NCBI GenBank assembly: GCA_017410375.1
Contig: JAFQQW010000058.1
Span: 9,192 to 73,191 of the forward strand
Origin: Clostridia bacterium
Lineage (GTDB): Bacteria > Bacillota > Clostridia > RGIG6154
Length of the DNA stretch: 64,000 bases
Reading direction: 5' to 3'
Shown: positions 1-64,000 of the stretch, piece after piece
Layout of the letters: the number at the start of each line of letters is the position of its first letter
How positions within the stretch are numbered: the stretch's first letter is position 1
Made by a program: the position numbers and the translations under genes
Notes under the pieces: generated by a model
Told to the model about the DNA's origin: nothing
The model's database searches: none
The model's input: the letters and a program-made list of their open reading frames with translations, nothing else

Positions 1-53
1 ACATAAACCTCGTCCAACATTGCCGCATATTTCTTAAATCTTTCAATTGCCAT
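1..53 (-). CDS. 5' end of a minus-strand gene running off the left edge (MAIERFKKYAAMLDEVY...), probably a phage head-morphogenesis gene
   Basis: ATG at 51-53 (minus) with GGAGG 7 nt upstream; only 17 codons visible. Confidence 0.25.
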   Translation of the reverse strand, partial: MAIERFKKYAAMLDEVY

Positions 54-120
54 ATTCATTTCCTCCATTTTCGTATTTTAATTTTTTCTTTACTTTTTGG
101 CTGATGCGCACGCCGTTCGC

Positions 121-426
121 TTACAGCCCCAATGCCCGTCTTAATCGCTCTGCCTCGGGATCGTCGCTTTCACCGCCTGCAGGACCCGTAAACTGTACCG
201 CCTGCCCCTCAAACAAATAAGGGTGCTCGGAAAACAACTTCTCCACCGATGCCTCGGGGGTCAGATCGGACATATCCTGCTCGGCTAAAATGCCCTCTGC
301 CGCCGATACCGAACGCACTGAACGGGCGCTTAAATGTGCTCTTGTCACCTCTTTGCGCACCTCGCTTAAAATCTCAGCAATCTGCGCATCCTCTAAGGCA
401 TAGCCCTCCAAAAACTGTCTGTCCAT
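121..426 (-). CDS. hypothetical small phage-associated protein (101 aa)
   Basis: ORF immediately downstream of and overlapping (ATGA) the portal-like gene; no recognisable motif. Confidence 0.4.
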   Translation of the reverse strand: MDRQFLEGYALEDAQIAEILSEVRKEVTRAHLSARSVRSVSAAEGILAEQDMSDLTPEASVEKLFSEHPYLFEGQAVQFTGPAGGESDDPEAERLRRALGL

Positions 427-1541
427 TACAACACACCTCCCTTTTCACCGTACAAATAGCTTCGTACCTCCTGCGGTGTTAAAACGCCTTTGTCTAAAAG
501 CAACAGCAAATCCGAAATTTCGTCTGTCTTTCCGGTTAAAACCGAATCGTCAAAGTGGAACACCGCCTCTGCCTTACCTTCTTCGCAAAGCCCGTACACA
601 CTTAAAATATCCTTTGTTGCCTGCAACATATCATAAAGGGCTTTTTCCAATGCCCTTTGTAATGTTTTCACAGTCGCATAGGTGCGGTGTCGCATGATTT
701 TAAGCTCGGTCGCGGTGCGTGCCGAAAGATTTGCATCCGACAGCGTTCCGCGGGACAGCGCACAGCAGTCCTCAATCCTCTGCAGAATGCAGTTTAAGCC
801 CTCTATAATGTCTTTTTGACGAAAGGCAGGCGAATAATCGCAGAACAAATCGTCCTTGCCTGTGCAAAGCAGGCGATACAGCCGTTTATCGGGAAGCTTA
901 GGCTCACCCTTTTTGTCCCTGAAAAAGGCGGTATCTGCCACATACAGCGCACGGTTTCCGCTTTCAAACTCCCAGAGCAGGCGCGAAAACTGAGCCTCTG
1001 CCTCGGAAATCAATCGGTGCGCCTTTTCGCAAAAGGGCATCCCGTCGGTGGTGGAAAAATAGCCGTAAAGCGGTGTGGTGCGATTGGGAAAACGCACTTC
1101 CGCACGGTATTGCTTCCAGTTTTCGGGCATCGTTTCCAAAATTCTGCCCTTATACATGGCAAAATTCATAACTACATACTCATTTGGCAACTGGGTATGC
1201 CGTTCCACACGCACCGTATCTCCCTGCCGTTCGTAAAACTCAACTACGGTGGGCTTGCCTGTGCTCTCATCCCGCTCTAAAATTTTGTAATCCCCGTTTT
1301 TAACTGCCATTGCCTGCATTTTACCGCCTGCAAAATAAGGCTTTAAGATGACCGAGCCATGCAGCAGCCCCTCGGTCACATGGCTTGTGATGTTTTGCAA
1401 AATGGCATTTGCCGTATCCTGCAGAGCAGGTGCGACGGTTGTTTTAAGCTCCAGGGTCGTAAGCTCTGCCACCGTTCGGGAAATACTCTCTTCCAACCGA
1501 AGCGTATTTCCCTTTTCGGATATTTTATCTGAATCCAACAT
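426..1541 (-). CDS. phage portal-like protein (about 372 aa); start moved to the ATG at 1539-1541, which follows AAAGGAGG
   Basis: Position directly after the terminase large subunit. The ORF-track N-terminus (to 1640) is translated from a copy of repeat family A and lacks an RBS. Confidence 0.45.
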   Translation of the reverse strand: MLDSDKISEKGNTLRLEESISRTVAELTTLELKTTVAPALQDTANAILQNITSHVTEGLLHGSVILKPYFAGGKMQAMAVKNGDYKILERDESTGKPTVVEFYERQGDTVRVERHTQLPNEYVVMNFAMYKGRILETMPENWKQYRAEVRFPNRTTPLYGYFSTTDGMPFCEKAHRLISEAEAQFSRLLWEFESGNRALYVADTAFFRDKKGEPKLPDKRLYRLLCTGKDDLFCDYSPAFRQKDIIEGLNCILQRIEDCCALSRGTLSDANLSARTATELKIMRHRTYATVKTLQRALEKALYDMLQATKDILSVYGLCEEGKAEAVFHFDDSVLTGKTDEISDLLLLLDKGVLTPQEVRSYLYGEKGGVL

Positions 1542-1629
1542 CTGTTCCTCCTTTCTCGCTTTTTGATCGTACGCGTCGCAACAAGCCTTCCTTTTACGCA
1601 TATGCTTTTTTATCAGGCTGTTGCTCCTT

Positions 1630-2808
1630 TTAGCCACCATAACACAAAATTGTACTCACAAAATAGCGGATGTCATCCATCGCGTGGTCTGAAACCTGCA
1701 CCACCGTATCGGTTGTGGCATCGGTGTCCCAGGCATAGGTCTCAAACTCCTTTTTTGTCGCCCTGCAGGCAGGACTGAAGCTTAAATATCCCTGCTCCAA
1801 CAGCGAGGACACCCGCCGAATGCCGTCCAGCACGCGATTTTTGGCTTTGCGCACCGAAAACCTGCCCGAGCGGCGTATCAGTTCGATAAAGGATGCCGCG
1901 GAGGGGTCAACCACCACACACGAAATGGGTCGGTCGCCCGCCAATTCCTCTAACGCCTTGTAATACTCCGCATCGGTCTTTAAGCTTTCTGTGGCTTTGC
2001 CGTCATGATAATACTCCCTGATGCGGTGGGCGTGCTTTCCCACCACCTGCCAAAGCCCCATGGAACACGGGTTTAAAGTCCCGTAATCCACCGAAATGTA
2101 GTAAGGATAGCCTGCGCGCTCTTGGACTTCCCTCACATGCTTTTCGGGGTCGAACATGGGGTACACCAACCCGGATGCAACCACCCAGTCCCCTTCCACA
2201 AACCGTTTGTAAAAGAGTCCGGTATACTCTTTTTTTAAATCGCGAATGTAGTCGGCGGGTAAAAACGTGTTGTCATCTATGTGAAACCGGACAGAAAGCA
2301 AACTTAAATCAGCACGGTCTAAATATTTTTCTTTCAGCCAGTGCCGGGGACTGTCCGGGTTGGTGGTCGCAATCAGCTTTGCGCCTTCTAAGCTCAGGCG
2401 CGAGAGCAACATGGAAAAAAAGCTTTCGGGAAGCAGAGTCAGTTCGTCTAAATAGGCACCGTACAGCGTCATACCGCGGATTTTGCTTTCCGCACCGCTG
2501 TCGCCTGCGCCCTCAAAATATACTTTGCGGTCAAACAGATTTCCGCTCTTTTTGGCAAGGGAGTATGTAAAATGATTTGCCCCTACCATGTTTTGCAGAA
2601 GCTCCAAAGCGTTTCGCTCTAAGGTATTTAAGGTTCGGCCTGCCATTAGAAAGGTGCTCCCTTTGGGCGAGGCGGCAACAAAAAACGCAAACAGAATGAG
2701 CGAAATGTAGGTCTTACCGCTGCGCACCGCCCCCTGCAGGATGTTGATACGCTTCAAGCCCCCTTGTTTGAACAGCTTTAAAAGCTCTGCCTGTTTTTCG
2801 GTTACCAT
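1630..2808 (-). CDS. phage terminase large subunit, PBSX/XtmB-like
   Basis: Walker-A GAVRSGKT near the N-terminus, ATPase then nuclease-like C-terminal half, AGGAGG RBS, followed by the portal-like gene. Confidence 0.8.
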   Translation of the reverse strand: MVTEKQAELLKLFKQGGLKRINILQGAVRSGKTYISLILFAFFVAASPKGSTFLMAGRTLNTLERNALELLQNMVGANHFTYSLAKKSGNLFDRKVYFEGAGDSGAESKIRGMTLYGAYLDELTLLPESFFSMLLSRLSLEGAKLIATTNPDSPRHWLKEKYLDRADLSLLSVRFHIDDNTFLPADYIRDLKKEYTGLFYKRFVEGDWVVASGLVYPMFDPEKHVREVQERAGYPYYISVDYGTLNPCSMGLWQVVGKHAHRIREYYHDGKATESLKTDAEYYKALEELAGDRPISCVVVDPSAASFIELIRRSGRFSVRKAKNRVLDGIRRVSSLLEQGYLSFSPACRATKKEFETYAWDTDATTDTVVQVSDHAMDDIRYFVSTILCYGG

Positions 2809-2811
2809 AGT

Positions 2812-3078
2812 TCACGCCTCCTGCATTGCCTGAATCATCTGTTCAAGCACGGTATTTTCTTCGGACTGTTCTAAACCGCAAAGCCCTAAAATTTCTTTGG
2901 CGGCAGGCACAGACCCTTTCTTTACCGCCAGTTCAAACAGCGATGCTAAGAGCAGTACACCCTTGTCCGTGCGTCGCTTTGTAAGCCCGAAATTCCGCTT
3001 TAAAAACTTGGCTTCCTCCGCCGTCACGTCCTGCCTTAACAGCAGTTCGGTCTCCTTTTTAAAATCATAGCCCTTCAT
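2812..3078 (-). CDS. hypothetical small phage protein (88 aa)
   Basis: ORF between the DNA-binding protein and terL; position would fit a small terminase-associated protein but no motif supports that. Confidence 0.35.
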   Translation of the reverse strand: MKGYDFKKETELLLRQDVTAEEAKFLKRNFGLTKRRTDKGVLLLASLFELAVKKGSVPAAKEILGLCGLEQSEENTVLEQMIQAMQEA

Positions 3079-3653
3079 TTTTTATCAATCCTTTCCGCCA
3101 GAGCCTTCACTCTTTCCCGATGCAGGATTCTTTTGGCTTCGTAGTCATTGTCCCTGCCCGAAAAATTGTTAAATTTGCTTTTTTTAGTACGCGGCGCAAA
3201 GCCGCTTGTTTTGTTATTGTTTAAATTGTTATATTTGTTATTATTGTTATATATAATAGAAGAATTTTCCTCAACGGACCCTGAGCGGACCCTCAACGGT
3301 TCCTGAGGTGGTTTCACACAGGTGATTTTGCTGTAATTTAAAAGGGTTATGAGCAGTCTGCCATTGCCACATGACTGGACCCTCACGGGACTCTCAGGAA
3401 ACTCTGACTCTAAAAAATGCAGAACTTTTTTGAGTGCCGGCTGAGAAACGGTTTGCTTTGAACCGCCTTTGCCCGATTCGCAAATCTCGCAAAGCTCTTT
3501 TTTGGTGGTGTAAAACTGTCCGCGCTCCAAGCCTGAGCCGTCCCGATATGCCGCCTTCATCAGCATATATAGATAAATTTTTAAGTAATAGGGTGGCTTT
3601 TCCCAGATTGCCGACTCCATAATGCCTCTGTCTAAGGGGACAAAACCTTCCAT
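3075..3653 (-). CDS. phage-associated winged-helix DNA-binding protein (possible terminase small subunit or replisome-organiser N-domain-like); start uncertain, alternatives at 3845 and 3950
   Basis: W..PYYLKIYLYMLMKA...G.F..T..EL helix-rich N-terminus, Asn/Lys-rich linker, basic C-terminal helix; GAAAGGA RBS 8 nt before the ATG at 3651-3653. Confidence 0.4.
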   Translation of the reverse strand: MEGFVPLDRGIMESAIWEKPPYYLKIYLYMLMKAAYRDGSGLERGQFYTTKKELCEICESGKGGSKQTVSQPALKKVLHFLESEFPESPVRVQSCGNGRLLITLLNYSKITCVKPPQEPLRVRSGSVEENSSIIYNNNNKYNNLNNNKTSGFAPRTKKSKFNNFSGRDNDYEAKRILHRERVKALAERIDKK

Positions 3654-3667
3654 ATCCCACATCCTTT

Positions 3668-3889
3668 CTAGGGTCTTAAGTAATAGACCTCTTTTAAATA
3701 GAGCCTCTCTTCTGCTTCCAGAGAGTCCAATTTCCGAAGCAGTATTGTTTCGCACATTTTGCATAAAATGCCGTTTGAGGCCGTTTTTTCGCCGCATACG
3801 CAACGTTTCGGCATAGCCTGTCTGATGTTTTCGCCTCGCATACATGTTTCCTTTTTCCTTTCTGCCGAAATGGCAATGTTTTTCGCCAT
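3668..3889 (-). CDS. possible small zinc-ribbon protein (CxC-x11-CxxC); overlaps the alternative N-terminal extension of the previous gene in another frame
   Basis: Motif KRCVCGEKTASNGILCKMCE followed by an amphipathic helix; its ATG is the terminal ATG of a family-A 28-mer repeat. Confidence 0.3.
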   Translation of the reverse strand: MAKNIAISAERKKETCMRGENIRQAMPKRCVCGEKTASNGILCKMCETILLRKLDSLEAEERLYLKEVYYLRP

Positions 3890-3934
3890 ATGCTTTTTTA
3901 TCAGGCTGTTGCTCCTCTTTCGCTCTGCGCCTCC

Positions 3935-3992
3935 AGCTACTCGCTTCCACCTCATCAGTCTCGCTTTGCTCGACAGCTTCTCCTCAAGGGGA
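3935..3992. repeat. degenerate copy of twin-palindrome repeat family B (CTTCTCCTCAAGGGGAAG)
   Basis: Same cacctcatc-[palindrome]-[CTTCCCCTCAAGGGGAAG] order as the copies at 5352, 5697 and 28855. Confidence 0.5.
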
Positions 3993-4194
3993 AGCCTTTT
4001 TTGTCATTCTGAACGAGCAACGCGAAGTGAAGAATCTCCCGTGCAGATGATTTTATACCAAAACAACCTTCGTTCGTTTCTCAGTTGCACTACGCAACAC
4101 GATCTCAAAAAAATAAGTTTCCTAGCGTACCCTTCTACCCTCTCTACAAGTTTCCTCAGTACTTTTGCTTGTTGCGTTACGCAACGAACACTTC

Positions 4195-4340
4195 AAAAAA
4201 TAAGCAAGCGGAGCTTGCGTATCGCAAAAAGTATTTCGCAGAAAACTTTTTGCGGAAACGGAGTACCAGACCGAAAAACGAAGTTGTGTTTTTCAAAACG
4301 CAACGAGTAAAAAGGTCTCGGTACGACGTGCTTAAGGTTG
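4195..4340 (+). repeat. repeat family A copy: hairpin GCAAAAAGT-ATTTCGCAGAAA-ACTTTTTGC plus a conserved 3' tail
   Basis: Homologous to 5120-5240, 5450-5560 and 16265-16395. Confidence 0.6.
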
Positions 4341-4392
4341 CTTTCGCAACCGATGCCATTATTATACCACAAAATCCCTAATTTGTCAATAG

Positions 4393-4430
4393 TTTTTGGC
4401 AAAAAAGTTGCGTTATGCAACTTTTTCTTG
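4393..4430 (+). terminator. hairpin AAAAAGTTGCGTTATGCAACTTTTT followed by a T-run
   Basis: 10-bp stem, loop GTTAT, then CTTGTTTTTT. Confidence 0.45.
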
Positions 4431-4486
4431 TTTTTTACACACTTTTTGCCTTTCGCAAAACACTCGCTTGCTTCACAATCCCTTTT

Positions 4487-4735
4487 TTAATAGAGTTTAA
4501 TTTCATATTTTTGAATCAACCGCAAAAGTTTTTCTACTTTTTCGGTGTCGTCCAGTTTTTCACTACGCACAATTTTTTCCACCTTTTCAAAAAACATATT
4601 ATACGCCTCGTTGTATATCTGCTCAAAATCCATGTTCTGCATGGTTCTCCACACCGCATCGCTGATATACGTTTTAATCATACGGTTTGTGATACTTTTC
4701 CGAAAATCTTCTTTATTAAAATACATTTCAGACAT
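4487..4735 (-). CDS. small conserved hypothetical protein (82 aa), paralog of 18609-18857
   Basis: MSEMYFNKEDFRKS...EKLDDTEKVEKLLRLIQKYEIKLY, about 50% identical to the 18609 ORF; AAGGAGG RBS 8 nt before the ATG. Confidence 0.55.
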   Translation of the reverse strand: MSEMYFNKEDFRKSITNRMIKTYISDAVWRTMQNMDFEQIYNEAYNMFFEKVEKIVRSEKLDDTEKVEKLLRLIQKYEIKLY

Positions 4736-4944
4736 TTGTTTGTCCTCCTTAAATAAAAAAAGTGCGCAGCCCGAGAGCCACGCACCAAAAAGACGCAGTG
4801 ACTCCATTCCTACGGTTGCAACACCACATAAACATCATCCCACATAACAGAGGTATGACAAGAATAGAGTGTACGCTTTTTACAAAGATAGCGTACCCTC
4901 TGTTTATGTGGTTTATGTAATTGTTTATGTAATGTTGCATGTTC
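4736..4944 (-). promoter_or_regulatory. structured 5' leader (riboswitch- or attenuator-like) of the small gene, ending in a terminator that abuts the RBS
   Basis: Long-range helix CCACATAAACAGAGG / CCTCTGTTATGTGG; conserved core GCTATCTTTGTAAAAAGCGTAC; block CTGCGTCTTTTTGGTGCG; hairpin GTGCG...CGCAC plus T7; homologous to 18414-18608. Confidence 0.35.
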
Positions 4945-4973
4945 AGTATATCATACTTTTTTTAATTTATCAA
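4945..4973 (-). promoter_or_regulatory. sigma-A-like promoter TTGATA-17-TATACT for the leader and small gene
   Basis: -35 at 4968-4973 and -10 at 4945-4950 on the minus strand with a 17-nt spacer. Confidence 0.4.
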
Positions 4974-5119
4974 CCTTTTTTAACAGGAAATTCATTTCTC
5001 TCCCTCCGTCACCGCTCTGCGGTGCCACCTCCCTCGTCAGAGGGAGGCAAAAAAGGCTCCCTTGTGTAAAGGGCGCTGTCGAACAAAGTGAGACTTAAGG
5101 GAGAGAAAATGCGAACGGA

Positions 5120-5240
5120 GTGAGCACCAGCCAAAAAGTATTACTTGTAAACTTTTTGGCTAAAAGGAGCAACAGCCTGATAAAAAAGCATATGCCGACA
5201 AGGCGTATGTGTAAAAGGAAGGCTTGTTGCGACGAGATTC
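5120..5240 (+). repeat. repeat family A copy, including the invariant 28-mer GAGCAACAGCCTGATAAAAAAGCATATG (5167-5194)
   Basis: Hairpin GCCAAAAAGT...ACTTTTTGGC; the 28-mer is identical to the copies at 1599-1626 and 3887-3914 (both in minus orientation). Confidence 0.65.
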
Positions 5241-5351
5241 TTTAGGGGTGCTGTCCAAATCTTTGATTTGGCTAACAGTCCCCTATGCAACAGCGCTCCA
5301 AATCTTTGATTTGGTTAAGCGCCACTGTCGCTATCGCTCAGATTGACACCT

Positions 5352-5440
5352 CATCCGTCAACTTACAGTTGACACCTTCCCCTCAAGGGGAAGGCTATGG
5401 ATGGTGCTGTGTTCAGGGCTGGCTTCGCATTCAGAATGCG
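5352..5440 (+). repeat. repeat family B: GTCAACTTACAGTTGAC + CCTTCCCCTCAAGGGGAAGG twin palindromes with a conserved flank
   Basis: Near-identical copy at 5697-5790; inverted copy at 28855-28910. Confidence 0.65.
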
Positions 5441-5449
5441 CGAGCGGTT

Positions 5450-5560
5450 AAGCAAAATACTTTTTGCAGGCAAGCCGAAAAGTATTTCAAAGAAAACTTT
5501 TCGGCTAAAAGGAAGAGCAACAACGAAAAGGAGCACTTTGTCGTAAGGCAAAGTGTGATA
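5450..5560 (+). repeat. repeat family A copy (hairpin CCGAAAAGT-ATTTCAAAGAAA-ACTTTTCGG)
   Basis: Same loop consensus ATTTCNNAGAAA and AAAAGGA(A)GAGCAAC tail as the other copies. Confidence 0.55.
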
Positions 5561-5696
5561 ATACCGTTGTTTGCTCTGACGCGGGGGCGCCGCGGTCGAA
5601 ACGCAGGAGCGTAAGTTCCTGTCGTTTCGGGTTACCGCAAGAGAGCTTGGTATGGCAGAAATGCTATGTGTATGCGCTTTTTCAGGCTTCGCATTC

Positions 5697-5790
5697 AGAA
5701 TGACACCTCATCCGTCAACTTACAGTTGACACCTTCCCCTCAAGGGGAAGGCTATGGATGGTGCTGTGTTCAGAGCTGGCTTTGCCTTTA
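5697..5790 (+). repeat. repeat family B, second direct copy
   Basis: About 95% identical to 5352-5440, including the GCTTCGCATTCAGAATG flank. Confidence 0.65.
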
Positions 5791-5855
5791 GAATGACAAA
5801 AAACGAAGACCTCTTTAAAAGAGGTCTTCGAAAAGCAAAATATCAAATTTAAATA

Positions 5856-7538
5856 TTATTCGCCTTCAACAGCGGCTTTCTGTGCATCGTAAGCTGCAGT
5901 CCATTCGGAGGGCTGGAGCGGAACTTCGGGAGCCGGAGCTGCACCGGATGCCTGGTTTTCGGTGATGTAAGCATTCATCTGCTCAACATATTCCTTACCA
6001 CCCTGTGCATACCATTTTTCCAATGCTGCATCGTATTCAGAAACTTCCATCTGACCTGCGCAGATCTTGGTTACAACCTGAACCAATTCGTCCTGAGCGG
6101 TGATGAACTGAGTGCTGGATGCGATTGCGGGAACGAAGCCGTTATCCAAAGAGTCAATCTGGGTAACCTGGCCAATGTGGAAGTTGTTTAAGGTAATATC
6201 TTCCATATGAGCGGTCTTTGCGGGGTCGATACCACGCAGTGCGAAGAATTCAGGGTCACCTGCTTTTCTTACGATACCGGCCGGGAATGAAGCACCTCTG
6301 CCCTGTTCGCCGGGTTCAACCTGGATGCTGGTCTTAACGCCGCCGATCATTTCATAGGTAATACCTTCAACACCGTTTGCTACCATATCCCAAACTTCGT
6401 CAGAAAGGATGTAGTCGCAAAGCTGGATGAAGTTGTTCGGTTCAGCACATGCGGTGAATACGCAGAACTGACCCCACATGGGTTTGTAGTAACCGTTACC
6501 TGCTACAATGCCGTTATCATCCTTTGCAAAGAGGTATTCAACGTAAGAACCTTCGGGGCTCTGTAAATTGTTGTTTGCTTCCATCAAAGATTTTTCATGG
6601 CTAGCGATATCGCCTACGAAACCGATACCGAGACCATATCTCTGCTGTTTGAAGTTATCGTTAACAGCGGTCTTGGTGAGGGTCGGGCCGTCCTTATCGA
6701 GATAGCCTGCCTTCTGGATTTCCTGGGTGTAAGCGAGCTGCTTCTTGAAGATGTCAGACTTCTGAGAATACTGCGGGAACATGTAATCATAGTCTTCGCC
6801 TTCGTAAGCGTACCAGCCATAGTCACCATAGAAACCACGGGTGAATTCAAAAGGACCAAACTGCTTTGTGGTATCGTCAGTCCAGCAAGAGGTAGCCAAA
6901 GTATCGTTCTTACCGTTGTTATCCGGATCGTCTTCGGTCATTCTCTTTAAGAGTTCTTTGAATTCGTCTGCAGAAACTTCATGGAATTCACGGTCGAGGT
7001 ATTCGCCAAGGCCGATGTTCTTGAGCCAGTCAGCACGAACGATGATACCTTCGTTACGGGTCAGAGATGTTCTCGGAACCGCATAGATTTTGCCGTCATC
7101 GAGGGGTTTAACGCCTTCCCAAGCGGTGGGATAGGTGTAAGCCATCAGGTTGGGGCAGTTTTCTTCGGTTAAGTATTCGTCCAGTGCTACAACCTTACCA
7201 GCTTCGCATACGTCGATGTAAGCCTGTACGGTTGTGGTCGGGAACAATGCTGCGTCCGGATATTCACCGGAAGCAATCATGAGCTGTAACTGTTCCAGAT
7301 AACCGGAACCGGATGCTGTCTGAATTTCAACTGTAACGCCGGTCTTTTCTTTAAAGCCTTCGATGATCATTTCATCGATAACGGTAGGACCTTCAGCGCT
7401 ACCAATGTTACCGAACACGGTTAAAGTGTCGGCTGCATTTTTCTTGCCGCCGTCTTTGCCGGAGCCGTCACATGCTACCAAAGAAAGTACCAGAGTAAGC
7501 GCCAGCATCAGAGCCAAGATTTTGCTTAACTTTTTCAT
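5856..7538 (-). CDS. ABC transporter extracellular solute-binding lipoprotein (family-1 sugar SBP, LplA/YtcQ-like)
   Basis: Signal peptide plus lipobox LVACDGSG; about 560-aa SBP architecture; last gene of a three-gene importer operon. Confidence 0.8.
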   Translation of the reverse strand: MKKLSKILALMLALTLVLSLVACDGSGKDGGKKNAADTLTVFGNIGSAEGPTVIDEMIIEGFKEKTGVTVEIQTASGSGYLEQLQLMIASGEYPDAALFPTTTVQAYIDVCEAGKVVALDEYLTEENCPNLMAYTYPTAWEGVKPLDDGKIYAVPRTSLTRNEGIIVRADWLKNIGLGEYLDREFHEVSADEFKELLKRMTEDDPDNNGKNDTLATSCWTDDTTKQFGPFEFTRGFYGDYGWYAYEGEDYDYMFPQYSQKSDIFKKQLAYTQEIQKAGYLDKDGPTLTKTAVNDNFKQQRYGLGIGFVGDIASHEKSLMEANNNLQSPEGSYVEYLFAKDDNGIVAGNGYYKPMWGQFCVFTACAEPNNFIQLCDYILSDEVWDMVANGVEGITYEMIGGVKTSIQVEPGEQGRGASFPAGIVRKAGDPEFFALRGIDPAKTAHMEDITLNNFHIGQVTQIDSLDNGFVPAIASSTQFITAQDELVQVVTKICAGQMEVSEYDAALEKWYAQGGKEYVEQMNAYITENQASGAAPAPEVPLQPSEWTAAYDAQKAAVEGE

Positions 7539-7645
7539 CTTTTCTTCTCTCCTTTTTAATTTTGCTTTTATAAGAACACTTTCCTTTAAAGTGTACCTAT
7601 TCTTTTTTATATCTTTTTTATCATCCTATTATATTTTTTGACCTA

Positions 7646-8518
7646 TTATTCTTTTACAGAACCTACCATCATACCCTTAACGAAGTATTTCTGAATGAAG
7701 GGGTATACGATAAGAATCGGGGCAACGGTAATGATAAGCGCCGCATACTGGAAGTTAATCGGGTCGATAACTTCATCTACGATATCTTCTTCCGCACCTG
7801 TCATCTGCTGCTGGATGGAAGAACCGATAATAACTTCACGCAGGAACAGCGCCAGGGTCCATTTTTCGGTGCTTCTGATGTAGTAAACAGCTGCTGCATA
7901 AGAGTTCCACTGACCGATTGCCACGAACATTGCAAGGGTTGCAATGATTGCTTTGGAAAGCGGAGCCATAATCTTAAACAGAATAAAGAATTCGGACGCA
8001 CCGTCGATTCTTGCTGCTTCTACCAGCGAATCCGGAATACCTTCCATAAAGTTCTTCATCAGGGTCATGTTGTTTGTGGAGAACAAAGCAACAAAAATCA
8101 GCGCCCAGATGGTATCTAACATACCCAAGCCACGGATTAAGTAGAAAGTAGGAATCAAGCCGCCGCTAAACATCATAACGATGATGAAGTAGGTCATGAT
8201 ACCGCCCTTACCTCTCAAATCCTTTCTGGAAAGCGGATAAGCGGTTAAGAGGTACATGCAAACGGCAATAACGGTTGTAACGATGGTTACGAAAATGGTG
8301 TTACCGTATGCACGCCACAGGCTTACCTTTGCTAAGGTTTCGGTGTAAGCACCGGTGTTCCAGCTTGTAGGCCAAACCATCAGGGGGTTGTTGATAATGT
8401 CATTGTATGAGCTGAAGGATACTGCAAATACGTTTAAGAACGGATATAAAGTAACCAACGCTACCAAACCAACGAGGCAGAAATTAATATAGTCAAAAAA
8501 GTAAATCTTATTTTTCAT
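7646..8518 (-). CDS. carbohydrate ABC transporter permease (LplC/YtcP-like)
   Basis: Six-TM MalG-like permease with an EAA-loop region; adjacent to the partner permease. Confidence 0.85.
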   Translation of the reverse strand: MKNKIYFFDYINFCLVGLVALVTLYPFLNVFAVSFSSYNDIINNPLMVWPTSWNTGAYTETLAKVSLWRAYGNTIFVTIVTTVIAVCMYLLTAYPLSRKDLRGKGGIMTYFIIVMMFSGGLIPTFYLIRGLGMLDTIWALIFVALFSTNNMTLMKNFMEGIPDSLVEAARIDGASEFFILFKIMAPLSKAIIATLAMFVAIGQWNSYAAAVYYIRSTEKWTLALFLREVIIGSSIQQQMTGAEEDIVDEVIDPINFQYAALIITVAPILIVYPFIQKYFVKGMMVGSVKE

Positions 8519-8521
8519 TGA

Positions 8522-9484
8522 TTACCACAATCCTTTCTGTCCGATTTTACGCGAGATGAAGTTTGTTGTCATAACTAAGAAGAAGCTTACTACAGACTTA
8601 AACAAACCAACCGCGGTAGAGAAACCGAAGTCGCCCTTAACGATACCGATTTTGTATGTATAGGTTTCGAATACTTCCGATACCTCAGCATTCAAGCTGT
8701 TGGACAACAGATAAATCTGTTCGAAACCGTTGTTCATAACGGTACCCATGTTCAGGATCAATACGGTTACGATGGTGGACATAATGCCCGGCAGGGTGAT
8801 GTGCAGAATTCTCTGGAAACGGTTTGCACCGTCGATAAGAGCTGCTTCGTAAACCTGCTGGTCTAAGTTAGAAAGTGCTGCAAGGTAGATAATAGAAGAC
8901 CAACCGCAGCCCTTCCAGATGTTGGCGATAACGATAACGCCACGGAAGTATTTCGGATCCTGCAGGAACAGAATCGGGTCGCCGCCCAGTTTTTGTATAA
9001 TGAAGTTGATAGGACCTTGCGAATCCAGGTAGTTAATCAACATACCTGCGATAACAACCCAAGAGATAAAGTGCGGGAGGTAAGATACCGTCTGCACAAA
9101 ACGTTTGAACAGGTCTTGTTTTACTTCATTTAAGAGAATTGCGAGAATAATCGGGAACGGAAAACCGAAAATCAGATTGTAGAATGAAAGTACAACTGAG
9201 TTAAAGAATACGTGGTAGAATTCATCCGAACCAAAGAGGATTCTGAAGTTTTCAAAACCGATAAACTCACTGTCTGCAATGCTGTCAACCGCTTTAAAGT
9301 CCTGGAACGCAATCACGATACCGAACATAGGCAGGTAGTTGTAAATCAATACATACAGCATTGCCGGCACAAGCAAAATATAAAGCCATTTGTTTGTAAT
9401 GATGTACTTAAACAATGACTTCTTGGGGGCAACATAAACGCCCTCCGGGTAAACCGCTTGTAATTTTTTACCCAACTTTGTCAC
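8522..9484 (-). CDS. carbohydrate ABC transporter permease (LplB/YteP-like)
   Basis: Polytopic permease of about 320 aa with the N-terminal extension typical of LplB. Confidence 0.85.
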   Translation of the reverse strand: MTKLGKKLQAVYPEGVYVAPKKSLFKYIITNKWLYILLVPAMLYVLIYNYLPMFGIVIAFQDFKAVDSIADSEFIGFENFRILFGSDEFYHVFFNSVVLSFYNLIFGFPFPIILAILLNEVKQDLFKRFVQTVSYLPHFISWVVIAGMLINYLDSQGPINFIIQKLGGDPILFLQDPKYFRGVIVIANIWKGCGWSSIIYLAALSNLDQQVYEAALIDGANRFQRILHITLPGIMSTIVTVLILNMGTVMNNGFEQIYLLSNSLNAEVSEVFETYTYKIGIVKGDFGFSTAVGLFKSVVSFFLVMTTNFISRKIGQKGLW

Positions 9485-9627
9485 TCCCTTTCAAAAGATT
9501 ATACTTTTACAGTACTTATATCATACCACTTTCCACCAAAAAAGGAAATGTGTTTAAATTGGTTTTTTTTCTAAAAATATGTGTTTATATTAGATTTCAA
9601 CAAAAACCGATTGTTTTTTTTATAAAA

Positions 9628-9666
9628 AATGTACAAAAAAAGGAACTCCGCGGTTGGAGTTCCTTT
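9628..9666. terminator. bidirectional rho-independent terminator AAAGGAACTCCGCGGTTGGAGTTCCTTT
   Basis: GC-rich 11-bp stem flanked by A/T runs on both sides; lies just 3' of nhaC. Confidence 0.6.
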
Positions 9667-9682
9667 GGATGTACTTTTTTAA

Positions 9683-11311
9683 TTATGCCTCTTTTTTGCC
9701 AAGAGTTGCTTTGAGCACCAGAGTGGTTGCAACCATCAATACGATTGCTACGGGCAGAGCGATGAATACGTTCTGAACATAGCCTGCGATGATGAAGGAA
9801 ACAAACGATACAGCCGCAACGGTCAGCGCATAAGGCAACTGTGTGGAAACGTGGCTCACATGGTCACACTGTGCACCGGCAGAAGCCATGATGGTGGTAT
9901 CCGAAATAGGCGAGCAGTGGTCACCGCAAACCGCACCTGCGAGACATGCGGACATACCGATAATCTGCATTTCAGAGCCGTTGGGGAATACACTTACCAC
10001 AATCGGGATTAAGATACCGAAAGTACCCCAGGATGTACCTGTGGAGAATGCCAGGAAGATTGCTACCACAAAGATAACTGCGGGCAGGAGTGCCTGCAGA
10101 CCGCCTGCAACGCCACTCATAATGTCTGCTACATAGATGTCAGCACCCAAGAGAAGTGTCATGTTCTTCAAGGTGGTTGCCATGGTCAAGATAACCAGAG
10201 CAGGAACCATGGTCTTAAAGCCTGCAGTTACGCAGTCCATGCTTTCTTTGAAGTTGATGGAGCGACGGATCAGGAAATAGATTTCAATAATAACCAGCGC
10301 GATGATTGCACCTAAGGGCAAAGCAAAGGTTGCATCGGTGTTTGCAAATGCACCCGCAAAGGTTTCGCCTGCCCAGAAACCGCCGTTATACAGCATGCCC
10401 CAGATACAAGCTACAATTAAAACCACGATGGGGAAAATCAGGTCAAACATGTTGCTCTTTTTGTTCTGTGCCACCTGTTCAGCCTGTTCAGCCTTATCTG
10501 CAACAACGGTGAACAAATCGCCCTTTTCTGCGTTTGCTTCAAAGCGCTTCATAGGACCGAAGTCAAACTTGAGGCAGACAATCATAACCACGAACAAAAT
10601 GGTTAAGAGAGAATAGAAGTTGTAAGGGATTGCCTGAATGAACAGAGAAATACCGCTCACGCCATCGGGCGCAAATTCAGAAACCGCTGCTGCCCAGGAA
10701 GAAATGGGGGCAATCATACAAATCGGTGCTGCGGTTGCGTCGATTAAGAACGCAAGCTTTGCACGGGAGATTTTGTGGGTGTCGGTTACAGGTGTCATAA
10801 CAGAGCCTACGGTTAAGCAGTTAAAGTAGTCGTCTACGAAAATCAGAACACCCAAAACGAAGGTTGCAAGACCTGCACCAACCTTGGTTTTGATGTTTTT
10901 CTTTGCCCAACGACCGAATGCTGCGGAACCGCCGGATTTGTTAATCATCGCAACGATAACGCCCAGCAATACCAGGAACAGGAAGATACCTGCAGTACCG
11001 CCGATGGAATCAATCAAGCCTGCGGTCTGTGCTTCGCCGTCTACTAAAATTTCAGCGGAAAGAACCGACTGAATCGCATTAATGATGTTGAAATCTGCAT
11101 GGAACAAAGCACCAAGCACGATACCAACGAACAAAGAAGAATAAACTTCTTTTGTAATAAGTGCCAAAACAATGGCAACTACGGGCGGCACAAGAGCCCA
11201 GAAAGAATTGTAGAACTGTGCCGACTGACCTTCCACTGCCGCAAATGCAACCACGGGCATCATAATTGCAAGCAATGCAACAATCAGTGTTTTCAAACTG
11301 AATCTTTTCAT
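9683..11311 (-). CDS. nhaC: Na+/H+ antiporter NhaC family
   Basis: About 12 TM helices; NhaC-type sequence with N-terminal signal-like segment. Confidence 0.75.
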   Translation of the reverse strand: MKRFSLKTLIVALLAIMMPVVAFAAVEGQSAQFYNSFWALVPPVVAIVLALITKEVYSSLFVGIVLGALFHADFNIINAIQSVLSAEILVDGEAQTAGLIDSIGGTAGIFLFLVLLGVIVAMINKSGGSAAFGRWAKKNIKTKVGAGLATFVLGVLIFVDDYFNCLTVGSVMTPVTDTHKISRAKLAFLIDATAAPICMIAPISSWAAAVSEFAPDGVSGISLFIQAIPYNFYSLLTILFVVMIVCLKFDFGPMKRFEANAEKGDLFTVVADKAEQAEQVAQNKKSNMFDLIFPIVVLIVACIWGMLYNGGFWAGETFAGAFANTDATFALPLGAIIALVIIEIYFLIRRSINFKESMDCVTAGFKTMVPALVILTMATTLKNMTLLLGADIYVADIMSGVAGGLQALLPAVIFVVAIFLAFSTGTSWGTFGILIPIVVSVFPNGSEMQIIGMSACLAGAVCGDHCSPISDTTIMASAGAQCDHVSHVSTQLPYALTVAAVSFVSFIIAGYVQNVFIALPVAIVLMVATTLVLKATLGKKEA

Positions 11312-11332
11312 TTGTGATACTCCTCACTTATT

Positions 11333-11755
11333 TTATTCTGTAATGATGACCGTTGATGTCTCATCATTCCATTCAACATTAAGTCCGAAGCTTTCGGACA
11401 CGGCGCGCAAAGGCACCATGGTGCGTTCACCGATTAACTGCGGTGCCACATCCAACTGAATCGGTTTGTCATTAACAAACAGAGTCGGTAAATCAATCTG
11501 CATAATCACGTTTACGTCCCCTGCAAAGGCAAACACGGTCTGCGTTGCATCTTCCCAGTAAATGTTTGCACCTAAGGCTTCAAAAATAAAGCGCATGGGA
11601 ACCATTGTTCTGTCGTTTACCAACTGCGGCTGTGTGTCGGGGAACACCAGCTCCTGTCCTTTTAACACCACATGGATGGTGTCCTCTGCAAAAACGGGCA
11701 ACGCCGTTGCAAAAATCAGACTTAAGCTGAGTAACAGACAAAGCCATTTTTTCAT
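11333..11755 (-). CDS. secreted copper-amine-oxidase N-terminal-like (stalk) domain protein
   Basis: Signal peptide; two DRTMVP(M/L)R...E(A/S)(L/F)G motifs characteristic of the Cu_amine_oxidN1 domain. Confidence 0.7.
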   Translation of the reverse strand: MKKWLCLLLSLSLIFATALPVFAEDTIHVVLKGQELVFPDTQPQLVNDRTMVPMRFIFEALGANIYWEDATQTVFAFAGDVNVIMQIDLPTLFVNDKPIQLDVAPQLIGERTMVPLRAVSESFGLNVEWNDETSTVIITE

Positions 11756-11858
11756 CCTCTTTCCTCCCTCTTCCTTTTTTCCTTACTATTGTACACGAAT
11801 TTTTGTGCGTTGTCAATATATTTTAACGAAAAGAAACCGCCAAAGCGGTTTCTTTTTA

Positions 11859-12464
11859 TTACATTCTTTCGAAGTCGGATGCCGGATGCTTGCACAGCGG
11901 ACAAATGAAATCCGAAGGCAAAGGTCCCTCATGCACATATCCGCAAATTTTACATACCCACTTTTCCCCCTCGTCTGCTTTCACCTGGGGCTTGGGCTTG
12001 ATGTTTGCGTGATAGTACGCATAGGTCACCGACGGCTCGTTGTTTAACACCTCCGCCTCGGTAAGCTCTGCCACAAAAAGCGTGTGCGAGCCTAAATCGG
12101 TCATGGAAAGCACTTTGCCTGCCATGTAAGCATTTGCAAAGGTATTTAAGCGCAAAACACCGTTTTCGCAACGGGTATACGCCGCCTCGGACACAAATTT
12201 GTTTACCGCTCTTCCGCTCTGGAAGCCGTACCATTTAAACATTTCAAAGGGCGTGCTTTCTGTCAGGCAGGACACCGCAAAAAGTCCCGTATTTACAATC
12301 ATATCATGGGTTTTGTTCTGCTTGTTCACCGAAAAAACCAGACGGAGCGGATTGTCCGCCGCCTGCATCACCGTGTTTACAATACAACCGTTGTCAAACC
12401 CGTTTTCGTGCGCAGATAGCACATACAAGCCGTACCCAATCTTAAACAATGCCGTTTTATCCAT
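11859..12464 (-). CDS. flavin reductase-like domain fused to a C-terminal rubredoxin
   Basis: C-terminal CKICGYVHEG...CPLCKHPASDFE rubredoxin CxxC pair; N-terminal FMN-binding split-barrel-like region. Confidence 0.75.
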   Translation of the reverse strand: MDKTALFKIGYGLYVLSAHENGFDNGCIVNTVMQAADNPLRLVFSVNKQNKTHDMIVNTGLFAVSCLTESTPFEMFKWYGFQSGRAVNKFVSEAAYTRCENGVLRLNTFANAYMAGKVLSMTDLGSHTLFVAELTEAEVLNNEPSVTYAYYHANIKPKPQVKADEGEKWVCKICGYVHEGPLPSDFICPLCKHPASDFERM

Positions 12465-12527
12465 ATTATCCCATCCTCTCTATTCTGCTATCCTTAATAT
12501 ACCACATTTTCAGCAGTTTTACAAGTT

Positions 12528-13319
12528 TTATTTATACATGTGCTCTAAATTGAGCCGTTTATAGCTTGCAGGGGTTTGTCCGAAGTGTTGCTTGAAAAGG
12601 CGCTGGAAATATTTTACATCCGCAAACCCCGCCTTTTCAGCGGTTTCGGTCACGTTGTAAAACCCGCTCTGCAACAGTCCCGAGGCATACTCAAGCTTTA
12701 AATTGATAATATACCGCGCAGGCGATATCCCGTAAATGCTTTTGAAAACCCGTCTGAAATACGCCTCCGAAACAGATGCCATCTCCGCAAGATACGCCAC
12801 CGAAATTTTCTCTTTACGGTAATTCTTATGCATATAGTCTATGATGCTGTCGGGAATTTTATCCGTCCCCACCGCAGAAACACTCTCCTTTTCGGTCTGC
12901 AGCCGCAAAAGGTACAAAAGCTGATACAAAAGCGCCATGCACGCCTGCTTATATCCCGTTTTTTTCTCGGTCCAGAGCTTGTACATGGATTGGGTAAGCG
13001 CCATCGCTTCTTCGCGGTTTTCGGGCGAAACGGTTTCCACCTCCGACCTTTTTTCCGAGCTGTACCGTATAAAATGAATGGCAATAATGCTCTCCCCTGC
13101 GGTTTCCTGACTGTATTTTTTTGTTTGGGGCAGATAAATAAAATCTCCGGTCTGCACCGTATACTGTCTGCCGTCGCAGGTAAAGCTTCCGCTTCCTGCG
13201 GTACGCACACTTAAGCTGTCATAATGTCTGTCATGGGCAATCCGCAAAACCGACGCAGACCGCCTGATTTTAAACACCCCGATTAAATCCACCAGAACGC
13301 TGTCATTTCCAAAAAACAT
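12528..13319 (-). CDS. AraC-family transcriptional regulator (cupin sensor + AraC HTH)
   Basis: C-terminal dual HTH (SVSEAYFRRVFK...KYFQRLFK); divergent from the hydrolase genes. Confidence 0.85.
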   Translation of the reverse strand: MFFGNDSVLVDLIGVFKIRRSASVLRIAHDRHYDSLSVRTAGSGSFTCDGRQYTVQTGDFIYLPQTKKYSQETAGESIIAIHFIRYSSEKRSEVETVSPENREEAMALTQSMYKLWTEKKTGYKQACMALLYQLLYLLRLQTEKESVSAVGTDKIPDSIIDYMHKNYRKEKISVAYLAEMASVSEAYFRRVFKSIYGISPARYIINLKLEYASGLLQSGFYNVTETAEKAGFADVKYFQRLFKQHFGQTPASYKRLNLEHMYK

Positions 13320-13460
13320 CTTTTGTTCACCTCTTTAATCAGTATATCTTGTTTTTCTTCGAAAGTCAAGTATCGTTTTGTCCACCTTTTAGTGCGATTT
13401 GTGCGTTTACAATCCACTTTAACCGTGTTACTCTATAGATAGAAAGTGAGGTTTAAAAAA

Positions 13461-14810
13461 ATGACTAAAAAAGAAATTTTAAGCAAAATGCTGATTCAGC
13501 CTAAGAAAATCGCCCTTGGCGAAGGCACAATGCAGCTTGACGCAAGCGCAACCGTTAAAACCAACTGCACCAAAGACATTTCGTATCTTTTACAGCTGGC
13601 AAGCCTTAAAAATGCTCAAGTGGTGGATGCAGACACCAAAATCTTCTTCCTTACCGCAGGCGAGGCAACTTTTACAGAACAAGCCGAATTCGATAACGAC
13701 GAAGCCTTCTATTTAAATATAGAAGAAAAGGGCTTTGCAATTGTGGCAAAAACCGAAGACGGTCTGCTTTTAGGCTTAAAGGCGATAATCCGCATGACAG
13801 AAGAATTGTCCGATTGCCTTCCCGTTATGGACATTTACGATTACCCCAACATTCCGTTCCGTGCGGTACACACCTGCATTTTCCGTCCCGATGACGGCAG
13901 TGACAAGGAAGAAAGCCATCCCGATTACATCAAAAAGATGATTAAAACCGCGGCTCTTGCAGGCTACAATCACATTTTCATTGAATTCTGGGGCATGTTC
14001 CCGTACAGCTTAGACTACGCACACTGGCCGAACGCCTATACAAAGGAAGAAATTGCAGATTTGATTGCCTTTGCCATGGATAAAATGCACATCCGTCCGC
14101 TCCCTGCACAGAATTTGACCACCCATGCAGGCTGGAGCCGAATTGTAACCCGTCAGCACACCGTTTTGGACCAGAGACCCGACATGGCAGACATGTACAT
14201 CCCGGGCGGTTGGTGCTTTGCCACCGAAAACCCCAAAACAAAAGAATTTATCAAGCTTTTGATTGACGAGCTGGTGGAAATGTTCCGCAATCCGCCTTAC
14301 TTACATTGCTGCTGTGACAAGGCATTTGGCTTTGGCTCTACAGAAGAGGACAGAACCATGAGCGCAGACATTTTGTTTGCAAAGCATATTTCGTTCTTAA
14401 ACACCTACTTGCGCGAAAAGGATGTCAGAATGGTGATGTGGGGCGATATGCTCTACTCCTCTATGGATGCTCTGTACTGGAAGTGTGACGAAAAAACCTC
14501 TGATTTCATTCCCAAGAATGTTTTGATTAACATCTGGACCCACAACGACCCGGGCAGAAAATGGCAGGATGCGGCATTCTTTGAAAACAAAGGTTTTGAG
14601 ACCGTTTATTCCCCGTTCATGGGCGAAAAGAGCATCGAGAGCATGGTTGCCCTCTGCCACGAAAGAGGAAGCCACGGTATCGTGCAGACCACCTGGCACA
14701 GACCCCAGAGTGCAACACCCTTTGTGATTCTGTCGGGTGCATTGCAGTGGTGCGGTGAAAAGCCGAGCAAAGAGCTGATTGAAACCCATAAGGAAAAGTG
14801 GTACAGATAA
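13461..14810 (+). CDS. putative glycoside hydrolase-like TIM-barrel protein (GH20-like/DUF4838-like)
   Basis: AraC-divergent position; TIM-barrel-like alternation; AAGTGAGG RBS 8 nt before the ATG at 13461; family assignment uncertain. Confidence 0.45.
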   Translation: MTKKEILSKMLIQPKKIALGEGTMQLDASATVKTNCTKDISYLLQLASLKNAQVVDADTKIFFLTAGEATFTEQAEFDNDEAFYLNIEEKGFAIVAKTEDGLLLGLKAIIRMTEELSDCLPVMDIYDYPNIPFRAVHTCIFRPDDGSDKEESHPDYIKKMIKTAALAGYNHIFIEFWGMFPYSLDYAHWPNAYTKEEIADLIAFAMDKMHIRPLPAQNLTTHAGWSRIVTRQHTVLDQRPDMADMYIPGGWCFATENPKTKEFIKLLIDELVEMFRNPPYLHCCCDKAFGFGSTEEDRTMSADILFAKHISFLNTYLREKDVRMVMWGDMLYSSMDALYWKCDEKTSDFIPKNVLINIWTHNDPGRKWQDAAFFENKGFETVYSPFMGEKSIESMVALCHERGSHGIVQTTWHRPQSATPFVILSGALQWCGEKPSKELIETHKEKWYR

Positions 14811-14825
14811 GAAAGGAAATATGTT

Positions 14826-15911
14826 ATGGTAAGCATTCCCGAAAAATTTAAAGACCATCCGATTTTTAACGAGCGGATTTGCGGTACAAATTTCGGTTTT
14901 TTAAACACGAGAGGCTACTACCGCACCGAAAATGCCAAAAAACAGCCCGAGCTGATGCAAAAAATGGGCATCAACTGGACTACACTTAACATCAACCTCT
15001 GTCAGGAAAAGGTGTTTTCCACCAAGCTGTTTATTGATTTCAAGTACACGGTTGGCGAAGACGAAATCATTGAAATGACCCGTCTTTTGCATGAAAAGAA
15101 TGTTAAGGTGCTGTTAAAGCCGTGCTTTACCTCTTTAGACGGTGCGCCCATGTGCTGTGTAGACTTCCCCACCAAGGAAGCCTGCCGTCAGATTGAGGGG
15201 GTTGTAACCGACTACTGGAAAGAATGGTTTGCTTCCTACACCGAAAGCATGCGCTATTTTGCAGACCTGGCTCAAAGGGCAGGGGTAGACAGTATGATGA
15301 TTGGTGCAGAATTAGAAGGTACTGCAGGACAGGACGAATACTGGCTGGATATCATCAAAACGGTAAGAAGTATTTATGATGGACCGATTACCTATGAATT
15401 CACCTTCGCATCCCGCAAAAAACATGCGCTTGAATGGATGAAGGAATTGGACTATTTAAGCTACAGCTACTATCCGCCTGCACAAAAACAGCTTCCCGAC
15501 ACGTACAACGCAAAGGCAGAAGAAATTAACGCACTCCCCACCCCCACAGTGGAGGAAATGGTGGAATTCTTAAAGCCCAGAAGAGACAGAATCAAGTCTA
15601 TCATAGAGCAGTTTGGCAACAAGCCCATTGTGTTTACCGAAGCAGGCGTGCGTTCGTCGCATGGGTGCAGTATGCTTCCCTATAACTTCAACTGGGAAAC
15701 CCGCTATGACGGTGAAGAACAGGCAAATTACATGGAAGCACTGTTCCGGACCTTCCATGACATCCCGGGCTGGATGGGACTGTTTTGGTGGAAATGGGAC
15801 GAAACCCAGCACCGTCCGCACTATCACACAGAGCCGGGGGTAGACAAGGGCTTTACCATTCAGGGCAAGCCTGCAGAAGCGGTCTTAAAGAAATGGTTTT
15901 TAAAGAAATAA
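14826..15911 (+). CDS. putative clan GH-A glycoside hydrolase (GH113/GH5-like)
   Basis: MIGAELEG-type catalytic Glu context and aromatic-rich TIM barrel; co-operonic with the other hydrolase-like genes. Confidence 0.45.
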   Translation: MVSIPEKFKDHPIFNERICGTNFGFLNTRGYYRTENAKKQPELMQKMGINWTTLNINLCQEKVFSTKLFIDFKYTVGEDEIIEMTRLLHEKNVKVLLKPCFTSLDGAPMCCVDFPTKEACRQIEGVVTDYWKEWFASYTESMRYFADLAQRAGVDSMMIGAELEGTAGQDEYWLDIIKTVRSIYDGPITYEFTFASRKKHALEWMKELDYLSYSYYPPAQKQLPDTYNAKAEEINALPTPTVEEMVEFLKPRRDRIKSIIEQFGNKPIVFTEAGVRSSHGCSMLPYNFNWETRYDGEEQANYMEALFRTFHDIPGWMGLFWWKWDETQHRPHYHTEPGVDKGFTIQGKPAEAVLKKWFLKK

Positions 15912-15957
15912 GTTTTGAAAATTATAAATTGCTTTTTAGTATTTGTATGGGCTTACC

Positions 15958-16208
15958 CATTGCATTATAGTATAATAATTGCGACTACAGAAAAAACACT
16001 TCGTGTTTTACATTTATGCAATTATTGTACCACGGAGTGATGAAGCAAGCCGACTACGGCTTGCACTTATGGTATAATAATTGCGACCAAAGAAAAAACA
16101 CTTCGTGTTTTACATTTATGCAATTATTGTACCACGGAGTGATGAAGCAAGCCGACTACGGCTTGCACTTATGGTATAATAATTGCGACCACGGAGTGAT
16201 GACAAAAA
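15958..16208 (+). repeat. tandem direct repeat (about 2.3 x 118 bp), each unit carrying TGGTATAAT and two hairpins
   Basis: The unit TATAATAATTGCGACC...CAAGCCGACTACGGCTTGCACTTATGG recurs at about 15965, 16075 and 16183. Confidence 0.7.
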
Positions 16209-16264
16209 GGCTCCCTCTGACGAGGGAGCTGGCAAACCGCAGGTTTGTCTGAGGGAGAGATAAA

Positions 16265-16395
16265 GCGAGCTTCGCTCGCCCCTCGTGAAAAGTATTTCGA
16301 AGAAAACTTTTCACGAAAAAGGAGCAACCGACCGAAAAACGAAGTTGGGTTTGCCAAAACACAACGAGACAAACGGTCGTGTTGCGACACAAAAA
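16265..16395 (+). repeat. repeat family A copy
   Basis: Hairpin GAAAAGT-ATTTCGAAGAAA-ACTTTTC; tail AAAAGGAGCAACCGACCGAAAAACGAAGTTG...GTTGCGAC matches 4258-4340. Confidence 0.55.
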
Positions 16396-16412
16396 TAAAG
16401 GAGAGTTTTAAG

Positions 16413-17453
16413 ATGGCAATCAAACACACAGGTATCAGCTATTACGGCATCAATTACGTAGAGCATGCCGAAGCAGATTTTAAAGAAATGCTTGAACACG
16501 GTGTGGACACCGTTATCCTGGCAATCACCGAATTTGACATGGATTTCTGGTTTCCCAACATCAATAACATTGTAAAAAAAGCACATGAATTAGGACTTCG
16601 AGTTATCGCAGACCCCTGGGGTATCGGCAAATATTTCGGCGGTGAGCAGGTAAGCTTGTTCTTACAGAACAACATTCATCACCGTCAGGTTTCGGCATAC
16701 ACAGGCGAAGTGTTAAACGCCGCTTGCTTTAATACCAATTCGTTCCGGGACTATTTCAAAGGCATTTGCTTAAAGCTTGCCAAAAACACCGAAGTGGACG
16801 GCTTTTTCTGGGACGAACCCCACTACGCATATCCTAAGGCTTACGCTTCCATCACAGGCGGTGCCGGAGATGACTGGGCTTGCAGATGTCCCGAATGTAT
16901 GAAAAAGTTTGAGGACTACTACGGCTATGAAATGCCCAAATTCATGAACGATGACGTAAAGCAGTTCAGATGGAGAGAAGCGCTTTACACCTTAACAGAT
17001 GTTTCCAAGGCTTTAAAGGAATACAATCCGAATTTGGAAATCACCTGCTGTGTACACGCAACCCTGAACTCGTATTATGTAACCGAGCTTCGGGGCTATG
17101 ACAACTGGGATATGGTGGCAAGCTGTCCGTATTTTGACGTATTCTCCACCACCATCATCAACTGGACCCTGCCCGAAAGCTTTTTCCGTGAAATCACCGA
17201 GCGCACCGTTGCCATGGCGAAAAAGTACGGCAAGCAGTCCGAGCGCTGGCTGATGGGCTACAACAACCGCCCTGCCGATTTTAGTCAGATTGACAAAGTG
17301 GTTGATATGTACGAAGAATTAGGCGTTGACCGCCTGGCAACCTGGACATACAGAGGCGGCTACGGCACATCGGTTGCCGCAAAGGATGCTTTAGAGCTTT
17401 GGGACAACATCGGCAGAAACTATAAGCGCGTTTTGAAAAAGGAGGACAAATAA
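16413..17453 (+). CDS. hypothetical TIM-barrel sugar-processing enzyme (GH42/clan-A-like)
   Basis: GAGAG RBS before the ATG at 16413; hydrolase-like beta/alpha periodicity; the ORF-track start at 16245 lies inside a repeat. Confidence 0.4.
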   Translation: MAIKHTGISYYGINYVEHAEADFKEMLEHGVDTVILAITEFDMDFWFPNINNIVKKAHELGLRVIADPWGIGKYFGGEQVSLFLQNNIHHRQVSAYTGEVLNAACFNTNSFRDYFKGICLKLAKNTEVDGFFWDEPHYAYPKAYASITGGAGDDWACRCPECMKKFEDYYGYEMPKFMNDDVKQFRWREALYTLTDVSKALKEYNPNLEITCCVHATLNSYYVTELRGYDNWDMVASCPYFDVFSTTIINWTLPESFFREITERTVAMAKKYGKQSERWLMGYNNRPADFSQIDKVVDMYEELGVDRLATWTYRGGYGTSVAAKDALELWDNIGRNYKRVLKKEDK

Positions 17454-18203
17454 ATGCAGGATTTTGGTTATTATGAATCTATACTTAAAAATTTAGAACA
17501 GGTCAATGCCACCCAGGAAGAAACTATCAAGGCGGCAGGCAAGCTGATGGCAGATGCCATTGCAGAGGACCGTTTAATTCATGTGTACGGCGGTGGCGGT
17601 CACACCACATTGCCGGTGGGTGAAATGTTTTTCCGTGCAGGTGGGCTTTCTTGCATCAACCCCGTTATGGAAACAGGCCTTTCGGTATTCAATCAGGCTT
17701 TAAAATACTTAGAATTAGAGCGCACCGTAAACTACGGCAGCTCTATCATGAAGTATTATGACTTAAAAAAAGACGATGTCTTAATTATTTTCCACAACAT
17801 CGGCATCAACCCTGCCACCATTGATGCGGCTATGGAAGCCAAAAAGCAGGGTGCAAAAATCATTGCGGTTTCATCCTCTTACTGGCAGGACGAAATGCCG
17901 GCTGACCATTTTATCCGTCATCCCAATAAGACAAACCTCTTTGATTATGCAGACGTTTGCATTGACGATTTCAATCCCGTAGGCGATGCGGTGGTTAACG
18001 TGCCGGGTCTTGATACCCCCATCGCGCCCATTTCCAACATTGTGGATTTTTATATCGCACATTTATTGGAAATCGAAACAGTACGCCAGTGCGTAGAACG
18101 TGGCATCACACCGCCCGTGTGGAACAGCGCCAACACCCCCGGCGGTGACGAAAAGAACGCAGGCTATCTTGAAAAATATAAACCCAGAATCAAAATGTTA
18201 TAA
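17454..18203 (+). CDS. SIS (sugar isomerase) domain protein
   Basis: Rossmann-like SIS fold segments (IHVYGGGGH...); translationally coupled to the upstream gene (TAAATG). Confidence 0.65.
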   Translation: MQDFGYYESILKNLEQVNATQEETIKAAGKLMADAIAEDRLIHVYGGGGHTTLPVGEMFFRAGGLSCINPVMETGLSVFNQALKYLELERTVNYGSSIMKYYDLKKDDVLIIFHNIGINPATIDAAMEAKKQGAKIIAVSSSYWQDEMPADHFIRHPNKTNLFDYADVCIDDFNPVGDAVVNVPGLDTPIAPISNIVDFYIAHLLEIETVRQCVERGITPPVWNSANTPGGDEKNAGYLEKYKPRIKML

Positions 18204-18384
18204 TCAAAAAGGAACTCTGTGTTAAACAGAGTTCCTTTTTTTACTTTAATAAAAAATTCCGTAAAATCTTGTGTTACAAAGCAAAAGTATATTAAAAAAT
18301 AGTATTTTGTGCACTTTTTTTAATTTAAGAAGGGGTAAGCAACAGATTCAAAATAGCACTTTAAATAAATTTTAAAGATAAAGG

Positions 18385-18413
18385 TTGCTATTTGCAAAAA
18401 GATATGGTAAAAT
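18385..18413 (+). promoter_or_regulatory. sigma-A-like promoter TTGCTA-17-TAAAAT
   Basis: Hexamers at 18385-18390 and 18408-18413 with a 17-nt spacer, upstream of the structured leader. Confidence 0.4.
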
Positions 18414-18608
18414 AAATACGACCAAACACAAATGAATATTTACTTCCAAGAGAGATATGCTATCTGTAAAAAGCGTACCTCTGCTTCTGTTGTATCTCTC
18501 ATATGGAAGGATATTTTGTGTTTGGTCGCACGTAACGAAGTTGGAGCTCTGCGTTTTTTGGGTGCACACTTCGTTGTGCACTTTTTTTAATTCAAGGAGG
18601 AAAATGAT
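18414..18608 (+). promoter_or_regulatory. structured 5' leader (riboswitch- or attenuator-like) with a terminator/antiterminator, homologous to 4736-4944
   Basis: 14-bp long-range helix CGACCAAACACAAA (18417-18430) / TTTGTGTTTGGTCG (18512-18525); core GCTATCTGTAAAAAGCGTAC; ACGAAGT / ACTTCGT alternative pairing; hairpin GTGCACACTTCGTTGTGCAC plus T7 abutting AAGGAGG. Confidence 0.4.
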
Positions 18609-18857
18609 ATGTCCGGGCAATTCACTGACAGAGAGGATTTTTTCAAAGATGTACGAATGCGCATGATTAAATACTATATAGAAGACTATGTGCAGAACAC
18701 TATGATGCGTATGGATTTCGAGGAAGTTCTGAACAACTCCTTTGATAAATTTTTTAAGACATTGGAAAAAATCATACATAGCGAAAAGTTAGATGACAGC
18801 ACAAAGGTGGAAAAAATCTTAAAGCTAATCCAAAAATATCAGTTAACATTAGATTAA
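18609..18857 (+). CDS. small conserved hypothetical protein (82 aa), paralog of 4487-4735
   Basis: Shares the EKLDD(S/T)xKVEK(I/L)LKLIQKY C-terminus and MDFEE core with its paralog. Confidence 0.55.
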   Translation: MSGQFTDREDFFKDVRMRMIKYYIEDYVQNTMMRMDFEEVLNNSFDKFFKTLEKIIHSEKLDDSTKVEKILKLIQKYQLTLD

Positions 18858-18870
18858 AGCAGATGCTTCT

Positions 18871-18912
18871 GCCGTTAAAAAGGGCTGTAAATTTATTACA
18901 GCCCTTTTTTGG
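18871..18912. terminator. bidirectional terminator AAAGGGCTGTAAATTTATTACAGCCCTTT
   Basis: 10-bp stem with a T-run 3' on plus and an A-run 5'. Confidence 0.6.
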
Positions 18913-19029
18913 GGAATAGGAAAAAATGTTTGGAATGAACGAATCGAACCCCAAAGGGGTATGCCCGCAATTATACAAAGGTATATTGCGGGTTTGATTC
19001 GTTTATAGCAAAAACGCATCAATCAAAAG

Positions 19030-19064
19030 AAAACACGCAAAAAATTTGCGTGTTTTCTTCATTT
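19030..19064. terminator. hairpin GAAAACACGCAAAAAATTTGCGTGTTTTC, candidate terminator for the giant minus-strand gene
   Basis: 12-bp stem followed by U-rich tracts on both strands. Confidence 0.45.
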
Positions 19065-19153
19065 TGTGCCTTTCTTGTAAGCTTGTAGGAACTTCGTTTG
19101 TCTTTATACTCGCGTTTTTGCGATCCGGACTTTTTTTACATTCCCTTTTATGT

Positions 19154-22100
19154 TTATTTGCCTTTAATGGTTATTGTAGGCTTAAATTTCGACCAGTCTG
19201 CATCGGAGTTATAGGCTTCGGTGATTGTTTTGCAATCTACCAGCAACAGCAACTGTTCCGAATTGCTTCTGTCCTCATTGTTGTCGATTTTTGCGGTAAT
19301 TTTCTGTTCATCACCGTTTAAATCCTTGTAAGCAATTTCAATCTCCAGACCTTTGAGCATGCCGGGTGCCACCTCAAAGGGGAAATCCTTTCTGTTGCAA
19401 ACCAGGCGTAAGCCTGTACCCTCACCTGCGTTGGTGGGCTTAACCGTAAAGGTCTTAAAGTCAGCAGGAAGTGTTGCATCAGAGGTTGCAGGCGGCAAAG
19501 TAACTTCGGGTGCTTCTACCGCACCTGCATCCTCACCGGGCGCAATAATGGTTAAGGTAAACTTGTGCGTCTTTGCCTTGTCATTATCGTAGTCAATTGC
19601 CTTTAAGCCGTTAACGGGGTCAAGCTGCAGAACGGTTGCGGTTTCACGCATTTCGTTCTTCATGATGGTGCCCACAAATTCCTGTTCGTCACCATTGTCT
19701 ACGCTCTTCATTTTAATTTTAATCTTAAGACCCTTTAACATATCCTCAGCCAGTGCAAAGGGATATTTGTCAAGCGGTGTTACAAAACGGAGGCTTTCAC
19801 TGCTTACGCCCTGGGTGCTGTAAGGAATGCTGAAGCTCTTGAATTCGGGAAGCTTGCTGCCGGGTGCTGCGCCCTGCTGGGCAGCATCGCTGTCAAACTT
19901 ACCGCTTGCGTTTAATTTCACATCTTCAAAATCCTTGTCGGGCGAGAGAATCACCATGTCACAAGGAAGTGTTGCAATCAGTCTGTAATCCTGATACGGA
20001 ACAGCCTCGGTGGGTTCAACGCAAAGCACAAACGTACCGTCATCACGCACTTCGTTAGCCGTAATAACACTCTCTAAAAGCACCTTTTGTCCGGTCGCCT
20101 TATCGGTCATAATGCCTTTAATCTGCAAGCCTGCAAGCATGTTCGGGGTAATCTTTTCCCAGGGAGCGCCCTCAAGTCTTGTTACAAAGCGCAAAAGGTT
20201 GTTGCCGCAGCCCATACCGTGAATGGAAGCGGTAAAGTTTTCAAAGGGCTTTAAGCCGGACTTTAATGCCTCAACCTTATCGCCTTTTTTATATGCCTTC
20301 TGCTCGCTTGCCTTGATGGGGCTTAAAGTACCTTCGCCCAAATCAATTTCTTTGCCGGAATGGTCGGTTGCCTTAACGCTGAAATTAAAGTCAGCCTTGG
20401 GATTATCCACCTTAACGATGGTTTCGAAGGGATATACATCAATCTTTCTGCTTTCGGTCTTACCGTCAACCGTATAGGTAAAGGTCACATCCTTTACATC
20501 CTTTGCCATCTTGGTCGAATAGATGTATGCATAGTAGTTATTGTCGTTAAACTGCATGAGATATGCCTTACCGCCGTCAAACTGTGCAACGGTGTTGCCG
20601 ATAGACTGGGAAGGTGTATATTCTCTTACATAAGACGGCACCTTTACATCCGGGTGCAATACCACAGACTGAATGCCCTTTGCAGGAATGGTTAAGGTAA
20701 ACTTACCGTCAACGATTTCAACGGTGGACTTGTTGCCTTCCTTATCGTAAAGGGTTGCGGTTTCGCTATACGAAGAAGCGTTCGGAATCTTGTCACCCAA
20801 AGTAATGGTGGTGGTTAAGGTATCTGCGCCTTCGTTTACAAATGCAACGCCTAAAACGCCGTCCTTTTTCGCAGGTAAGTAGTCAACGTCCGGAGAATCG
20901 GGCTCTACAATACCGCGGTCTAACCACATCCACATACCGTCTTCATCATAGAATTTACCCGAATCAAAACCGTACTGGTTGGTTACAAAGTATGCATAAC
21001 CTTGGTTTACAGCGGTGGGGAATTCTACCTTTCCGCCGGATTTCTGCCAGATGTCATTGATTAAGAAGTCTTCCATGAGCCCCAAGAATACCGGAATATG
21101 ATGCCAGTAAATCAGGTTGGAGTCAGGACCGTCGATGGGATAGTTTGCCTTCTTGTCATGGAACGAATATCTTTCGTAATAGTAACCCGAATAGTTTCCG
21201 AATCGACCAATCATGGCATTTCTTGCCTGGGTGATGAAGAAATCATCGCCTGTATATTCACCAAGTCTTAAACCGGTACCTGCCCACATGTTCATGATGA
21301 TGGCATTACCGTTTGAAGGTGTCATGGTGTGCTCGGTGGACATACCTGCTCTTGCAGGTACCCAACCGGGGCCTGTTTCGGTTTCAATCAGCTTTTCACT
21401 CGGATTTTCGGCATCAAATACCGGCTTATTTACGCCAACCGGGTTACCGATACGCCACTGGGTACCGTCCTTATGGAAGAACCAGGTTGCTTTATCGTTT
21501 GCCATGGGTCTGGAATAGAATTTTTCGGGGGTTACGGTGTAGTCGGTGGTCGCATAATCATTCTGATAGCCTGTGGTCCAGAGCGCCATCATAATCAGCT
21601 GACCCACTTCTTCTGCCGCATCTAAGTATTTCTGTTCGCCTGTTGCTTCGTACGCAGAAATGAACGACTGCAGCATCGGCACATCATTGGAGTAGATAAA
21701 TCCGCCGTAGGGCTTGGTATAGAAGGTTGTGCCTTCTTTCAAGGTGCTGTCAATATATTTGTCGGTTGCTGCCTTGATTTCTTCTTCATACTGACCGGGG
21801 AACATATCGTTCATTGCGGTGTAGCCGGTAACCGCAGAAAGGTTATTGCCTGCGCCAAGCTTAGATACCGCATGGTTCATCAGGAACGGCGTTCTGCCCT
21901 GGGACATACGGTAAAGCGCAAGGTAGGAGGAAGGTCCGAAACCGCCGTTAAAGCCATTCAGGGGCACGGGGGTAACAGAAGTGTAGGAGTTAGAGCCTTC
22001 CACACGCTTAAAGTGCATACCGCCTCTGGAAATCATGTAAGCGATGGACGGAATACCGCGTTCTTCCAAAATTTCTTCGTTGTCGGTGAGCATGTATCTC

Positions 22101-24136
22101 TGCATCAATTCCACAACGTTGGACTGGGTGGTAACCATTTTCGCTTCCATGTTATAAAATGCCATATCCTTGTCATCCCAACCGCCGTAGGTATCGTCCA
22201 TAATCAGGTCGGTACAGTTGTAGATGGCTTCGTTCAAGGAATGATATACATTATGACGCAGGTCAACGCAGTTAAAGATGTCCTGTGCCACATGCTTGTA
22301 GTTGTCATACCAGTCATCGCCGTTGTAAATCAAGCGGTAACCGAAGGTATGTACATCGCCTGCTTCGAAAACAGAGCCTTCAGAGCCCTGAAGCGGCGCA
22401 ATAATCTGACCTCTTACATTGCCGTTGGGGGCACGGAACAAGATACCGTAATCGGATCTGCCGGGGGTTGCAATGTCCTGACGGACAAACAGCGGGTCAA
22501 CTGCAATACCCTTGGTGATTGCGTTCTCGCCTTCACCGAAGGTAAAGGTTACCATAGGTGTAAACATCATGTATTCTGCCAGTACCGCATCGTCTTCGGG
22601 CACAAAATCCTTGGTGTACATCAAGGGTGCGGTTACACGGTCATAGGTACCGTCTTTAAAATCAGAACCGGTAAAGTGTGCAAACGAATACGAGCCGGGA
22701 GTCTTGATGGTTGCATTAAAGGTAACTTTGGGTTCATAGGTTACATCGTTATAAGTATATGTAAGGGTTGCATCTACATTTGCGTTAGACAGACCCAAAA
22801 CAACGGTCTGGTCATCCAGCTTCTGCATGGTGGTGGGAATTAACCACTCAGAGGTACCTGATTTGTAGAAATTCTTGTGACCGCTTAAGGTCAGTTCACC
22901 GTCATGGGTATCAAAGGTAGAGGTAAATCTGTGCCAGGGTGTTTCGGAAAGGGATGCAACGGGCGGTCTGGTAGTGGAAAGCGGTGCGTCGTTTGCACGA
23001 ACTGCCAGTACACCCAAATCCTCGTTTCTGCCCTTTACTTCAATCCAATTGCCGTTTTTGTTGATTAAAATACGGTTCTGGATAACAGAGCCACGGTTTG
23101 TGGTACCCTGATAGAATTCAATTTTAATCTTGTCGTTGCCGATGGTTTCGGAAGCAACGTCTTCGATTTCGCCCTTTGCCCACTGGGGATAGTTACCGGG
23201 AATAATCGCACCGACTTTAGAGCTTTCCTGATAATAATCCATATATCCTGTATCGGAAGGCACAAAGTTTAAGTCAGGACTCACCATAACACCTGCCGCA
23301 CGGGCAAAGAATCTTGAAGTATCCTGGAAGGAAATCTTGTGTGCGCCTTTGGTCAGCTCATACACGCCAACCTCGTCAAAGGAAAAGCCTTCCTTACCGT
23401 GTGCACCAAACTTTGTGGGCGAACGCTGACCGTCTACCGCAATGTGGAAAAAGCGGGTACCGGGCTGGTTGGTCTTATAGTCCTTGGAAAGACCCCAGAT
23501 TTTGTATTTGCCGTCAAAGGGAATGTCAATCAAAAGCTCTGCATCTCCGTCGGTTGCACCGATTTCTAAGGTTTCACCGTCTTTTGTGGTGGTTCTGCCC
23601 TTAATGATGCCGTCGCCGTCTACAGACCAAACACCCAAATCATAGCAGTCGGATACCGAATAGTAACGGGTAAAGGATTCGGCGGATTCCTGATCTAAAA
23701 CGCGGTCAATGGTAACGGTCTGGGTCTTGTCATCCCAGCCTACCTTCGCACCTAAGGATTCGGATACAAAGCGAATGGGAACCAAAGTTCTGCCGTCTTT
23801 TAATACAGCAGGCTGGTCTAATTCATACGCTTCACCGTTTACGGTTGCGGTGGTGTCACCAATGGGCAATACCATCGAGCCGGAGGTATTGCTGTATGCC
23901 GTAACGGTTTCGTTCAATTCGCTCCAGTACACGGTTGTGTCCAGTGCTTCAAAAATGGCACGCATAGGTACCATGGTACGGTCATTCATTAAGATGGGCT
24001 GTACATCAAATTCCAGCTTTTCACCGTTTAAAATAACCGTGATGTTGTCTGCCGCGCTAACGGTTGCAGGCACGAATGCAAGCATGGATGCCAGCATGCA
24101 AAGCACAACAAACAACGAAGTCAGTTTTTTACTCAT
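19154..24136 (-). CDS. giant secreted multidomain protein (1660 aa): signal peptide, two Cu-amine-oxidase-N-like domains, a large probable carbohydrate-active central region, three C-terminal repeats of about 110 aa
   Basis: Uninterrupted 4983-nt ORF; N-terminal hydrophobic signal; DRTMVPMR / GRTLVPIR stalk motifs; C-terminal repeats share LRFV...ML.GL.I.I...G.EQ. Confidence 0.7.
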   Translation of the reverse strand: MSKKLTSLFVVLCMLASMLAFVPATVSAADNITVILNGEKLEFDVQPILMNDRTMVPMRAIFEALDTTVYWSELNETVTAYSNTSGSMVLPIGDTTATVNGEAYELDQPAVLKDGRTLVPIRFVSESLGAKVGWDDKTQTVTIDRVLDQESAESFTRYYSVSDCYDLGVWSVDGDGIIKGRTTTKDGETLEIGATDGDAELLIDIPFDGKYKIWGLSKDYKTNQPGTRFFHIAVDGQRSPTKFGAHGKEGFSFDEVGVYELTKGAHKISFQDTSRFFARAAGVMVSPDLNFVPSDTGYMDYYQESSKVGAIIPGNYPQWAKGEIEDVASETIGNDKIKIEFYQGTTNRGSVIQNRILINKNGNWIEVKGRNEDLGVLAVRANDAPLSTTRPPVASLSETPWHRFTSTFDTHDGELTLSGHKNFYKSGTSEWLIPTTMQKLDDQTVVLGLSNANVDATLTYTYNDVTYEPKVTFNATIKTPGSYSFAHFTGSDFKDGTYDRVTAPLMYTKDFVPEDDAVLAEYMMFTPMVTFTFGEGENAITKGIAVDPLFVRQDIATPGRSDYGILFRAPNGNVRGQIIAPLQGSEGSVFEAGDVHTFGYRLIYNGDDWYDNYKHVAQDIFNCVDLRHNVYHSLNEAIYNCTDLIMDDTYGGWDDKDMAFYNMEAKMVTTQSNVVELMQRYMLTDNEEILEERGIPSIAYMISRGGMHFKRVEGSNSYTSVTPVPLNGFNGGFGPSSYLALYRMSQGRTPFLMNHAVSKLGAGNNLSAVTGYTAMNDMFPGQYEEEIKAATDKYIDSTLKEGTTFYTKPYGGFIYSNDVPMLQSFISAYEATGEQKYLDAAEEVGQLIMMALWTTGYQNDYATTDYTVTPEKFYSRPMANDKATWFFHKDGTQWRIGNPVGVNKPVFDAENPSEKLIETETGPGWVPARAGMSTEHTMTPSNGNAIIMNMWAGTGLRLGEYTGDDFFITQARNAMIGRFGNYSGYYYERYSFHDKKANYPIDGPDSNLIYWHHIPVFLGLMEDFLINDIWQKSGGKVEFPTAVNQGYAYFVTNQYGFDSGKFYDEDGMWMWLDRGIVEPDSPDVDYLPAKKDGVLGVAFVNEGADTLTTTITLGDKIPNASSYSETATLYDKEGNKSTVEIVDGKFTLTIPAKGIQSVVLHPDVKVPSYVREYTPSQSIGNTVAQFDGGKAYLMQFNDNNYYAYIYSTKMAKDVKDVTFTYTVDGKTESRKIDVYPFETIVKVDNPKADFNFSVKATDHSGKEIDLGEGTLSPIKASEQKAYKKGDKVEALKSGLKPFENFTASIHGMGCGNNLLRFVTRLEGAPWEKITPNMLAGLQIKGIMTDKATGQKVLLESVITANEVRDDGTFVLCVEPTEAVPYQDYRLIATLPCDMVILSPDKDFEDVKLNASGKFDSDAAQQGAAPGSKLPEFKSFSIPYSTQGVSSESLRFVTPLDKYPFALAEDMLKGLKIKIKMKSVDNGDEQEFVGTIMKNEMRETATVLQLDPVNGLKAIDYDNDKAKTHKFTLTIIAPGEDAGAVEAPEVTLPPATSDATLPADFKTFTVKPTNAGEGTGLRLVCNRKDFPFEVAPGMLKGLEIEIAYKDLNGDEQKITAKIDNNEDRSNSEQLLLLVDCKTITEAYNSDADWSKFKPTITIKGK

Positions 24137-24198
24137 ACTTCTTCATCCTTTCTTACTTTTTACAGGTGATGTAAAAACTACACCTATTGTATAAAACT

Positions 24199-24228
24199 AT
24201 TATACACTACCCTTTAAATTGCTGTCAA
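24199..24228 (-). promoter_or_regulatory. consensus sigma-A promoter TTGACA-18-TATAAT for the giant gene
   Basis: -35 at 24223-24228 and -10 at 24199-24204 on the minus strand. Confidence 0.5.
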
Positions 24229-24270
24229 TAGCAATATGTTGCGCAAAAATAGCAAAATGTTGTTTTTTCA

Positions 24271-24300
24271 AAAAAGAAGCACCCGCAGAGGGGTGCAAAA
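24271..24300 (-). terminator. hairpin GCACCCCTCTGCGGGTGC plus T-run after the methyltransferase gene
   Basis: GC-rich 6-bp stem followed by CTTCTTTTTTG on the minus strand. Confidence 0.55.
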
Positions 24301-24362
24301 CAAAGATATGTGTTTTTGTGTGAGGTACTTAAAGTTTGCCCCGATTTTTTTTAGACTATACC

Positions 24363-25475
24363 TCATTTTTTAAAATATTGATACAAATCGCATTTAATCA
24401 TGCCGTTATACAGCTTTCGCTTTTTGTCGGCAGGCGTGCCGAAGCATTTTTCAAAATCCTCTAAGGGGGTTAAAACAAACATTTTCCAGTCATTCAGCCG
24501 CTCGTATACCGCGCCCATATTCCGGGCAATTTCCCGGCAGGTTTCCTTGTCCGAAAGACGCTCGCCATAGGGTGGATTGCAAACGATATAACCGCCTGCC
24601 TCTGCATGATTGAAGTTTTTTACGTCCCGTCTGGTTACGGTCACCAAATCCGAAACATGCGCTTTTGCGCAGTTGCCTGCGGTAAGCTCTACCGCAGAAT
24701 CCAAAATATCGCTCGCCACAATTTTAAGCTTGGACGGGCGCATCAAATCCTTTGCCTCTCCCCTTGCAGTTTTAAACATGTCTTCCCCGAAAAAGGGCAT
24801 ATGCTCCGCCCCGAATCGTCTGAAAAGACCCGGTGCAATGTTTTTGGCAATCAGTCCTGCCTCAATGGGAATTGTCCCCGACCCGCAAAACGGGTCTGCA
24901 AACACACCGTCATATTTAAAACGGCTTAAAATCACCATTGCCGCCGCCATAGTCTCTCTTAAGGGTGCCTCGTTGTGCAAAAGGCGATAGCCTCTTTTAT
25001 GTAAGCCCGGTCCCGAGGTGTCCAGCATCAGGTCTACCTCATCTTTAAAAATGCGGAACACAATCTGATGCACCGTGCCCGTTTCGGACAAATCCTCGGT
25101 GCGGTGTCCCTTTTTTAACCGTTCCACCACACTTTTTTTGATGATTTTCTGACAATCGGGCACAGAATGCAGTTGTGATTTTAACGAAGAGCCTTTTACG
25201 GGGAATTTTGCATCCTTCGGGATAAAATCTTCCCAGTTGATGGCATGACACTTGTCAAAAAGCTCGGTAAAGGACAGCGCCTTAAAGGTTTTTAATTTCA
25301 AAAGCACCCGCTCGCCCGTCCGAAGTCCGATGTTGACCCGTGCCGCCGCATTTTTGTCGCCCCGAAACACCACCCTGCCGTCTTCCACAGCGGTGGTTTC
25401 GTATCCTAAATTGCGAATCTCCTTCGCACAAATCGCCTCCATGCCAAACAGCACCGGCACAACATATTCAAACAT
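24363..25475 (-). CDS. THUMP-domain class I SAM-dependent RNA methyltransferase (RlmL/YpsC-like m2G methyltransferase family)
   Basis: NPPYG motif, FADPFCGSGT SAM-binding motif I, N-terminal THUMP-like region; AGGAGGGGG RBS before the ATG at 25475. Confidence 0.8.
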   Translation of the reverse strand: MFEYVVPVLFGMEAICAKEIRNLGYETTAVEDGRVVFRGDKNAAARVNIGLRTGERVLLKLKTFKALSFTELFDKCHAINWEDFIPKDAKFPVKGSSLKSQLHSVPDCQKIIKKSVVERLKKGHRTEDLSETGTVHQIVFRIFKDEVDLMLDTSGPGLHKRGYRLLHNEAPLRETMAAAMVILSRFKYDGVFADPFCGSGTIPIEAGLIAKNIAPGLFRRFGAEHMPFFGEDMFKTARGEAKDLMRPSKLKIVASDILDSAVELTAGNCAKAHVSDLVTVTRRDVKNFNHAEAGGYIVCNPPYGERLSDKETCREIARNMGAVYERLNDWKMFVLTPLEDFEKCFGTPADKKRKLYNGMIKCDLYQYFKK

Positions 25476-25492
25476 CTGTTCCCCCTCCTGTC

Positions 25493-26794
25493 TTACACTT
25501 CCTTTATCAGAATGCTGCTGCACACATCCATTTTAAAGGTAAGGTTATCGGTAATCTCTGCAAAGGTGCCGTCGTGTTCGGCATCAAGCAGATATATTTC
25601 ATACTTTCCTTCTTTTCCAAAGTCAATGTTAACCTCTTTTGATGGTGCATTTTCGTCGTGGTCATCATAATAGGTTACGATACACATCACTTTGCCCTGT
25701 TCATCTTTTCCGCACAAGGTATATATTTTTTCAGGCTGATTTTCGCATCTGATTTCGACAGTTAAATCATAAAACATACCATACCAGTAAAGAGGATAAT
25801 ACCCTTTCAACGGAAGTGTGGTGTAAAAATCAAAAGCACCGCAAAACACGCTTGGTCTTGTGTCATAATACATCAACATATCAATGCCGTCATTTTTTTG
25901 CGCCTCCGAAATACAAGCCATGGTAAAGGTTGCGCCTTTAATACCGTGCATAGTCTGAATGGAATAAATATATTCGTCGGTCCAACCCTTAACATAATTC
26001 CATTCATTTAAAATGCTTTCAGCATTGCCGTAACCGTAGTGATTCATCATTTCACGCACTTGCGTTGCCCTTGCCATCATTTTATTTGGTTCGGTGCAAT
26101 AACAATGCCACGAGAAGAAATCCAATTCAACCCCTCTTGCCTGCATTTCTTTTAAAAATCTTTCGCCCCATTCCACATCAAACGCAATGGCAGGTCCACC
26201 GATTTTAATGTTGGGAAAACATTTTTTCAAATGTTTCGCCGCCGTTTCAAACAGGTCGAAAAACTGTTCATCCGTGCCTGTCCAGCAACCGCCACCTTTT
26301 ACATCAGGCTCGTTCCAGATTTCCCAATACTCCATCCCAAGTTCAAAGCCGTTTGCCCATCCTTGGTTGTAATGGCGAATGATATGTTCACATATTTCCG
26401 CCCATTTCTGAAAATCTTTTGGCGGATTTGCACCGTGTTTTACCACGTGATGCTCAATGGTCTGCCCAAGACGGAAAAAGGTTTGCGTACCTGCATCCAA
26501 AGTTACAAGAACGGATTCATCGGTACACGGAAAATCATAAGATTCGGGTGTGTGCACATCTGCATCAAAAAAAGGAAATATTTTTGTGATATCGTGACTG
26601 TACGGTCCGCCGTATACACTCACAACCCCCGAATCGTGATTACGAGAATAAGGAATTCTTGCCGCTTTATACGCTTCAAAATTACTCTGATTCTGTCCGT
26701 CGGTATGTCGTTTGTGCCAGGGACCACCGTTTGTGGCATTCAAAATTTTAAACTTCTGCCCCGCTTTGTTTAAATCAAATTTCAACATTTCCAT
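25493..26794 (-). CDS. glycoside hydrolase, GH39-like (clan GH-A)
   Basis: WEIWNEPD catalytic acid/base motif typical of GH39/GH5. Confidence 0.55.
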   Translation of the reverse strand: MEMLKFDLNKAGQKFKILNATNGGPWHKRHTDGQNQSNFEAYKAARIPYSRNHDSGVVSVYGGPYSHDITKIFPFFDADVHTPESYDFPCTDESVLVTLDAGTQTFFRLGQTIEHHVVKHGANPPKDFQKWAEICEHIIRHYNQGWANGFELGMEYWEIWNEPDVKGGGCWTGTDEQFFDLFETAAKHLKKCFPNIKIGGPAIAFDVEWGERFLKEMQARGVELDFFSWHCYCTEPNKMMARATQVREMMNHYGYGNAESILNEWNYVKGWTDEYIYSIQTMHGIKGATFTMACISEAQKNDGIDMLMYYDTRPSVFCGAFDFYTTLPLKGYYPLYWYGMFYDLTVEIRCENQPEKIYTLCGKDEQGKVMCIVTYYDDHDENAPSKEVNIDFGKEGKYEIYLLDAEHDGTFAEITDNLTFKMDVCSSILIKEV

Positions 26795-26850
26795 TGCTTT
26801 TCACCCTTTTCATGGATAAAAAACTGCACCAAGGTGCAGTTTTTATCCAA

Positions 26851-28359
26851 TTATAAAGTTGCCATAAACTTATCAAAGTCAGCCTTACCCTTTTCGTCGC
26901 GCTTATACACACCTGCGTGCTCTAAAACAGTTACGAATACCTTGCCCACCTCTTCTTTTAAGATGGCATCCACATTGTCGGCATTCAATTCGGGATGCTT
27001 TTTCAGCACCACGTCCTTTGCCCAGTCTGCATGGGAAGCGGTTTTTTCATCTTTGGTTAAATCCTTGCCGTTGATCAGGGCATCTGCCACTGCGTCTAAT
27101 TCTTCCACCAGACGGGACGGAAGCACCGCAAGACCCATAACCTCAATCAAGCCGATATTTTCCTTTTTGATGTGGTGCAGTTCATCGTGGGGATGATAGA
27201 CACCCAAAGGATACTGCTCGGTTGTGATGTTGTTGCGAAGCACCAAATCCATGGTATACTTGCCGTCACGCATAGAAGCGATAGGTGTAATGGTGTTGTG
27301 GGGTGTGCCGTCGGTTTCTGCAAAGATAAAGGCATCCTCGTCTGTGTACCCTCTCCAGGCACAAAGAATTTTGTCGGACAATTCAATGATTTTTTCCTTG
27401 TCTGTACCCACCAGACGGATAACCGACATGGGCCAGTCCAGACGGCTTACTTCGATGTCCTCAAAGCCTTTTACGGTATAGAACTTTTCGCTCTTGGCTC
27501 TGTGCATGGCAAACACATGGTTACCGCCCTGGAAATGCTCGTGGGTAAGAATGGAGCCACCCACAATGGGCAAATCCGCATTAGAGCCGATGATGTAGTG
27601 ATTAAAGCGGGTCACAAAATCCAAAAGCTTTCCGAACACGCTTTTGTCAATCACCATGGGGATGTGCTTGGAATTAAACACAATGCAATGCTCGTTATAG
27701 TATACATAGGGCGAATACTGGAAGCACCAGTCCTGCCCCTGAATCTCAATGGGAATAATTCTGTGGTTCTGTCTTGCAGGATGATTCACTCTTCCGCCGT
27801 AGCCCTCGTTTTCCACACAAAGCTGGCACTTGGGATAAGAAGCCTGTGCCATATTCTTTGCCGCAGCGATGGCTTTGGGGTCTTTTTCAGGCTTGGAGCG
27901 GTTGATGGTAATTTCAATCTCACCGTAGGAAGAATCCACCGTCCATTTTACGTCCTTTTTGATTCTGCCGCGACGGATGTAGTTGTTGTCGCAGGACAGT
28001 TTATAAAAATAGTCGGTCGCATCCTTAGAGGATTTCTCGTAAAGGCTGTTAAAGGTATGGATAACCGTAGACGGATACGGAGTTAAAGTATCCATAATTT
28101 CGGTATCAAAAATATCTCTGTATACCACGCTGTTGTTTTCAAGCAAGCCCGATTCTGCCGCATAATCCAAAATGCCGTCTAAAATTTCGTCCAGCTCCGA
28201 AACATCGGTGCAAACCGCACCCGTTTCTTCGTATTCGTCTAATTTCAGCTTGGTCAAAAGACGGTTTCTTACATACATTTTATCGTACTCGCCAATCAAA
28301 CCCGTCAGCAAACCGTACGAAATCAGTCTGTCAATATTCTGATAAATCATTTCTTTCAC
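26851..28359 (-). CDS. galT: UDP-glucose--hexose-1-phosphate uridylyltransferase (Gram-positive type II GalT)
   Basis: About 500-aa type-II GalT architecture; conserved N-terminal IxxLIxYGL and internal His-rich motifs. Confidence 0.8.
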   Translation of the reverse strand: MKEMIYQNIDRLISYGLLTGLIGEYDKMYVRNRLLTKLKLDEYEETGAVCTDVSELDEILDGILDYAAESGLLENNSVVYRDIFDTEIMDTLTPYPSTVIHTFNSLYEKSSKDATDYFYKLSCDNNYIRRGRIKKDVKWTVDSSYGEIEITINRSKPEKDPKAIAAAKNMAQASYPKCQLCVENEGYGGRVNHPARQNHRIIPIEIQGQDWCFQYSPYVYYNEHCIVFNSKHIPMVIDKSVFGKLLDFVTRFNHYIIGSNADLPIVGGSILTHEHFQGGNHVFAMHRAKSEKFYTVKGFEDIEVSRLDWPMSVIRLVGTDKEKIIELSDKILCAWRGYTDEDAFIFAETDGTPHNTITPIASMRDGKYTMDLVLRNNITTEQYPLGVYHPHDELHHIKKENIGLIEVMGLAVLPSRLVEELDAVADALINGKDLTKDEKTASHADWAKDVVLKKHPELNADNVDAILKEEVGKVFVTVLEHAGVYKRDEKGKADFDKFMATL

Positions 28360-28427
28360 CCTTCATACATTCATAATAGAATTAGTATATCACATTTTTC
28401 TCCGTATTGCAAGCAAAAAAGCAAGTC

Positions 28428-28787
28428 TCACGACTTGCTTTTTTCTAAGTTGTTTAAAATTTCTTCGCAAACGCCTTCAAAATTTTGGTTTAATTCCAAA
28501 TTGGAATATCTGAAAACCTGAATCCCCAGCCCGCTTAAATACGCATCTCTTTCCGCATCCCGCTTTTCGCCCGCCTGCTCAAAATGCTGAGAGCCGTCAA
28601 GCTCTATCACAAGCTTTGCAGAAGCGATGTAAAAATCAACAATATATGAACCGATAACCTTTTGGCGGTTTACGGTAACGGGCAAATTTTTCAGAAAATC
28701 ATACCAAAGATGCTTTTCTTCTTTGGTCATGTTCTTACGCAAGGCTTTCGCGTTGCCGGTCAGATTTTTATTATTTGTTTTGTTCAT
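28428..28787 (-). CDS. DUF559 endonuclease-domain protein (Vsr-like fold)
   Basis: Standalone 119-aa ORF; the ORF-track TTG start at 28832 lies inside a repeat hairpin, ATG at 28787 preferred. Confidence 0.6.
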   Translation of the reverse strand: MNKTNNKNLTGNAKALRKNMTKEEKHLWYDFLKNLPVTVNRQKVIGSYIVDFYIASAKLVIELDGSQHFEQAGEKRDAERDAYLSGLGIQVFRYSNLELNQNFEGVCEEILNNLEKSKS

Positions 28788-28814
28788 TTCCACCTCATCC
28801 GAGTTGCGTTCCGC

Positions 28815-28910
28815 AACCCACCTTCCCCTCAAGGGGAAGGCTTTTAAGTTCCATCTACCTCAAAAGGCTTCCCCTTTGAGGGGAAGCTGTCAACGAAGTT
28901 GACTGATGAG
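28815..28910. repeat. repeat family B: one CCTTCCCCTCAAGGGGAAGG hairpin plus an inverted full copy (CTTCCCCTTTGAGGGGAAG-GTCAACGAAGTTGAC-TGATGAGGTG)
   Basis: Reverse-complement arrangement of the 5352 and 5697 elements, between the GH78 stop and the DUF559 start. Confidence 0.6.
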
Positions 28911-28935
28911 GTGTAGCTTGCAAAGCAAGCGTCCC

Positions 28936-31062
28936 TCAAAATCTATATTTCCCTGCCTTTTTCCATTCGGTTTTGCCATCTATTGTCACATAGCAGTCAA
29001 TGGGAATCTCGATTTCGTAATGTACCCTTTCTCCCTCATACTGCCATGCCGATTTTATCAAGCCATACATCGAATGGAATTCTGCATTTAAATCGCCTAA
29101 CTGCTTATCAGGCTTGGGTGCAATTTCGATGCCCTTTTCCGAAACGCGAATGCCTGCAGAGACCGCATACACCCACTCTAAAACCGAGCCGTAGGCATAA
29201 TGATTAAAGGAATTCATATCCTTGCTCCAGAATGTGCCGTCCTCTTTTTTGCTGTCCCAATGCTCCCAGATGGTGGTTGCCCCCTGGTTTACCGAAAACA
29301 GCCAGGACGGGAATTTTTCCTGCAGCAACAGCGTGTACGCAAGCTCTGTATAGCCGTTTTCGCTTAACGCAAACAGTAGATAGGGCGTACCCACAAACCC
29401 TGTGGTTAAGCGGTTGCCGTTTTGCTTTATCATTTCCGCCAATTGGTCTGCAATCTGCTTTTTATGGTCGGTCAAATCAAAATGCAGTGCCAACACACAT
29501 TCGGTCTGGGTTTTAAAGACAGGAAACCGTTTGATAAACGCCTTTCGTACATTCTCTGCTTTTTGGGCATAAAAATCATATTTGCCGTTTTGCAAAACCT
29601 TTGCGGATTTTGCCACTAAATCGGCACAGTATTTTAAGTAAGCCGAAGCAATCAAGTCCTCATCCGTTGCGCCTTTGTAAGAGCCTTCTTCATTATCCAG
29701 ACCCAGCCAGTCCCCGTGACCGCTGTGTCCGACCCATAAATTCTGCTCCCTCGAAGTGGATTCCATGTACGAAATCCATTTCTCCATCATGGGAAAATGC
29801 TTTTGCAAAAGGTCTTTGTCGCCGTACATCTCATACAAAACCCAGGGACAAATGACCGCCGCATCGCCCCAGGCAGGGGACAGAAAATCGGCATTGATTT
29901 TGTTCTGCACCACAAAATTCGGCACGGTATCGGGAACGGCACCGTCATTTCGTTGCTCAGCCTGCATATCGTTTAACCATTTGGTAAAGAATTTCTTTAC
30001 ATCATACTGATACGACGCGGTCTTGATAAATACCTGCGCATCTCCCGTCCAGCCCAATCGCTCGTTGCGTTGCGGACAGTCGGTGGGAATGTCCAAAAAG
30101 TTCCCTTTTTGTCCCCACAAAATATTTGAGAACAGTTGATTTACCTTTTCGTGGCTTGTTGCTATATACCCCGTGCGTTTTAATTCGGAATGCACCACAA
30201 TGGCAGTAAATTTCGTTTGCTCGGGCGCGCTGTCCACACGGACATACCGAAAGCCATAAAACACCGTTTTAGGCTTATAGCTTTGCTTTCCGTCTTTACA
30301 AATATATTTATAAATACATTTTGCATCGCGGTAATTTTCGGTATAGAAATTGCCGTCTTTATCCAAAACCTCCGCAAAGGAAAGAGAAATTTCTTCGCCA
30401 TTTTTTGCATTGGTTTCAAGCCCGATATAGCCCGTAATTTCCTGCCCGAAATCCAAAACCCTTTCGCCTTTCGGGGTCACAAAGGTTGCAATCGGCTTAA
30501 AACGTTCCTGCTCCTTGATTTCTTCCCCCTCTTGCGGAATTAAAATCGCCTTGTTGTAGCAGGCATGCTGTACTGCTTCCGGCTCACTTTCAAAGTTGGC
30601 GTCAAAAATTTCACCGTCATATATATCAGAAAAAAGCACCTTGCTCTTTTTGACCTGCCAGCTTAAATCGGTGCCGATGCGCTCGGTTTCCGTTTCATAC
30701 TCTAAAATAAGCTCTGCAATAAGAGACGGCTGACTTTGAATCTGACTTTGATAGCTTCTGGTAATGCCGCCTCTGAACCAGCCGTTGCCCACAAGTACCG
30801 AAAGGGTGTTTTCTCCCGCTTTTAAAAGATGGGTTACATCATAGGTCTGGTACTGCAAGCGTGTAATAAAATCGGTACAGCCCGGTGCCAGTACATACTC
30901 CGACACACGCGCATCATTTATTTTTGCTTCATATACCCCAAGACATGTCAAGGTAAGGCTTGCAGATTGCAAACCTTTTTTGACCGTTATGCTTTTTAAA
31001 TACTCAGGACAAATCCCCTCAAAATTGCTTTGGGGAACAATCCATAAACTGTCCTTTAACAT
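28936..31062 (-). CDS. alpha-L-rhamnosidase (GH78)
   Basis: GH78 N-terminal bacterial rhamnosidase region (GNGWFRG..) and length; AAGAGGTG RBS before the ATG at 31062. Confidence 0.7.
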   Translation of the reverse strand: MLKDSLWIVPQSNFEGICPEYLKSITVKKGLQSASLTLTCLGVYEAKINDARVSEYVLAPGCTDFITRLQYQTYDVTHLLKAGENTLSVLVGNGWFRGGITRSYQSQIQSQPSLIAELILEYETETERIGTDLSWQVKKSKVLFSDIYDGEIFDANFESEPEAVQHACYNKAILIPQEGEEIKEQERFKPIATFVTPKGERVLDFGQEITGYIGLETNAKNGEEISLSFAEVLDKDGNFYTENYRDAKCIYKYICKDGKQSYKPKTVFYGFRYVRVDSAPEQTKFTAIVVHSELKRTGYIATSHEKVNQLFSNILWGQKGNFLDIPTDCPQRNERLGWTGDAQVFIKTASYQYDVKKFFTKWLNDMQAEQRNDGAVPDTVPNFVVQNKINADFLSPAWGDAAVICPWVLYEMYGDKDLLQKHFPMMEKWISYMESTSREQNLWVGHSGHGDWLGLDNEEGSYKGATDEDLIASAYLKYCADLVAKSAKVLQNGKYDFYAQKAENVRKAFIKRFPVFKTQTECVLALHFDLTDHKKQIADQLAEMIKQNGNRLTTGFVGTPYLLFALSENGYTELAYTLLLQEKFPSWLFSVNQGATTIWEHWDSKKEDGTFWSKDMNSFNHYAYGSVLEWVYAVSAGIRVSEKGIEIAPKPDKQLGDLNAEFHSMYGLIKSAWQYEGERVHYEIEIPIDCYVTIDGKTEWKKAGKYRF

Positions 31063-31072
31063 AAGACACCTC

Positions 31073-31954
31073 TTATTTTGCAATCAAAGTATCGTTTTTC
31101 TCTTCCACATCTGCAAAATGCGGACGTTCTGCACCTTTGGGATTGTTGGGCTGATGGTATGCAAATTTCATGTCGCCTGCTTTGTCATAAAACAGCATAC
31201 CGTGTCCGCCGTCTTTGGAGAAAAGCAACTTTTCTTCGTGTGCCCAGTTGCCAAGTACAGAGCCGTTATCCGAATAAGAAATGGCTTCGCAGTAGCCCTC
31301 TTTGGTAAAACTCGACCAAATCATAAGCAAACGACCGCTTTTTGTTCTGTACATAAACGGACCGTCTGTAACAAAGTTGCCTTTACTGTCACAATTCTGC
31401 CCCGGCGCATACCCCACTTCACACACCCCGGGAAGGGAGGATGCCGTAAACAACACCTTGGGCTCGCCTACCGCTTTTGTCAAATCCTTTGACAATTCAA
31501 TGACGCACATTTCTCCGTCGTGCACCTGCACCCACTCGTGGCAGAACACCATATAAGGCGTGCCGTTTTCAATGTGGAGCGTACCGTCTAAGCACATCCA
31601 GTCAGCAGGTGTTACGGGACCTTCGCTATGTAATTTAAAGGGACCCAAAGGACTTTCTGCCTTTAAAATCTGCGTACCGCGCATTTTGTCTTTGGCATAA
31701 AAGGTAGCCAACATATAATATGCACCCTCATATTTATGCACCTCGGGCGCCCAGAAATTTCTGTCCGACCAAAAATCCGCAGGGGGTGTAAACACCTCAA
31801 TGGGGTCGGAAAAGGTCTCTAAATCGTCGCTTACATACACATCAAGCCCTGTGCATAAGCCCCAGGTTTCGCTGCCCCGGCTTCCGTACATATAATATTT
31901 TCCGTCCTCATAAAGCACAAAGGGATCTCTGATGTTAATATCTGTATTTTTCAT
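31073..31954 (-). CDS. GH43-family glycoside hydrolase (five-bladed beta-propeller; arabinanase/xylosidase-like)
   Basis: N-terminal IRDPFVL catalytic-Asp motif; recurring WAPE / W..E blade motifs. Confidence 0.8.
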   Translation of the reverse strand: MKNTDINIRDPFVLYEDGKYYMYGSRGSETWGLCTGLDVYVSDDLETFSDPIEVFTPPADFWSDRNFWAPEVHKYEGAYYMLATFYAKDKMRGTQILKAESPLGPFKLHSEGPVTPADWMCLDGTLHIENGTPYMVFCHEWVQVHDGEMCVIELSKDLTKAVGEPKVLFTASSLPGVCEVGYAPGQNCDSKGNFVTDGPFMYRTKSGRLLMIWSSFTKEGYCEAISYSDNGSVLGNWAHEEKLLFSKDGGHGMLFYDKAGDMKFAYHQPNNPKGAERPHFADVEEKNDTLIAK

Positions 31955-31969
31955 GTTATTTTCTCCTTT

Positions 31970-32746
31970 TTATAAACAAATGTCCGCAAAAACGGGAGAA
32001 TGGTCTGTGGCATCCAATATGGCTTTATCGCAAACCACCCGATACTGCTCTGTTTTAAATGTGCCCATGCCGATAATATAATCCAGCGACATACTGTACG
32101 GATTTTGGGTGGTCTTGCCATGGTAAAAGCCCTTTTCATCCGCCACCGGGTCCCCGTGCATGGTGGACACATCATCTTTATTTTCGGTCAGGTCAAAAAG
32201 CACCTCTGCCTTTTCGCCCTGAAACACCTTAAATACCGGATGGTCTCTTTTACTGTTCAAATCGCCAAACCCGAACACGGGACAATCAAAACGCTCTTTC
32301 ACAAAACGCATCAATCCAACAAGCTGTTTGGCATTTCGCACACGGATTTCATCATCCTTTGGACAATCATATTTCCACCAGAAATGGGTGTTGAAAACAC
32401 CAAGCCGTTTTCCGTCTTTTTCAATAACCGCCCAGGTAACGGCTTTGGATTGGTCGGGCGTTTCGGTTAAATATTCATATCCCTTTGCCAAAATATCCCA
32501 TGTCTTTGAAATTGCCATAGGCACATAATTGTTGTTATAAAAAAGCTCTGTACCCAAAATACGGTAGTTTTCCGAAAGGCGTTTGAACAGCTTTGCATTG
32601 TACCATCCTTGGGTAATTTCCTGCAAGCCGATTACATCGGGTGCATATTTCCGGAAGGTTTCAAAAATGCCGTCCTCACGCACCTCTACCGGGTTCCCGA
32701 AATAGTCGCCCCAGATATTGCTTGTCATAATTCTCATAACAGACAC
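31970..32746 (-). CDS. endonuclease/exonuclease/phosphatase (EEP) family hydrolase
   Basis: N-terminal TSNIW...GLQE and C-terminal SDHSPV motifs of the EEP fold. Confidence 0.7.
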   Translation of the reverse strand: MSVMRIMTSNIWGDYFGNPVEVREDGIFETFRKYAPDVIGLQEITQGWYNAKLFKRLSENYRILGTELFYNNNYVPMAISKTWDILAKGYEYLTETPDQSKAVTWAVIEKDGKRLGVFNTHFWWKYDCPKDDEIRVRNAKQLVGLMRFVKERFDCPVFGFGDLNSKRDHPVFKVFQGEKAEVLFDLTENKDDVSTMHGDPVADEKGFYHGKTTQNPYSMSLDYIIGMGTFKTEQYRVVCDKAILDATDHSPVFADICL

Positions 32747-32749
32747 CTC

Positions 32750-33562
32750 TTAAAATTCCACCACGCAACCGTCGTAAGACACTTCCAGTCCCATGGGATT
32801 TACCTGTGCCTCCAGCTCATGGTGAATGGGCGCGCCGTTGTGAGAAAAATGGTTGATGTAAAGCTTTGTATCGGGCTTGATTGCATCGCCTAACCGTTCG
32901 CGCACACGCTGAATGTTTGCAATACCCATGTGTCCGCCCTCATCCGATGCAGGTATATTCACATTGGTGCAGTCAAAGGAAATCATGTCAAACCGAATGT
33001 TATTCTCGGCAATATACGCAAATACCTCATCGTAGAGGTAGCCCGTGTCATGGGCATAGAAAAGGGTTTTGTCACCCTGACGGATGATATAAATCAGCGC
33101 ACCGCTTCCCTCCGCATGACGGGCAGGCAGGGCGGTAATCTGATAGTCCCCTGCTTCAACCGTCTCAAAAGGCTCTATTTTAATAACCTCTGTCTGCTTG
33201 GATGCACCATTTTCTTCAAAGTAGCGGTACACATCCCCTCCGCAAATCACTTTCAGATTGTTCTCGCGCATGTTGTGTGCAAAGGGCGGATGCTTGTAGT
33301 GCAGCTCGTTGGGATAAAAATGGTCGCTGTGGCTGTGTGTCACCAACAAAAACTTGATTTTATCTCCTTCAATATCATTTTCCAGAAAATGATGAAACGT
33401 ATCTGCAGGCAAGTCAATCAGCAAATCGTCGTTTATAATAGACTGAGAACGGGTACGGATGTTTTTACCCTTTAACCGTCTGGATACAAGACATTTTTCG
33501 CATCTGCAAAAAACACCCGGAAAGCCCTCTGCCGCCGCAGTTCCTAAAAATGTAAGTTTCAT
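32750..33562 (-). CDS. MBL-fold metallo-hydrolase (PhnP-like phosphodiesterase fold)
   Basis: THSHSDH metal-binding motif; N-terminal LGT...G beta-lactamase fold. Confidence 0.75.
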   Translation of the reverse strand: MKLTFLGTAAAEGFPGVFCRCEKCLVSRRLKGKNIRTRSQSIINDDLLIDLPADTFHHFLENDIEGDKIKFLLVTHSHSDHFYPNELHYKHPPFAHNMRENNLKVICGGDVYRYFEENGASKQTEVIKIEPFETVEAGDYQITALPARHAEGSGALIYIIRQGDKTLFYAHDTGYLYDEVFAYIAENNIRFDMISFDCTNVNIPASDEGGHMGIANIQRVRERLGDAIKPDTKLYINHFSHNGAPIHHELEAQVNPMGLEVSYDGCVVEF

Positions 33563-33734
33563 ATTTTATTCCTCCCCTAAAAATTGGTCTGTCCACTACC
33601 CATTTTGCAAAGTTCCCCATAGAATTTGCGAACGTATTCCGGACAGATTGAAATTAAGTTAGTTCTATTCTATCACAAACAAATTTCGATTTCAATAACC
33701 TCTGCACAAAAATCCCCATTTTCTGCACAAAAAC

Positions 33735-33762
33735 AAGCGTCCCCATTACGAGGACGCTTACT
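33735..33762 (-). terminator. hairpin AAGCGTCCTCGTAATGGGGACGCTT plus T-run after the sugar ABC operon
   Basis: 8-bp GC stem followed by GTTTTTGTG on the minus strand. Confidence 0.55.
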
Positions 33763-33794
33763 CAAAATCTAAAACGCTGCGCACTTATTCATTT

Positions 33795-34832
33795 TTATCC
33801 CTGATACACCAGATTCTTTTCAATCATTTCGTCAACGTTTGTTGCATCCCACCATGCACCGGAGATATCAACCTTCTTCTGAACCTCCTTGCCTTCCAGA
33901 GCAAATACCGCCTGTTCAACTGCCTGATAACCAATCTGGAACGAATCCTGTGCAACAGAACCTATAAGCTTAGGACCTGTTGTTTTCTTCATCCATTCAA
34001 TCTGTTTTGTACCGGCATCATATCCTGCAAACTTGATTGCATCATACTTTGCACCGGCAGCACCGATAGCATCATAAACCTGTTTAACAACGCCTTCGTT
34101 TGACATAAAGATGGCATCTGCACCCTTTTCGGCAAGTGCTTCGAGAGCTGCTTTATAAGCATTATCTGCATCACCGGGCTTAACTTCCTTTTCAATTGTG
34201 TATTTACCCTTTGTTGCTTCGTCAGCATCTGCAAGCTCTTTGAACTTATCAATAAAGCCTGCCGCTCTGTCAATACCGGTCTGCGTTTCATCGTGCTGAA
34301 TCACACCGATGATATAGCCGTCAGAAGCTGCAATATCGTCCTTGAGCACTGCATAGAAATTTTCAGCAACTGTGCCTGCTGCAAGATAGTTACTTGTTGA
34401 AACATGTGCAACCAACGGGTTTTTGCCTGCTGCATCCAATGCTGCAATATCGTTTGCCCAGATACCGCTGTCGAACTGAACTACGGGAATATCATTATCC
34501 TTAGCCTGTGTCAGGAGATCAACAAAGCCTTCACCAATAGTCGCTAATACGATAGCCGATGCATTGTTGGAAAGCGCTGTCTGAACCATTTCCATCTGCG
34601 AGGGAAGGTCTTTTGCCGATTCACTCGCAGGCCCTCTGAATGTGATTTCGTAACCATATTTAGCACCCGCTGCTTCCGCACCTGCTTTTACAGACTGCCA
34701 GAATGCGTGTGATTCGCCTTTTGCAACTACAGCAATGGTCTTACCTCCTGTTGCTTCGCCGGTACCACCGCAACCTGTAAGAGTAGCCACAAGAATTGTT
34801 GCCAGCAAAATAAGTGATAATACTTTTTTCAT
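33795..34832 (-). CDS. sugar ABC transporter substrate-binding lipoprotein (RbsB-like periplasmic binding protein fold)
   Basis: Lipobox LTGCGG; type I PBP fold of about 345 aa; operon with the RbsC- and RbsA-like genes. Confidence 0.8.
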   Translation of the reverse strand: MKKVLSLILLATILVATLTGCGGTGEATGGKTIAVVAKGESHAFWQSVKAGAEAAGAKYGYEITFRGPASESAKDLPSQMEMVQTALSNNASAIVLATIGEGFVDLLTQAKDNDIPVVQFDSGIWANDIAALDAAGKNPLVAHVSTSNYLAAGTVAENFYAVLKDDIAASDGYIIGVIQHDETQTGIDRAAGFIDKFKELADADEATKGKYTIEKEVKPGDADNAYKAALEALAEKGADAIFMSNEGVVKQVYDAIGAAGAKYDAIKFAGYDAGTKQIEWMKKTTGPKLIGSVAQDSFQIGYQAVEQAVFALEGKEVQKKVDISGAWWDATNVDEMIEKNLVYQG

Positions 34833-34902
34833 AAAACATCCTCCTTTTTTTTATTTTTTGCTTTTCTTTTGTTTTGCGCGCGCTTTATTTTTTTGCTTAA
34901 TA

Positions 34903-35922
34903 TTAAGCTTTCACTTTTTCTTTTTTAGGCTTCTTTTCTATTTTAACTTTGCTCGCATTTTTGTTTTTAATAACGTCCATAAGTACTGCTACGACGACAA
35001 TGATACCTGTTAAAACATATGTAACATACGTTGAATTTACATTTAAATTGAATCGTGCAAGTACAAAGTTAAGTCCACTTCTGATTACAACAAGCATAAT
35101 CGCACCGATTACAGAGCCGGCAATTGAAGCAGTACCGCCAGCAGCGGATGTACCGCCGATGTATACGCCTGCAATGGCATCAAGCTCCATACCATTGCCT
35201 GTTGCGGATGCTACTGTTGTAAAGGATGCTGCCCAGAAAATCGCTGCAATACCTGTTGCAATTCCTGCGATTGTATAAGCAATAATTTTGTATTTGTCTG
35301 TGTTTATACCCGAAAGCCTTGTCGCTTCTTCATTACTGCCGATTGAAAGTATGTATCTTCCAATTTTGCATTTGTACATAAGATACATACAAATCAGTGC
35401 AAACAGCAACACCCACAGCAAGCCCACAGGTACGCCGTTAAAGTTTGAAAACACTTTATTAAACCATGTTCCACCCGGGAAAAAGATATTGGGAATCGAA
35501 ACTATAATTGCACTGAGCCCTCTTCCAAACATCATTGTTCCGAGCGTAGCTATAAATGCCGGAATTTTAAGCTTAGCAACCAAAAGTCCATTTACAAAGC
35601 CAACTACGGCACCAATTGCTATCATAACAGGAATTGTAAACCCAAGAGGCATGCCGTTCATATACAGCTTACCTGCAACAACTGCTGCCGCAATGCAAGT
35701 TGTACCGATCGAAAGGTCGATACCGCCTGTTGCAATGACAAATGTAACACCAAGTCCCATAATAGCATATGGAGCCAATGACTGTGCCATACTGACTATA
35801 TTATATTTCCCTAAAAAATTTGGATTCAATATCCAGAATACAAGCACCAGAACTGCAAGCGCAGCGATGATAATCATGTTCTGCATGCTTTTCCTTACTA
35901 AAGCTGCAAATGAATTTTTCAT
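34903..35922 (-). CDS. sugar ABC transporter permease (RbsC-like)
   Basis: About 10 TM helices; GAAGGGAGAG RBS before the ATG at 35922. Confidence 0.8.
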   Translation of the reverse strand: MKNSFAALVRKSMQNMIIIAALAVLVLVFWILNPNFLGKYNIVSMAQSLAPYAIMGLGVTFVIATGGIDLSIGTTCIAAAVVAGKLYMNGMPLGFTIPVMIAIGAVVGFVNGLLVAKLKIPAFIATLGTMMFGRGLSAIIVSIPNIFFPGGTWFNKVFSNFNGVPVGLLWVLLFALICMYLMYKCKIGRYILSIGSNEEATRLSGINTDKYKIIAYTIAGIATGIAAIFWAASFTTVASATGNGMELDAIAGVYIGGTSAAGGTASIAGSVIGAIMLVVIRSGLNFVLARFNLNVNSTYVTYVLTGIIVVVAVLMDVIKNKNASKVKIEKKPKKEKVKA

Positions 35923-35953
35923 ACTATATTCTCTCCCTTCATCAAACAACTGC

Positions 35954-37453
35954 TTATTGTTCTCTCATTGTAGCATAAGCCATTATTTTTTCCTGTGTTG
36001 CATCCTTTATGTCAATCTCACCGGTTATACGACCTTCACACATTACCACAACCCTGTCACTAAGTCTCTGGATTTCTGTCAGTTCAGATGAAATCATAAT
36101 AACTGACTTGCCTTGAGATGTAAGTTCTTCCATCAAAGTATACATCTCGCTCTTTGCTCCAATATCAATACCTCTTGTGGGTTCGTCAAATATAAAAATA
36201 TCTGAATTTTCGAGAAGCCATCTTGCAATAATAACCTTCTGCTGATTTCCGCCCGAGAGATTTTTAAGCAATTGCTTCATGGAAGGAGTTTTGGTCTTAA
36301 GCTTCTCATTTTCCTTTGCCGTTTCCGCTTCGACCATTCTATCGTTAATCCATCCGAATTGAATGAATTTTTCAAGGGATGCCAGCGCTGAATTTTCCGC
36401 AACAGATTTATCAAGCATTAGCCCGTATCTTTTTCTGTCCTCCGAAAGATAACAAATGCCTCTCTTTACTGCATCCTCCGGTGTCTTGATTTTAACTTTT
36501 TCTCCATTCACGAAAATTTCACCGCTGTCAATAGGGTCTGCACCATAGATTGCACGTGCAACCTCCGTTCTTCCGGCGCCCATAAGCCCCGAAAAGCCTA
36601 ATATTTCGCCTTTTCTTAATTTGAAGCTTACATTCTTTATTTCCTTGCCTCTGGTTAAGTTTCTAACCTCAAGTACAACTTCTGCATCCTCCGGAACACT
36701 ACTTTGTTCCTTTTTATCGCCATAAATGACTCTTCCGACCATCATTTTAACGATTTCATCTTTGGTTGTATCTTTTGTCAGGGCAGTTCCTACATACTCA
36801 CCGTCGCGCATTACGGTAATCCGGTCAGAAATCCGATTGATTTCATCCATACGGTGCGAAATATATATCATGCCTATACCTTTAGCCTTAAGGTCATTCA
36901 TAATTTTAAAAAGTTCTTCAACTTCAACCTGCGTTAAGGCAGCAGTAGGTTCATCAAGAATCAGTATTTTGCAATCTCTTGAAACCGCCTTGGCAATTTC
37001 AACCATTTGCTGTTTTCCCACAGTAAGCGTACCGAGCACCGCAGAGGGGTCTATTTTAACACCGATTCTGTCAAACAACTCCTTCGCGTCCTGCTCCATC
37101 TTTTTATCGTCTATGTATATCCCCTTCACCATAGGCTCTCTGCCTATATAAATGTTTTGTGCAACCGTTAAATGATTCATCATATTGAGTTCCTGGTGAA
37201 TAATGCTTATGCCGGCGTCCTGAGACTCTTTAATGGTGCCAAATTCCACTTCCTGTCCAAAAAGACGGATTTCACCGCCGTCGCGCTTATGAATTCCGCA
37301 CAAAACCTTCATAAGAGTTGATTTTCCTGCTCCGTTCTCACCCATAAGAGCATGCACTTCGCCCTCTTCCAGCTCCAGGTTTACATTTTTCAAAGCATGG
37401 ACTCCCGAAAATCTCTTGTCTATGTCTTTCATTTCAAGAATAATCTGACCCAT
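35954..37453 (-). CDS. sugar ABC transporter ATP-binding protein with two ATPase cassettes (RbsA-like)
   Basis: Two Walker A motifs (GENGAGKS, GLMGAGRT), two LSGG signature motifs, length 499 aa. Confidence 0.9.
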   Translation of the reverse strand: MGQIILEMKDIDKRFSGVHALKNVNLELEEGEVHALMGENGAGKSTLMKVLCGIHKRDGGEIRLFGQEVEFGTIKESQDAGISIIHQELNMMNHLTVAQNIYIGREPMVKGIYIDDKKMEQDAKELFDRIGVKIDPSAVLGTLTVGKQQMVEIAKAVSRDCKILILDEPTAALTQVEVEELFKIMNDLKAKGIGMIYISHRMDEINRISDRITVMRDGEYVGTALTKDTTKDEIVKMMVGRVIYGDKKEQSSVPEDAEVVLEVRNLTRGKEIKNVSFKLRKGEILGFSGLMGAGRTEVARAIYGADPIDSGEIFVNGEKVKIKTPEDAVKRGICYLSEDRKRYGLMLDKSVAENSALASLEKFIQFGWINDRMVEAETAKENEKLKTKTPSMKQLLKNLSGGNQQKVIIARWLLENSDIFIFDEPTRGIDIGAKSEMYTLMEELTSQGKSVIMISSELTEIQRLSDRVVVMCEGRITGEIDIKDATQEKIMAYATMREQ

Positions 37454-37526
37454 ATTTTCTCTCCTTTCTCCCTAAAACCATCATACCATATTGCCATTTC
37501 CTCGTCAATATCTTTTTTATTTACGT

Positions 37527-38051
37527 TCAGACCTTATTTTTAAACCTTACCAGCGAAGCAACCGCTGAAATCATATTGAAAACCTCTGCCACTATTCCGC
37601 CCAGTGTAAAATTGAAAATATTATGAATCAGCCAAGCAGGAGAAAGTGCTGCAACCTGAAAATATCTTATCTTCTTTCCGGCCTCATACCACATCAATAC
37701 ACTCACCACCAAAAGCGAAACATACGGAAGTGTCGTTAATATAATTTGAAGGATATCCCCTTCAAGCAAGGTCAGTGAATAGATATACGCAACCGTAAAC
37801 AGTGCCTCTACAAGTAGCATCTTCCATATTTTATTGTTCTTCTTCATATACAGCACGCCTCTTACCAGAATTGTAAGATTAAAAAGTGCACCGCCATATG
37901 CGCCTATAAGCAAGAAGTTTATAAAAAACATCAGTCCGCCTATCCCCTGCACAAAAACCAGTTTTTTACTGTTTTTGCACTGAAAAGACAACACAAACAA
38001 CAAAAGTCCGAATATACCGAAAACTTGTCCAGTAATCTCTCTGACGCCCAT
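37527..38051 (-). CDS. YgjV-family small inner-membrane protein
   Basis: 174 aa with about 5 TM helices and a YgjV-like hydrophobic pattern; own strong promoter. Confidence 0.5.
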   Translation of the reverse strand: MGVREITGQVFGIFGLLLFVLSFQCKNSKKLVFVQGIGGLMFFINFLLIGAYGGALFNLTILVRGVLYMKKNNKIWKMLLVEALFTVAYIYSLTLLEGDILQIILTTLPYVSLLVVSVLMWYEAGKKIRYFQVAALSPAWLIHNIFNFTLGGIVAEVFNMISAVASLVRFKNKV

Positions 38052-38160
38052 TTTTCACCCCGTTTTAATGTATCCCTATAATTTTATGAAAATCCGAAAC
38101 AATATATTATTTATATTAATTATATAATTAGGTTACAGGAAAGATGCACCTTGTTTTTAA

Positions 38161-38340
38161 TGAATTGACAACTTCGTTGTCATGAATTGGCTAAAGCCAT
38201 GAATTGTTGCTATCGCAACATGAATTGAATTGCCTATATAATGCACGAAGTGTAATTCATGAGCCGCAAGGCTCAATTCATGAAATCACAGATTTCAATT
38301 CACGACGAAGGCAATTCATTGAGTTTGCTTTGCAAACTCA
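38161..38340 (-). promoter_or_regulatory. 5'-UTR array: four AUGAAUUG-type and four CAAUUCAU-type 8-mers interleaved with tetraloop hairpins
   Basis: Hairpins GACAAC-TTCG-GTTGTC, GGC-TAAA-GCC, GTTGC-TATC-GCAAC, GAGCC-GCAA-GGCTC, GAGTTTGC-TT-GCAAACTC, each flanked by the 8-mer; lies between the promoter and the YgjV start. Confidence 0.5.
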
Positions 38341-38368
38341 TTATATCATAAAAAATATTAACTTTCAA
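38340..38368 (-). promoter_or_regulatory. strong sigma-A promoter TTGAAA-17-TGaTATAAT (extended -10)
   Basis: -35 at 38363-38368, -10 at 38340-38345, TG at -15 on the minus strand. Confidence 0.55.
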
Positions 38369-38377
38369 TACTTTCCG

Positions 38378-38406
38378 CAAAAAAAACGGAGCTTTCGCTC
38401 CGCTTC
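38378..38406 (-). terminator. rho-independent terminator GCGGAGCGAAAGCTCCGC + T8 ending the polysaccharide operon
   Basis: Perfect 7-bp GC stem with GAAA loop and a U8 tract, directly after the ugd stop. Confidence 0.75.
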
Positions 38407-39591
38407 TTAATCTCTGAAATATAAGTCTCTGGTATACACCTTATCTAAAACATCCGCAATGTCCTCCGAATAGCGGTTTGCCAGAATTACGTCGCTGATT
38501 TCCTTAAACTCTGCCAAATCACGGATTACACGGCTGTTAAAGAATTTGTCATCATGCATGGTCGGCTCATAAATAACCACCTCAATGCCCTTTGCCTTGA
38601 TACGCTTCATAACCCCCTGAATAGAGCTTTGACGGAAATTGTCCGACCCCGCCTTCATGGTCAGACGGTAAATGCCAACCGTCTTGGGTTGCTTTGCGAT
38701 AATCTGGTCTGCAATAAAATCTTTTCGGGTGCCGTTTGCCGCCACAATTGCCGAAATGATGTTTTGGGGCACATCATTGTAGTTTGCAAGCAACTGCTTT
38801 GTGTCTTTGGGCAGACAGTAGCCGCCGTACCCGAAAGAGGGATTGTTATAGTGATTGCCGATTCTGGGGTCTAAGCCAACCCCCTCGATGATGGATTTTG
38901 TGTCTAAATTCCGCACCTGTGCATAGGTATCCAACTCATTAAAGAAAGATACGCGAAGGGCTAAGTAAGTGTTTGCAAAAAGCTTTACCGCTTCTGCCTC
39001 TGTAGGGTTCATGTAGCGGATTTCAATATCCTCTTTTAAAGCCCCGTCTTTTAAAAGACCTGCAAAGGTTTCTGCCGCTTTTCTAAGGCGTGCATTCTTT
39101 ACCGGCACACCCACAATGATACGGCTGGGATACAAATTGTCATAAAGTGCTCTGCCCTCACGCAAAAATTCGGGGCTGAACAAAATGTTGTCACAGCAAA
39201 ATCTTTCCCGCACCGATTCGGTGTAGCCTACCGGCACGGTGGATTTGATAATCATCACCGCATCGGGGTTTACTGCAATCACCTGCTCGATCACACTTTC
39301 TACCGAGGACGTATCAAAATAATTTTTGTTCGGGTCATAATTTGTGGGGGTGGAGATGACAACCATATCCGCATCCTTGTACGCAGACGCCCCGTCTGTG
39401 GTTGCGGTTAAATTCAGTTCTTTTTTGCTTAAATATTCTGCAATTTCCTTGTCCTGAATGGGTGAAATGCGATTGTGAATCATATTCACCTTTTCTTCAA
39501 TAATGTCTACCGCCGTAACGGTATTTTTCTGTGCCAGAAGAACGGCAACCGAAAGTCCTACATACCCGGTGCCTGCAACTGCAATTTTCAT
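38407..39591 (-). CDS. ugd: UDP-glucose 6-dehydrogenase
   Basis: N-terminal [15 protein letters not shown]-binding motif; UDPGDH central and C-terminal regions with the catalytic-Cys context GGYCLPKD. Confidence 0.9.
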
Positions 39592-39733
39592 AAAAACATA
39601 CCTCTTTCTTAAGTTTTCTGCTCTCCCCGCCCGACATCTCTGTGGCGGTTTCAAACAGCCGGTAGGTTTTATGCACTACTCGTCCCTGTGGTGTCTCCTA
39701 TGGCAACGAAAATGCAATGTGCTGTATTAAAAT

Positions 39734-40468
39734 TTATTTTATACCTTTATAATCCTTCTGTACCTGTTCGTAGCTTTCTAAATTGCCGATGTCATAGCGC
39801 TTGCCGGGCATTTCCATGGCATGCACCTTAGTCTGCTGACAAAGCCATGCAATGTAGCTTCCGGGCGCGTCCACACCGCAGCCGTCGTTGATGCCCTTTT
39901 CCACAAGGCGCGCATCGTCCCTGGTATAGAAATAAAAGGGCGGGGTTGCCCAATGGGTTTCGGGATTGGGCGATTTTTCGGTCATTTTCAAAACCAAATC
40001 ATTTTCATCAACGGTTACCACACCGCATTTTAAAAGCTTCTGATCGCTTTCTTCATAGTAACGCATAATGCAGGAGGTCTGCTTTGCTTTTGCGTACTTA
40101 ATAAACTCGGTAAGCGAAAAATCCAACAGATTATCCCCTGCGATAACCAACATATCGTCATCAAGCCCTAATTGATCAATGGTAAACTGAATGTCCTTTA
40201 CCGCCCCTAAGCGGGTTTCATTGGATTCGGTGCCGTCATCCACAACTGTGATTTTCTGGCTCTTTTCAGCCGCCCAGGCATCAAAATGATGGGCAAACTT
40301 GTGGTTGGAAATCACCACATATTCGTCAATCTCACCCAAAGTGTCAATATCGTCAATCAGCCAGTCCAAAATGGTCTTGTCCTGAACCTTTAAAAGAGGC
40401 TTGGGGAAATTTTCGGTTAAAGGATACAGTCTTGTGGCATAGCCTGCCGCTAAAATCAAACATTTCAT
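39734..40468 (-). CDS. sugar-1-phosphate nucleotidyltransferase (NTP_transferase fold)
   Basis: LILAAGYATRLYPLT...PKPLL signature of sugar nucleotidyltransferases; AGGAGTG RBS before the ATG at 40468. Confidence 0.75.
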   Translation of the reverse strand: MKCLILAAGYATRLYPLTENFPKPLLKVQDKTILDWLIDDIDTLGEIDEYVVISNHKFAHHFDAWAAEKSQKITVVDDGTESNETRLGAVKDIQFTIDQLGLDDDMLVIAGDNLLDFSLTEFIKYAKAKQTSCIMRYYEESDQKLLKCGVVTVDENDLVLKMTEKSPNPETHWATPPFYFYTRDDARLVEKGINDGCGVDAPGSYIAWLCQQTKVHAMEMPGKRYDIGNLESYEQVQKDYKGIK

Positions 40469-40473
40469 ATTGT

Positions 40474-41655
40474 TCACACTCCTAATTCTGCACCGTCGGC
40501 ACTGTCACAAAAATGTACCGAGTACTTGCCCTTAAGTTCCGGGAACGCCTTTAAATATTCTTCGCTTACCTGTTGCTCAATTTTTTCTGCAAAGGCAGGG
40601 TCGATAAGCGCCATACAGCACCCCTTAAAGCCTGCACCCGAGAATCTTCCGCCGTAAATACCGTCAGTTTTGGTCATAATTTCATAAAGGGTTTTAAGCT
40701 CGGGCGAGCCGGTTTCCCAATTATAAATGGAAGAATGACCGCTTTCAAAAGAAAGCTTGCCGTAGGTTTCAATATCGCCCTTTCTCCAGGCCTCTGCACC
40801 CCTTTGCACCCGGTCAAATTCGGTGTACCAGTGCTCGGCACGCTTTGCCCAGTTTTCAGGCAGTTTTTCTTTGTATTTCAAATACACTTCATACGGAACG
40901 TGTCTTAAATTCGCTTCTTCAAATTTGCCGTACTCCATACCTGCATACGCCTGCAACGCATACGCCGCCGAACGGCATTCGTCCACTCGCATGTTAAATT
41001 TGGAGCCTGCAAGGGTTCTTTCCACGCCTGAAAACAGCACCATAAGCTTATAGGGCTTCATGTTGGGATTTGTGTCAATCAACTCAAAGCTGTCGTCCAT
41101 TGTATCTAAGTACAAAAGCTTATCCTTTTTGGAAAACACTTCGCAAGACTGGTCCAGCTTACCACAAGAAACACCCACATATTTATTTTCCGCTTCCTTT
41201 GCAGTGAGTATCATTTCAATCGGAGAAAGGGTTACATTGTTCACCTTACAAAGTGCGGACAAAAACGCAATGATAACCGCCGCCGAGGAAGATAAGCCCC
41301 CGATAGGCAAGCTACCCTCAATCACACCGCAAAGCCCGATTTCTAAGTTTCTTCTTTTGGCAAGGGCCAGTGCCGCACCGCGCAGATAATCTGCCCAGTC
41401 GTTCTGCTTTTCCTTTGGAATGGACGATACATGGAACTGCGCACGCTTGTCAAATTGCAGGGAATTTAATTCAATGACCCCGTTCTGTTTGGGACGGTAG
41501 GCGATATGAATGCCCTTGTCAATGGCAAAGCCCGTAATTTTGCCCAACTGATGGTCGCTGTGGGCACCAATGGGGCAAATGCGGTAAGGACAAAAGGCAA
41601 GCGCCTCCGCTTCTCTGTGATAAATTTCAAAAAACTTCTCCTGACATCTCATCAT
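40474..41655 (-). CDS. GHMP-family sugar-1-kinase, galactokinase-like
   Basis: Galactokinase signature R.CPIGAHSDHQLG and GHMP ATP-binding motif PIGGLSSSAAV. Confidence 0.8.
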   Translation of the reverse strand: MMRCQEKFFEIYHREAEALAFCPYRICPIGAHSDHQLGKITGFAIDKGIHIAYRPKQNGVIELNSLQFDKRAQFHVSSIPKEKQNDWADYLRGAALALAKRRNLEIGLCGVIEGSLPIGGLSSSAAVIIAFLSALCKVNNVTLSPIEMILTAKEAENKYVGVSCGKLDQSCEVFSKKDKLLYLDTMDDSFELIDTNPNMKPYKLMVLFSGVERTLAGSKFNMRVDECRSAAYALQAYAGMEYGKFEEANLRHVPYEVYLKYKEKLPENWAKRAEHWYTEFDRVQRGAEAWRKGDIETYGKLSFESGHSSIYNWETGSPELKTLYEIMTKTDGIYGGRFSGAGFKGCCMALIDPAFAEKIEQQVSEEYLKAFPELKGKYSVHFCDSADGAELGV

Positions 41656-41673
41656 AACTTATATTAACTCCAA

Positions 41674-42741
41674 TTATAAATAGAATTCTTTATACCATTT
41701 TGCAAATTTTCTTAATCCCTCTCGAAGTGACGTGGACGGCTTAAAGCCAAAGTCCGCTTCCAAAGCAGAGGTGTCTGCATAGGTTACCGGCACGTCACCC
41801 GGTTGCATGGGTACTAACTTTTTGTGTGCATCAAAATCAAAATCCTTCGGAAGCACGCCGGCACCTACTAATTCCTGCTGCAGAATATCCACAAAATCCA
41901 GTAAATTTTCGGGTGAGTTGTTGCCGATGTTATATACCGCATAGGGCGGAAGCGGTAAGCCGTCCTCCCCTGCTTTTTTCTCGGGTGCACACGCCATAAC
42001 ACGCATCACACCCTCTACAATATCGTCCACAAAGGTAAAATCACGCTTGCAGTTGCCGAAATTGAAAATTTCAATGGTGTCGCCTTTAATCAGCTTATTG
42101 GTAAAGCCGAAATATGCCATATCGGGACGTCCTGCAGGGCCGTAAACGGTAAAGAACCGAAGCCCCGTGGAAGGAATGTTATAAAGCTTTGAATAGGAGT
42201 GTGCCAGAAGCTCATTGGACTTCTTGGTTGCCGCATACAGCGACACGGGATTGTCCACCTTATCGTCTGTGGAATAGGGAATTTTTTTGTTCGAACCGTA
42301 AACCGAGGAACTGGAGGCATACACCAAATGCTCTACAGGATGGTTTCTGCACGCCTCTAAAATGTTGTAAAACCCGATTAAATTGGACTCAATATACACA
42401 TCGGGATTGGTAATGGAATACCGCACCCCTGCCTGTGCCGCAAGGTTTACCACCACATCAAATTTGTGTTCTTCAAATAAGCCCTCCAGCATCACTTTAT
42501 CTGCAATATTGCCCTTTACAAAGGTCCATTTTGCGTTATGCTTTGCCTGCTCCTTTTCAATTTCGGTTAAACGGTACTCTTTGATAGACACATCATAGTA
42601 ATCGTTCATGTTATCCAACCCCACAATATGCATGGGCGTATCGGTTTTCATGAGCGATAACACCAAATTTGCACCAATAAAGCCTGCCGCACCGGTTACC
42701 AGTATGGTTTTGTTTTCAAAGCTTACATTCTTTTCTCTCAT
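41674..42741 (-). CDS. NAD-dependent epimerase, UDP-glucuronate 4-epimerase-like (Cap1J/GlaE type)
   Basis: TGAAGFIG Rossmann motif, LDNMNDYYD, YxxxK context; next to ugd; TAAGGAGT RBS before the ATG at 42741. Confidence 0.8.
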   Translation of the reverse strand: MREKNVSFENKTILVTGAAGFIGANLVLSLMKTDTPMHIVGLDNMNDYYDVSIKEYRLTEIEKEQAKHNAKWTFVKGNIADKVMLEGLFEEHKFDVVVNLAAQAGVRYSITNPDVYIESNLIGFYNILEACRNHPVEHLVYASSSSVYGSNKKIPYSTDDKVDNPVSLYAATKKSNELLAHSYSKLYNIPSTGLRFFTVYGPAGRPDMAYFGFTNKLIKGDTIEIFNFGNCKRDFTFVDDIVEGVMRVMACAPEKKAGEDGLPLPPYAVYNIGNNSPENLLDFVDILQQELVGAGVLPKDFDFDAHKKLVPMQPGDVPVTYADTSALEADFGFKPSTSLREGLRKFAKWYKEFYL

Positions 42742-42755
42742 TATATACTCCTTAC

Positions 42756-45725
42756 TCAAAATTCCAACGAACAACCCCACACATCAATGCTGTTGTCCTG
42801 GAACACTTCTTTTAATCGTTTGTGTACGGCTTCCTTGGTCACGCCTTTTTTTAAGATAACCTGTAAGAATCCGCCACCGCCTGCACCGCAGATGAGCTTA
42901 CCGCAAATTAAATCCTCTATGGATGCAAAAATCTGGTCAATCAGGGTATTTGTAGAGCCTGCATCTACCATTTGAGAAAGCTCCCAATGGCGGTTTAACA
43001 GCTTTGCAAACTCGTCCACATTGCCACGTTCTAATTCAAATCGCATGAGCACTGCCACACGCTGAATTTCGTTTAAGGCATACAGCGAATCGGGCTGATT
43101 GCCCACATATCTGCCGACCACATCCCGAAGCAGGTTTCTGGCAAGTCGTCTTTGTCCCGTATAGATTAACGCAAACCGTTCGTTTAATTCCTTTTTGGTT
43201 TGTTCATCAATTTCCACATGCTCTACCTTTAATTGCTGATTAAGTGCAGGACGGGAAGTGATGTATTTAATGCCGCTTGTGACACCGCCCACCTGATCCT
43301 GCCAGCCACCGCCTGTGGACATAATCTGTTCCATGCAAAGCACATGGCTGTAGAGCATATCCTCGGTAAACGCAATGCCCATAAACTCAAACACAGCTTT
43401 CACGCATGCAGCAGACAGAATAGAGGACGTACCAAGTCCCGAGCCTTTGGGTACATTGGTTACCTCGGAATGCATTTCAAACCCACCACCGAGACGGGTT
43501 AAAATCTCCTCTAAATTGTGTCCCTCTTTGGGAATGATACCGCATGCCAGAAGTGCCGCCTTTTGCAACGCAAAGGGGTCATAAGGGTCACCTGTTTGCT
43601 GTAAAGGCTCAATGGTATCAAATTCTCCGTGCACATCCATGTCCCGGCTGTCAAACACAATTTTCTTTTCGGGAATCTTGATTAAAGTCACTTCCACAGG
43701 CTTTTCGCCGTTTAAGAAGATTGCCGCATTTAATACTGTACCGCCGTTTTCCATGCAGTAAGGCGGCGTATCGCTCCAGCCACCGCCCCAGTTGACTCTT
43801 AAGGGCAGTTTTACGGTGTGCTTATCCTTTGCAATTTTACAGGTTTCATTAAATTTAAGATTATTCAGGGTTCCTTTTAAAATGCCCTCCTGAATGGTTT
43901 TAAAGCATTTGGCAATGAATTTTTCACCCTCGGCACCGCCTAAAGCTACACCGATGTAATAGTAAAGACGCATCGCCATAGAGAAATCCGCCTGCGCCAG
44001 TCTGCGCTCTAACCATTCCTGCTGAATGCAGGTTAATTTGTCTGCCTGAAGCAGTTTTTTCGCGTCCTCCGCAGGCACTTTTGCTTTGATAAGCTTGACC
44101 AAACCGTCCATGCAAACCAACTCATGCATGCGCTGATTCCAGTCAATAATGGCTTTGGGGTCTGCATGGTTAAAGCCTGACGATAAGCTTTGTCTTTCCG
44201 CCTTGCGCCATGCCTCTTTATCCCCCTTACCCTGCGCCATAGCATACACGTTAAGTGCTGCTGCAACCGCATCTTTAATGTTGTCGCAAGCAGGATATAA
44301 ATTCGCCATCCATAGGGTATGATTGTCTGACCCCCAGATATCGGTTTCTTTTAAACCGTTTTTCTCTAAAAACACCTCTAAACTCTGTCCAAAGAACATA
44401 TTTTCTTTGGGATTATCGGTCACGCCGTAAATGCGTGCCACAAATTTCCCATCCTTTTGCTTTAAGCCGTGCAGAACCACATTATCAGGCACCGTTTCGT
44501 CATGAATGTCAATGTAAGACAGCACCACATTGTTGCCCACCTTCGCATCATGATGCACATACGAAACCTCTAAATAGCAGTTTTCGCCAATTTCCGCTTC
44601 ATCCGAAAGTACGCTGTTGTAGCCACCTGCATTTTTGGTGATACTGCTATTGACCTGTCTGCTCCAGCCCAAATCCTTGTAATTTTCAACGCCCTCTGCC
44701 ATAAGCTCCATAATTTCACGGGTAGTACCGAAATGAATAAACTTGGCAGGTGCTAAACGCAAAAGCTTCATGCGGAAAGGTCTTAAAGCTTCCCACACCT
44801 TTTGTCTTGCTTCTTTTAATTCTGCACAAAACTCACCTTCGGGTGCTTCATTATAAAACTGTTCCAAAGTAGAGTCGCTCGCCAAAGGATATAAGAAATC
44901 ACCATACAAAGAAAGACGAACCGTTTCGTTTACAAAAGCATCAAATTTACCTTCTTCGGCAATAAGTCCGAAAAGGGCTTTTAACATATCGGCAGAGAAA
45001 ACAACTGCACCGGTATCAATATCTACCGCACCGCGTTCATTCACCGCGCCTTGTTCGGTTAAAGTTTCCACCGTTTGCTTGTGCAGGAATTTACGCACAT
45101 TGCCGTCCTCACCATTTAAAAATACGCCGTGGTTTTTGCCGGTTTGAACATCTTCTTTAAAGGAAATTGCCGCAGCACCTACTCCGGAATAGTCAATCTG
45201 CAGGGGATTAAACAATAGCAAAACATCGCCCGACAAAAGCAACATCCCTTCACGGATGCGCGAAGGCACAGAAGACATACAAATCATAAATTCATCAAAC
45301 AAAGTAGATGCTCTGCCGTCGGGCAAAGTATGAGGTACAGGCGAAAACAGTTTTCCAAGCGCAGAATACTGTGGTACTCGCTTACTGTCACCGCCACTAT
45401 GAATAACCAGAATTTTCAGATTTTTAAAATCAGTTGTTTTTGCGTGTTCCGAAATATATTTCAACACGCCCAAAGTTGCACCGCCCGAGCCGACACGTTT
45501 ACCTTCGGGGTCGGGAATGACCGCAAAATGAGTTTCAGACGGAAGCATACCATTTTTCTGTCTGTCTTCAATTTGCATCATAAACCCCTCTGCCTGCTTT
45601 TGGTTGGATGCAGTAAGCACCACATAATCCCACCCGGCAAATCCGGCTTTGGTCAAAGAGCGGTTATAGTCATCCCAGGTATCTTTATAGGATTGTGATA
45701 AGAAAAGTGATGTCATATTTTTCAT
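42756..45725 (-). CDS. fkp: bifunctional L-fucokinase / fucose-1-phosphate guanylyltransferase, Fkp-like (989 aa)
   Basis: N-terminal FPGT-like domain (GWDYVVLTASNQKQAEGF), C-terminal GHMP kinase (PKGSGLGTSSILSAACV); the length matches the 949-aa Bacteroides Fkp. Confidence 0.75.
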   Translation of the reverse strand: MKNMTSLFLSQSYKDTWDDYNRSLTKAGFAGWDYVVLTASNQKQAEGFMMQIEDRQKNGMLPSETHFAVIPDPEGKRVGSGGATLGVLKYISEHAKTTDFKNLKILVIHSGGDSKRVPQYSALGKLFSPVPHTLPDGRASTLFDEFMICMSSVPSRIREGMLLLSGDVLLLFNPLQIDYSGVGAAAISFKEDVQTGKNHGVFLNGEDGNVRKFLHKQTVETLTEQGAVNERGAVDIDTGAVVFSADMLKALFGLIAEEGKFDAFVNETVRLSLYGDFLYPLASDSTLEQFYNEAPEGEFCAELKEARQKVWEALRPFRMKLLRLAPAKFIHFGTTREIMELMAEGVENYKDLGWSRQVNSSITKNAGGYNSVLSDEAEIGENCYLEVSYVHHDAKVGNNVVLSYIDIHDETVPDNVVLHGLKQKDGKFVARIYGVTDNPKENMFFGQSLEVFLEKNGLKETDIWGSDNHTLWMANLYPACDNIKDAVAAALNVYAMAQGKGDKEAWRKAERQSLSSGFNHADPKAIIDWNQRMHELVCMDGLVKLIKAKVPAEDAKKLLQADKLTCIQQEWLERRLAQADFSMAMRLYYYIGVALGGAEGEKFIAKCFKTIQEGILKGTLNNLKFNETCKIAKDKHTVKLPLRVNWGGGWSDTPPYCMENGGTVLNAAIFLNGEKPVEVTLIKIPEKKIVFDSRDMDVHGEFDTIEPLQQTGDPYDPFALQKAALLACGIIPKEGHNLEEILTRLGGGFEMHSEVTNVPKGSGLGTSSILSAACVKAVFEFMGIAFTEDMLYSHVLCMEQIMSTGGGWQDQVGGVTSGIKYITSRPALNQQLKVEHVEIDEQTKKELNERFALIYTGQRRLARNLLRDVVGRYVGNQPDSLYALNEIQRVAVLMRFELERGNVDEFAKLLNRHWELSQMVDAGSTNTLIDQIFASIEDLICGKLICGAGGGGFLQVILKKGVTKEAVHKRLKEVFQDNSIDVWGCSLEF

Positions 45726-45758
45726 CGTTTTCTCCTCATTTCAATTTATATATTGAGC

Positions 45759-47318
45759 TTATTTTGCGTGTTTAAGAAAGCGGGAAAATAAAAGTGTTTT
45801 CGCCATTTTAACAGTTTCTTTCAAATAATTGTTTCGCGCAAACACCAAAAGCAGGAATGCTGCGGTCAAAACGGCAGTAAACCCTGCGCGCAACACAAAT
45901 GCGACCAAACTCGTTTTCATACCGAATACCAAGAAATTCAGTTTGTACATCAAGAATGCCCCTGCCGCCGCAATCAGCAGATACGCCGCATTTTTGGAAT
46001 AATAAAGCCACACATTGCGTTGCAAAGCGTGTTTATACACAATCAAAGGCTCCACCCAAAAGGTAACCAGAATGTTACTGATTAACGTACCTGCCAAAAC
46101 GCCGAACACACCGTAATGGCGTACCAATATCAGCGAAACAATCAGATTCATAATAGATTCAATAAACACTCTGTATCTGTCCTGCCAGAACAGACCACAG
46201 GCAGATTTAAATTGTTCAGCTGTCTTCTGCACACCCAGGAAATAAAAGTTTGCCGTAACAATCAGCACAACCTCAATACCCATACAGTAAGTTTTACCCA
46301 ACCAAAGTGCTATAAAGGGTTCAAACAGGCAAATCATACAAATACTACAGAAAGCATGAATGAAATAATTAACAAAATATGTATGGCAGAATACATCATA
46401 CAACCTCTGTTTGTCGGCACTTTTTTCAGATGCATTCAGATTACCGATGCTTGCCGTCAAAGAAGAGGTAAACATCATGGTGAAATTGTTTAACGCATTT
46501 TTAATAACAAGATAGTTAGAATAAAAACCTGCCGAAGCAACATTTACACAAGAAGCAATAATAAAGCTGTCGGTGCAGTTAATAATCAGACTCCCCGCGC
46601 GATTGAACACCAACGCAGTGGTATTTTTGACAATATTCTTTTTGTCTTCGGGGTCAACAGGATTCACCTTACCACCAAAAAATTGCGGATACAGCTTTTT
46701 GGCTTTATATGAAACAAATCCGTATATAACGGTATTCTGTAAGGACTGCAGTGCGAGATATACCATATATTTCTTTGTCAGGAACAAGAAGAAAATCTCC
46801 AGAATATTAATTGCCGCAACACTGACTATTTTGACTTTTGAAACAATGTACGATTTTTGGTGTGCAACAATCACACATTGCTTGTCTGCAAAAAAATAGA
46901 AAGAAACCGTGCTGAGCAACATAAAAAGATAAATTACGTAAAGATTTTCAGGGATATCCGGCGTTTCTTTCAGCAAAGAATCCAAAAACGGCATCAAAGC
47001 CAGCCCGATACACAGCACCACAACGCCTATTATATAATAACACGTTCTGTACAAGCGGAACAATGTACGGCATTTTTCGGTATCCCCATCCGCAATAGGC
47101 TTGTACACACTGTATGTAATGGCAGTCCCGATACCCACATTTACGATTTCAATCATATTGATGATGTTTAAGAAAACCGCATCAATCCCCAAATAATTCT
47201 GCCCCAAAAATTTGATAAAAAATGTTCTGGTAACAAATGGCAAAATTGTAATCAAGAGTGTATTCAACATGCCGTATTTTAAATTTTGAAACGAACTATG
47301 CGTTCTGCTTTCCGCCAT
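45759..47318 (-). CDS. wzx: polysaccharide flippase Wzx (MOP/MATE-like polysaccharide biosynthesis protein)
   Basis: About 14 TM helices; N-terminal loop pattern of Wzx/RfbX. Confidence 0.75.
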   Translation of the reverse strand: MAESRTHSSFQNLKYGMLNTLLITILPFVTRTFFIKFLGQNYLGIDAVFLNIINMIEIVNVGIGTAITYSVYKPIADGDTEKCRTLFRLYRTCYYIIGVVVLCIGLALMPFLDSLLKETPDIPENLYVIYLFMLLSTVSFYFFADKQCVIVAHQKSYIVSKVKIVSVAAINILEIFFLFLTKKYMVYLALQSLQNTVIYGFVSYKAKKLYPQFFGGKVNPVDPEDKKNIVKNTTALVFNRAGSLIINCTDSFIIASCVNVASAGFYSNYLVIKNALNNFTMMFTSSLTASIGNLNASEKSADKQRLYDVFCHTYFVNYFIHAFCSICMICLFEPFIALWLGKTYCMGIEVVLIVTANFYFLGVQKTAEQFKSACGLFWQDRYRVFIESIMNLIVSLILVRHYGVFGVLAGTLISNILVTFWVEPLIVYKHALQRNVWLYYSKNAAYLLIAAAGAFLMYKLNFLVFGMKTSLVAFVLRAGFTAVLTAAFLLLVFARNNYLKETVKMAKTLLFSRFLKHAK

Positions 47319-47320
47319 GT

Positions 47321-48619
47321 TTACCTCCTTTTCAATTTCCGCGTGGTTTTTTGATTAACATAATCTATGATGTAGGGCGAAGCCGGCACCATAAAAAGAA
47401 TACATGTAGGAATGATAAAATTTAACATAACGGGCTGTGCAACATACATAATAAAGAAGATAATATACAAAGCCGTATATTTGCAGTTTAAATTTAATTT
47501 TTCAAACCCCTTTTTGATAGTTTCAGCCATTTTGTAGTAAAAAACACCCATAGCCGCAGTGAACCAAAATCCATATCTTGCCATATCCGAGAACAACTGC
47601 GAATGTTCGTGCACAACATATGTACCGTTGCCCGCCCCCTGATAGTAAGAGCCAACCCCGAGACCATAGGTGTTGAAGAAAGTCTCCAAGTCCCACAGCC
47701 AACGGTCGCTTCGTGCCGCCATATCACCGGTCGCCTCACCGCCAATCAGCGAGCTGCCCATATCATAAACCTTCCAGGATATATAGTGATTTTCAATGTG
47801 TGTTGCCGCTTCCTGTAACCACGCACCAACAACACTTTTAAAAAACAGCAAGAAAGCAAGCGAAAAAATAGTCACCACAAATTTGGTTGCAGGCGTTCTG
47901 TTTTGCAAAATAACCAAAACAGGCGCAAGAAAAGCGCAAACAAAAACAGTACCGGTTGAGCAAATAAGTGCAAGACAAAAACAAATGATAACAATAATCC
48001 AAGCCGCCACTCTCACCCAGCATTTTTTTAAGCATTTGCCTTGTAACATACACAAAAGCATTGTACCGATCAGAATAGAGCAGTAAATATGATGCACATT
48101 ACCGATATTTTTGAAATAGTTTTCCGCTATCATGTCGGTTTGACTTGAAAATTCACGATAGGATGCCGGATTTTCAATAAGACCGAGCAATGTTGTAAAA
48201 AGCGTAAACGCAAATGCAAGAAAAACAACGCACCCCAAAGAACCGAGCGCTTGCTTTTTATCGGTATAATAATAGTAATAGTATACAAGAAATACATACC
48301 ACGGTCCTGCAATCATAATAAACATTTCTGCCGCGTTACCGATACCAAGCAAGGCAAAATATACATATATCCCGATAAAAAGGAATGCCAGCACACCACA
48401 TATTGTTCCGTTAAAAAACCAGTTTGGTCTTAAAAAGTAACTTGTGCAAAACCATCCGCCCATAACGGTTGCCATGATAAGCGTATACAAACCACCCAAA
48501 AGGGGCGCTTGTACAATAGGCACAATCATCAAAAAGATGGATACCATTGCAAAAAAGTAATTGGAAAACAGCCAGAATTTTTCACTGAAATCTGCTTTTC
48601 TTTCCAAATTGTACATCAT
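47321..48619 (-). CDS. wzy: oligosaccharide repeat-unit polymerase, Wzy-like
   Basis: Polytopic membrane protein with one large extracytoplasmic loop, in a wzx-wzy context. Confidence 0.5.
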   Translation of the reverse strand: MMYNLERKADFSEKFWLFSNYFFAMVSIFLMIVPIVQAPLLGGLYTLIMATVMGGWFCTSYFLRPNWFFNGTICGVLAFLFIGIYVYFALLGIGNAAEMFIMIAGPWYVFLVYYYYYYTDKKQALGSLGCVVFLAFAFTLFTTLLGLIENPASYREFSSQTDMIAENYFKNIGNVHHIYCSILIGTMLLCMLQGKCLKKCWVRVAAWIIVIICFCLALICSTGTVFVCAFLAPVLVILQNRTPATKFVVTIFSLAFLLFFKSVVGAWLQEAATHIENHYISWKVYDMGSSLIGGEATGDMAARSDRWLWDLETFFNTYGLGVGSYYQGAGNGTYVVHEHSQLFSDMARYGFWFTAAMGVFYYKMAETIKKGFEKLNLNCKYTALYIIFFIMYVAQPVMLNFIIPTCILFMVPASPYIIDYVNQKTTRKLKRR

Positions 48620-48628
48620 TTCACTTCC

Positions 48629-49741
48629 TCATTTACATCTATACTTAATTTTTCGGTATAACCACACTTTAAAGGGCGGCGACACCGTATATTTTTTCAA
48701 TTTCTTCAAAATATTTTCCGCACTTAATCCTTCAAAAAAGGCGTCTCTCTCTTTGTGCATTGCTATATTCTGATGTTGTTCCATGGCGGTATGTTCTATT
48801 TTTTTCACACGACAATCTTCTTTTGCCGCTTGCAGCAATGCCTCACCTTTCGAGGTGTGCACAATGGCTTTTCCTGTGCCTCTCTCATCCGCGAAAGTCG
48901 CATCATATTTGGCAATATCAAAGAAATCACCTATCGTTATATCCGATGCGTGCATTTTATCCTGCGCACTGCAGGTATAACAACTTTTACGCAAAAACAG
49001 ATTCTGCAGATACCCGCGCATATACAAATCGTCCTGATGATATTTGCAATATCTGACTTTTGCCGACTGAATGCGTACACTGTACGCCCGCCAGGAAATA
49101 CGCTTATCCCGAAACGCGATTTTTTCAGGTCTCCCTTTGGCAATTTTCCGACTGTAAAAATCAAAAACTTTCGGACTGCCTACACCGTGGCATAAAAAAT
49201 CCACAAGGTACACATTGTCACGCGCACCCAAAAACGCTTTAACTGCACCAATCTGGCAAGGTGTTCCGCAAATCAGAACTTTCTCGCCTGCATCCGCCTT
49301 TTCTTTCAGAAGCGGTAATGCATCGTAAAGATTGCTTTGTACATATTTGGAACCAAGCAGTTTTGCGAGCTCGTTTTGGTTATTTGCCGCCTGATGGGAA
49401 AGCATACCTTTCTCATCAAATGCCGCACCGAACACGGTGCCGCCCTGCCCGATGATCCACATCGCCAAAGCAGAAAACATCCCGCCCGAAGAAGATTTTT
49501 GCAATACTTCAGGGGATTTATGTACCGTTGCGTACACACTTTCCCGAATGTCCGTCTGTACCGTCTTTTGCAAGGCAACGCAGTTGCGCATACATTTACC
49601 GCATTGTGTACATCGCGTACCGACTATCTCCGGATATAAAAATCCCTCTGTATTTTCTCGCATGATTATCGCCTGTGCGGGACAACCTTCGGCACATACA
49701 CCGCAACCGACACATTCATTTTCGGGCAAACGGATATTCAT
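48629..49741 (-). CDS. coenzyme F420 hydrogenase/dehydrogenase beta-subunit-like Fe-S protein (polysaccharide pyruvylation-associated)
   Basis: N-terminal 2x[4Fe-4S] ferredoxin motifs CVGCGVCAEGCP / CTQCGKCMRNC; partner of the pyruvyl transferase. Confidence 0.7.
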   Translation of the reverse strand: MNIRLPENECVGCGVCAEGCPAQAIIMRENTEGFLYPEIVGTRCTQCGKCMRNCVALQKTVQTDIRESVYATVHKSPEVLQKSSSGGMFSALAMWIIGQGGTVFGAAFDEKGMLSHQAANNQNELAKLLGSKYVQSNLYDALPLLKEKADAGEKVLICGTPCQIGAVKAFLGARDNVYLVDFLCHGVGSPKVFDFYSRKIAKGRPEKIAFRDKRISWRAYSVRIQSAKVRYCKYHQDDLYMRGYLQNLFLRKSCYTCSAQDKMHASDITIGDFFDIAKYDATFADERGTGKAIVHTSKGEALLQAAKEDCRVKKIEHTAMEQHQNIAMHKERDAFFEGLSAENILKKLKKYTVSPPFKVWLYRKIKYRCK

Positions 49742-49752
49742 TGTACTCTCCT

Positions 49753-50922
49753 TTATAATAATTCCTTCAACGCCTTTGCGGCGGTATATGCATTTTCAAC
49801 ATATTCGGGCATAATTTCCTGCAAATGTGCACGAACTTCCTCTTTTTTGTCATCCAACGCACGGTATGCCTGTGTAAGTTCATCCTTGCCGTGCATATCT
49901 TTCATGGAAATGACATATCCTTGCTCGGTGCCAAACAAATCCCGTGCAATGCCGACAGATTTTATGCTGTACCCGATAACCAATGTAGGCACACACATCG
50001 CGTATGCCGAAATGGAAGAATGGGTTCTTGCACAAATTAACATTTCACATTTGGAAATGATATCCCGAAGCTGTGCATATTTATAATCAGTACCGATTAT
50101 TTTCACACGTCCGGTATGTACATATTGGTCAAACAGTGGTTTCATACAAGCATAGTCGCTGTTTCCGTCAAAATTTACATGTGGAATAAACAAAATATTT
50201 TTTTCGGTATCATTTAAAATGTATTCAATCAGATTCTGCACCGATTTAAGTACATCTGCATTTTTGCCGCCCTGCGTAACAATGGGACTGAAATTGATGC
50301 CCACCGTATTGGGTTCCACCTCAAATTTACTGTCTTCCTTCTGAATGGTAAAAGCGGGATCGGACACCCGTACCACCTTTGCATTTTTCAATTTTCCGGA
50401 CAACGCATTAAAGGTTTCTTCTTCGCGTGCGGTAATCAGTGCATAGCCGTCCAAATCAGCAATCATGGCATCATTTAAAAATGCCGCATCCACACTGCAC
50501 CCCCACAAGACACGTTTAAAACCGGCCTTGTCAATCAAACGGTTACTGTAATACAACCATGCAGGCGTTTCGCAACAATAGTTGTCCCCGCCAATGGACA
50601 TGAACACTGTATCCTTCGGTTGTTTTTGGATACTCTTTTTAAAATTCGGATATGTTTTTCTTGCCACAATTTCTTCATCTTTAAAGAATTTACGCCAAGC
50701 ACCGTAAATTTTACGCAAAAACTTGTTTTTTGTATAACTGTCGGGATAAATTTCTTTTATTGTTCCCTTTGGAAGAAAACGATCATCCGCCGCCTTTTCC
50801 AGACTGGAAAGCACAAATTCGTTATCCTCTTTGCCAATCATATTTACGCTGGACACCACAATGGCTTCACAACCATGGTTATTACATCCGCCATGTCCGT
50901 ACATATAATATCTTTTTTTCAC
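49753..50922 (-). CDS. polysaccharide pyruvyl transferase (WcaK/CsaB family)
   Basis: N-terminal YGHGGCNNHGCEAIV (GxxNxGDxAI-like) motif of PS_pyruv_trans. Confidence 0.75.
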   Translation of the reverse strand: MKKRYYMYGHGGCNNHGCEAIVVSSVNMIGKEDNEFVLSSLEKAADDRFLPKGTIKEIYPDSYTKNKFLRKIYGAWRKFFKDEEIVARKTYPNFKKSIQKQPKDTVFMSIGGDNYCCETPAWLYYSNRLIDKAGFKRVLWGCSVDAAFLNDAMIADLDGYALITAREEETFNALSGKLKNAKVVRVSDPAFTIQKEDSKFEVEPNTVGINFSPIVTQGGKNADVLKSVQNLIEYILNDTEKNILFIPHVNFDGNSDYACMKPLFDQYVHTGRVKIIGTDYKYAQLRDIISKCEMLICARTHSSISAYAMCVPTLVIGYSIKSVGIARDLFGTEQGYVISMKDMHGKDELTQAYRALDDKKEEVRAHLQEIMPEYVENAYTAAKALKELL

Positions 50923-52037
50923 AGCTTATTCACCTCATCAAAAATTGCTTGCATTTCCGCTTCCAGATCGGTTGCGTTGTGCTTGGCTTTGCACGCCGCA
51001 TACGCTTTGTCGAAATCGATTTCCCCGGCCATAGCGTTACGTAATGCATCGGCACAGCTTTTCGGGTCGTCTTTGCGATACGCAAATACATGCCCATACA
51101 TAAATTCTTTTAAATTGTCATAATCTGGCACAACAATCGGCTTTCTTGCCGCACACGCCTCATATATCAATCGCGTCTGATGCGCCTTAGTCGGCGAAAA
51201 CAGTACCGTATCACAAGCTGCATACAATTGTTCCACCTGTTGTGTAGGCGGAACAATTTCAATTTTGTCTGCAAGACCATGCTTTCGTATATACATAAGA
51301 CAAGTTTTGGCATAACTTTGTGCCTGTGCTTCTTCAAAGGTTTTGGAAGAAACAATTAACAATTTACAGTTTTCTGTTTCTTTCAATGCTTTTAATGCCG
51401 TCAATGTTCCCTTCAATCGATTGATACCACCCAGAAACAGTATCTTTTTGGGGTTGTCGGAATTTAAAAAGCCTTCCTGCTTGTCATACAAATCAAAATC
51501 CACTTTATCATATAAAACAGTTTTAAAAATATCTGACTTGTCGAAAAAGTGCATATCATATGCCGAAATGAACACCAACCCATCAAAATGTGCTGCCATT
51601 TGTTTACGGATATGTGATGCATACAGAGTGTCCGGCAAAGTTTCCCTTTGCAGACAAATGGCTTTCTTGCCATATTTCTTTGCAATCGCCCCTGTATAAA
51701 ATAAGGTAAGTGAATTGGCAATCACCAAATCACAATCACTATTTTTAATACAATTTTCTATGATTTTTTTCGTTTTGCACACATGGCGCATGGAACTCCA
51801 GAATGAGGGCGACAACAGATTGGTCACACCACCGTTATAGTAAGGATTTGACATAACCCACGGCACACGTTGCACCGAAAAACCATCCTTTTCCAAACGT
51901 TTGCATGTATCTTCAGGCTTGGTTGTGTTTAAAAAGGAAACGGAATCTCCACGATTTTTAAGTGCATTTGCCAACTGCATCATGCTGACTGAAGAACCGC
52001 CCCACACACCTGCGTGATTGATAAAAAGAATCTTCAT
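50919..52037 (-). CDS. glycosyltransferase family 4 (GT-B)
   Basis: N-terminal MKILFINHAGVWGG and a C-terminal E-x7-E-type region. Confidence 0.75.
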   Translation of the reverse strand: MKILFINHAGVWGGSSVSMMQLANALKNRGDSVSFLNTTKPEDTCKRLEKDGFSVQRVPWVMSNPYYNGGVTNLLSPSFWSSMRHVCKTKKIIENCIKNSDCDLVIANSLTLFYTGAIAKKYGKKAICLQRETLPDTLYASHIRKQMAAHFDGLVFISAYDMHFFDKSDIFKTVLYDKVDFDLYDKQEGFLNSDNPKKILFLGGINRLKGTLTALKALKETENCKLLIVSSKTFEEAQAQSYAKTCLMYIRKHGLADKIEIVPPTQQVEQLYAACDTVLFSPTKAHQTRLIYEACAARKPIVVPDYDNLKEFMYGHVFAYRKDDPKSCADALRNAMAGEIDFDKAYAACKAKHNATDLEAEMQAIFDEVNKL

Positions 52038-52951
52038 TATTTTTTGCCCCGTTTCAGTAATTTCCTTATTTTTTTCTTCCAGCGGAGCATAAGGGGTCGA
52101 CGGAATATTTGTGCAACCGCCTTTTCAATGCGCGCGTCTAATTCTACATTTTCAAAACGCACTTTTCCCTTATTTTCGTTAATTTCCGTATCAAAACGGG
52201 TATCTGCGCTGCTTACATGTACGCCCGACCCGTCGTTTCCGCCGTTGGAAACCAATGTTTCTTTCGGCAAAACAAAAAGCATATCATTTTTAAAGGCGTT
52301 ATATGTAAAACGAATTGCCCAGGAATCAATTCTGCCTTCCATTTGCGACATCAGCATCTCGGTTCTGTCGCAACCGGTTTTATTAAAAGCTTTAACTTGC
52401 TTTTTATCTTTTATAAATGTTTTATAGTCACGGATTTCCCAGTCGATTTTTTCCCAACGGTCTTTCCAGGTCGCCCAGGCATAACTGGAACCCCTGCCCA
52501 TCACAAAAACATCATGTTTATAATCAGCAGGGAAGGTTATGGGCAATGTGTATCCGCCCAACGCCCAGATTTTTTGATTGTCACGATAAAATTCCAAACC
52601 TCTGTTCATATAATCCAGAAAATCTTCCGAAACCACGTTATCATCTTCCACAACAATCACATTGCCGTGCTTGCCGATAACATTGTTTACACCCGAAATA
52701 ACCGAGTTTGCCAGCCCCTGGTTTTGGGGAGCTTCCACAACCTCTACTTCGCCAAACCATTCTTTGATCGCATCGGAACGGATATATTCCCGCACCTGCT
52801 CCACTTTTTCGGCAACCTTTTCATTTTTAGGACCATCCGAAAAAATATACAACTTGCTTTCCTTTGCTTCAGGACATTTTGAAAGAGAGGTCAGCAATCT
52901 TTTTGCGTGGTCCGCTCTGTTATAAACAAAAACAACAATTGGTGCTTTCAT
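52037..52951 (-). CDS. putative GT-A-fold glycosyltransferase
   Basis: VVEDD DxD-like motif after a Rossmann-like N-terminus; TAGGAGC RBS before the ATG at 52951; family unclear. Confidence 0.45.
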   Translation of the reverse strand: MKAPIVVFVYNRADHAKRLLTSLSKCPEAKESKLYIFSDGPKNEKVAEKVEQVREYIRSDAIKEWFGEVEVVEAPQNQGLANSVISGVNNVIGKHGNVIVVEDDNVVSEDFLDYMNRGLEFYRDNQKIWALGGYTLPITFPADYKHDVFVMGRGSSYAWATWKDRWEKIDWEIRDYKTFIKDKKQVKAFNKTGCDRTEMLMSQMEGRIDSWAIRFTYNAFKNDMLFVLPKETLVSNGGNDGSGVHVSSADTRFDTEINENKGKVRFENVELDARIEKAVAQIFRRPLMLRWKKKIRKLLKRGKK

Positions 52952-53074
52952 AATTTTGCTCCTATCTGTCGCCGAACAAACTATATGCTTTGGACGACAA
53001 TTTCTTAATCCGCATAAAGCGGGCAATATGTCACGCACCGTCTTCCGACACAGCGGCTGACATATTCACTTAAA

Positions 53075-53973
53075 TTACCAATAGCAAGCGCCTTCCACCT
53101 GCTGTGCTTTTTCCGGCGTTTCCGTTTTGGAAGGACGAACCCAATGTTCGTTGTACAATTTGGAAACAATGGGATGATTATCCCAACGGTTACCCTTGAT
53201 ACCAAATAAAATTTGTGTAGCGCCACCCATATGTATTGCGGTTTTACCTGCTTTTTTCAACATGCAAGCGAGAGAAAACCCATACGCACCGCAACCGAGA
53301 ATCGCAACATCAAAATCTATTTTCATTGCCTCGTCATACATATAGTTCAGTGCATCAAACCAAGTTTCGAAGGAAGTTTCAAAAAAAGCTGAAGACTGTA
53401 CCGCTTTTATTGTTTTCAATTCAAATTCGGGCAGTACATCCGGATTTTCAAACAACAGCTCTCTTTTTTCATACTGACTGCGAATGGTTTCCTCAAACGG
53501 ATGGATAACCAAAACTTTTTTGCCTTTCAATGCAGCTGACCAGGGTTCATTCCAGTAATAAGGCTCCAGTCCGCGGGGAACGCAAACTTTTGCCTGTGGT
53601 GAATACAATTGAAGCAAAAAATCTTCCATGGGCCAAGCATAAACACCATACAAATCCGCTTCGCGGGATAAATCACCCTGCATTTTGCCGAAACGGTATC
53701 CCAGATCGGCATCATTCGGGAAAAATCCTGCATTCCGACACAAACTCAACATACAGTCGTCGCTGATTTTTTCTCTTTTCCCCATGTCCATTTCCAAAGC
53801 CTGCACCAATGTGCATCTTTAATTACATGATTCGCCTGCTCGGCAGACATCAACGGTCGTCCTGCGTATTTCTTCTCTTTAGACAACGTAAAACATTTTA
53901 ATTTTTTACGGACTAATCGCCATAAACCGGCAACCCTACATTTATTATACAGTGCTTTCATCCTGTTCACCAT
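53075..53973 (-). pseudogene. polysaccharide-locus gene of unknown family split across two frames (53746-53973 and 53075-53809); possible frameshift at an A6 run, or two genes
   Basis: Two same-strand ORFs overlap by 64 nt in different frames; T6/A6 homopolymer at about 53766-53771; the C-terminal part has a GCGAYGFSLA nucleotide-binding-like motif. Confidence 0.3.
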
Positions 53974-53985
53974 ATCCTTTCCGTT

Positions 53986-54900
53986 TCAACGTTTCAACAA
54001 AGCAGACATTTTCCGTTTTAAAATCTGATACAAAAATCTGTATCTCGCTTTCCAGACAGACATAACCTTTTTGGGATCGCCTGCGTAATACCTGTATGCT
54101 ATATTTTTATGAAAGCCTTGAATATGCAAAAGCATCATCATAACCGGTTGCCCTGTTTTTGTGTCTGTACAGTATGCCTTTTTATCTTCAAAAGAAACAT
54201 CCTTATATATTCCTTTCATCGCAAATCGGGTATCACTTTTTTTGGCAATATGGCTATCGAACGAAATGTTATCCCGAATCTGCAACAAGTCATAACGGGT
54301 AACACCGCAGTCTTTTACAAACATTTCAATCATGTACATATCGGTAATGTTTCTGCTGCCACCGTTGGCGTTTTTTTCGTTGGCACGAACATCTTTCAAA
54401 TGCTGTAAACATTCCGCGTCGGTGTAATATCTGAAGGTGTTGTCCACAAGCTTTGTAAGCACATCCACATTCTTAAAAACGTTACATCCGGGACCATATT
54501 CCCCATGCAAAGTCACATCGGCATCGCCACAATATTTATCGTGATATTCTGTTATGTCTCCATATACCAAAACATCCGAATCCAGGCAACAAAATCTGCC
54601 CGTAATACCTGCCTGCAACACAAAATCACGCATATACATCCACCGCTGGAAACAAATTCGTTCCACGAATCCGTTCATACTGCTTAAATGCACATAAATT
54701 TTTTCGAACTCTTTTGCTGTTTTTTCGCAGGTAGTCATATCTACATGCTGAATGCCGAACTTTTCATAATGCTTGTTTTTTTCGTCACCGATTAAATAAA
54801 TATCCGAATTGGGGTTGGACTGTATAATCTGATTAAATGTATATTGTAAATAGAAAGAGTCGCCTTTATGAAAAAAGATTAACGGTATTCCTGCTTTCAT
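53986..54900 (-). CDS. putative glycosyltransferase with DxD motif (GT32-like / capsule-biosynthesis-like)
   Basis: CLDSDVLV DxD motif; location inside the GT cluster; family uncertain. Confidence 0.4.
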   Translation of the reverse strand: MKAGIPLIFFHKGDSFYLQYTFNQIIQSNPNSDIYLIGDEKNKHYEKFGIQHVDMTTCEKTAKEFEKIYVHLSSMNGFVERICFQRWMYMRDFVLQAGITGRFCCLDSDVLVYGDITEYHDKYCGDADVTLHGEYGPGCNVFKNVDVLTKLVDNTFRYYTDAECLQHLKDVRANEKNANGGSRNITDMYMIEMFVKDCGVTRYDLLQIRDNISFDSHIAKKSDTRFAMKGIYKDVSFEDKKAYCTDTKTGQPVMMMLLHIQGFHKNIAYRYYAGDPKKVMSVWKARYRFLYQILKRKMSALLKR

Positions 54901-56111
54901 TTTAAAATACCTCCCAAAAAGTCTACAATTCGCTTACCCTGCACCTTATAATTCTTTTCATCCAATGCATACCGCTTAGACGCTTCGCCTTTTTCGGCAA
55001 GCACTTGCGCATCCTGCGTCAGAACTGTTTCAATACAGTTCCGGATTGCTTCCGCCGAGTCATTTTCGATTGGATAAATGTAGTCAAAATATGCTTTCGG
55101 GATACCGCCGACTGTTGTAGATGCCACCGTAGTTCCCGAAGTCATGTATTCTAAAATTTTGGACGGGAATGCATAATTGGCGTGGTCTTCATCAGGCGAT
55201 TTTACACTAATCAAAAGGTGTGCCGCCTTTTGATGTTCCAACAAATCCTTTCGGTCAACCTTGCCGAAATAGTGAATGCGACTGTCTTTTGCTTCGCATT
55301 CTTTTATGTAGTCAATCAAATCTCCATAACCAAACAACCATAGATTATAGTCGCCCTCTACCTGCATAAATCCGTCTAAAAGCTTGTCAATATTAAAGCT
55401 TTTGGAAAGGGCACCGGCATACATAACAGTTTTTTTGTCATTCTTAGGTACATCGTCCGTAATATCGAAAATGCTTGCATCGGAAAATCCTTCCACCAAA
55501 ACCGCAGGTTTTTCTTCAATTTTCATTTTCTTTGCCATATGTTCGGTAAGCAGAATATATGAATCAAATCCCGTCTGCAGCTTTACCATTTTGTTGCTGT
55601 AATGGTCAGTCATCAAGGTTTTCAAGCCTTTTGTTTCGTGCATTTTATAAAGGTAAGCCGGCAAATCAGAAATCAGACCGCATGTCTTTGTACCGTATTT
55701 CTTGCCCAACTTCTGTGTTGGCGCGGAATAAGGCGGATACACGCTGTAATTCAAAATCACCTTATCCTTGACATCCTTGTTTTCTTTCAACCATTTTTTC
55801 AATGCTCTGCGTGTACCGATTGCAGCACACATCTGCTTTAAAAACATCAGATTAATGCAGGGAATCCAGGTAACTTCTTTACCGAAATTAAGCTTTTCTT
55901 TACGTTTACCCCAGGCAAACAAGTTGCCACCCGGATATACACTTACGGTAGGCAAAGACACAACCGTAACATCGGCACCTGCTTCTTCCAAGCCTTTAAC
56001 AAGCATATTTTCAAAATTAACCGGTGCGTTGGAAGGTTTTACCTTGCTTTTGACCGCAATATCATCTAATGTCTTGTCGTTAATTAACGAACCCAAGAAA
56101 AATATTTTCAT
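54897..56111 (-). CDS. glycosyltransferase family 4 (GT-B)
   Basis: FPSKILEYMTSG E-x7-E motif region. Confidence 0.75.
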   Translation of the reverse strand: MKIFFLGSLINDKTLDDIAVKSKVKPSNAPVNFENMLVKGLEEAGADVTVVSLPTVSVYPGGNLFAWGKRKEKLNFGKEVTWIPCINLMFLKQMCAAIGTRRALKKWLKENKDVKDKVILNYSVYPPYSAPTQKLGKKYGTKTCGLISDLPAYLYKMHETKGLKTLMTDHYSNKMVKLQTGFDSYILLTEHMAKKMKIEEKPAVLVEGFSDASIFDITDDVPKNDKKTVMYAGALSKSFNIDKLLDGFMQVEGDYNLWLFGYGDLIDYIKECEAKDSRIHYFGKVDRKDLLEHQKAAHLLISVKSPDEDHANYAFPSKILEYMTSGTTVASTTVGGIPKAYFDYIYPIENDSAEAIRNCIETVLTQDAQVLAEKGEASKRYALDEKNYKVQGKRIVDFLGGILK

Positions 56112-56983
56112 ACGTTCTCCTCTTCAAAAAACTGACCGAATTTTTCGTCATATTCAGGCGGATTAAAGGGCACAAGCCCACCACCCGAGTGGAATGTCAA
56201 TTCACTAAACAGAATTTTACCGTTATTTTCATACAAATCCACACGAACAAAACGAAACGGCTTTGCAAGCTTTTCTGCAATTTCCACAAGCTCCGCTTTC
56301 TTTTCGGTAAGCGGATATTCAATATTCGGATACCCGAATTTTACGGGGATTTTTTCAAACTTTTCACTTAAAACATTGGTATACCGTTTGCCGTCTTTAT
56401 TCACATTCTGACAAATCAGCTTCACTTTTCCGTTAAAGCAATACAGCTTGTATTCCGCCAAGCAATCGGAAAAATCAATGTATTTGTCGCACAAAATGCG
56501 CGGCTTGATGTTTTTATAATTCTTTTCTCTGTCTTTGTAATAGAAATTGGTTTTCAGCCACTTATCAAACTTTTGCTTGGCATCCGCCTTATCAAGCTTT
56601 TCCTTATCGGTAACGATAATGTTAAAGCCCGAGGCATGGGTTGCCTTTAATGCAAAGCTTTTAGGCAATTTATCAAAATCAATTTCATCAAAAGAATTGT
56701 AAACGCCCAAAACTTCATTCAAAACCTCTTCGCCGACACATTCTTTCACATAGTTATGTACTTCGTACTTGTCGGTATATTTATCATATCCGTACTTTTC
56801 ATCCTTTAATTTTTCCGCAATGATATGCTGATTAAAGGTTTTTGGATTTTTAATGTCCATCCGCTTACCGAACACAATAAAGTACAAAAGCTTTGAATAA
56901 CTTTCATCGCTCATCAGCTTGGGAAACCGCTGACTGAACTTTATGGTAAGCACTTTAAGTACCATTTTAATTTTCCACAGCAT
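56108..56983 (-). CDS. TupA-like ATP-grasp fold amidoligase (teichuronopeptide-type)
   Basis: About 290 aa; KATHASG...FRFVRVDLY motifs of the ATPgrasp_TupA family. Confidence 0.6.
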   Translation of the reverse strand: MLWKIKMVLKVLTIKFSQRFPKLMSDESYSKLLYFIVFGKRMDIKNPKTFNQHIIAEKLKDEKYGYDKYTDKYEVHNYVKECVGEEVLNEVLGVYNSFDEIDFDKLPKSFALKATHASGFNIIVTDKEKLDKADAKQKFDKWLKTNFYYKDREKNYKNIKPRILCDKYIDFSDCLAEYKLYCFNGKVKLICQNVNKDGKRYTNVLSEKFEKIPVKFGYPNIEYPLTEKKAELVEIAEKLAKPFRFVRVDLYENNGKILFSELTFHSGGGLVPFNPPEYDEKFGQFFEEENV

Positions 56984-56988
56984 ATGTA

Positions 56989-58119
56989 TTAAACCTCGTT
57001 AAAGCAATCCACATATTGCTTGATAATCTCATCAATTTTGAGCTTGGAATCAATAAATGCCTTTGCATTGTTGCAAATTTCGTCATATTCTGCTTGTTCC
57101 ATATCGCAAAAGGCTTCAATCGCCTGCTCAAATTTTTCAGGGGCAGAAAGAGGCAACGCACAACCGCCGTTTGCCTGATTGATTCCGTTCCAGGGTGTGG
57201 TATCGCTGATGATAATGGGACGCTTGTGAATCATACCCTCCACAATGGAGTGTCCGTAATTTTCACCGATGGTAGGCATGTAGTAGGCATGGTACTTTGA
57301 TACCGTTTTGCCCACATCCTCATGGTCTACCGAACCGCAATAGTTCAGCTTCACATTTTCGGGCAGCTGAACTGCAAAGCACTTGTCATAGTATTCTCTG
57401 TTTTCGATGGGCCCGTAAATATCATAGGTTACATTGCCCTTGATATTTTTAAGACGTTCCACACCGTAAAGCAAATTTTTGGTATCCTGAATACGCGCAA
57501 TATAACAAAGTTTTAAATCGCCTTTTTCCTTTGTAATGGGCTTAATCTGGCTGTTATCCGCATAAGAAAAATTGTTGATATTGTAAATATCTTTGGCAGA
57601 AATGCCCATATATTTTACCATATCGTTAAGCTCTTCGTTGCCTGTTGCCTGATATTTTACACCTTTTAAGTACCCAAGCCATTTCAAAGCTTTGGTGTAC
57701 ACCGACTTTTTCAGATAGCCCTGCTTAAAGCGGTTTTCGCAGATTTCACCCCGAGGCGCAATCACAACACCCACATTTTTATGCTTTTTCTTGTATTTCA
57801 AAACGGGAATCACATGATTGTGGCTGAAAAAGCTGTTCTGGTAAATCACATCAGGCTGAACTTCCTCAATAATGGGATAAATATCTTTTCCGGAGGTTTT
57901 GCCGTATGGGCAATAAAATACCTTCCCGAAATCAAAAGTATTCCATCCGTTTTCAATGCCCGGAAGCGGTTTGGAATCCCCTACCTCAAAATTCTGAGAA
58001 ATGATATAAACTTCAAAATCATTTTTGATTGCCTGCACCACATTCATAATGCTCACCGGAGGTCCGCCACCGTTCTTCTGGGGCGGAAACAGCGATGCCA
58101 TAATCAGTAATTTTCTCAT
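56989..58119 (-). CDS. glycosyltransferase family 4 (GT-B)
   Basis: GT-B two-Rossmann layout with a C-terminal EGMIHKRPII-type donor-binding region. Confidence 0.75.
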   Translation of the reverse strand: MRKLLIMASLFPPQKNGGGPPVSIMNVVQAIKNDFEVYIISQNFEVGDSKPLPGIENGWNTFDFGKVFYCPYGKTSGKDIYPIIEEVQPDVIYQNSFFSHNHVIPVLKYKKKHKNVGVVIAPRGEICENRFKQGYLKKSVYTKALKWLGYLKGVKYQATGNEELNDMVKYMGISAKDIYNINNFSYADNSQIKPITKEKGDLKLCYIARIQDTKNLLYGVERLKNIKGNVTYDIYGPIENREYYDKCFAVQLPENVKLNYCGSVDHEDVGKTVSKYHAYYMPTIGENYGHSIVEGMIHKRPIIISDTTPWNGINQANGGCALPLSAPEKFEQAIEAFCDMEQAEYDEICNNAKAFIDSKLKIDEIIKQYVDCFNEV

Positions 58120-58120
58120 T

Positions 58121-59278
58121 TTACTTTCCCTCTTTTACATCTTTAAACAGTTGTTTAAACTGCTCTGCTACTCTTTCTTTTGAATATATTTCTTCTGTCG
58201 CTTTTCTTGCATTTTTGCCCATCTCAAGGCGTTTTTCCTTGTTTTCATACAAATCCAGCACACAGGATGCAATGTCCTTTGCGGTTAAGCTTTCGGGACA
58301 AACCCCTGCATTGTTGTTTATCACGGTATTGTAAAGGTCATTGTCTTTGTTACAAACCGCAAGTATCGGCATACCGCAAGCCATCATGTTGAACGTTTTG
58401 CTGGGCATAAAAAGTTCCGACATTTTATCTTCCTGGGAAACCAAGCCCACATCCCCCGACGCCATAGACATCTGAAAAACATCTTCAGGCTGGTGCGGTA
58501 ACAGTTTTACATTTTCAGCACCATTATCTATTGCCGCCTGCACAAAATCGCAACCGGGACCTTTGCCGATAAACAAAAACAGAATATCTTTTTTATCTTC
58601 CAACGCATTAGCCGATTCCAAAAGAAGCGGAATGTTGTGTCCTAAGCCCAGCTTCCCCGAATACAGCACAACGAATTTTCCCTCTAATCCCTGCTCTTTG
58701 ATGAAGCGGTTTTCTTCTTTTGGGATAGGCTTCATAAAATCAGGGTCGCAAGGATACGGAATCACTGCAATATCCTGCTTTTTCTTTAGTGGCTTGTTGA
58801 TGCTTTTGGCCATTACTTCACCTAATGTCACAATTTTATCAATTTTCGGGAAAGTGCGATTGTTTAAAAAATGCCACCCTTTACAAATCAAATGCACAAC
58901 GGGATTGCCTGTGCTTTTTTCCACCACATGCGGATAAATATCCCAGTTCATAAAAACAAATTTAGATTTGGTCTTTTTCTTACACCACACACCAAGCAAA
59001 CTGTTAATGGGCGGATTGGAAGTAGCATACACCAAATCAAATTGCATATTTTTATTCTGCTTCATAAATTTACGCACATCTTTGCGGTACTTTATCCAGC
59101 AAATAAAACGACTTTTTAACGAGCGAGGGTCATGGGGTGCTGTTTTATGAATTGTAATATTCGGCTGTTCTTTCGGTTCGCTGCCGGTTAAAAGATGCAC
59201 TTCGTCGCCCTCAAAAATTTTAGATAGTTGTTCTACCTCATCAGAACCTAGGTTCTGATTCAACACAAGAACTCTCAT
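58121..59278 (-). CDS. glycosyltransferase family 4 (GT-B)
   Basis: GT4-like C-terminal domain (FMPSKTFNMMACGMPIL). Confidence 0.75.
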   Translation of the reverse strand: MRVLVLNQNLGSDEVEQLSKIFEGDEVHLLTGSEPKEQPNITIHKTAPHDPRSLKSRFICWIKYRKDVRKFMKQNKNMQFDLVYATSNPPINSLLGVWCKKKTKSKFVFMNWDIYPHVVEKSTGNPVVHLICKGWHFLNNRTFPKIDKIVTLGEVMAKSINKPLKKKQDIAVIPYPCDPDFMKPIPKEENRFIKEQGLEGKFVVLYSGKLGLGHNIPLLLESANALEDKKDILFLFIGKGPGCDFVQAAIDNGAENVKLLPHQPEDVFQMSMASGDVGLVSQEDKMSELFMPSKTFNMMACGMPILAVCNKDNDLYNTVINNNAGVCPESLTAKDIASCVLDLYENKEKRLEMGKNARKATEEIYSKERVAEQFKQLFKDVKEGK

Positions 59279-59299
59279 AATTTATCCCACTTTTCTTTT

Positions 59300-60571
59300 T
59301 TATACTTTATCCTCGTTAATTGCCGTCTGATATTTTCCGTTTTTTCCGAGTGCTATATCTTCAACTTGTTCCAGAACAAATTCACCTGCACCAAAGCAAT
59401 CTCTTAAACGATCTAAAAGCTGTTCCCGGTCTGATTCCTCAATTCTGCCAACATATTTTAAAATATAAACATAATTTTTCTTTTGTACCATCTGATACTT
59501 TACGATGCCGGTAAACGGTTCTGTAACCGCCGCCATCATCACATTGCTTACAGCTCTGCCATCTGTTGCAGTTAACTGTCCTGCAACACGCCCGTGCAGT
59601 TGTTCCAATGTTGTAATGGCTCCGCGTTCCTCCAAAGAAACACCCAAGTCGCCCGTGTCGTACCGAATCAACGGCATTGCGCGATTATATAAATCCGTAA
59701 GAACAATTCGTCCGATTTCGCCCGACTCTACAGGTTCATCCGAATCAAGCTTCAGAATTTCAAAATAAATACTTGCCGTATTCAAATATAGCTTCTCTTC
59801 ATACGCCTTTGTAATGCCAAACAAACCGTTCTCTTCGTTGTCATAGCGATTAAAAACAGGACATTCAAAGGCCTGCTCCAGATTCCTTTTAAGCTGTATG
59901 GACAGCATATCCGAATCACATACAATCAATTTAACTTTAAATGCTTTACAATCTATCTTTTCACGTTGTATAAACAGCAGAAACTCTTTCATCGCAGACG
60001 CATAGCCAAACAAAACGCATTTTTTGTGTTTTTTCAGATACAACGCAAGCTCTTTTTTCTTTGCATCATCAAAAGTGGCGATGTTTACATTATAAACATT
60101 CTGCATAAAAGACTTTAGTTTAGACTGCTTATAATTGCTCACCCAGTTCCGGATAAATATGTATTTTGTGCCTAGTTTCCAGCCTATCCGGTTATGACAA
60201 TATACTAAATCACAAACTGTTCGGTTTCGTTTTTCAGCGTTCTGCACCACTTTAAAGGGTGTGCCGGTTGAACCACTGGTATACACCGTGTGTAAGTTTT
60301 GTCCTTCAAATTCATCCGAAAGAAACTCTGTTTCTGCTTTTTCACGGAATTTTAATTTTGTCATAACAGGAAATTCGGACAACTCCGGTGATTTTATATT
60401 CTTATAATAGGGAACATGTGCTATTGTATACTGTAATATTGCTTTTAGTCTGTCCTGTCTTACTAACCCCTGATGTATTGCAATATCTTTATAGCATTTT
60501 CGCTTTTTCCCTTTTCCTAATACAAAATCAGACACCCAGAAACCTGCGTTTCTGAACCATGCACCGAACAT
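59300..60571 (-). CDS. phenylacetate-CoA ligase / F390 synthetase family adenylate-forming enzyme (CapK-like)
   Basis: YTSGSTGTPFKV AMP-binding motif; length and layout of PaaK/CapK. Confidence 0.75.
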   Translation of the reverse strand: MFGAWFRNAGFWVSDFVLGKGKKRKCYKDIAIHQGLVRQDRLKAILQYTIAHVPYYKNIKSPELSEFPVMTKLKFREKAETEFLSDEFEGQNLHTVYTSGSTGTPFKVVQNAEKRNRTVCDLVYCHNRIGWKLGTKYIFIRNWVSNYKQSKLKSFMQNVYNVNIATFDDAKKKELALYLKKHKKCVLFGYASAMKEFLLFIQREKIDCKAFKVKLIVCDSDMLSIQLKRNLEQAFECPVFNRYDNEENGLFGITKAYEEKLYLNTASIYFEILKLDSDEPVESGEIGRIVLTDLYNRAMPLIRYDTGDLGVSLEERGAITTLEQLHGRVAGQLTATDGRAVSNVMMAAVTEPFTGIVKYQMVQKKNYVYILKYVGRIEESDREQLLDRLRDCFGAGEFVLEQVEDIALGKNGKYQTAINEDKV

Positions 60572-60572
60572 A

Positions 60573-61535
60573 TTATAACCTCCGAATCATCACTTCGTTA
60601 TATTTCATCATATAGATGCCTTCATCATAGGCACCGATATTTTTCTTGTTTTGGATGCCGTGGATGTTGTTCTGAATGAGCGTCATGTGGTCGCATCCGC
60701 TTTCATAAGCGTGGGGATAACCGCCGCCGAAACGGGGATTGACCTCTGAAATGTAATACGCACCGTCCACATCAAAAACGTCAATATCAATCTGTCCGCT
60801 GTAGCCTGCTTTTTTCACGAAATCCTCAATGAGTGCAAACAGCTTTTCATCCTTGAAGGATACCGCCTTATCGGTCTCCCCTGCACGCATGAGTAACTTT
60901 TTCTTGGTGAAAATGGACACAATCTCGCCCGACAGCATATCAATATACACATCCGCGCCGATTTCCTGTCCGTCCATAAATTCCTGAATCATCAGTCCCT
61001 CGTGATGTGCAAAGAGATTCTCTACCGTCTCCTTGTCATACACCTTGGAAATGGTTATACTGGCAGAACCGCAAATGGGCTTTACAAACACGGGATACTT
61101 TGCTTTTCCCGCTTCCACTTCCTTAAAGAACTCTTCTTTGTCAATATAGCTTTTGGCACAGTTATAGCCGTTATCCCGAAGCCATACATACATATCCCAT
61201 TTGTTTAAAGACATTTCGCAAAGCTCGTAAGAAGAACCTACCACCGTAACACCCAATTCTTTAAACTTGTCCTTATGCTGAGCAAGCAAAGAAAGCTCGG
61301 GGTCAATAAGGGTTAAAACCGCGTCAATCTCTTCTTTTTTGCAGATATCAAAAATAATGTCTATGTAGCCATCTTCTGTCATACGGGGCACCTGATAGAA
61401 CTTGTCCGCCTCATGCACCGCAGGCGCTAAATTGGTCATATCGGTCGCAACAACTTTGCCGTTGTTGCCTACCGTCCGTTTAAAATACTGCACCACTTTA
61501 TCCCGGGTGCCTGCACTTAAAATCAAAATATTCAT
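60573..61535 (-). CDS. ATP-grasp domain protein (amino-acid/carboxylate ligase, CPSase-like)
   Basis: ATP-grasp B/C-domain pattern (YPVFVKP...GSAS...EVNPRFGGG). Confidence 0.75.
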   Translation of the reverse strand: MNILILSAGTRDKVVQYFKRTVGNNGKVVATDMTNLAPAVHEADKFYQVPRMTEDGYIDIIFDICKKEEIDAVLTLIDPELSLLAQHKDKFKELGVTVVGSSYELCEMSLNKWDMYVWLRDNGYNCAKSYIDKEEFFKEVEAGKAKYPVFVKPICGSASITISKVYDKETVENLFAHHEGLMIQEFMDGQEIGADVYIDMLSGEIVSIFTKKKLLMRAGETDKAVSFKDEKLFALIEDFVKKAGYSGQIDIDVFDVDGAYYISEVNPRFGGGYPHAYESGCDHMTLIQNNIHGIQNKKNIGAYDEGIYMMKYNEVMIRRL

Positions 61536-61538
61536 ACC

Positions 61539-62198
61539 TTACACCTTTTCCTTTTCCAGCTCAGCTTTTCGGATTTGTGCAAAATTGCCTTCGGTGGCAT
61601 TGGTGTTTTCCGAAATGTCACTGCGCTTTAACACCTTCATTGCGGTCATAAAGATAATTTTGATGTCCATCCACATGCTGATGTTTTGCACATATTCCAC
61701 GTCCAGCTTAAAACGATCCTCCCAGTTCACGCTGTTTCTGCCGTTCACCTGCGCCCATCCGGTAAGACCGGGACGCACATCGTGCCGATGGCGTTCGGTT
61801 TCGTTGTACCAGGGCAGGTATTCCACCAACAAAGGTCTCGGACCTACAATGGAGATATCGCCTTTTAAGATGTTAATTAAAGAGGGCAACTCATCGCATG
61901 AAGTCGAACGTAAAAATTTGCCATACTTATTCAGGCGCACCTCGTCGGGCAGGAGATTGCCGTCTTTATCTTTGGCATTGGACATGGTGCGGAATTTTAA
62001 AAGCTTAAAAATCTTTTCCTCACCGGTCTTTTTATCAATTTTACCGGGTCGCATTTGGGTAAAGAACGGATTTCCGCGCATAGCAATGGCACCGACAATC
62101 GTAAAAATCAACAGAAACGGCGACAAACACACCAGTGCGATAAAAGAAAGCAAAATATCCAAAAATCGTTTAAAAAACTTTGCGTACAAACTGAACAC
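61539..62198 (-). CDS. undecaprenyl-phosphate sugar phosphotransferase, small PglC/WecP-like initiating transferase
   Basis: Single N-terminal TM then the Bac_transf core (DELPSLINILKGDISIVGPRP). Confidence 0.85.
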   Translation of the reverse strand: MFSLYAKFFKRFLDILLSFIALVCLSPFLLIFTIVGAIAMRGNPFFTQMRPGKIDKKTGEEKIFKLLKFRTMSNAKDKDGNLLPDEVRLNKYGKFLRSTSCDELPSLINILKGDISIVGPRPLLVEYLPWYNETERHRHDVRPGLTGWAQVNGRNSVNWEDRFKLDVEYVQNISMWMDIKIIFMTAMKVLKRSDISENTNATEGNFAQIRKAELEKEKV

Positions 62199-62203
62199 TC
62201 CTC

Positions 62204-63451
62204 TTATTCAAAACAGCTTCTGATGATTTCAATCACAACATCCTGCTCCTGCTCTGTCATACGGATATCGCTGGGCAAGCACAGACCACGATGGAAAATA
62301 TCCTCGCCCACTTCAGAATAGTCGCCCGATGCAATGTAGGCATTGGTACGGCATCTGCCGTCGCCCGTCGCGGTTACATAGGGATTCATGCGGAAGATGG
62401 GTTGCATATGCATGGGCTTCCAGATGGGTCTGCCCTCTGCATTGTATTTGGCAAGTGCCTCTAAAATTTCTGTGGGACAGCTTTTTCCGCTTTCGGGAAT
62501 GAAAAGTGCCTCGCTGTCACTTCTGACCTGCTTGCACATAGCATCTTCGTCAATCAAAAGGCAGGACAGCCAGAAGTTCGGTTCGCATTCTTCGGGATTA
62601 TAGGGATTCATCGAAACGGGCAAATCCTTTAATCCCTCTTTGTAGCGCATATAAATTGCCTTTTTCTTGGCAATATGTTCTTCCAAGTACGGAAGCTGAC
62701 CGCGTACAACCCCCGCAATCACGTTGGACATGCGGTAATTGTAGCCGATTTCCTCATGCTGATACCAGGGTGCATTCTCACGGCTCTGGGTAGACCATTT
62801 GCGCGCACGGTTTGCCGCTTCCAAATCGTCGGTTAAGAGCATACCGCCCGAAGAGCCGGTTATAATTTTGTTGCCGTTAAAGCTGATGGCATTATATGTA
62901 CCGAATGTACCTGTCTGCACACCCTTATAAGAAGCACCAAAGGATTCTGCCGCGTCCTCAATTAAAATTGCACCGTGCTTTTCACAGACTGCCTTGATTT
63001 CATCCATTTTGGCAGGTGTGCCATATAGGTTTACGCTCACAACCACCTTTACATCCGGATACATCTCAAAGGCTTTTTCCAACGCCACCGGGTCCATGTT
63101 CCAGGTATCCCGTTCCGAATCAATAAATATCGGGATGCCCCCCTCATACACAACCGGGTTTACGGTTGCACTGAAAGTCATGTCCGAGCAGAACACATAA
63201 TCGCCTTTTTTAATGCCTGCAAGCTTCATGCAAAGGTGCAGTGCCGCAGTTCCGGCAGACAAAGCCACTGCATACTTGCAACCGATTTTTTCTGCCGCAA
63301 GGCGTTCCACCTCATTGATATTCTTGCCAACCGTAGACATCCAGTTGGTTTCGTACGCCTCTGTCACATATTGAATCTCTTCGCCGTGCATGCATGGCGA
63401 AGCAAGCCAGATTCGATTTTCGAACGGCTTGAACGCTTTTGTATGTGCCAT
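62204..63451 (-). CDS. DegT/DnrJ/EryC1/StrS-family PLP-dependent sugar aminotransferase
   Basis: Fold-type I aminotransferase with SxNGNK(I/L) lysine region (ISFNGNKIIT); first gene of the operon, GGGGG RBS. Confidence 0.9.
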   Translation of the reverse strand: MAHTKAFKPFENRIWLASPCMHGEEIQYVTEAYETNWMSTVGKNINEVERLAAEKIGCKYAVALSAGTAALHLCMKLAGIKKGDYVFCSDMTFSATVNPVVYEGGIPIFIDSERDTWNMDPVALEKAFEMYPDVKVVVSVNLYGTPAKMDEIKAVCEKHGAILIEDAAESFGASYKGVQTGTFGTYNAISFNGNKIITGSSGGMLLTDDLEAANRARKWSTQSRENAPWYQHEEIGYNYRMSNVIAGVVRGQLPYLEEHIAKKKAIYMRYKEGLKDLPVSMNPYNPEECEPNFWLSCLLIDEDAMCKQVRSDSEALFIPESGKSCPTEILEALAKYNAEGRPIWKPMHMQPIFRMNPYVTATGDGRCRTNAYIASGDYSEVGEDIFHRGLCLPSDIRMTEQEQDVVIEIIRSCFE

Positions 63452-63523
63452 ACTTTACCCCCCATATGGTCAATTTTTAAATTTCGCACTTATATATGTA
63501 AAAACACATGATTATTCTTTATA

Positions 63524-63552
63524 ATTATATCACGAAGCAGTATCTTTGTCAA
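63524..63552 (-). promoter_or_regulatory. perfect consensus sigma-A promoter TTGACA-17-TATAAT driving the polysaccharide operon
   Basis: -35 at 63547-63552 and -10 at 63524-63529 on the minus strand; leader of about 65 nt to the DegT start. Confidence 0.6.
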
Positions 63553-63596
63553 CGTATTTTCTATCCCTCTTTTCGGTCAAAAAGCCTCTTTTTTTG

Positions 63597-64000
63597 ACAT
63601 CTGAAGCGTTCCGCCCATTCATACAATGTAGGGCAGGGGCTTGCTCCTGCCGAAAAAGGCGAAATGATACGCAGGTACTTCCCTACAAGACGTTAATTTG
63701 ACATCTGAAGCGTTCTGCCCATTCATACAATGTAGGGCAGGGGCTTGCTCCTGCCGAAAAAGGCGGAACGAGCAAGCCCGTTCCCTACAAGATTGTAATA
63801 AAACAACTTTGTGCTTGCAAATTTTGTTAAATTGCAGCAAAATTCAATTGCAGAGAAGCAGCTGTGCGAAATGATACGTAGGTGCTTCCCTGCAAGACGT
63901 TAATTTGACATCTGAAGCGTTCTGCCCATTCATACAATGTAGGGCAGGGGCTTGCTCCTGCCGAAAAAGGCGGAACGAGCAAGCCCGTTCTCTACAAGAT
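63597..64000. repeat. tandem long-palindrome repeats of about 100 bp (three or more copies, one with an internal deletion of about 120 bp), running off the window edge
   Basis: Unit GACATCTGAAGCGTTCTGCCCATTCATACAATGTAGGGCAGGGGCTTGCTC...GAGCAAGCCCGTTCCCTACAAG at 63597, 63700 and 63907. Confidence 0.7.

Follow-up and report, generated by a model that had tools for sequence, protein, structure and literature searches.

A 25-kb locus for a complex acidic, decorated surface polysaccharide in an uncultured gut Clostridia bacterium

The eps1 region of Bacillus cereus ATCC 14579 (BC5263-BC5279) carries a sugar 4-aminotransferase, Pat (BC5273), an ATP-grasp ligase, Pyl (BC5272), and a small monotopic phosphoglycosyl transferase (PGT; Q814Z7). 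Pat and Pyl make UDP-yelosamine, and their genes lie directly upstream of the small PGT (PMC11626204). The characterised dehydratase Pdeg (Bc3750) is encoded outside the cluster holding Pat and Pyl (PMC4514872, PMC4595770), and the eps1 region was found by RT-PCR to comprise several transcription units (PMC6976573). In the HS:2 capsule system of Campylobacter jejuni, Cj1438C, the TupA-like ATP-grasp amidoligase at the C-terminus of Cj1438, amidates the GlcA of the growing chain (PMC11800379). In making its VPS exopolysaccharide, Vibrio cholerae needs the CapK/PaaK-like enzyme VpsH to add glycine to the GulNAcA of the lipid-linked intermediate (PMC13463779). Bacteroides fragilis has a bifunctional Fkp-type salvage enzyme and PSA-type loci (WcfR/WcfS, with the pyruvyl transferase WcfO), whose product is a pyruvylated surface polysaccharide of a gut commensal with PglC-type initiation on a 4-amino-6-deoxy sugar. 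In plants, UDP-GalA is salvaged by the kinase GalAK together with a UDP-sugar pyrophosphorylase (USP).

Here, we analysed a 64-kb stretch of DNA (the window) from an uncultured gut Clostridia bacterium, in which the ORF listing gives 21 consecutive minus-strand ORFs at 38407-63451. This 25-kb cluster is a real locus for a complex acidic, decorated surface polysaccharide. Its genes, g1 to g21 in reading direction, and its transcription signals are as follows.

63524-63552, minus strand: sigma-70-type promoter, TTGACA-17-TATAAT with TG extension; leader of about 65 nt to the g1 ATG
62204-63451, minus strand: g1, PLP sugar 4-aminotransferase, PglE/Pat-like, DegT family (PF01041, 277 bits)
61539-62189, minus strand: g2, small monotopic phosphoglycosyl transferase of the PglC type, 216 aa, initiating enzyme (PF02397, 194 bits)
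60573-61535, minus strand: g3, ATP-grasp carboxylate-amine ligase with PylC-like N domain (PF21360, PF02655; NF009406)
59300-60571, minus strand: g4, CapK/PaaK-like adenylate-forming enzyme (partial AMP-binding match; PaaK relatives in PDB; PF27533 CapK_C)
58121-59278, minus strand: g5, GT4 glycosyltransferase, WcaI-like (PF00534, PF13692; NF007640 115 bits, below cutoff)
56989-58119, minus strand: g6, GT4 glycosyltransferase (PF00534, PF13692)
56108-56983, minus strand: g7, TupA-like ATP-grasp amidoligase, 291 aa (PF14305, 157 bits)
54897-56111, minus strand: g8, GT4 glycosyltransferase (PF13692, PF00534)
53986-54900, minus strand: g9, GT-A-fold, GT8-like glycosyltransferase (DXD-type motif)
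53075-53973, minus strand: g10, disrupted GT-D-like gene (frame break and stop by tblastn)
52037-52951, minus strand: g11, GT-A glycosyltransferase, weakly GT2/GNT-I-like (PF00535 27.6 bits, PF03071 25.7 bits)
50919-52037, minus strand: g12, GT4 glycosyltransferase (PF00534, PF13692, PF13439)
49753-50922, minus strand: g13, polysaccharide pyruvyl transferase (PF04230, 86 bits; weak CsaB/WcaK matches)
48629-49741, minus strand: g14, FrhB/FdhB-like protein with two CxxCxxCxxxC motifs (PF04432, PF04422, Fer4 families)
47321-48619, minus strand: g15, candidate Wzy polymerase (hydropathy, about 9-10 membrane segments)
45759-47318, minus strand: g16, Wzx-type flippase, MOP/PST superfamily (about 12-14 membrane segments; weak MatE match)
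42756-45725, minus strand: g17, Fkp-like bifunctional sugar-1-kinase/sugar-1-P guanylyltransferase (PF07959, 313 bits; GHMP N and C domains)
41674-42741, minus strand: g18, UDP-glucuronate 4-epimerase-type SDR (5u4q E=4.5e-109; 6zl6 E=3e-41)
40474-41655, minus strand: g19, GalK-family GHMP sugar-1-kinase (PF10509, PF00288, PF08544)
39734-40468, minus strand: g20, sugar-1-phosphate nucleotidylyltransferase, partner of g19 (PF00483, 90.7 bits)
38407-39591, minus strand: g21, UDP-glucose 6-dehydrogenase, Ugd (all three UDPG_MGDP_dh domains)
38378-38406, minus strand: intrinsic terminator, AGCGGAGC-GAAA-GCTCCG followed by T8, read from the sequence

An earlier note on this DNA had described about 21 minus-strand genes between one promoter and one terminator, and this description held. 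The promoter (63552-63524) is the sole 12/12 match to TTGACA-17-TATAAT in the 20 kb scanned. The terminator has an 8-bp GC-rich stem, a GAAA loop and a T8 tail (the same hairpin is also listed on the plus strand), and within the cluster the minus strand holds no strong intrinsic terminator. Downstream lie a YgjV-like membrane protein, a sugar ABC transporter, GH78 and GH43; upstream, a repeat-rich intergenic region is followed by a terminator and a 1663-aa gene. These flanking genes are unrelated, and the boundaries had therefore been placed correctly. The claim that the junctions overlap or touch stood for most of them, which overlap or are at most 36 nt apart, and failed for three. With the likely start codons (gene calls, independent contigs; those of g2 and g11 are from independent gene calls), larger spacings of 176 nt, 123 nt (g10-g11) and 142 nt (g20-g21) appeared.

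The 176-nt "gap" (53810-53985) exists because g10 is disrupted, and it is the decayed 5' part of that gene. The 3' three-quarters are kept as a 238/244-aa ORF (53075-53791/53809), and a 5' remnant persists in another frame as a 75-aa ORF (53746-53973), with an in-frame TAA at 53819-53821. Homologues are 310-330 aa long and are aligned by the g10 ORF from their residue ~72 on; a full-length homologue scored 28.5 bits against the GT-D-like family PF22882 (cutoff 27). The disruption is identical in an independent assembly.

Judged from these signals, transcription most likely starts mainly from the one strong promoter. A less probable but tenable arrangement is that of several transcription units, with internal promoters ahead of g10/g11 and of ugd, where the gaps measure 123-176 nt, and independent expression of the nucleotide-sugar supply genes. 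The three spacings would accommodate it, as would two weak promoter-like sequences (9/12 matches) at 53997-53969 and 53008-52980; the comparable eps1 region of B. cereus consists of several units, and the kinase-NTP transferase-epimerase cassette is a separately conserved unit that ends different loci. However, 9/12 matches are no commoner here than in shuffled sequence (43 found, 49.9 expected), the cluster has a single perfect promoter and a single canonical terminator, and the largest gap is pseudogene debris rather than a designed intergenic region.

The first three genes resemble the B. cereus Pat/Pyl system. The best solved relatives of g1 are 1o61/4ztc (E=3e-72), which we take to be PglE of C. 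jejuni. The PF02397 match on g2 spans the whole 179-position profile, and the protein has one N-terminal hydrophobic segment. The g3 protein scored 523 bits against NF009406 (cutoff 271) and E=2.9e-84 against PDB 2pn1. As in eps1, the small monotopic PGT is encoded next to a 4-aminotransferase of the DegT family and a carboxylate-amine ligase of the ATP-grasp type, and both are surface-polysaccharide loci of Firmicutes. The order differs (Pat-Pyl-PGT there, aminotransferase-PGT-ligase here), and the likeness of g3 to Pyl is one of proposed function and neighbourhood; this locus further differs by two additional ligases, by pyruvylation and by its uronic-acid and salvage enzymes. The trio was present in 68-74 of 80 Clostridia/Bacilli loci, with the g1 homologue adjoining those of g2/g3 in 68, and a PglF/CapD-type dehydratase (PF02719, 420 bits) lies directly upstream of it in 36 of the trio loci. 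The 4,6-dehydratase required for a 4-amino-6-deoxy sugar was found neither in the operon nor elsewhere in the window. Thus, of the 4-amino-dideoxyhexose-type first sugar proposed earlier, the aminotransferase and the PglC-type transferase were confirmed, and the dehydratase is absent from the window, as Pdeg is from the eps1 cluster. By its resemblance to the Pat/Pyl system, the trio points to a first sugar that is probably an N-acylated 4-amino sugar: g1 would aminate C4, g3 would attach a carboxylic acid to the C4 amine at the expense of ATP, as Pyl does with 2-oxoglutarate, and g2 would transfer the sugar-1-phosphate to undecaprenyl phosphate.

We propose g3 as the N-acylase of the 4-amino sugar by analogy with Pyl. 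It would be somewhat surprising if g3 instead amidated a uronic-acid carboxylate, like g7 and g4, or built a small side chain of peptide or amine type; the 4-amino group of the first sugar would then stay free or carry some other modification, and the polymer would be zwitterionic in the manner of Bacteroides PSA. The neighbour of the ATP-grasp gene in many related loci encodes a PLP decarboxylase, a PALP enzyme, a class I/II aminotransferase or a GNAT, a hint that the substrate is a tailored amine or amino acid. Against this, the linkage of g3 is tight and near-universal to the aminotransferase and PGT, not to uronic-acid genes, and the sole characterised example of such a neighbourhood, Pat/Pyl/PGT, acylates the 4-amine.

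N-acylation by g3 being preferred, the other modifying enzymes are g7 and g4. The two ATP-grasp ligases, one TupA-like, which had been put forward as a refutable claim, were both recovered by the g3 and g7 scores given above. PF14305 on g7 is the fold reported for Cj1438C, and g7 likewise sits among glycosyltransferases in a uronic-acid-making locus; unlike Cj1438, it is a stand-alone protein of 291 aa not fused to a GT2. The C. jejuni capsule uses an ABC-transporter pathway in contrast to Wzx/Wzy here, and genes for serinol-P or ethanolamine-P were not seen at this locus. By this analogy, g7 is proposed to convert uronic-acid carboxylates on the growing glycan to amides, as g4 would likewise do in strains that have it. 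The CapK-like identity of g4 was borne out by PF27533 and the PaaK-type motifs TSGSTGTPFK and RYDTGD. Like VpsH, it lies inside a uronic-acid-making Wzx/Wzy locus; V. cholerae can do without the glycine modification on L-GulNAcA, and strains here differ in whether they carry g4. A closely related strain has ~76 nt in place of the gene (contig L084), and just 4 of the 80 loci have a g4 homologue after the ATP-grasp gene; g4 is a strain-variable accessory gene. The likeness to VpsH is by family and setting, and g4 adjoins g3 rather than a uronic-acid transferase, so its target may instead be the first sugar's acyl group. For the predicted addition of amino acids or organic acids, the ligases were confirmed, and amino acids are just one possible substituent class, since characterised relatives ligate 2-oxoglutarate, serinol-P/ethanolamine-P or glycine.

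Of the predicted glycosyltransferases, the four GT4 enzymes were confirmed; one of the two further genes (g10) is broken. The g9 protein, previously left unassigned, turned out to be a GT-A/GT8-like glycosyltransferase of a rare family that is not in Pfam, with an invariant DSD motif at residues 107-109; it is probably a retaining enzyme. Of the seven loci that have a g6 homologue, six also have those of g7 and g8. Six intact glycosyltransferases (four GT4, the GT8-like g9 and the GT2-like g11) would extend the unit, g10 being the broken seventh.

The donors would come from g17 to g21. Translation of g21 probably starts at the ATG at 39591, with AAGAAAGAGG before it; matches to 3phl (E=1.9e-176) and 1dli (E=4e-139) both align from residue 17-22. 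The g18 match 6zl6 is the UDP-GlcA 4-epimerase of B. cereus. Read against the SDR motif table in PMC8987622, g18 shows VYASSSSVYG...YAATK and neither the [ST]DE nor the TDE dehydratase motif, and a 4,6-dehydratase role was rejected on this ground. The pairing of Ugd with a UDP-GlcA 4-epimerase thus agreed with the first reading, and UDP-GlcA and UDP-GalA would be made de novo by g21 and g18. The Fkp-like assignment of g17 was likewise supported by its PF07959 and GHMP domains and by the match to B. fragilis FKP (5yys, E=8.5e-71). Unlike FKP itself, g17 matches only at that level, stays below the NCBIfam equivalog cutoff (NF009948, 483 bits against 721) and belongs to a Clostridia bacterium. 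It is located inside the operon, whereas B. fragilis fkp is presumably separate from the capsule loci. Its GDP-sugar would be a third donor, probably GDP-L-fucose from scavenged fucose.

The earlier pair of a GalK-like kinase and a nucleotidyltransferase survived as a GalK-family kinase, g19, with its partner g20, and not as a canonical galactokinase. That identity was rejected, as g19 scored below every cutoff of the galactokinase families and, in residue-level alignments to GalKs, has GAHSDH in place of the signature GEHxDY. The GAHSDH-type motif is invariant in 120 homologues. The Glu-to-Ala change is shared with plant GalAK; the Arabidopsis enzyme of Yang et al. (2009) reportedly has Ala-41 at that position and loses its activity with A41E. 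Related loci always carry the g20-type gene directly after the kinase, and four other loci (L085-L088) have the kinase, NTP transferase and SDR epimerase as a cassette, followed by Ugd in three. Because it lacks the galactokinase signature and travels with uronic-acid genes, g19 is probably a uronic-acid (GalA) 1-kinase by sequence; its substrate could also be GlcA, L-arabinose or another sugar. Uronic-acid donors would then probably arise also by salvage through g19 and g20, as with GalAK and USP. Unlike the plant pair, g19 is bacterial, lies within a polysaccharide operon and has a putative activity, and g20 is a small RmlA/GalU-type nucleotidyltransferase rather than a USP.

The pyruvyl transferase g13 and its F420-dehydrogenase-like partner were found as anticipated. 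Next to g13, g14 is an FrhB-like 2x[4Fe-4S] protein, and PS_pyruv_trans, Fer4 and FrhB are fused in single polypeptides in two relatives (L009, 778 aa; L088, 743 aa). These fusions suggest g14 as a putative redox partner of g13, with which it would add a pyruvate ketal. The predicted Wzx was tied to PF01943 by iterative search: jackhmmer linked g16 to about one ~430-515-aa protein per locus in at least 15 loci, and five of six such proteins tested matched PF01943 Polysacc_synt, four above cutoff. A family match for g15 was not obtained even at E=1, nor a homologue in the 80 related loci; it is a candidate Wzy by membrane topology and position. The unit would be flipped across the membrane by g16 and polymerised by g15.

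A chain-length regulator/tyrosine kinase, a phosphatase and an LCP ligase were all absent in and adjoining the operon; some related loci do carry such genes upstream (clusters 21, 22 and 24), of which cluster 21 alone is recognisable from sequence, as a CpsB-like phosphatase. The missing tyrosine-kinase module would suit a wall-bound secondary cell-wall or teichuronic-type polymer (for example, a pyruvylated surface-protein anchor) instead of a capsule or released exopolysaccharide, and so would the best NCBIfam match of g13 (CsaB, an S-layer-associated pyruvyl transferase, far below cutoff), the weak resemblance of g8 to TuaC and the very large putative surface proteins flanking the region. 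We nevertheless regard such a product as doubtful: the CsaB and TuaC matches are all weak, the window showed neither an SLH-domain protein nor an LCP ligase, and Wzx/Wzy loci of such gene content are typical of CPS/EPS. The broken g10 and the locally absent dehydratase and chain-length regulator might hint at a locus that, in this strain, is inactive or in decay. This is improbable: all 20 remaining ORFs are intact, have good ribosome-binding sites and show 99.7-100% conservation across independent assemblies, the promoter and the terminator are both perfect, and B. cereus likewise encodes Pdeg outside its Pat/Pyl cluster.

Collectively, nearly all assignments of the earlier note were confirmed by domain, structure and literature searches, among them every domain it named and the four on which it had staked its idea (ATP-grasp, CapK-like, pyruvyl transferase and Fkp-like). 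With good though not full confidence, we read the locus as a predicted Wzx/Wzy-type polysaccharide biosynthesis locus with the full pathway proposed here, its steps assigned by homology. It is an ordinary kind of locus, in which the probable sugar-acid salvage kinase g19 and the unclassified glycosyltransferase g9 are the chief parts of note.

The 21 consecutive ORFs of the proposed gene run (g1 to g21 in transcription order, minus strand, 63451 to 38407) were all recovered in the ORF listing, and both claimed ends of the transcription unit were borne out. At the 5' end, a scan of 20 kb gave a single perfect 12/12 match to a TG-extended sigma-70 promoter, at 63552-63524, with the first ATG approximately 65 nt downstream. 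At the 3' end, an 8-bp GC-rich hairpin with a T8 tail (38378-38406) follows the last stop codon. No convincing intrinsic terminator was found on the coding strand within the cluster, weak internal promoter-like sites were no commoner than in shuffled sequence, and an Rfam scan of the entire window gave no match to riboswitches or antitermination RNAs. With start codons as called on independent assemblies, the junctions are mostly tight, and three spacers are longer than 100 nt:

53810-53985, minus strand, spacer of 176 nt
52952-53074, minus strand, spacer
39592-39733, minus strand, spacer

The 176-nt gap was considered as an internal promoter region and rejected, since it is the debris of a broken gene, g10. 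The full-length homologues of g10 are 310-330 aa, and one of them reaches the threshold of a GT-D-like Pfam family. Here, a single ORF covers only the part aligning from homologue residue ~72 onward, the N-terminal remnant lies in a different frame as a 75-aa ORF (53746-53973), and an in-frame TAA breaks the conserved RFGxxE region. An independent assembly shows the same lesion.

The genes downstream of the operon, encoding a YgjV-family membrane protein, a sugar ABC transporter, GH43, GH78 and GalT, are unrelated to polysaccharide synthesis. On its 5' side the operon borders a repeat-rich intergenic region, and a longer contig from this organism (L083) shows an unrelated 1663-aa gene with its terminator ahead of that region. 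Just upstream of the operon promoter, 63555-64000 (continuing in L083:5570-6050) holds a ~207-nt unit repeated in tandem approximately 2.5 times; every unit has a promoter-like TTGCAA-17-TACAAT and, after it, an imperfect long hairpin of 26 bp (arms 63731-63756 and 63764-63789; fold z=-4.1). The unit matched no Rfam family and has no further copy in the window, and the locus of a related strain (L084) appears to be one copy shorter. The repeats might encode an array of small RNAs, act as a regulatory element or have arisen by local duplication. Two very large ORFs flank the region, one at 19154-24136 (minus strand, 1660 aa) with an N-terminal Cu_amine_oxidN1 domain, and the other at L083:284-5275 (1663 aa) with no Pfam match. 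Cu_amine_oxidN1 is typical of Clostridia surface proteins, and both ORFs may encode giant surface proteins.

The G+C content is 0.40-0.41 at 44000-60000, which holds the glycosyltransferase, Wzy and Wzx core, versus up to 0.485 in most other parts of the window. Low central G+C is common among variable glycan loci, and the low value here would fit a variable part of the locus that has been exchanged horizontally. The operon proteins are identical to those of an NCBI MAG labelled "Clostridia bacterium" (locus tags IJE10_*) and were found again on metagenome contigs from ENA and Logan. Collectively, the locus is a Wzx/Wzy-type glycan cluster of a familiar kind. The overall reading of the earlier note is supported, and the ATP-grasp, CapK-like, pyruvyl transferase and Fkp-like assignments on which it had been made to depend were each confirmed. 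All pathway steps described below are proposed on the basis of homologues and gene neighbours.

The operon opens with its initiation module. g1 is a DegT-family 4-aminotransferase, assigned at the family level (277 bits), whose best solved relatives are 1o61 and 4ztc (E=3e-72), which we take to be C. jejuni PglE. g2, located between g1 and g3, is a 216-aa monotopic PglC-type initiating phosphoglycosyl transferase (PGT) matching PF02397 with 194 bits across the full-length profile. g3 is an ATP-grasp ligase (PF21360/PF02655; NCBIfam NF009406 passed) that resembles 2pn1, a structure without known function. Species-representative genomes were scanned with g3 as the query, giving 80 related loci. 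A g1 homologue was found in 68 of the 80 and a g2 homologue in 74, and the remaining operon genes were almost never common to these loci; g1-g2-g3 is a conserved module in gut Clostridia. The closest species-level relatives of g3 are at most 78% identical and come from gut MAGs, including unclassified Clostridia, Faecousia, Acutalibacteraceae, Oscillospiraceae and Lachnospiraceae.

A 4-amino-dideoxyhexose had been claimed as the first sugar, and this is supported by a membrane PglF/CapD-type UDP-GlcNAc 4,6-dehydratase gene (PF02719, 420 bits) directly upstream of the aminotransferase gene in 36 of the 80 loci. Given the conservation of the trio and the upstream dehydratase in these 36 loci, we provisionally assigned the ATP-grasp ligase g3 to the 4-amino first sugar. 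Pat/Pyl of B. cereus ATCC 14579, the UDP-yelosamine system, is a characterised precedent, encoded directly upstream of a small PGT in a neighbourhood that recurs in PGT cluster 24 (PMC11626204); the gene numbers are given in PMC4595770. An ATP-grasp gene adjoins the aminotransferase and PGT genes here too, and g3 is likened to Pyl by neighbourhood, not by sequence.

No UDP-GlcNAc 4,6-dehydratase is encoded within the 64-kb window, where a tblastn search for a PglF/CapD homologue gave a weak match to g18 only. g18, an SDR protein, was weighed as the missing enzyme. Its best NCBIfam name is dTDP-glucose 4,6-dehydratase, a title also carried by its relative 5u4q (E=4.5e-109), but both proteins have SSSSVYG and YAATK and do not have [ST]DE. 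By the SDR motif table used for separating epimerases from dehydratases (PMC8987622), g18 (VYASSSSVYG...YAATK, without the dehydratase Asp-Glu pair) is the UDP-GlcA 4-epimerase that had been claimed, in agreement with its match to 6zl6, B. cereus UGAepi (E=3e-41). Since the characterised dehydratase of B. cereus, Pdeg (Bc3750), also lies outside the Pat/Pyl cluster (PMC4514872, PMC4595770), the missing dehydratase is a gap in the evidence and not a contradiction.

Between the PGT and ATP-grasp genes, 21 of the 80 loci have an insert coding for a GNAT protein and 21 for a PALP-family PLP enzyme; an Orn/DAP-type decarboxylase is encoded there in 11 and a class I/II aminotransferase in 5. The acyl or amine partner of the ATP-grasp protein probably differs between loci, and the inserts look like a family of related but chemically distinct first-sugar decorations.

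Two further genes could decorate the glycan. g4 is a PaaK/CapK-like adenylate-forming enzyme with a PF27533 CapK_C domain, also found on most of the g4 homologues listed, and the motifs TSGSTGTPFK and RYDTGD; its PF00501 match is below the cutoff. g4 is an accessory, strain-variable gene. A homologue follows the ATP-grasp gene in only 4 of the 80 loci, and in the related strain L084 (GCA_054267915.1, JAZLSW010000129.1) approximately 76 nt stand in place of the 1.36-kb g4 segment (59226-60585). L084 is 97% identical to the window across g1-g3 versus 93% across g5-g6, and this unequal identity on the two sides of g4 suggests recombination breakpoints within the locus. The best functional lead for g4, by analogy, comes from V. 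cholerae, where the PaaK/CapK-like VpsH is needed genetically for the uronic acid of the lipid-linked VPS disaccharide to receive glycine; chain growth does not depend on it (PMC13463779).

The second gene, g7, encodes a TupA-like ATP-grasp protein (PF14305; 157 bits, cutoff 25; aligned over positions 5-240 of the 241 in the profile), and g6-g7-g8 occur together in six related loci. Its characterised structural relative Cj1438C couples serinol-P or ethanolamine-P to the GlcA carboxylate as an amide before the chain is extended (PMC11800379). With this precedent, the amide part of the proposed amino-acid decoration is well supported, whereas an amino acid is only one option among several for the group attached.

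The glycosyltransferase set comprises four GT4 members (g5, g6, g8 and g12, mutually dissimilar), one weak GT2/GNT-I-like member (g11), one GT8-like GT-A member of a rare family (g9) and the disrupted GT-D-like g10.

The claimed pairing of a pyruvyl transferase with an F420-dehydrogenase-like partner was recovered: g13 (PF04230) adjoins g14, an FrhB-like protein with two 4Fe-4S motifs. In two other loci, PS_pyruv_trans, two 4Fe-4S motifs and FrhB_N/C are found in one polypeptide (L009:16803-19139, 778 aa; L088:1230-3461, 743 aa), and these fusions support a common function of g13 and g14. A Rosetta-stone link of this type suggests that many polysaccharide pyruvyl transferases may work with a redox partner. 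A literature search on this pairing found nothing informative.

The Wzx assignment holds for g16, which has approximately 12-14 membrane segments and a weak MatE match, and which an iterative search ties to PF01943 Polysacc_synt proteins. The candidate Wzy, g15, has approximately 9-10 membrane segments and the expected position, gave no family match at E<=1, and has no homologue in the 80 loci by jackhmmer; we infer its Wzy role only from the membrane segments and position. A tyrosine kinase-phosphatase module and an LCP ligase are typical of Gram-positive loci. No chain-length regulator/tyrosine kinase-phosphatase module or LCP ligase was found in the operon, in 38 kb downstream or in 6 kb upstream (on L083), and both may be encoded elsewhere in the genome.

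For sugar supply, g21 is a UDP-glucose dehydrogenase (3phl, E=1.9e-176), as claimed. The Fkp-like claim stands for g17 in architecture, since both domains are present in one polypeptide that matches B. fragilis FKP (5yys, E=8.5e-71), but its NF009948 score of 483 bits is below the equivalog cutoff of 721, so that the sugar specificity is not assured.

The predicted pair of a GalK-like kinase and a nucleotidyltransferase (g19 and g20) is present, but the galactokinase identity was not retained: g19 scored below the cutoffs of all five galactokinase models and has no GEHxDY. It reads IGAHSDH where the Pyrococcus and human GalK read IGEHTDY, and G-A-H-(S/V)-D-H is common to all 120 retrieved g19 homologues, with the catalytic GKLDQ kept. 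Metagenome and MAG sequences labelled Clostridia or Clostridiales hold this family in great abundance, and it is strongly conserved (~76-80% identity, >100 clusters). The cassette was found in four other loci (L085-L088), where the kinase gene is directly followed by genes for the same 244-aa nucleotidyltransferase and a g18-like epimerase; Ugd comes next in three of the four, at the end of otherwise differing polysaccharide clusters.

In GalK structures, the galactokinase Glu contacts the C6 hydroxyl of galactose and the Asp reads the galacto C4 hydroxyl. The loss of this Glu and retention of the Asp in g19 fit a substrate with a C6 carboxylate. According to work by Yang et al. in 2009, the Arabidopsis galacturonokinase reportedly has Ala-41 at the position of the galactokinase Glu, and A41E is said to abolish activity. 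Our literature search returned galacturonokinase in plant and zebrafish contexts only, and the predicted structure of g19 was of moderate quality (pLDDT 74). We tentatively propose, at somewhat less than an even chance, that g19 and g20, as a uronic-acid 1-kinase and nucleotidyltransferase, would salvage uronic acids to UDP-GalA or UDP-GlcA, in parallel with de novo synthesis by Ugd and the epimerase. A joint reading, a slightly longer shot, would make the pair a bacterial uronic-acid (most likely D-galacturonate) 1-kinase and nucleotidyltransferase which, with the Fkp-like enzyme, would allow the coat to be built directly from pectin galacturonate and host or dietary fucose, with g9 founding a new GT8-like family. 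The ORF at 24363-25523, which adjoins GalT, was considered as a canonical Leloir GalK and dismissed, its translation not being a GHMP kinase.

Directly downstream of the operon, 26851-37453 (minus strand) is a glycan-utilisation block encoding a sugar ABC transporter (binding protein, permease and ATPase), GH43, a GH78 alpha-L-rhamnosidase, an EEP-family protein, a metallo-beta-lactamase-fold protein and GalT. A small DUF559/MTES_1575 endonuclease-like gene (28428-28832, minus strand) lies between the GH78 gene and GalT. That plant-glycan foraging genes adjoin sugar-activation genes of the salvage type may be no coincidence.

The surface polysaccharides of gut Clostridia are, to our knowledge, almost uncharacterised, although they influence how the bacteria are recognised by the immune system, how sensitive they are to phages and how they colonise. 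The present locus yields a testable predicted repeat unit with an N-acyl-4-amino sugar, amidated GalA/GlcA, fucose and a pyruvate ketal. Its points of interest are the conserved Pat/Pyl-like trio of gut Clostridia, the grouping of three carboxylate-amine ligases (one of which varies between strains) in a single locus, the rare GT8-like g9 family, and a candidate galacturonokinase cassette beside an in-operon Fkp-like enzyme. The enzyme questions that it raises are what the trio ATP-grasp protein ligates, what the CapK-like protein adds, what role the FrhB-like partner has, and whether the GAHSDH kinase is a bacterial galacturonokinase. The candidate galacturonokinase cassette together with the Fkp-like g17 suggests a coat made partly from scavenged dietary or host sugars. 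If the GAHSDH kinase is a galacturonokinase, the bacterium would channel pectin sugars of the diet, along with fucose, straight into its surface coat.

What the first reader, a model, noticed from the sequence alone, without database searches (positions are those of the whole stretch)
39734..42741. Galactokinase-like GHMP kinase plus nucleotidyltransferase wedged between ugd and a UDP-GlcA 4-epimerase: a possible uronic-acid salvage branch
The GalK-like enzyme has the galactokinase signature (R.CPIGAHSDHQLG) and the GHMP motif (PIGGLSSSAAV). It is directly followed by a 245-aa sugar-1-P nucleotidyltransferase (LILAAGYATRLYPLT). Both are flanked by the de novo UDP-GlcA to UDP-GalA route (ugd plus a Cap1J-like epimerase). 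In plants, GHMP-family galacturonokinase and glucuronokinase plus a UDP-sugar pyrophosphorylase salvage GalA and GlcA into UDP-sugars. The nearby GH78, GH43 and GH39 genes imply growth on pectin or hemicellulose, where free GalA, Gal or Ara is abundant. A bacterial kinase/pyrophosphorylase salvage pair feeding a capsule pathway in parallel with the de novo route would be unusual. Alternatives are Gal, GalNAc or L-Ara 1-kinase activity.
Basis: inference. Interest (0 to 1): 0.55.

Follow-up and report, generated by a model that had tools for sequence, protein, structure and literature searches.

The report
Bacterial galacturonokinase-like kinase plus nucleotidyltransferase pair
A gut Clostridia capsule operon carries a tightly linked two-gene module, a kinase related to the plant galacturonic-acid kinase plus a small sugar-phosphate nucleotidyltransferase, that most likely recycles free uronic acids into activated UDP-sugars; the module is widespread in gut and rumen bacteria and appears never to have been tested.

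Summary
On the minus strand, at the 3' end of a ~25-kb Wzx/Wzy-type polysaccharide operon, lie Fkp-like, an SDR epimerase, a 393-aa GHMP kinase, a 244-aa nucleotidyltransferase (NT) and Ugd.

- The kinase is not a canonical galactokinase. It falls below every NCBIfam GalK cut-off.
- It carries PYRICPxGAHxDHQ instead of GRVNLIGEHTDY.
- It separates from GalKs at 100/100 bootstrap.
- It is 39% identical (248 bits) to Arabidopsis galacturonokinase, the only characterised member of that clade.
- The NT matches no defined RmlA, GalU or AglF equivalog.

Kinase and NT are adjacent in 74 of 76 species loci. The pair recurs in candidate division KSB1 at about 40% identity. A UDP-GlcA-4-epimerase-like ortholog lies next to it in 26 of 52 loci. 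Close copies (70-80% identity) occur in Clostridia, Bacteroidales, one Opitutales genome and a Lactococcus garvieae EPS plasmid.

The most likely function is uronic acid (GalA and/or GlcA) to uronate-1-P to UDP-uronate. This would be a bacterial analogue of plant GalAK plus USP that uses a different pyrophosphorylase fold. Sugar and nucleotide specificity are inferred, not shown. I found no paper on a bacterial enzyme of this kind.

The parts
40474..41655 (-). GalAK-like GHMP sugar-1-kinase, 393 aa
   Evidence: Pfam GalKase_gal_bdg, GHMP_kinases_N and GHMP_kinases_C. Below all GalK equivalog cut-offs. 39% identity, 248 bits, E 4e-83 to the Arabidopsis galacturonokinase cluster P0121. Separates from GalKs at 100/100 bootstrap.
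41542..41583 (-). Sugar-binding signature R25-ICPIGAHSDHQLG-38. Ala31 replaces the GalK Glu, and His35-Gln36 replace Tyr-Asn/Thr.
   Evidence: Alignment with E. coli, Pyrococcus and human GalK and with plant GalAK. Among 88 family rows (representatives, close homologues and plant GalAKs): Ala 84/88, His 85/88, Gln 85/88. GalKs have Glu 5/6 and Tyr 6/6.
41275..41307 (-). GHMP ATP-binding motif PIGGLSSSAAV (residues 117-127)
40996..40998 (-). Codon for Phe220. It aligns with Tyr236 of human GALK1 and Tyr250 of Arabidopsis GalAK.
   Evidence: Phe in 70 of 80 close loci and Tyr in 9 of 80. Family rows: Tyr 51, Phe 34.
39734..40468 (-). Sugar-1-phosphate nucleotidyltransferase, 244 aa; partner of the kinase, 5 nt downstream
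41674..42741 (-). SDR epimerase, 355 aa; UDP-glucuronate 4-epimerase-like
   Evidence: Pfam Epimerase, 6.5e-53. PDB 5u4q 368 bits. B. cereus UDP-GlcA 4-epimerase 6zl6 145 bits, MoeE5 110 bits. An ortholog lies next to the kinase-NT pair in 26 of 52 loci.
38407..39591 (-). UDP-glucose 6-dehydrogenase (Ugd), 394 aa; last gene of the operon
   Evidence: Three UDPG_MGDP_dh domains. TIGR03026 332 bits, above cut-off. PRK15057 609 bits.
42756..45725 (-). Fkp-like bifunctional L-fucokinase/fucose-1-P guanylyltransferase, 989 aa (context: a second salvage enzyme)
   Evidence: PF07959, 5.5e-93, plus GHMP N and C domains. NF009948 483 bits, below its cut-off of 721.
45759..63451 (-). Upstream part of the same polysaccharide operon. 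Gene order: DegT aminotransferase, Bac_transf, ATP-grasp, CapK-like, four GT1, TupA-like ATP-grasp, GT2, pyruvyl transferase, FrhB-like, 432-aa membrane protein, 519-aa flippase-like protein.

Best explanation
The kinase and the NT form a two-step salvage module for a free uronic acid.

1. The GalAK-like GHMP kinase phosphorylates the anomeric hydroxyl of D-galacturonic acid, and possibly also D-glucuronic acid, using ATP.
2. The translationally coupled 244-aa nucleotidyltransferase condenses the uronate-1-phosphate with an NTP, most likely UTP, to give UDP-GalA or UDP-GlcA.
3. The neighbouring SDR epimerase interconverts the two UDP-uronates.
4. Ugd supplies the same pool de novo from UDP-glucose.
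5. The glycosyltransferases of the operon then use the UDP-uronates.

Shown here: family membership of the kinase, the conserved pairing with the NT, and the recurrent linkage to the epimerase and Ugd. Inferred: the sugar, the nucleotide and the physiological direction.
For: Kinase family:
- 39% identity, 248 bits, full length to Arabidopsis galacturonokinase. E. coli, Pyrococcus and human GalK give 137-159 bits. The best PDB GalK gives 148 bits.
- Below all five NCBIfam GalK cut-offs.
- The family signature PYRICPxGAHxDHQ is shared with plant GalAK. Ala replaces the GalK Glu.
- In the signature, 6 of 8 discriminating positions are GalAK-like and 1 is GalK-like.
- 100/100 bootstrap split from GalKs.

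Pairing with the NT:
- The NT is directly downstream in 74 of 76 loci.
- The pair stays intact through three different cassette orders.
- In KSB1 both proteins are about 40% identical to the window proteins and still adjacent.

Link to uronic acids:
- The epimerase ortholog lies within 2.5 kb in 26 of 52 loci, and Ugd is nearby in 9 of 52.
- The cassette EPI-KIN-NT-UGD also sits in a Lactococcus garvieae EPS plasmid.
- The epimerase matches UDP-GlcA 4-epimerase structures.
- The operon also encodes a TupA-like ATP-grasp protein. From my own knowledge, not checked here, TupA is associated with teichuronopeptide synthesis, which would fit a uronic-acid polymer.

Precedent for salvage in the same operon: an Fkp-like gene lies immediately upstream.

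Nucleotide:
- The NT's best full-length profile match is the haloarchaeal UTP-glucose-1-P uridylyltransferase AglF (76 bits).
- Its highest structural sequence identity is to GalU (26%).
Against: - Identity to the only characterised GalAK is 39-42%, and the window kinase sits in a different subclade. Specificity may have drifted.
- Phe220 replaces the Tyr conserved in GalK and plant GalAK.
- Half of the loci with enough flanking sequence have no epimerase or Ugd nearby. In Bacteroidales the pair often stands alone.
- Two distant family members (P0259, P0260) have no adjacent NT.
- The NT's sugar and nucleotide specificity cannot be read from sequence or fold.
- No uronate transporter was identified.
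- A GalT gene lies 11 kb away and the window holds no canonical galK. A role in galactose metabolism is therefore not formally excluded.
Confidence: 0.6

Rival explanations
1. The kinase is a divergent anomeric kinase for a neutral or N-acetylated sugar (D-Gal, GalNAc, L-Ara or similar). The NT makes the matching NDP-sugar for the capsule. On this reading, the linkage to the epimerase and Ugd only reflects the usual clustering of nucleotide-sugar genes.
For: - A Pfam galactokinase signature hit is present.
- TIGR00131 scores 202.7 bits, not far below its cut-off of 226.65.
- Canonical-motif GalK representatives reach 203-207 bits.
- In some Clostridia loci the pair follows FnlA/B/C-like genes, not uronate genes.
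- GalT is present with no canonical galK in the window.
Against: - The Glu of the GalK sugar signature is replaced by Ala in 84 of 88 family rows and in all 80 close loci. GalK has Glu at this position and plant GalAK has Ala. From my recollection of GalK structures, not verified here, this Glu contacts the galactose.
- The family splits from GalKs at 100/100 bootstrap.
- The only characterised member is GalA kinase.
- A Leloir kinase would pair with GalT, not with a PF00483 NT. The pairing with the NT holds in 74 of 76 loci.
- The epimerase ortholog is adjacent in 50% of loci across phyla.
Confidence: 0.17
2. The pair activates an acidic or modified sugar other than GalA or GlcA (for example GalNAcA, ManA or an amidated uronate), or it makes a non-UDP nucleotide sugar (CDP-, GDP- or dTDP-linked).
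For: - The NT matches no defined equivalog.
- The operon has DegT, ATP-grasp and CapK-like genes that could modify sugars.
- Phe220 and Lys219 differ from plant GalAK.
Against: - The adjacent epimerase and Ugd belong to UDP-sugar families.
- The best full-length profile match of the NT is a uridylyltransferase, AglF.
- No positive evidence points to any particular alternative sugar.
Confidence: 0.15
3. The module is a decaying or dispensable passenger with no current function in this organism.
For: In the L. garvieae plasmid the kinase is frameshifted and the NT match covers only residues 4-220. The epimerase and Ugd there are intact.
Against: - In the window both ORFs are intact, tightly spaced (5 nt) and inside an operon with no internal terminator.
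- Identical or nearly identical (about 91% or more) copies recur on several independent contigs.
- All catalytic motifs are conserved.
Confidence: 0.03

Closest known systems
Arabidopsis galacturonokinase GalAK (At3g10700, EC 2.7.1.44; Yang et al. 2009, cited in PMC8636097 and PMC3355719) working with UDP-sugar pyrophosphorylase 'Sloppy'
   Same: Same GHMP subfamily: 39% identity over the full length, the shared PYRICPxGAHxDHQ signature and GLSSSAA. Same two-step logic: anomeric kinase, then pyrophosphorylase, running in parallel with the de novo route through Ugd and a 4-epimerase.
   Different: - Bacterial, and in a different subclade.
- Phe replaces Tyr250, and Lys replaces Arg in GAGF(R/K)GC.
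- The genes are embedded in a capsule/EPS operon.
Canonical galactokinase GalK (Leloir pathway; TIGR00131, PRK05101 and related models)
   Same: GHMP fold. Arg25, His32, Asp34 and Asp168 align with the catalytic and sugar-binding Arg37, His44, Asp46 and Asp186 of human GALK1.
   Different: - Below every curated cut-off.
- Glu to Ala and Tyr to His in the signature.
- 100/100 bootstrap separation.
- Partnered with an NT and not with GalT.
Bacteroides fragilis Fkp (bifunctional L-fucokinase/GDP-fucose pyrophosphorylase; PMC11982464, PMC6468028)
   Same: A bacterial GHMP kinase plus pyrophosphorylase that salvages a free sugar for surface glycans. An Fkp-like gene lies directly upstream in this operon.
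   Different: Fkp is a single fused 950-990-aa protein of other GHMP and NT lineages, specific for fucose and GTP. Here there are two separate proteins of the GalK-like and RmlA-like lineages.
Zebrafish GKUP, glucuronokinase fused to a bacterial-type ~260-aa nucleotidyltransferase domain (PMC3938481)
   Same: A uronic-acid 1-kinase physically coupled to a short bacterial-type NT for UDP-uronate salvage. The paper lists gut Firmicutes, Alistipes and haloarchaeal proteins as the nearest prokaryotic NTs.
   Different: The kinase there is GlcAK. [quoted passage not shown] Whether its NT domain belongs to the same clade as the window NT could not be tested, because no sequence was available.
AmgK/MurU MurNAc salvage (Pseudomonas)
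   Different: From my own knowledge, not tested here, AmgK is not a GHMP kinase. The sugar is MurNAc. The MurU equivalog cut-off (250 bits) is not reached.

Membership tests
Galacturonokinase (GalAK) subfamily of GHMP kinases | GHMP kinase domains and the ATP-binding motif | tested here: met
   PF00288 at 3.3e-12 and PF08544 at 1.6e-07; motif PIGGLSSSAAV.
Galacturonokinase (GalAK) subfamily of GHMP kinases | Subfamily signature PYRICPxGAHxDHQ, with Ala in place of the GalK Glu and His-Gln in place of Tyr-Asn/Thr | tested here: met
   Window: CPYRICPIGAHSDHQLG. Plant GalAK: PYRICPLGAHIDHQGG. GalK: GRVNLIGEHTDY.
Galacturonokinase (GalAK) subfamily of GHMP kinases | Closer to characterised GalAK than to any GalK, and on the GalAK side of the GalK/GalAK split | tested here: met
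   248 bits to At GalAK against 137-207 bits to GalKs. The split has 100/100 NJ bootstrap. The window kinase is, however, in a different subclade from the plant enzymes.
Galacturonokinase (GalAK) subfamily of GHMP kinases | Tyr at the position of At GalAK Tyr250 (human GALK1 Tyr236) | tested here: not met
   Phe220 in the window and in 70 of 80 close loci. Family rows are Tyr 51, Phe 34. From my recollection of Yang et al. 2009, which I could not read here, the Y250F mutant of GalAK also accepts GlcA.
Galacturonokinase (GalAK) subfamily of GHMP kinases | ATP-dependent formation of alpha-D-GalA-1-phosphate | not testable with these tools
   Requires an enzyme assay.
Canonical galactokinase (GalK) | Score at or above the curated equivalog cut-off | tested here: not met
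   TIGR00131 202.7 < 226.65; PRK05322 213.6 < 385; PRK03817 218.4 < 443; PRK05101 198.5 < 499; PRK00555 128 < 509.
Canonical galactokinase (GalK) | GEHTDY sugar-binding motif and Leloir gene context (galT, galE, galM) | tested here: not met
   The motif is GAHSDH. The neighbours are an NT, an epimerase and Ugd. GalT is 11 kb away in a different gene group.
Sugar-1-phosphate nucleotidyltransferase superfamily (PF00483, RmlA/GalU fold) | Domain and fold | tested here: met
Defined NT equivalogs (RmlA, GalU, AglF, MurU, HddC, RfbF, GlgC, GlmU) | Score at or above the curated cut-off | tested here: not met
   The best are Arch_glmU 77.8 < 292, AglF 76 < 400, rmlA_long 63 < 320, rmlA 52 < 361 and galU 48 < 327.
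Plant/protist UDP-sugar pyrophosphorylase (USP, 'Sloppy') | UDPGP-type enzyme of about 600 aa | tested here: not met
UDP-glucuronate 4-epimerase (Cap1J, GlaKP, BcUGAepi type) | Extended SDR related to characterised UDP-GlcA 4-epimerases | tested here: inconclusive
   PF01370 at 6.5e-53. 145 bits to B. cereus UGAepi 6zl6 and 110 bits to MoeE5. The top hit, 5u4q (368 bits), is labelled 'dTDP-glucose 4,6-dehydratase' and its true activity was not verified here. No curated equivalog model exists in NCBIfam.
Fkp (bifunctional fucokinase/fucose-1-P guanylyltransferase) | N-terminal fucose pyrophosphorylase domain plus C-terminal GHMP kinase domain in one ~950-aa protein | tested here: met
   PF07959 at 312.6 bits plus GHMP N and C domains. 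The NF009948 equivalog score of 483 is below its cut-off of 721, so it is Fkp-like and not a strict equivalog.

The most novel reading that the evidence does not exclude
The kinase-NT pair is a horizontally mobile, self-contained uronic-acid salvage module found in hundreds of gut, rumen and environmental bacterial species. It would let them turn diet-derived GalA (from pectin) or host-derived GlcA directly into UDP-uronates for capsule or EPS synthesis. That would make it a uronate counterpart of Fkp-mediated fucose salvage. It would include the first bacterial galacturonokinase and a new specificity class of small RmlA-fold pyrophosphorylase. The native Tyr-to-Phe change might give the kinase dual GalA/GlcA specificity.
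Probability: 0.5. Interest if true: 0.65.

Novelty: new variant of a known kind. Interest (0 to 1): 0.55.

Why it matters
- **First bacterial example.** If confirmed, this would be the first bacterial uronic-acid anomeric kinase with a dedicated pyrophosphorylase. It would extend the plant GalAK/USP salvage idea to prokaryotes with a different second enzyme.
- **Capsule chemistry linked to diet.** It would add a second route, alongside Fkp, by which gut bacteria could couple sugars freed from diet or host to the chemistry of their surface polysaccharides.
- **Annotation.** It would give a name to a very large protein family. More than 8000 database hits and at least 581 species genomes are now labelled only 'GHMP kinase' or 'nucleotidyltransferase family protein'.
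- **Practical use.** UDP-GalA is hard to make. One group reported that the plant GalA kinase was too unstable and too weakly active (PMC7984243). A robust bacterial kinase-NT pair would be a useful one-pot catalyst.

Tried and rejected
- **Primary GalAK paper.** Yang et al. 2009 (DOI and PMC2755877) is not held. The A41E and Y250F mutagenesis results are therefore cited from memory only. A text search for 'Y250F' found nothing.
- **GalK sugar contacts.** A search for a paper listing them (Glu43, Asp46, Tyr236) found nothing. The structural role of the replaced Glu therefore rests on recollection.
- **'AbGHMP' (PDB 9ulx, 44 bits).** No paper was found, so it was not pursued.
- **Zebrafish GKUP NT domain.** It could not be compared with the window NT.
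- **Gene context of distant relatives.** P0250 gave only a 3.6-kb contig. P0259 and P0260 showed no NT.
- **GH39 ORF look-up.** It is not on record in the contig index.
- **Rfam scan of the window.** No hits.
- **Promoter and terminator scan.** No terminator inside the epimerase-kinase-NT-Ugd run on the coding strand.
- **Ordinary Leloir or dTDP-sugar reading.** Considered and rejected on motif, cut-off, tree and synteny evidence.
Full report
**1. What is in the sequence**

The reported interval holds three co-directional genes on the minus strand:
- an SDR epimerase, 41674-42741, 355 aa;
- a GHMP kinase, 40474-41655, 393 aa;
- a nucleotidyltransferase (NT), 39734-40468, 244 aa from the ATG. 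The GTG at 40477 would add 3 residues.

Ugd follows at 38407-39591. A 989-aa Fkp-like fucokinase/GDP-fucose pyrophosphorylase precedes at 42756-45725.

Intergenic gaps are 14, 18, 5 and 142 nt. No terminator-like site lies between these genes on the coding strand.

The five genes close a ~25-kb operon (63451 to 38407). Upstream it encodes:
- a DegT aminotransferase and a Bac_transf initiating transferase;
- two ATP-grasp proteins (one TupA-like) and a CapK-like protein;
- five glycosyltransferases;
- a pyruvyl transferase with its FrhB-like partner;
- a Wzy-like membrane protein and a flippase-like protein.

This is a Wzx/Wzy-type heteropolysaccharide locus in a Clostridia MAG. GH43, GH78 and GH39 genes lie downstream.

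**2. The kinase is GalAK-like and not a galactokinase**

*Curated models.* It hits the Pfam galactokinase signature. It falls below every NCBIfam galactokinase cut-off, for example TIGR00131 at 202.7 against 226.65. The best solved structure is Pyrococcus horikoshii GalK at 148 bits.

It retrieved the real plant family. The Arabidopsis cluster representative P0121 was 97% identical to my query, and dozens of hits are named 'galacturonokinase'.

*Pairwise scores for the window kinase:*

| Reference | Bits |
|---|---|
| Arabidopsis GalAK cluster (P0121; 39% identity over 373 of 393 residues, E 4e-83) | 248 |
| Two database representatives with the canonical GalK motif | 203-207 |
| E. coli GalK | 159 |
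| Pyrococcus GalK | 156 |
| Human GALK1 | 137 |

*Representative search.* An exhaustive HMMER search of 1.84 billion cluster representatives found 986 proteins at E <= 1e-30. Of the 77 full-length representatives among the best 150, all but two carry the plant GalAK-type signature PYRICPxGAHxDHQ or a close variant. The two exceptions (P0372 and P0373) have the GalK motif GRVNLIGEHTDY or a near variant.

*Tree.* In a neighbour-joining tree of 89 sequences and 371 columns, six GalK-type sequences separate from everything else in 100 of 100 bootstraps. The six are E. coli GalK, two Pyrococcus GalKs, human GALK1 and the two canonical-motif representatives. Plant GalAKs nest among the GAHxDHQ sequences. 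The window kinase sits in another subclade of the same family.

*Discriminating positions.* I took the 31 positions that are conserved within GalKs, conserved within plant GalAKs, and different between the two groups.
- The window kinase has the GalAK residue at 15, the GalK residue at 9 and neither at 7.
- Within the sugar-binding signature the count is 6 GalAK-like to 1 GalK-like.

*Catalytic residues.* Arg25, His32, Asp34 and Asp168 are retained.

*Key changes relative to GalK:*
- Ala31 for Glu43 of human GALK1. This is the position of Ala41 in At GalAK.
- His35-Gln36 for Tyr-Asn/Thr.
- Lys344 in GAGF-K-GC, where GalKs have Gly and plants have Arg.

Removing an acidic residue and adding basic ones near the sugar site is what one would expect for a substrate with a carboxylate. 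That is my inference and it is not shown here.

*One difference from both GalK and plant GalAK.* Phe220 occupies the position of Tyr236 (human GALK1) and Tyr250 (At GalAK). It is Phe in 70 of 80 close homologues and Tyr in 9 of 80. From my recollection of Yang et al. 2009, which I could not read here, the Y250F mutant of GalAK gained activity on GlcA. If that is right, the bacterial enzyme may accept both uronic acids.

Plant glucuronokinase is not a relevant relative. [quoted passage not shown]

**3. The nucleotidyltransferase**

- It is a PF00483 protein.
- Its AF2 model is confident (pLDDT 86.6).
- It reaches no NCBIfam equivalog cut-off. The best full-length match is haloarchaeal AglF, a UTP-glucose-1-P uridylyltransferase, at 76 bits against a cut-off of 400.
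- Public annotation is only 'nucleotidyltransferase family protein' or, wrongly, 'glucose-1-phosphate thymidylyltransferase'.

Fold and superfamily are therefore shown. Sugar and nucleotide are not. UTP is the most reasonable guess. The best matches are uridylyltransferases, and the flanking enzymes belong to UDP-sugar families.

**4. Comparative genomics: a conserved two-gene module**

*Distribution.* A scan of one genome per GTDB species found at least 581 loci encoding a relative of the kinase. The best 80 loci (70-80% identity) come from:
- Clostridia: Acutalibacteraceae, Oscillospiraceae, Christensenellaceae and Faecousia;
- many Bacteroidales: Prevotella, Bacteroidaceae and Muribaculaceae;
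- one Opitutales MAG.

Several of these sit on contigs longer than 200 kb. That pattern indicates horizontal spread among gut and rumen bacteria.

*Synteny:*

| Feature near the kinase | Loci with it | Loci with enough flanking sequence |
|---|---|---|
| NT ortholog immediately downstream | 74 | 76 |
| Epimerase ortholog (>= 50% identity) within 2.5 kb | 26 | 52 |
| Ugd within 4 kb | 9 | 52 |
| Fkp anywhere in the locus | 2 | 52 |

The cassette occurs in at least three orders: KIN-NT-EPI-UGD, EPI-UGD-KIN-NT and EPI-KIN-NT-UGD. KIN-NT stays together in almost all of them; L064 is the one rearranged exception.

*Other contexts.* In some Clostridia the pair follows FnlA/B/C-like genes. In Bacteroidales it often stands outside any obvious polysaccharide locus.

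*A distant pair.* In candidate division KSB1, a kinase 42% identical to the window kinase overlaps a downstream 250-aa NT. That NT is 39% identical (189 bits) to the window NT. This is far closer than any characterised NT (at most 48 bits). The two genes therefore appear to be inherited as a pair. Two other distant relatives lack the NT.

*A cultured carrier.* Lactococcus garvieae plasmid CP066001.1 carries EPI-KIN-NT-UGD inside an EPS cluster. There the kinase is frameshifted and the NT match is partial.

**5. Mechanism proposed**

Free GalA and/or GlcA is phosphorylated at C1 by the kinase. The NT converts the 1-phosphate to the UDP-sugar. The epimerase equilibrates UDP-GalA and UDP-GlcA. 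Ugd provides the de novo route.

This is the logic of plant GalAK plus USP (PMC3355719, PMC8636097) and of Fkp for fucose (PMC11982464). The second enzyme here has a different fold class and is encoded next to the kinase. The zebrafish GKUP fusion of a glucuronokinase with a short bacterial-type NT is a suggestive parallel (PMC3938481). Its authors list gut Firmicutes, Alistipes and haloarchaeal proteins as the nearest prokaryotic NTs. I could not test whether these belong to the family described here.

I put the uronate-salvage reading at about 0.6. Rivals:
- a neutral or N-acetyl sugar kinase, 0.17;
- another acidic or modified sugar, or a non-UDP nucleotide, 0.15;
- a non-functional passenger, 0.03.

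**6. Novelty**

Full-text searches for galacturonokinase, GalA kinase, GalA-1-P, EC 2.7.1.44 and K18677 returned only plant papers or incidental mentions. The library lacks most subscription journals, so this is not proof of absence.

One JGI record calls a relative 'galactokinase/galacturonokinase'. The homology has therefore been noticed by automatic annotation. No biochemical work surfaced.

I rate it a new variant of a known kind: a bacterial, operon-encoded GalAK-like kinase with a dedicated RmlA-fold pyrophosphorylase.

Interest is moderate, 0.55. The concept is not surprising to a nucleotide-sugar specialist. The module is, however, very widespread, mobile, unannotated, directly testable and of practical value for UDP-GalA synthesis (PMC7984243).

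Noticed in passing
window 42756-45725 (-): A 989-aa Fkp-like bifunctional fucokinase/fucose-1-P guanylyltransferase lies immediately upstream of the epimerase. The operon therefore carries two sugar-salvage systems side by side. It scores below the NCBIfam Fkp equivalog cut-off (483 < 721). Fkp co-occurs with the kinase-NT pair in only 2 of 52 related loci.
   Followed up: partly
window 26851-28359 (-) and 25493-26794 (-): A Gram-positive-type galactose-1-phosphate uridylyltransferase (GalT, 502 aa) sits next to a GH39 gene. No canonical galK is found anywhere in the 64-kb window. The only GalK-like gene is the GalAK-like kinase 11 kb away.
   Followed up: partly
L090 (Lactococcus garvieae plasmid CP066001.1), locus 10887-15214: The same EPI-KIN-NT-UGD cassette (66-74% identity for EPI, KIN and UGD; 56% for the partial NT match) lies in a plasmid EPS cluster of a cultured lactic acid bacterium. 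The kinase is split by a frameshift near residue 70, and the NT match covers only residues 4-220. This looks like a decaying salvage branch beside an intact de novo branch.
   Followed up: partly
L005-L084 (genome-contig loci): Kinase orthologs of 70-80% amino-acid identity occur in Clostridia, many Bacteroidales, one Opitutales MAG and a Lactococcus plasmid. This implies recent horizontal transfer of the module across phyla in gut and rumen communities.
   Followed up: partly
L089 6001-7946 (candidate division KSB1): A distant kinase (42% identity) overlaps a 250-aa NT (39% identity to the window NT) in a context with no polysaccharide genes. The pair is old and can stand alone.
   Followed up: yes
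window 56108-56983, 59300-60571 and 60573-61535 (-): A TupA-like ATP-grasp protein, a CapK-like protein and a PylC-like ATP-grasp protein are encoded in the operon. These genes could attach amino acids to uronic-acid carboxylates. That would fit a uronate-rich polymer.
   Followed up: no
window 48629-50922 (-): A polysaccharide pyruvyl transferase is paired with an FrhB/FdhB-like iron-sulfur protein. This pairing is seen in EPS loci, and the role of the second protein is unclear.
   Followed up: no
window 19154-24136 (-): A 1660-aa ORF whose only Pfam match is an N-terminal copper amine oxidase N1 domain. It is probably a large surface or cell-wall protein. The rest of the protein has no family assignment.
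   Followed up: no
window 13446-15911 (+): GH20-like and GH113 glycoside hydrolase genes add to GH39, GH43 and GH78 elsewhere in the window. The organism is equipped for plant or host glycan breakdown, but no pectinase or uronate catabolic gene was identified in the parts I annotated.
   Followed up: no
kinase residue 344 (window 40624-40626) and residue 219 (40999-41001): Lys344 in the motif GAGF-K-GC is invariant in all 80 close loci. Plants have Arg there and every GalK has Gly. Lys219 replaces the GalK Glu that sits next to the sugar-contacting Tyr. Both are candidates for binding the C6 carboxylate.
   Followed up: partly

Follow-up and report, generated by a model that had tools for sequence, protein, structure and literature searches.

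A sequence-only reading of a 64,000-nucleotide stretch of DNA (the window) had placed a Fkp-type enzyme within a Gram-positive-type Wzx/Wzy polysaccharide operon, raising the question of whether such an operon could make its own GDP-fucose from free L-fucose. The source organism is a Clostridia (Oscillospirales-like) MAG. In Bacteroides, Fkp puts host or dietary fucose on capsules and glycoproteins and aids gut colonization (PMC8068183). Our comparisons support the placement, and we consider it likely that the gene encodes a functional bifunctional L-fucokinase/GDP-L-fucose pyrophosphorylase (FKP) converting free L-fucose to GDP-fucose for the operon's own surface polysaccharide.

The gene occupies positions 42756..45725 as an intact open reading frame of 989 aa, as previously described, except that its strand (minus) had been omitted. 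Its ATG lies at 45725, and a good ribosome-binding site, GAGGAG (45732..45737, minus strand), is present in the upstream sequence 6 nt 5' of the start codon. Both motifs quoted earlier were found, GWDYVVLTASNQKQAEGF at residues 31-48 (nt 45582-45635) and PKGSGLGTSSILSAACV at residues 759-775 (nt 43401-43451). Residues 759-768 form a glycine-rich phosphate loop, PKGSGLGTSS. The N-terminal strand WDYVVLTA of the window FKP resembles the WDxIV(L/I)TA-type strand of plant FKGP and animal FPGT.

The domain composition is that of Fkp, an N-terminal guanylyltransferase followed by a C-terminal GHMP kinase, according to Pfam, NCBIfam and PDB matches alike. The GDP-fucose pyrophosphorylase (GFPP/FPGT-like) domain spans approximately residues 1-555 (44061..45725, minus strand), as supported by PF07959 and retained residues. 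It includes an N-terminal extension of ~31 aa and the WDYVVLTA strand. PF07959 (Fucose_pyrophosphorylase) matched residues 100-481 (E = 5.5e-93; 312.6 bits, cutoff 34), and weak hexapeptide/LbH matches at residues 359-403 are consistent with the beta-helix in the N-terminal domain of Bacteroides fragilis FKP (BfFKP; PMC11982464). The GHMP-type L-fucokinase domain covers approximately residues 570-989 (42756..44018, minus strand), where PF00288 (GHMP_kinases_N, residues 742-812) and PF08544 (GHMP_kinases_C, residues 897-975) both scored above their cutoffs. Both domains are fused in one polypeptide, of a size within the roughly 950-1050 aa expected for the family, and the NCBIfam model NF009948 (Fkp) aligned across the full length (residues 63-972, E = 1e-144). 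We also considered horizontal acquisition of the gene, for which GC content gave no signal (gene, 45.1%; operon, 42.4%; window, 43.8%).

The closest solved structures were those of BfFKP (5yys and 9iit, E ~9e-71). For the kinase part, E was 1.4e-58 with the C-terminal domain of BfFKP (9iip) versus ~1e-21 with heptose kinases, and all other GHMP kinases were far weaker matches than the FKP kinase. Hence, the kinase domain does not cluster with non-fucose GHMP kinases. Alignment to BfFKP, which had been suggested as a check on the original assignment, gave 26% identity overall (22% in the N-terminal and 32% in the C-terminal domain), with active-site residues kept. The score against the NCBIfam Fkp equivalog (NF009948/PRK13412) was 483.2 bits and did not reach the cutoff of 721; nor did the HddA heptose kinase model, NF049969, reach its own (97.3 bits, cutoff 600). 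Given the missed equivalog cutoff and 26% identity, the protein should not be filed as a Bacteroides ortholog. It represents a divergent lineage but should nonetheless work like the Bacteroides enzyme.

This lineage is far from rare. A word-indexed search with the window FKP returned 5069 homologs at E ≤ 1e-5 among 8000 candidates scored, and 1134 cluster representatives (50% identity) matched at E ≤ 1e-30, so the resemblance greatly exceeds chance. The nearest relatives come from Acutalibacteraceae, Oscillospiraceae and Faecousia MAGs from animal guts, and close relatives in Clostridia number in the thousands. Representatives of ~1050-1100 aa, which we had suspected to be plant FKGPs and thus to put the window FKP in Clade A, proved to be bacterial (Latescibacterota and Brocadiia). 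An identical protein is already in NCBI nr under the name "bifunctional fucokinase/L-fucose-1-P-guanylyltransferase". The FKP of this operon is therefore a member of a known, widespread and already annotated family, and the result for this gene is mainly confirmatory since the database annotation was already right. The phylogeny of the family was surveyed in 2025 by Smith et al. (PMC12732313), whose text and supplement name neither Firmicutes nor Clostridia, and our literature search found no biochemical characterization of any Firmicute FKP.

We compared the catalytic and ligand-contacting positions of the two BfFKP active sites described by Lin et al. 2025 (PMC11982464), of which 35 aligned reliably; BfFKP S6 could not be reliably aligned. 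Identity or conservative replacement was observed at 34 of the 35, and 63-67 of the 67 close relatives examined showed the same retention. Among 87 diverse representatives, 76-87 kept the core catalytic and sugar-contacting positions. Identities in the pyrophosphorylase (BfFKP/window) are D31/D72, G38/G79, S39/S80, H73/H109, G75-G76/G111-G112, S78/S114, R80/R116, K89/K125, D136/D167, H168/H199, K187/K216 and H272/H331, and K115, V168, G200 and F329 are also retained in this domain. Those in the fucokinase are R592/R643, W599/W650, D601/D652, T602/T653, E751/E799, G759/G807, Q761/Q809 and D762/D810, along with retained G765, S767, S768 and A948. Thus the FPGT catalytic residues (D72, G111-G112, R116, K125, D167, K216 and H331) are present in the N-terminal domain. 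BfFKP R79 corresponds to K115, a conservative change to the majority state in the lineage, and Q186 to H215, where His is the family majority. The counterpart of M645 is non-conserved in relatives.

These residues bear on whether one domain might be catalytically dead, leaving the protein with a single activity (kinase or pyrophosphorylase) or a regulatory role. For the many eukaryotic Clade C FKPs without equivalents of G75, R79 and K88, Smith et al. raised this possibility (PMC12732313). Three features of the window FKP point the same way: the 22% identity of its N-terminal half to BfFKP, the lysine in place of R79, and a third, non-catalytic GTP/GDP site (BfFKP K300, N311 and N493) that is not clearly kept. 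Counterparts of this site are alignment-dependent, being either S355/A366/E553 or S361/N370/G541, and K300 and N493 are conserved in neither alignment. However, all of the mutation-sensitive pyrophosphorylase residues of BfFKP/TxFKP are retained (D31, H73, G75/G76, R80, D136, H168, K187 and H272), as are those of the kinase (R592, W599, D601, E751 and D762), and the R79 substitution is both conservative and typical of the lineage. A dead domain is accordingly very improbable.

With two working domains, we would expect the C-terminal GHMP kinase to phosphorylate free beta-L-fucose at C1 with ATP as the donor. D810 would serve as the general base of this step, R643 and the glycine-rich loop (759-768) would stabilize the transferred phosphate, and W650, D652, T653 and Q809 would hold the sugar. 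The N-terminal nucleotidyltransferase would combine fucose-1-phosphate with GTP to yield GDP-beta-L-fucose. Here, K216 and H331 would act on the sugar phosphate and R116 and K125 on the leaving pyrophosphate, D167 together with H331 would bind Mg2+, and D72 would read the guanine base. From these residues we infer that the window FKP can turn L-fucose into GDP-fucose.

Whether L-fucose is also the physiological substrate is a separate matter. The same chemistry could act on another sugar with C2-C4 in the L-galacto configuration, for instance L-galactose (found in plant RG-II and agar-type glycans) or D-arabinopyranose, to supply GDP-L-Gal or GDP-D-Arap for the polymer. There is precedent in Leishmania AFKP80, which also activates D-arabinopyranose (PMC5481574). 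BfFKP takes D-arabinose and L-galactose in a spacious pocket for the C5 substituent, albeit with Km values 70-100 times that for fucose (PMC11982464), while for TxFKP turnover is faster with D-arabinose than with L-fucose, and L-galactose is accepted as well (PMC12732313). The window FKP's 26% identity to BfFKP and its score under the equivalog cutoff leave room for such a shift, and the operon has no FucU and adjoins plant-glycan hydrolases. Against this, every fucose-contacting kinase residue is kept (R643, W650, D652, T653, Q809 and D810), as are V168 and F329, which have been modelled against the C6 methyl group of fucose.

Gene neighborhoods in relatives also argue against another sugar. 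We examined 80 genome loci with FKPs 64-77% identical to that of the window, limited to the fetched flanks. These loci are phylogenetically related, so the counts below do not represent independent events. An RbsD/FucU-family gene (Pfam E = 4e-34), for which L-fucose mutarotase was the sole NCBIfam match, adjoins FKP in 22 of the 80 loci, including those of the closest relatives (L003, L004, L006, L007 and L008). In nine loci, among them that of cultured Blautia wexlerae, FKP adjoins gmd/fcl/manC, with gmd passing the TIGR01472 cutoff. Altogether, FucU-like genes or gmd/fcl flank FKP in 30/80 loci, which connects this family with L-fucose and GDP-fucose. The conserved pocket and this synteny disfavor an alternative substrate, which we regard as improbable, and L-fucose is the substrate that we infer for the cell.

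The surroundings of the gene uphold the proposed Wzx/Wzy polysaccharide operon, with a flippase, a polymerase candidate of 10 TM segments, an initiating transferase and several glycosyltransferases, all on the minus strand. In transcription order, the 5' core (54897..63451) encodes a DegT aminotransferase, a Bac_transf initiating transferase, a PylC-like ATP-grasp protein, an AMP-binding-like protein, two GT4 proteins, a TupA ATP-grasp protein and another GT4 protein. Its gaps are at most 21 nt, and similar blocks occur in loci L171-L173, L176 and L177. An orphan protein of 304 aa follows (53986..54900), then, after a gap of 176 nt, a weak GT-D-like ORF that may be truncated or frameshifted (53075..53809); the counterpart of the latter in locus L001 is split between two calls, one of 75 aa and one of 238 aa. 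Next are a GT-A (GT2/GNT-I-like) glycosyltransferase of 304 aa counted from an internal Met (52037..52951), a GT4-type (Glycos_transf_1) glycosyltransferase (50919..52037), a polysaccharide pyruvyl transferase (49753..50922) and an FrhB-like Fe-S protein (48629..49741). The Wzy-like polymerase candidate, at 47321..48619, has 432 aa and ~10 TM segments and matched no Pfam family. Finally, the Wzx-like flippase (45759..47318; ~10 hydrophobic segments and a weak MatE match) is located 33 nt upstream of FKP.

Downstream of FKP by 14 nt is an SDR epimerase of the UDP-glucuronate 4-epimerase type (41674..42741, minus strand). It matched Pfam Epimerase and the PDB entries 5u4q (E = 4e-109) and, from B. 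cereus, 6zl6/6zld (E = 3e-41), which we take to be UDP-GlcA 4-epimerases. A GalK-like anomeric kinase (40474..41655), an NTP-transferase of 247 aa (39734..40477) whose gene overlaps that of the kinase by 4 nt, and a UDP-glucose 6-dehydrogenase (Ugd; 38407..39591, 394 aa with the start of the L001 gene call) continue on the same strand. Downstream of the operon are genes for the plant-glycan hydrolases described earlier, namely a GH78 rhamnosidase, GH43 and GH39. The window holds no fucosidase, recognizable fucose transporter or FucU.

At the 3' end of this exopolysaccharide operon, FKP would share its transcript with the flippase and the nucleotide-sugar genes. Because no gmd/fcl is in view at this operon, FKP would be its own source of GDP-fucose, and fucose from the gut lumen would then enter the repeat unit directly through one of the glycosyltransferases. 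The fucose would presumably be of exogenous origin and scavenged from the diet. Were gmd/fcl to exist elsewhere in the genome, FKP would be an auxiliary source only.

A genuine L-fucose FKP might instead serve something other than this polymer, supplying protein glycosylation, other capsule loci or recycling, with its 3' position a product of modular shuffling of nucleotide-sugar genes. Bacteroides Fkp does supply several capsules as well as glycoproteins (PMC8068183). The neighborhood is highly variable, the window's downstream genes being common to only 5-8 of the 80 loci, and some relatives lie outside polysaccharide loci, and about 33/80 loci had no panel match. Conversely, the window FKP is packed tightly and co-directionally between the flippase on one side and sugar-nucleotide genes on the other. 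The Wzx-FKP adjacency recurs in a cluster of 7 loci (c11; median offset -37 nt), and polysaccharide-assembly genes are within the fetched flanks in at least 47 of the 80 loci. Cluster P0107, which is abundant in the human gut, heads a Wzz/tyrosine-kinase/LytR locus. We therefore judge a role apart from this polymer unlikely, although somewhat less so than a different sugar substrate.

A further point in favor of that alternative is that no glycosyltransferase of the operon could be tied to GDP-fucose. The reported absence of a GT10 or GT11 fucosyltransferase motif was borne out: Pfam GT10 (PF00852) and GT11 (PF01531) had zero matches among operon proteins, and a scan of nine proteins (GT, Wzx and Wzy) found HxRRxD in none. 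This is no argument against fucosylation, as GT2 also includes bacterial fucosyltransferases (PMC12595478). PDB sequence searches with the GT-A and GT-D-like proteins returned no fucosyltransferase (e.g., WrtF, NodZ or HpFucT). AlphaFold reached a pLDDT of 94 for the 304-aa orphan from a 22-sequence alignment (a single sequence gave an unusable 35), and the model resembles a GT8-like retaining UDP-sugar glycosyltransferase of GT-A fold with the invariant DSD motif. The orphan also belongs to the conserved 5' core seen in operons having no FKP in the fetched stretch. Homologs of the GT-A protein in four GT-selected loci (L176-L179) adjoin genes for a pyruvyl transferase and Ugd, whereas neither FKP nor gmd/fcl lies within 10 kb of them.

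The sequence-only reading had sought the fucosyltransferase in the group of three genes at 52037-54900. Two of them did not bear this out, as the orphan is disfavored by its predicted fold and its place in the shared core, the GT-A protein is unsupported, and neither is linked to GDP-fucose supply. The GT4-type protein at 50919..52037 is a possible candidate. We still favor use of the FKP product by the operon's transferases, which its position between flippase and sugar-nucleotide genes would suggest.

The downstream genes invite a broader but more doubtful proposal. The GalK-like kinase and the 247-aa NTP-transferase form a second salvage-type pair and, with the UDP-GlcA-4-epimerase-like SDR, a second salvage trio. 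The galactose-signature Glu of the kinase is replaced by Ala, and a literature search for a bacterial galacturonate kinase gave nothing relevant. Conceivably, the operon builds its polysaccharide from scavenged sugars, with strict dependence on gut-lumen fucose and the second trio activating a plant-derived sugar, e.g., galacturonate, though we lean against this. If both parts hold, diet-derived monosaccharides would directly set capsule composition in this Clostridia lineage, and the Bacteroides Fkp paradigm would reach Firmicutes and take in a second sugar.

More generally, these results describe a distinct and very large FKP lineage common in gut Clostridia (Oscillospiraceae, Acutalibacteraceae, Faecousia, Blautia and Lachnospiraceae), often within capsule/EPS loci and paired with fucose mutarotase-like or de novo GDP-fucose genes. 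Provided that the enzymes are active, salvaging fucose for surface glycans would be no speciality of Bacteroidota, and fucose-alkyne would label many Firmicutes as well. The lineage also represents an untapped source of biocatalysts for GDP-fucose synthesis.

Among known systems, the HddA/HddC-type heptose pathway (PDB 3k85 and 4n3o) likewise uses a GHMP anomeric kinase toward a GDP-sugar for capsules, but comprises two separate proteins, has no PF07959 domain and is a much weaker match. Mammalian salvage carries out the same two reactions with homologous domains (PF07959 and GHMP), although fucokinase (FCSK/FUK) and FPGT are separate polypeptides, whereas the domains are fused in the window FKP. 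Arabidopsis FKGP (AtFKGP, 1055 aa) is bifunctional like the window protein; plant proteins nest inside the bacterial FKPs ('Cluster one') of Clade A (PMC12732313). Leishmania major AFKP80/FKP40 belong to the same bifunctional family, but to Clade B, and were acquired from bacteria (PMC5481574). Thermophagus xiamenensis TxFKP is also in Clade B, and its validated residues G75, R79, K88, R597, D606 and D767 (PMC12732313) correspond to G112, R116, K125, R643, D652 and D810 of the window. TxFKP is 51% identical to BfFKP and hence in the Bacteroidota clade, outside of which the window FKP falls. BfFKP itself (949 aa; PDB 5YYS, 9IIT, 9IIP and 9IIS) shares the arrangement of N-terminal pyrophosphorylase with beta-helix, linker and C-terminal GHMP fucokinase, the catalytic and ligand-binding residues of the two active sites and, in outline, a gut anaerobe host with surface-polysaccharide genes. 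The window FKP differs in the ~31-aa extension before its WDYVVLTA strand, the replacement of R79 by Lys and Q186 by His, a non-catalytic GTP site that is not clearly conserved, and its location inside a Wzx/Wzy operon of a Clostridia host.

The gene at 42756-45725 (minus strand) is one single 989-aa ORF with an ATG start and a GAGGAG ribosome-binding site 6 nt upstream. A sequence-only reading had described its product as a two-domain enzyme resembling Bacteroides fragilis Fkp (BfFKP), a bifunctional L-fucokinase/GDP-L-fucose pyrophosphorylase (FKP), and this description held. Both motifs that it quoted were found (aa 31-48 and aa 759-775), Pfam placed a fucose pyrophosphorylase domain (PF07959) at aa 100-481 (E 5.5e-93) and two GHMP kinase domains at aa 742-812 and aa 897-975, and the closest solved structures were BfFKP entries 5yys and 9iit (E ~9e-71). 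At aa 359-403, weak hexapeptide/LbH matches are consistent with the left-handed beta-helix contained in the N-terminal half of BfFKP (Lin et al., PMC11982464). The alternative that the kinase half would cluster with non-fucose GHMP kinases was not borne out: E was 1.4e-58 against the C-terminal domain of BfFKP and only ~1e-21 against heptose kinases. The NCBIfam Fkp model spans aa 63-972 (E 1e-144) and gives 483 bits, compared to a curated equivalog cutoff of 721. The window protein is an FKP by architecture, yet it is no Bacteroides-type ortholog.

We compared the active sites using functional residues as defined by Lin et al. 2025 (PMC11982464) and Smith et al. 2025 (PMC12732313). A BfFKP fragment was rebuilt from HMMER output and used to retrieve a B. 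fragilis locus, and the full-length 949-aa FKP taken from L091, with marker residues at their published positions, served as the reference. Two separate alignments were built, one of BfFKP, the window protein and 67 close relatives, and the other with 87 diverse full-length representatives. Overall, the window FKP is 26% identical to BfFKP; its kinase half (32%) is closer than its pyrophosphorylase half (22%). The reliably aligned functional residues were nonetheless kept, apart from two substitutions in the pyrophosphorylase site (R79 to K115 and Q186 to H215), where most members of the window FKP's lineage likewise have Lys and His. Conserved pairs in the pyrophosphorylase site (BfFKP/window) were D31/D72, G38/G79, S39/S80, H73/H109, G75-G76/G111-G112, S78/S114, R80/R116, K89/K125, D136/D167, V137/V168, H168/H199, G169/G200, K187/K216, F270/F329, and H272/H331. 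An N-terminal domain devoid of catalytic residues, which would have spoken against the earlier reading, was thus not observed. Those in the kinase site were R592/R643, W599/W650, D601/D652, T602/T653, G717/G765, S719-S720/S767-S768, E751/E799, G759/G807, Q761/Q809, D762/D810, and A900/A948. For the third, non-catalytic GTP site of BfFKP, the window counterparts differed between the two alignments, and K300 and N493 were conserved in neither.

The architecture, residues, and placement of the window FKP were observed directly, and its activity, substrate, and use of product are deduced from its homolog BfFKP (PMC11982464). In this scheme, the kinase domain would bind beta-L-fucose via W650, D652, T653, Q809, and D810. 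D810 would serve as the base in the transfer of the ATP gamma-phosphate to fucose O1, and R643 and the glycine-rich loop would stabilize the transition state. The N-terminal domain would then couple fucose-1-phosphate with GTP, with D72 reading the guanine, K216 and H331 contacting the sugar phosphate, D167 and H331 coordinating Mg2+, and R116 and K125 engaging pyrophosphate. An operon glycosyltransferase would use the resulting GDP-fucose at the cytoplasmic face, ahead of Wzx flipping and Wzy polymerization.

We next considered the genomic companions of related FKPs. A word-indexed search scored 8000 candidates and identified 5069 of them as FKP homologs, and an exhaustive search returned 1134 representatives of 50%-identity clusters at E<=1e-30. 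We sampled 80 genome loci with FKPs 64-77% identical to the window's. Most came from gut bacteria of animals and humans, namely Acutalibacteraceae, Oscillospiraceae, Faecousia, Blautia, Lachnospiraceae, and unclassified Clostridia. Close homologs are also present in cultured organisms, such as Blautia wexlerae MSK.20.46 (L056), Ruminococcus sp. AF46-10NS (L034), Blautia luti (L071), and B. aquisgranensis (L059). Across loci, all ORFs lying no more than 6 kb from FKP were grouped into clusters. The immediate neighborhood was not conserved, with the window's downstream genes present in only 5-8 of the 80 loci. Polysaccharide-assembly genes occurred in at least 47/80, and P0107, an abundant human-gut FKP cluster, heads a Wzz / tyrosine-kinase / LytR locus.

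The commonest neighbor was a ~145-aa RbsD/FucU-family protein found in 22/80 loci (L003, L004, L006, L007, L008, L012, L053, L072, and 14 others), usually encoded directly downstream of FKP on the same strand. Its Pfam match had an E of 4e-34, and its sole NCBIfam match was L-fucose mutarotase (107 bits vs. a cutoff of 141). Such a mutarotase would supply the beta-anomer used by the kinase. Gene order varied among FKP-FucU, FKP-epimerase-FucU, and FucU upstream of FKP, and we found no description of the FKP-FucU pairing in the literature searched. FKP adjoined the de novo GDP-fucose genes gmd, fcl, and manC in nine loci, as well as in L087/L088; gmd passed its TIGR01472 cutoff (513 vs. 415), and fcl scored 479 against a cutoff of 500. 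In total, 30/80 loci had a FucU-like or gmd/fcl/manC companion, although the loci are mutually related and these counts represent non-independent events, even if gene order differs from locus to locus. The mutarotase and de novo genes are the strongest contextual evidence that the lineage handles L-fucose/GDP-L-fucose. Separately, L039, a MAG labelled Victivallales, has an FKP that shares 70% identity with the window FKP and a FucU-like protein 99% identical to that of L060, an uncultured rumen bacterium, which suggests a binning error or recent transfer.

Within the window, FKP sits toward the 3' end of a block of genes that all point the same way, from 63451 down to 38407. The block begins with a DegT aminotransferase, Bac_transf initiating transferase, PylC-like ATP-grasp, AMP-binding-like protein, two GT4, a TupA-like ATP-grasp, and a third GT4. 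These are followed by a 304-aa orphan, a weak GT-D-like ORF, a GT-A protein, another GT4, a pyruvyl transferase, an FrhB-like Fe-S protein, a 10-TM Wzy-like protein, and Wzx, and then by FKP, an SDR epimerase, a GalK-like kinase, an NTP-transferase, and UDP-glucose 6-dehydrogenase (Ugd). Intergenic gaps are mostly <=36 nt, including 33 nt between FKP and Wzx and 14 nt between FKP and the epimerase. The first group forms a 5' core (54897-63451, minus strand) that is conserved in L171-L173, L176, and L177, except for the AMP-binding-like protein, which is specific to the window. It is tempting to speculate that the pair of ATP-grasp ligases in this polysaccharide operon attaches an amino acid or a similar group to a uronic acid or amino sugar through an amide bond.

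The enzyme that would transfer fucose was sought in the same operon. No operon protein had a Pfam match to GT10/GT11, and the HxRRxD motif was absent from all nine operon proteins scanned. These absences are uninformative, as GT2 also includes bacterial fucosyltransferases (Forrester et al. 2025, PMC12595478). The sequence-only reading had placed the fucosyltransferase at 52037-54900, which was not supported for two of the three genes there. The GT-A protein (52037-52951) has >1600 relatives, and all four loci picked via GT-A were without FKP or gmd/fcl within 10 kb, keeping the pyruvyl transferase and Ugd nearby instead. A search of 5.8 billion clusters gave just 24 relatives of the 304-aa 'hypothetical protein' (53986-54900, minus strand), and its sequence matched nothing in Pfam, NCBIfam, or PDB. 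The protein models confidently as a GT8-like GT-A glycosyltransferase (pLDDT 94) with an invariant DSD motif and looks like an unannotated glycosyltransferase family. The GT-D-like ORF (within 53075-53985, minus strand) and the operon's GT4 genes are the remaining candidate fucosyltransferases. The former has a TTG start after a 176-nt gap, and its region was called as two overlapping genes (75 and 238 aa) in the identical metagenomic contig L001. Frameshifting or decay of a glycosyltransferase gene may have produced it.

Three of the four GT-A-homolog loci (L176, L178, and L179) contain gene trios with the Pfam domains Polysacc_synt_2 + Polysacc_syn_2C, Epimerase + Polysacc_synt_C, and Epimerase_2, which we take to be FnlA/FnlB/FnlC-like and of the UDP-N-acetyl-L-fucosamine type of pathway. 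In these loci, another 6-deoxy-L-galacto sugar would thus coincide with the GT-A homologs.

Adjacent to FKP is a second salvage-type module (39734-42741, minus strand) comprising the GalK-like anomeric kinase, a 244-247-aa NTP-transferase overlapping the kinase gene by 4 nt, and the UDP-GlcA-4-epimerase-like SDR. The same three genes recur in L057, L072, L008, L044, L171, and L179, both with and without FKP. The kinase scored 202.7, just below the galactokinase cutoff of 226.65, and its galactose-binding signature is YRICPIGAHSDH, where that of E. coli GalK is GRVNLIGEHTDY. This Glu to Ala change was present in 5/5 orthologs. The module is probably a salvage pathway for a non-galactose sugar, possibly galacturonate. 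The epimerase's top PDB relatives were 5u4q (E 4e-109) and B. cereus 6zl6/6zld, which are UDP-GlcA 4-epimerase-type enzymes; given these relatives and Ugd, the two enzymes together probably make UDP-GalA.

A CUT2-type sugar ABC transporter (33795-37453, minus strand), made up of a substrate-binding protein, a permease, and a double ATPase, adjoins the operon's downstream end. It is followed by GH43, GH78 alpha-L-rhamnosidase, and GH39 (25493-31954, minus strand), and the downstream region also encodes a YgjV-like protein and GalT. The transporter could conceivably import salvaged sugars. No gmd, fcl, FucU, or fucosidase was found within the window. Were gmd/fcl also absent from the rest of the MAG, fucosylation of the polymer would rely on salvage. 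A more far-reaching reading, though a fairly unlikely one, is that the polysaccharide is fed by scavenged sugars via the two salvage modules. Elsewhere in the window, a 1660-aa protein (19154-24136, minus strand) could be annotated only at its N-terminus, by a Cu_amine_oxidN1 (copper amine oxidase N-terminal-like) domain; this large protein probably belongs to the cell surface. Phage-type genes occupy the window's edge (426-2808, minus strand): one encodes a large terminase subunit that exceeds its Pfam cutoffs, and a portal-like match is weak and stays below cutoff.

FKPs split into three clades: Clade A includes plants such as Arabidopsis (AtFKGP) together with bacteria, Clade B includes Bacteroidota (BfFKP and Thermophagus xiamenensis TxFKP) and trypanosomatids, and Clade C is eukaryotic (Smith et al. 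2025, PMC12732313). The characterized FKPs named in that study are BfFKP, TxFKP, AtFKGP, and the Leishmania enzymes, and our literature search found no paper characterizing a Firmicute FKP. By identity and equivalog score, the window FKP falls outside the BfFKP-type group. An identical protein is already in NCBI nr as "bifunctional fucokinase/L-fucose-1-P-guanylyltransferase". The window gene is thus an uncharacterized representative of an established family, its setting is of a familiar type, and its public name is already right.
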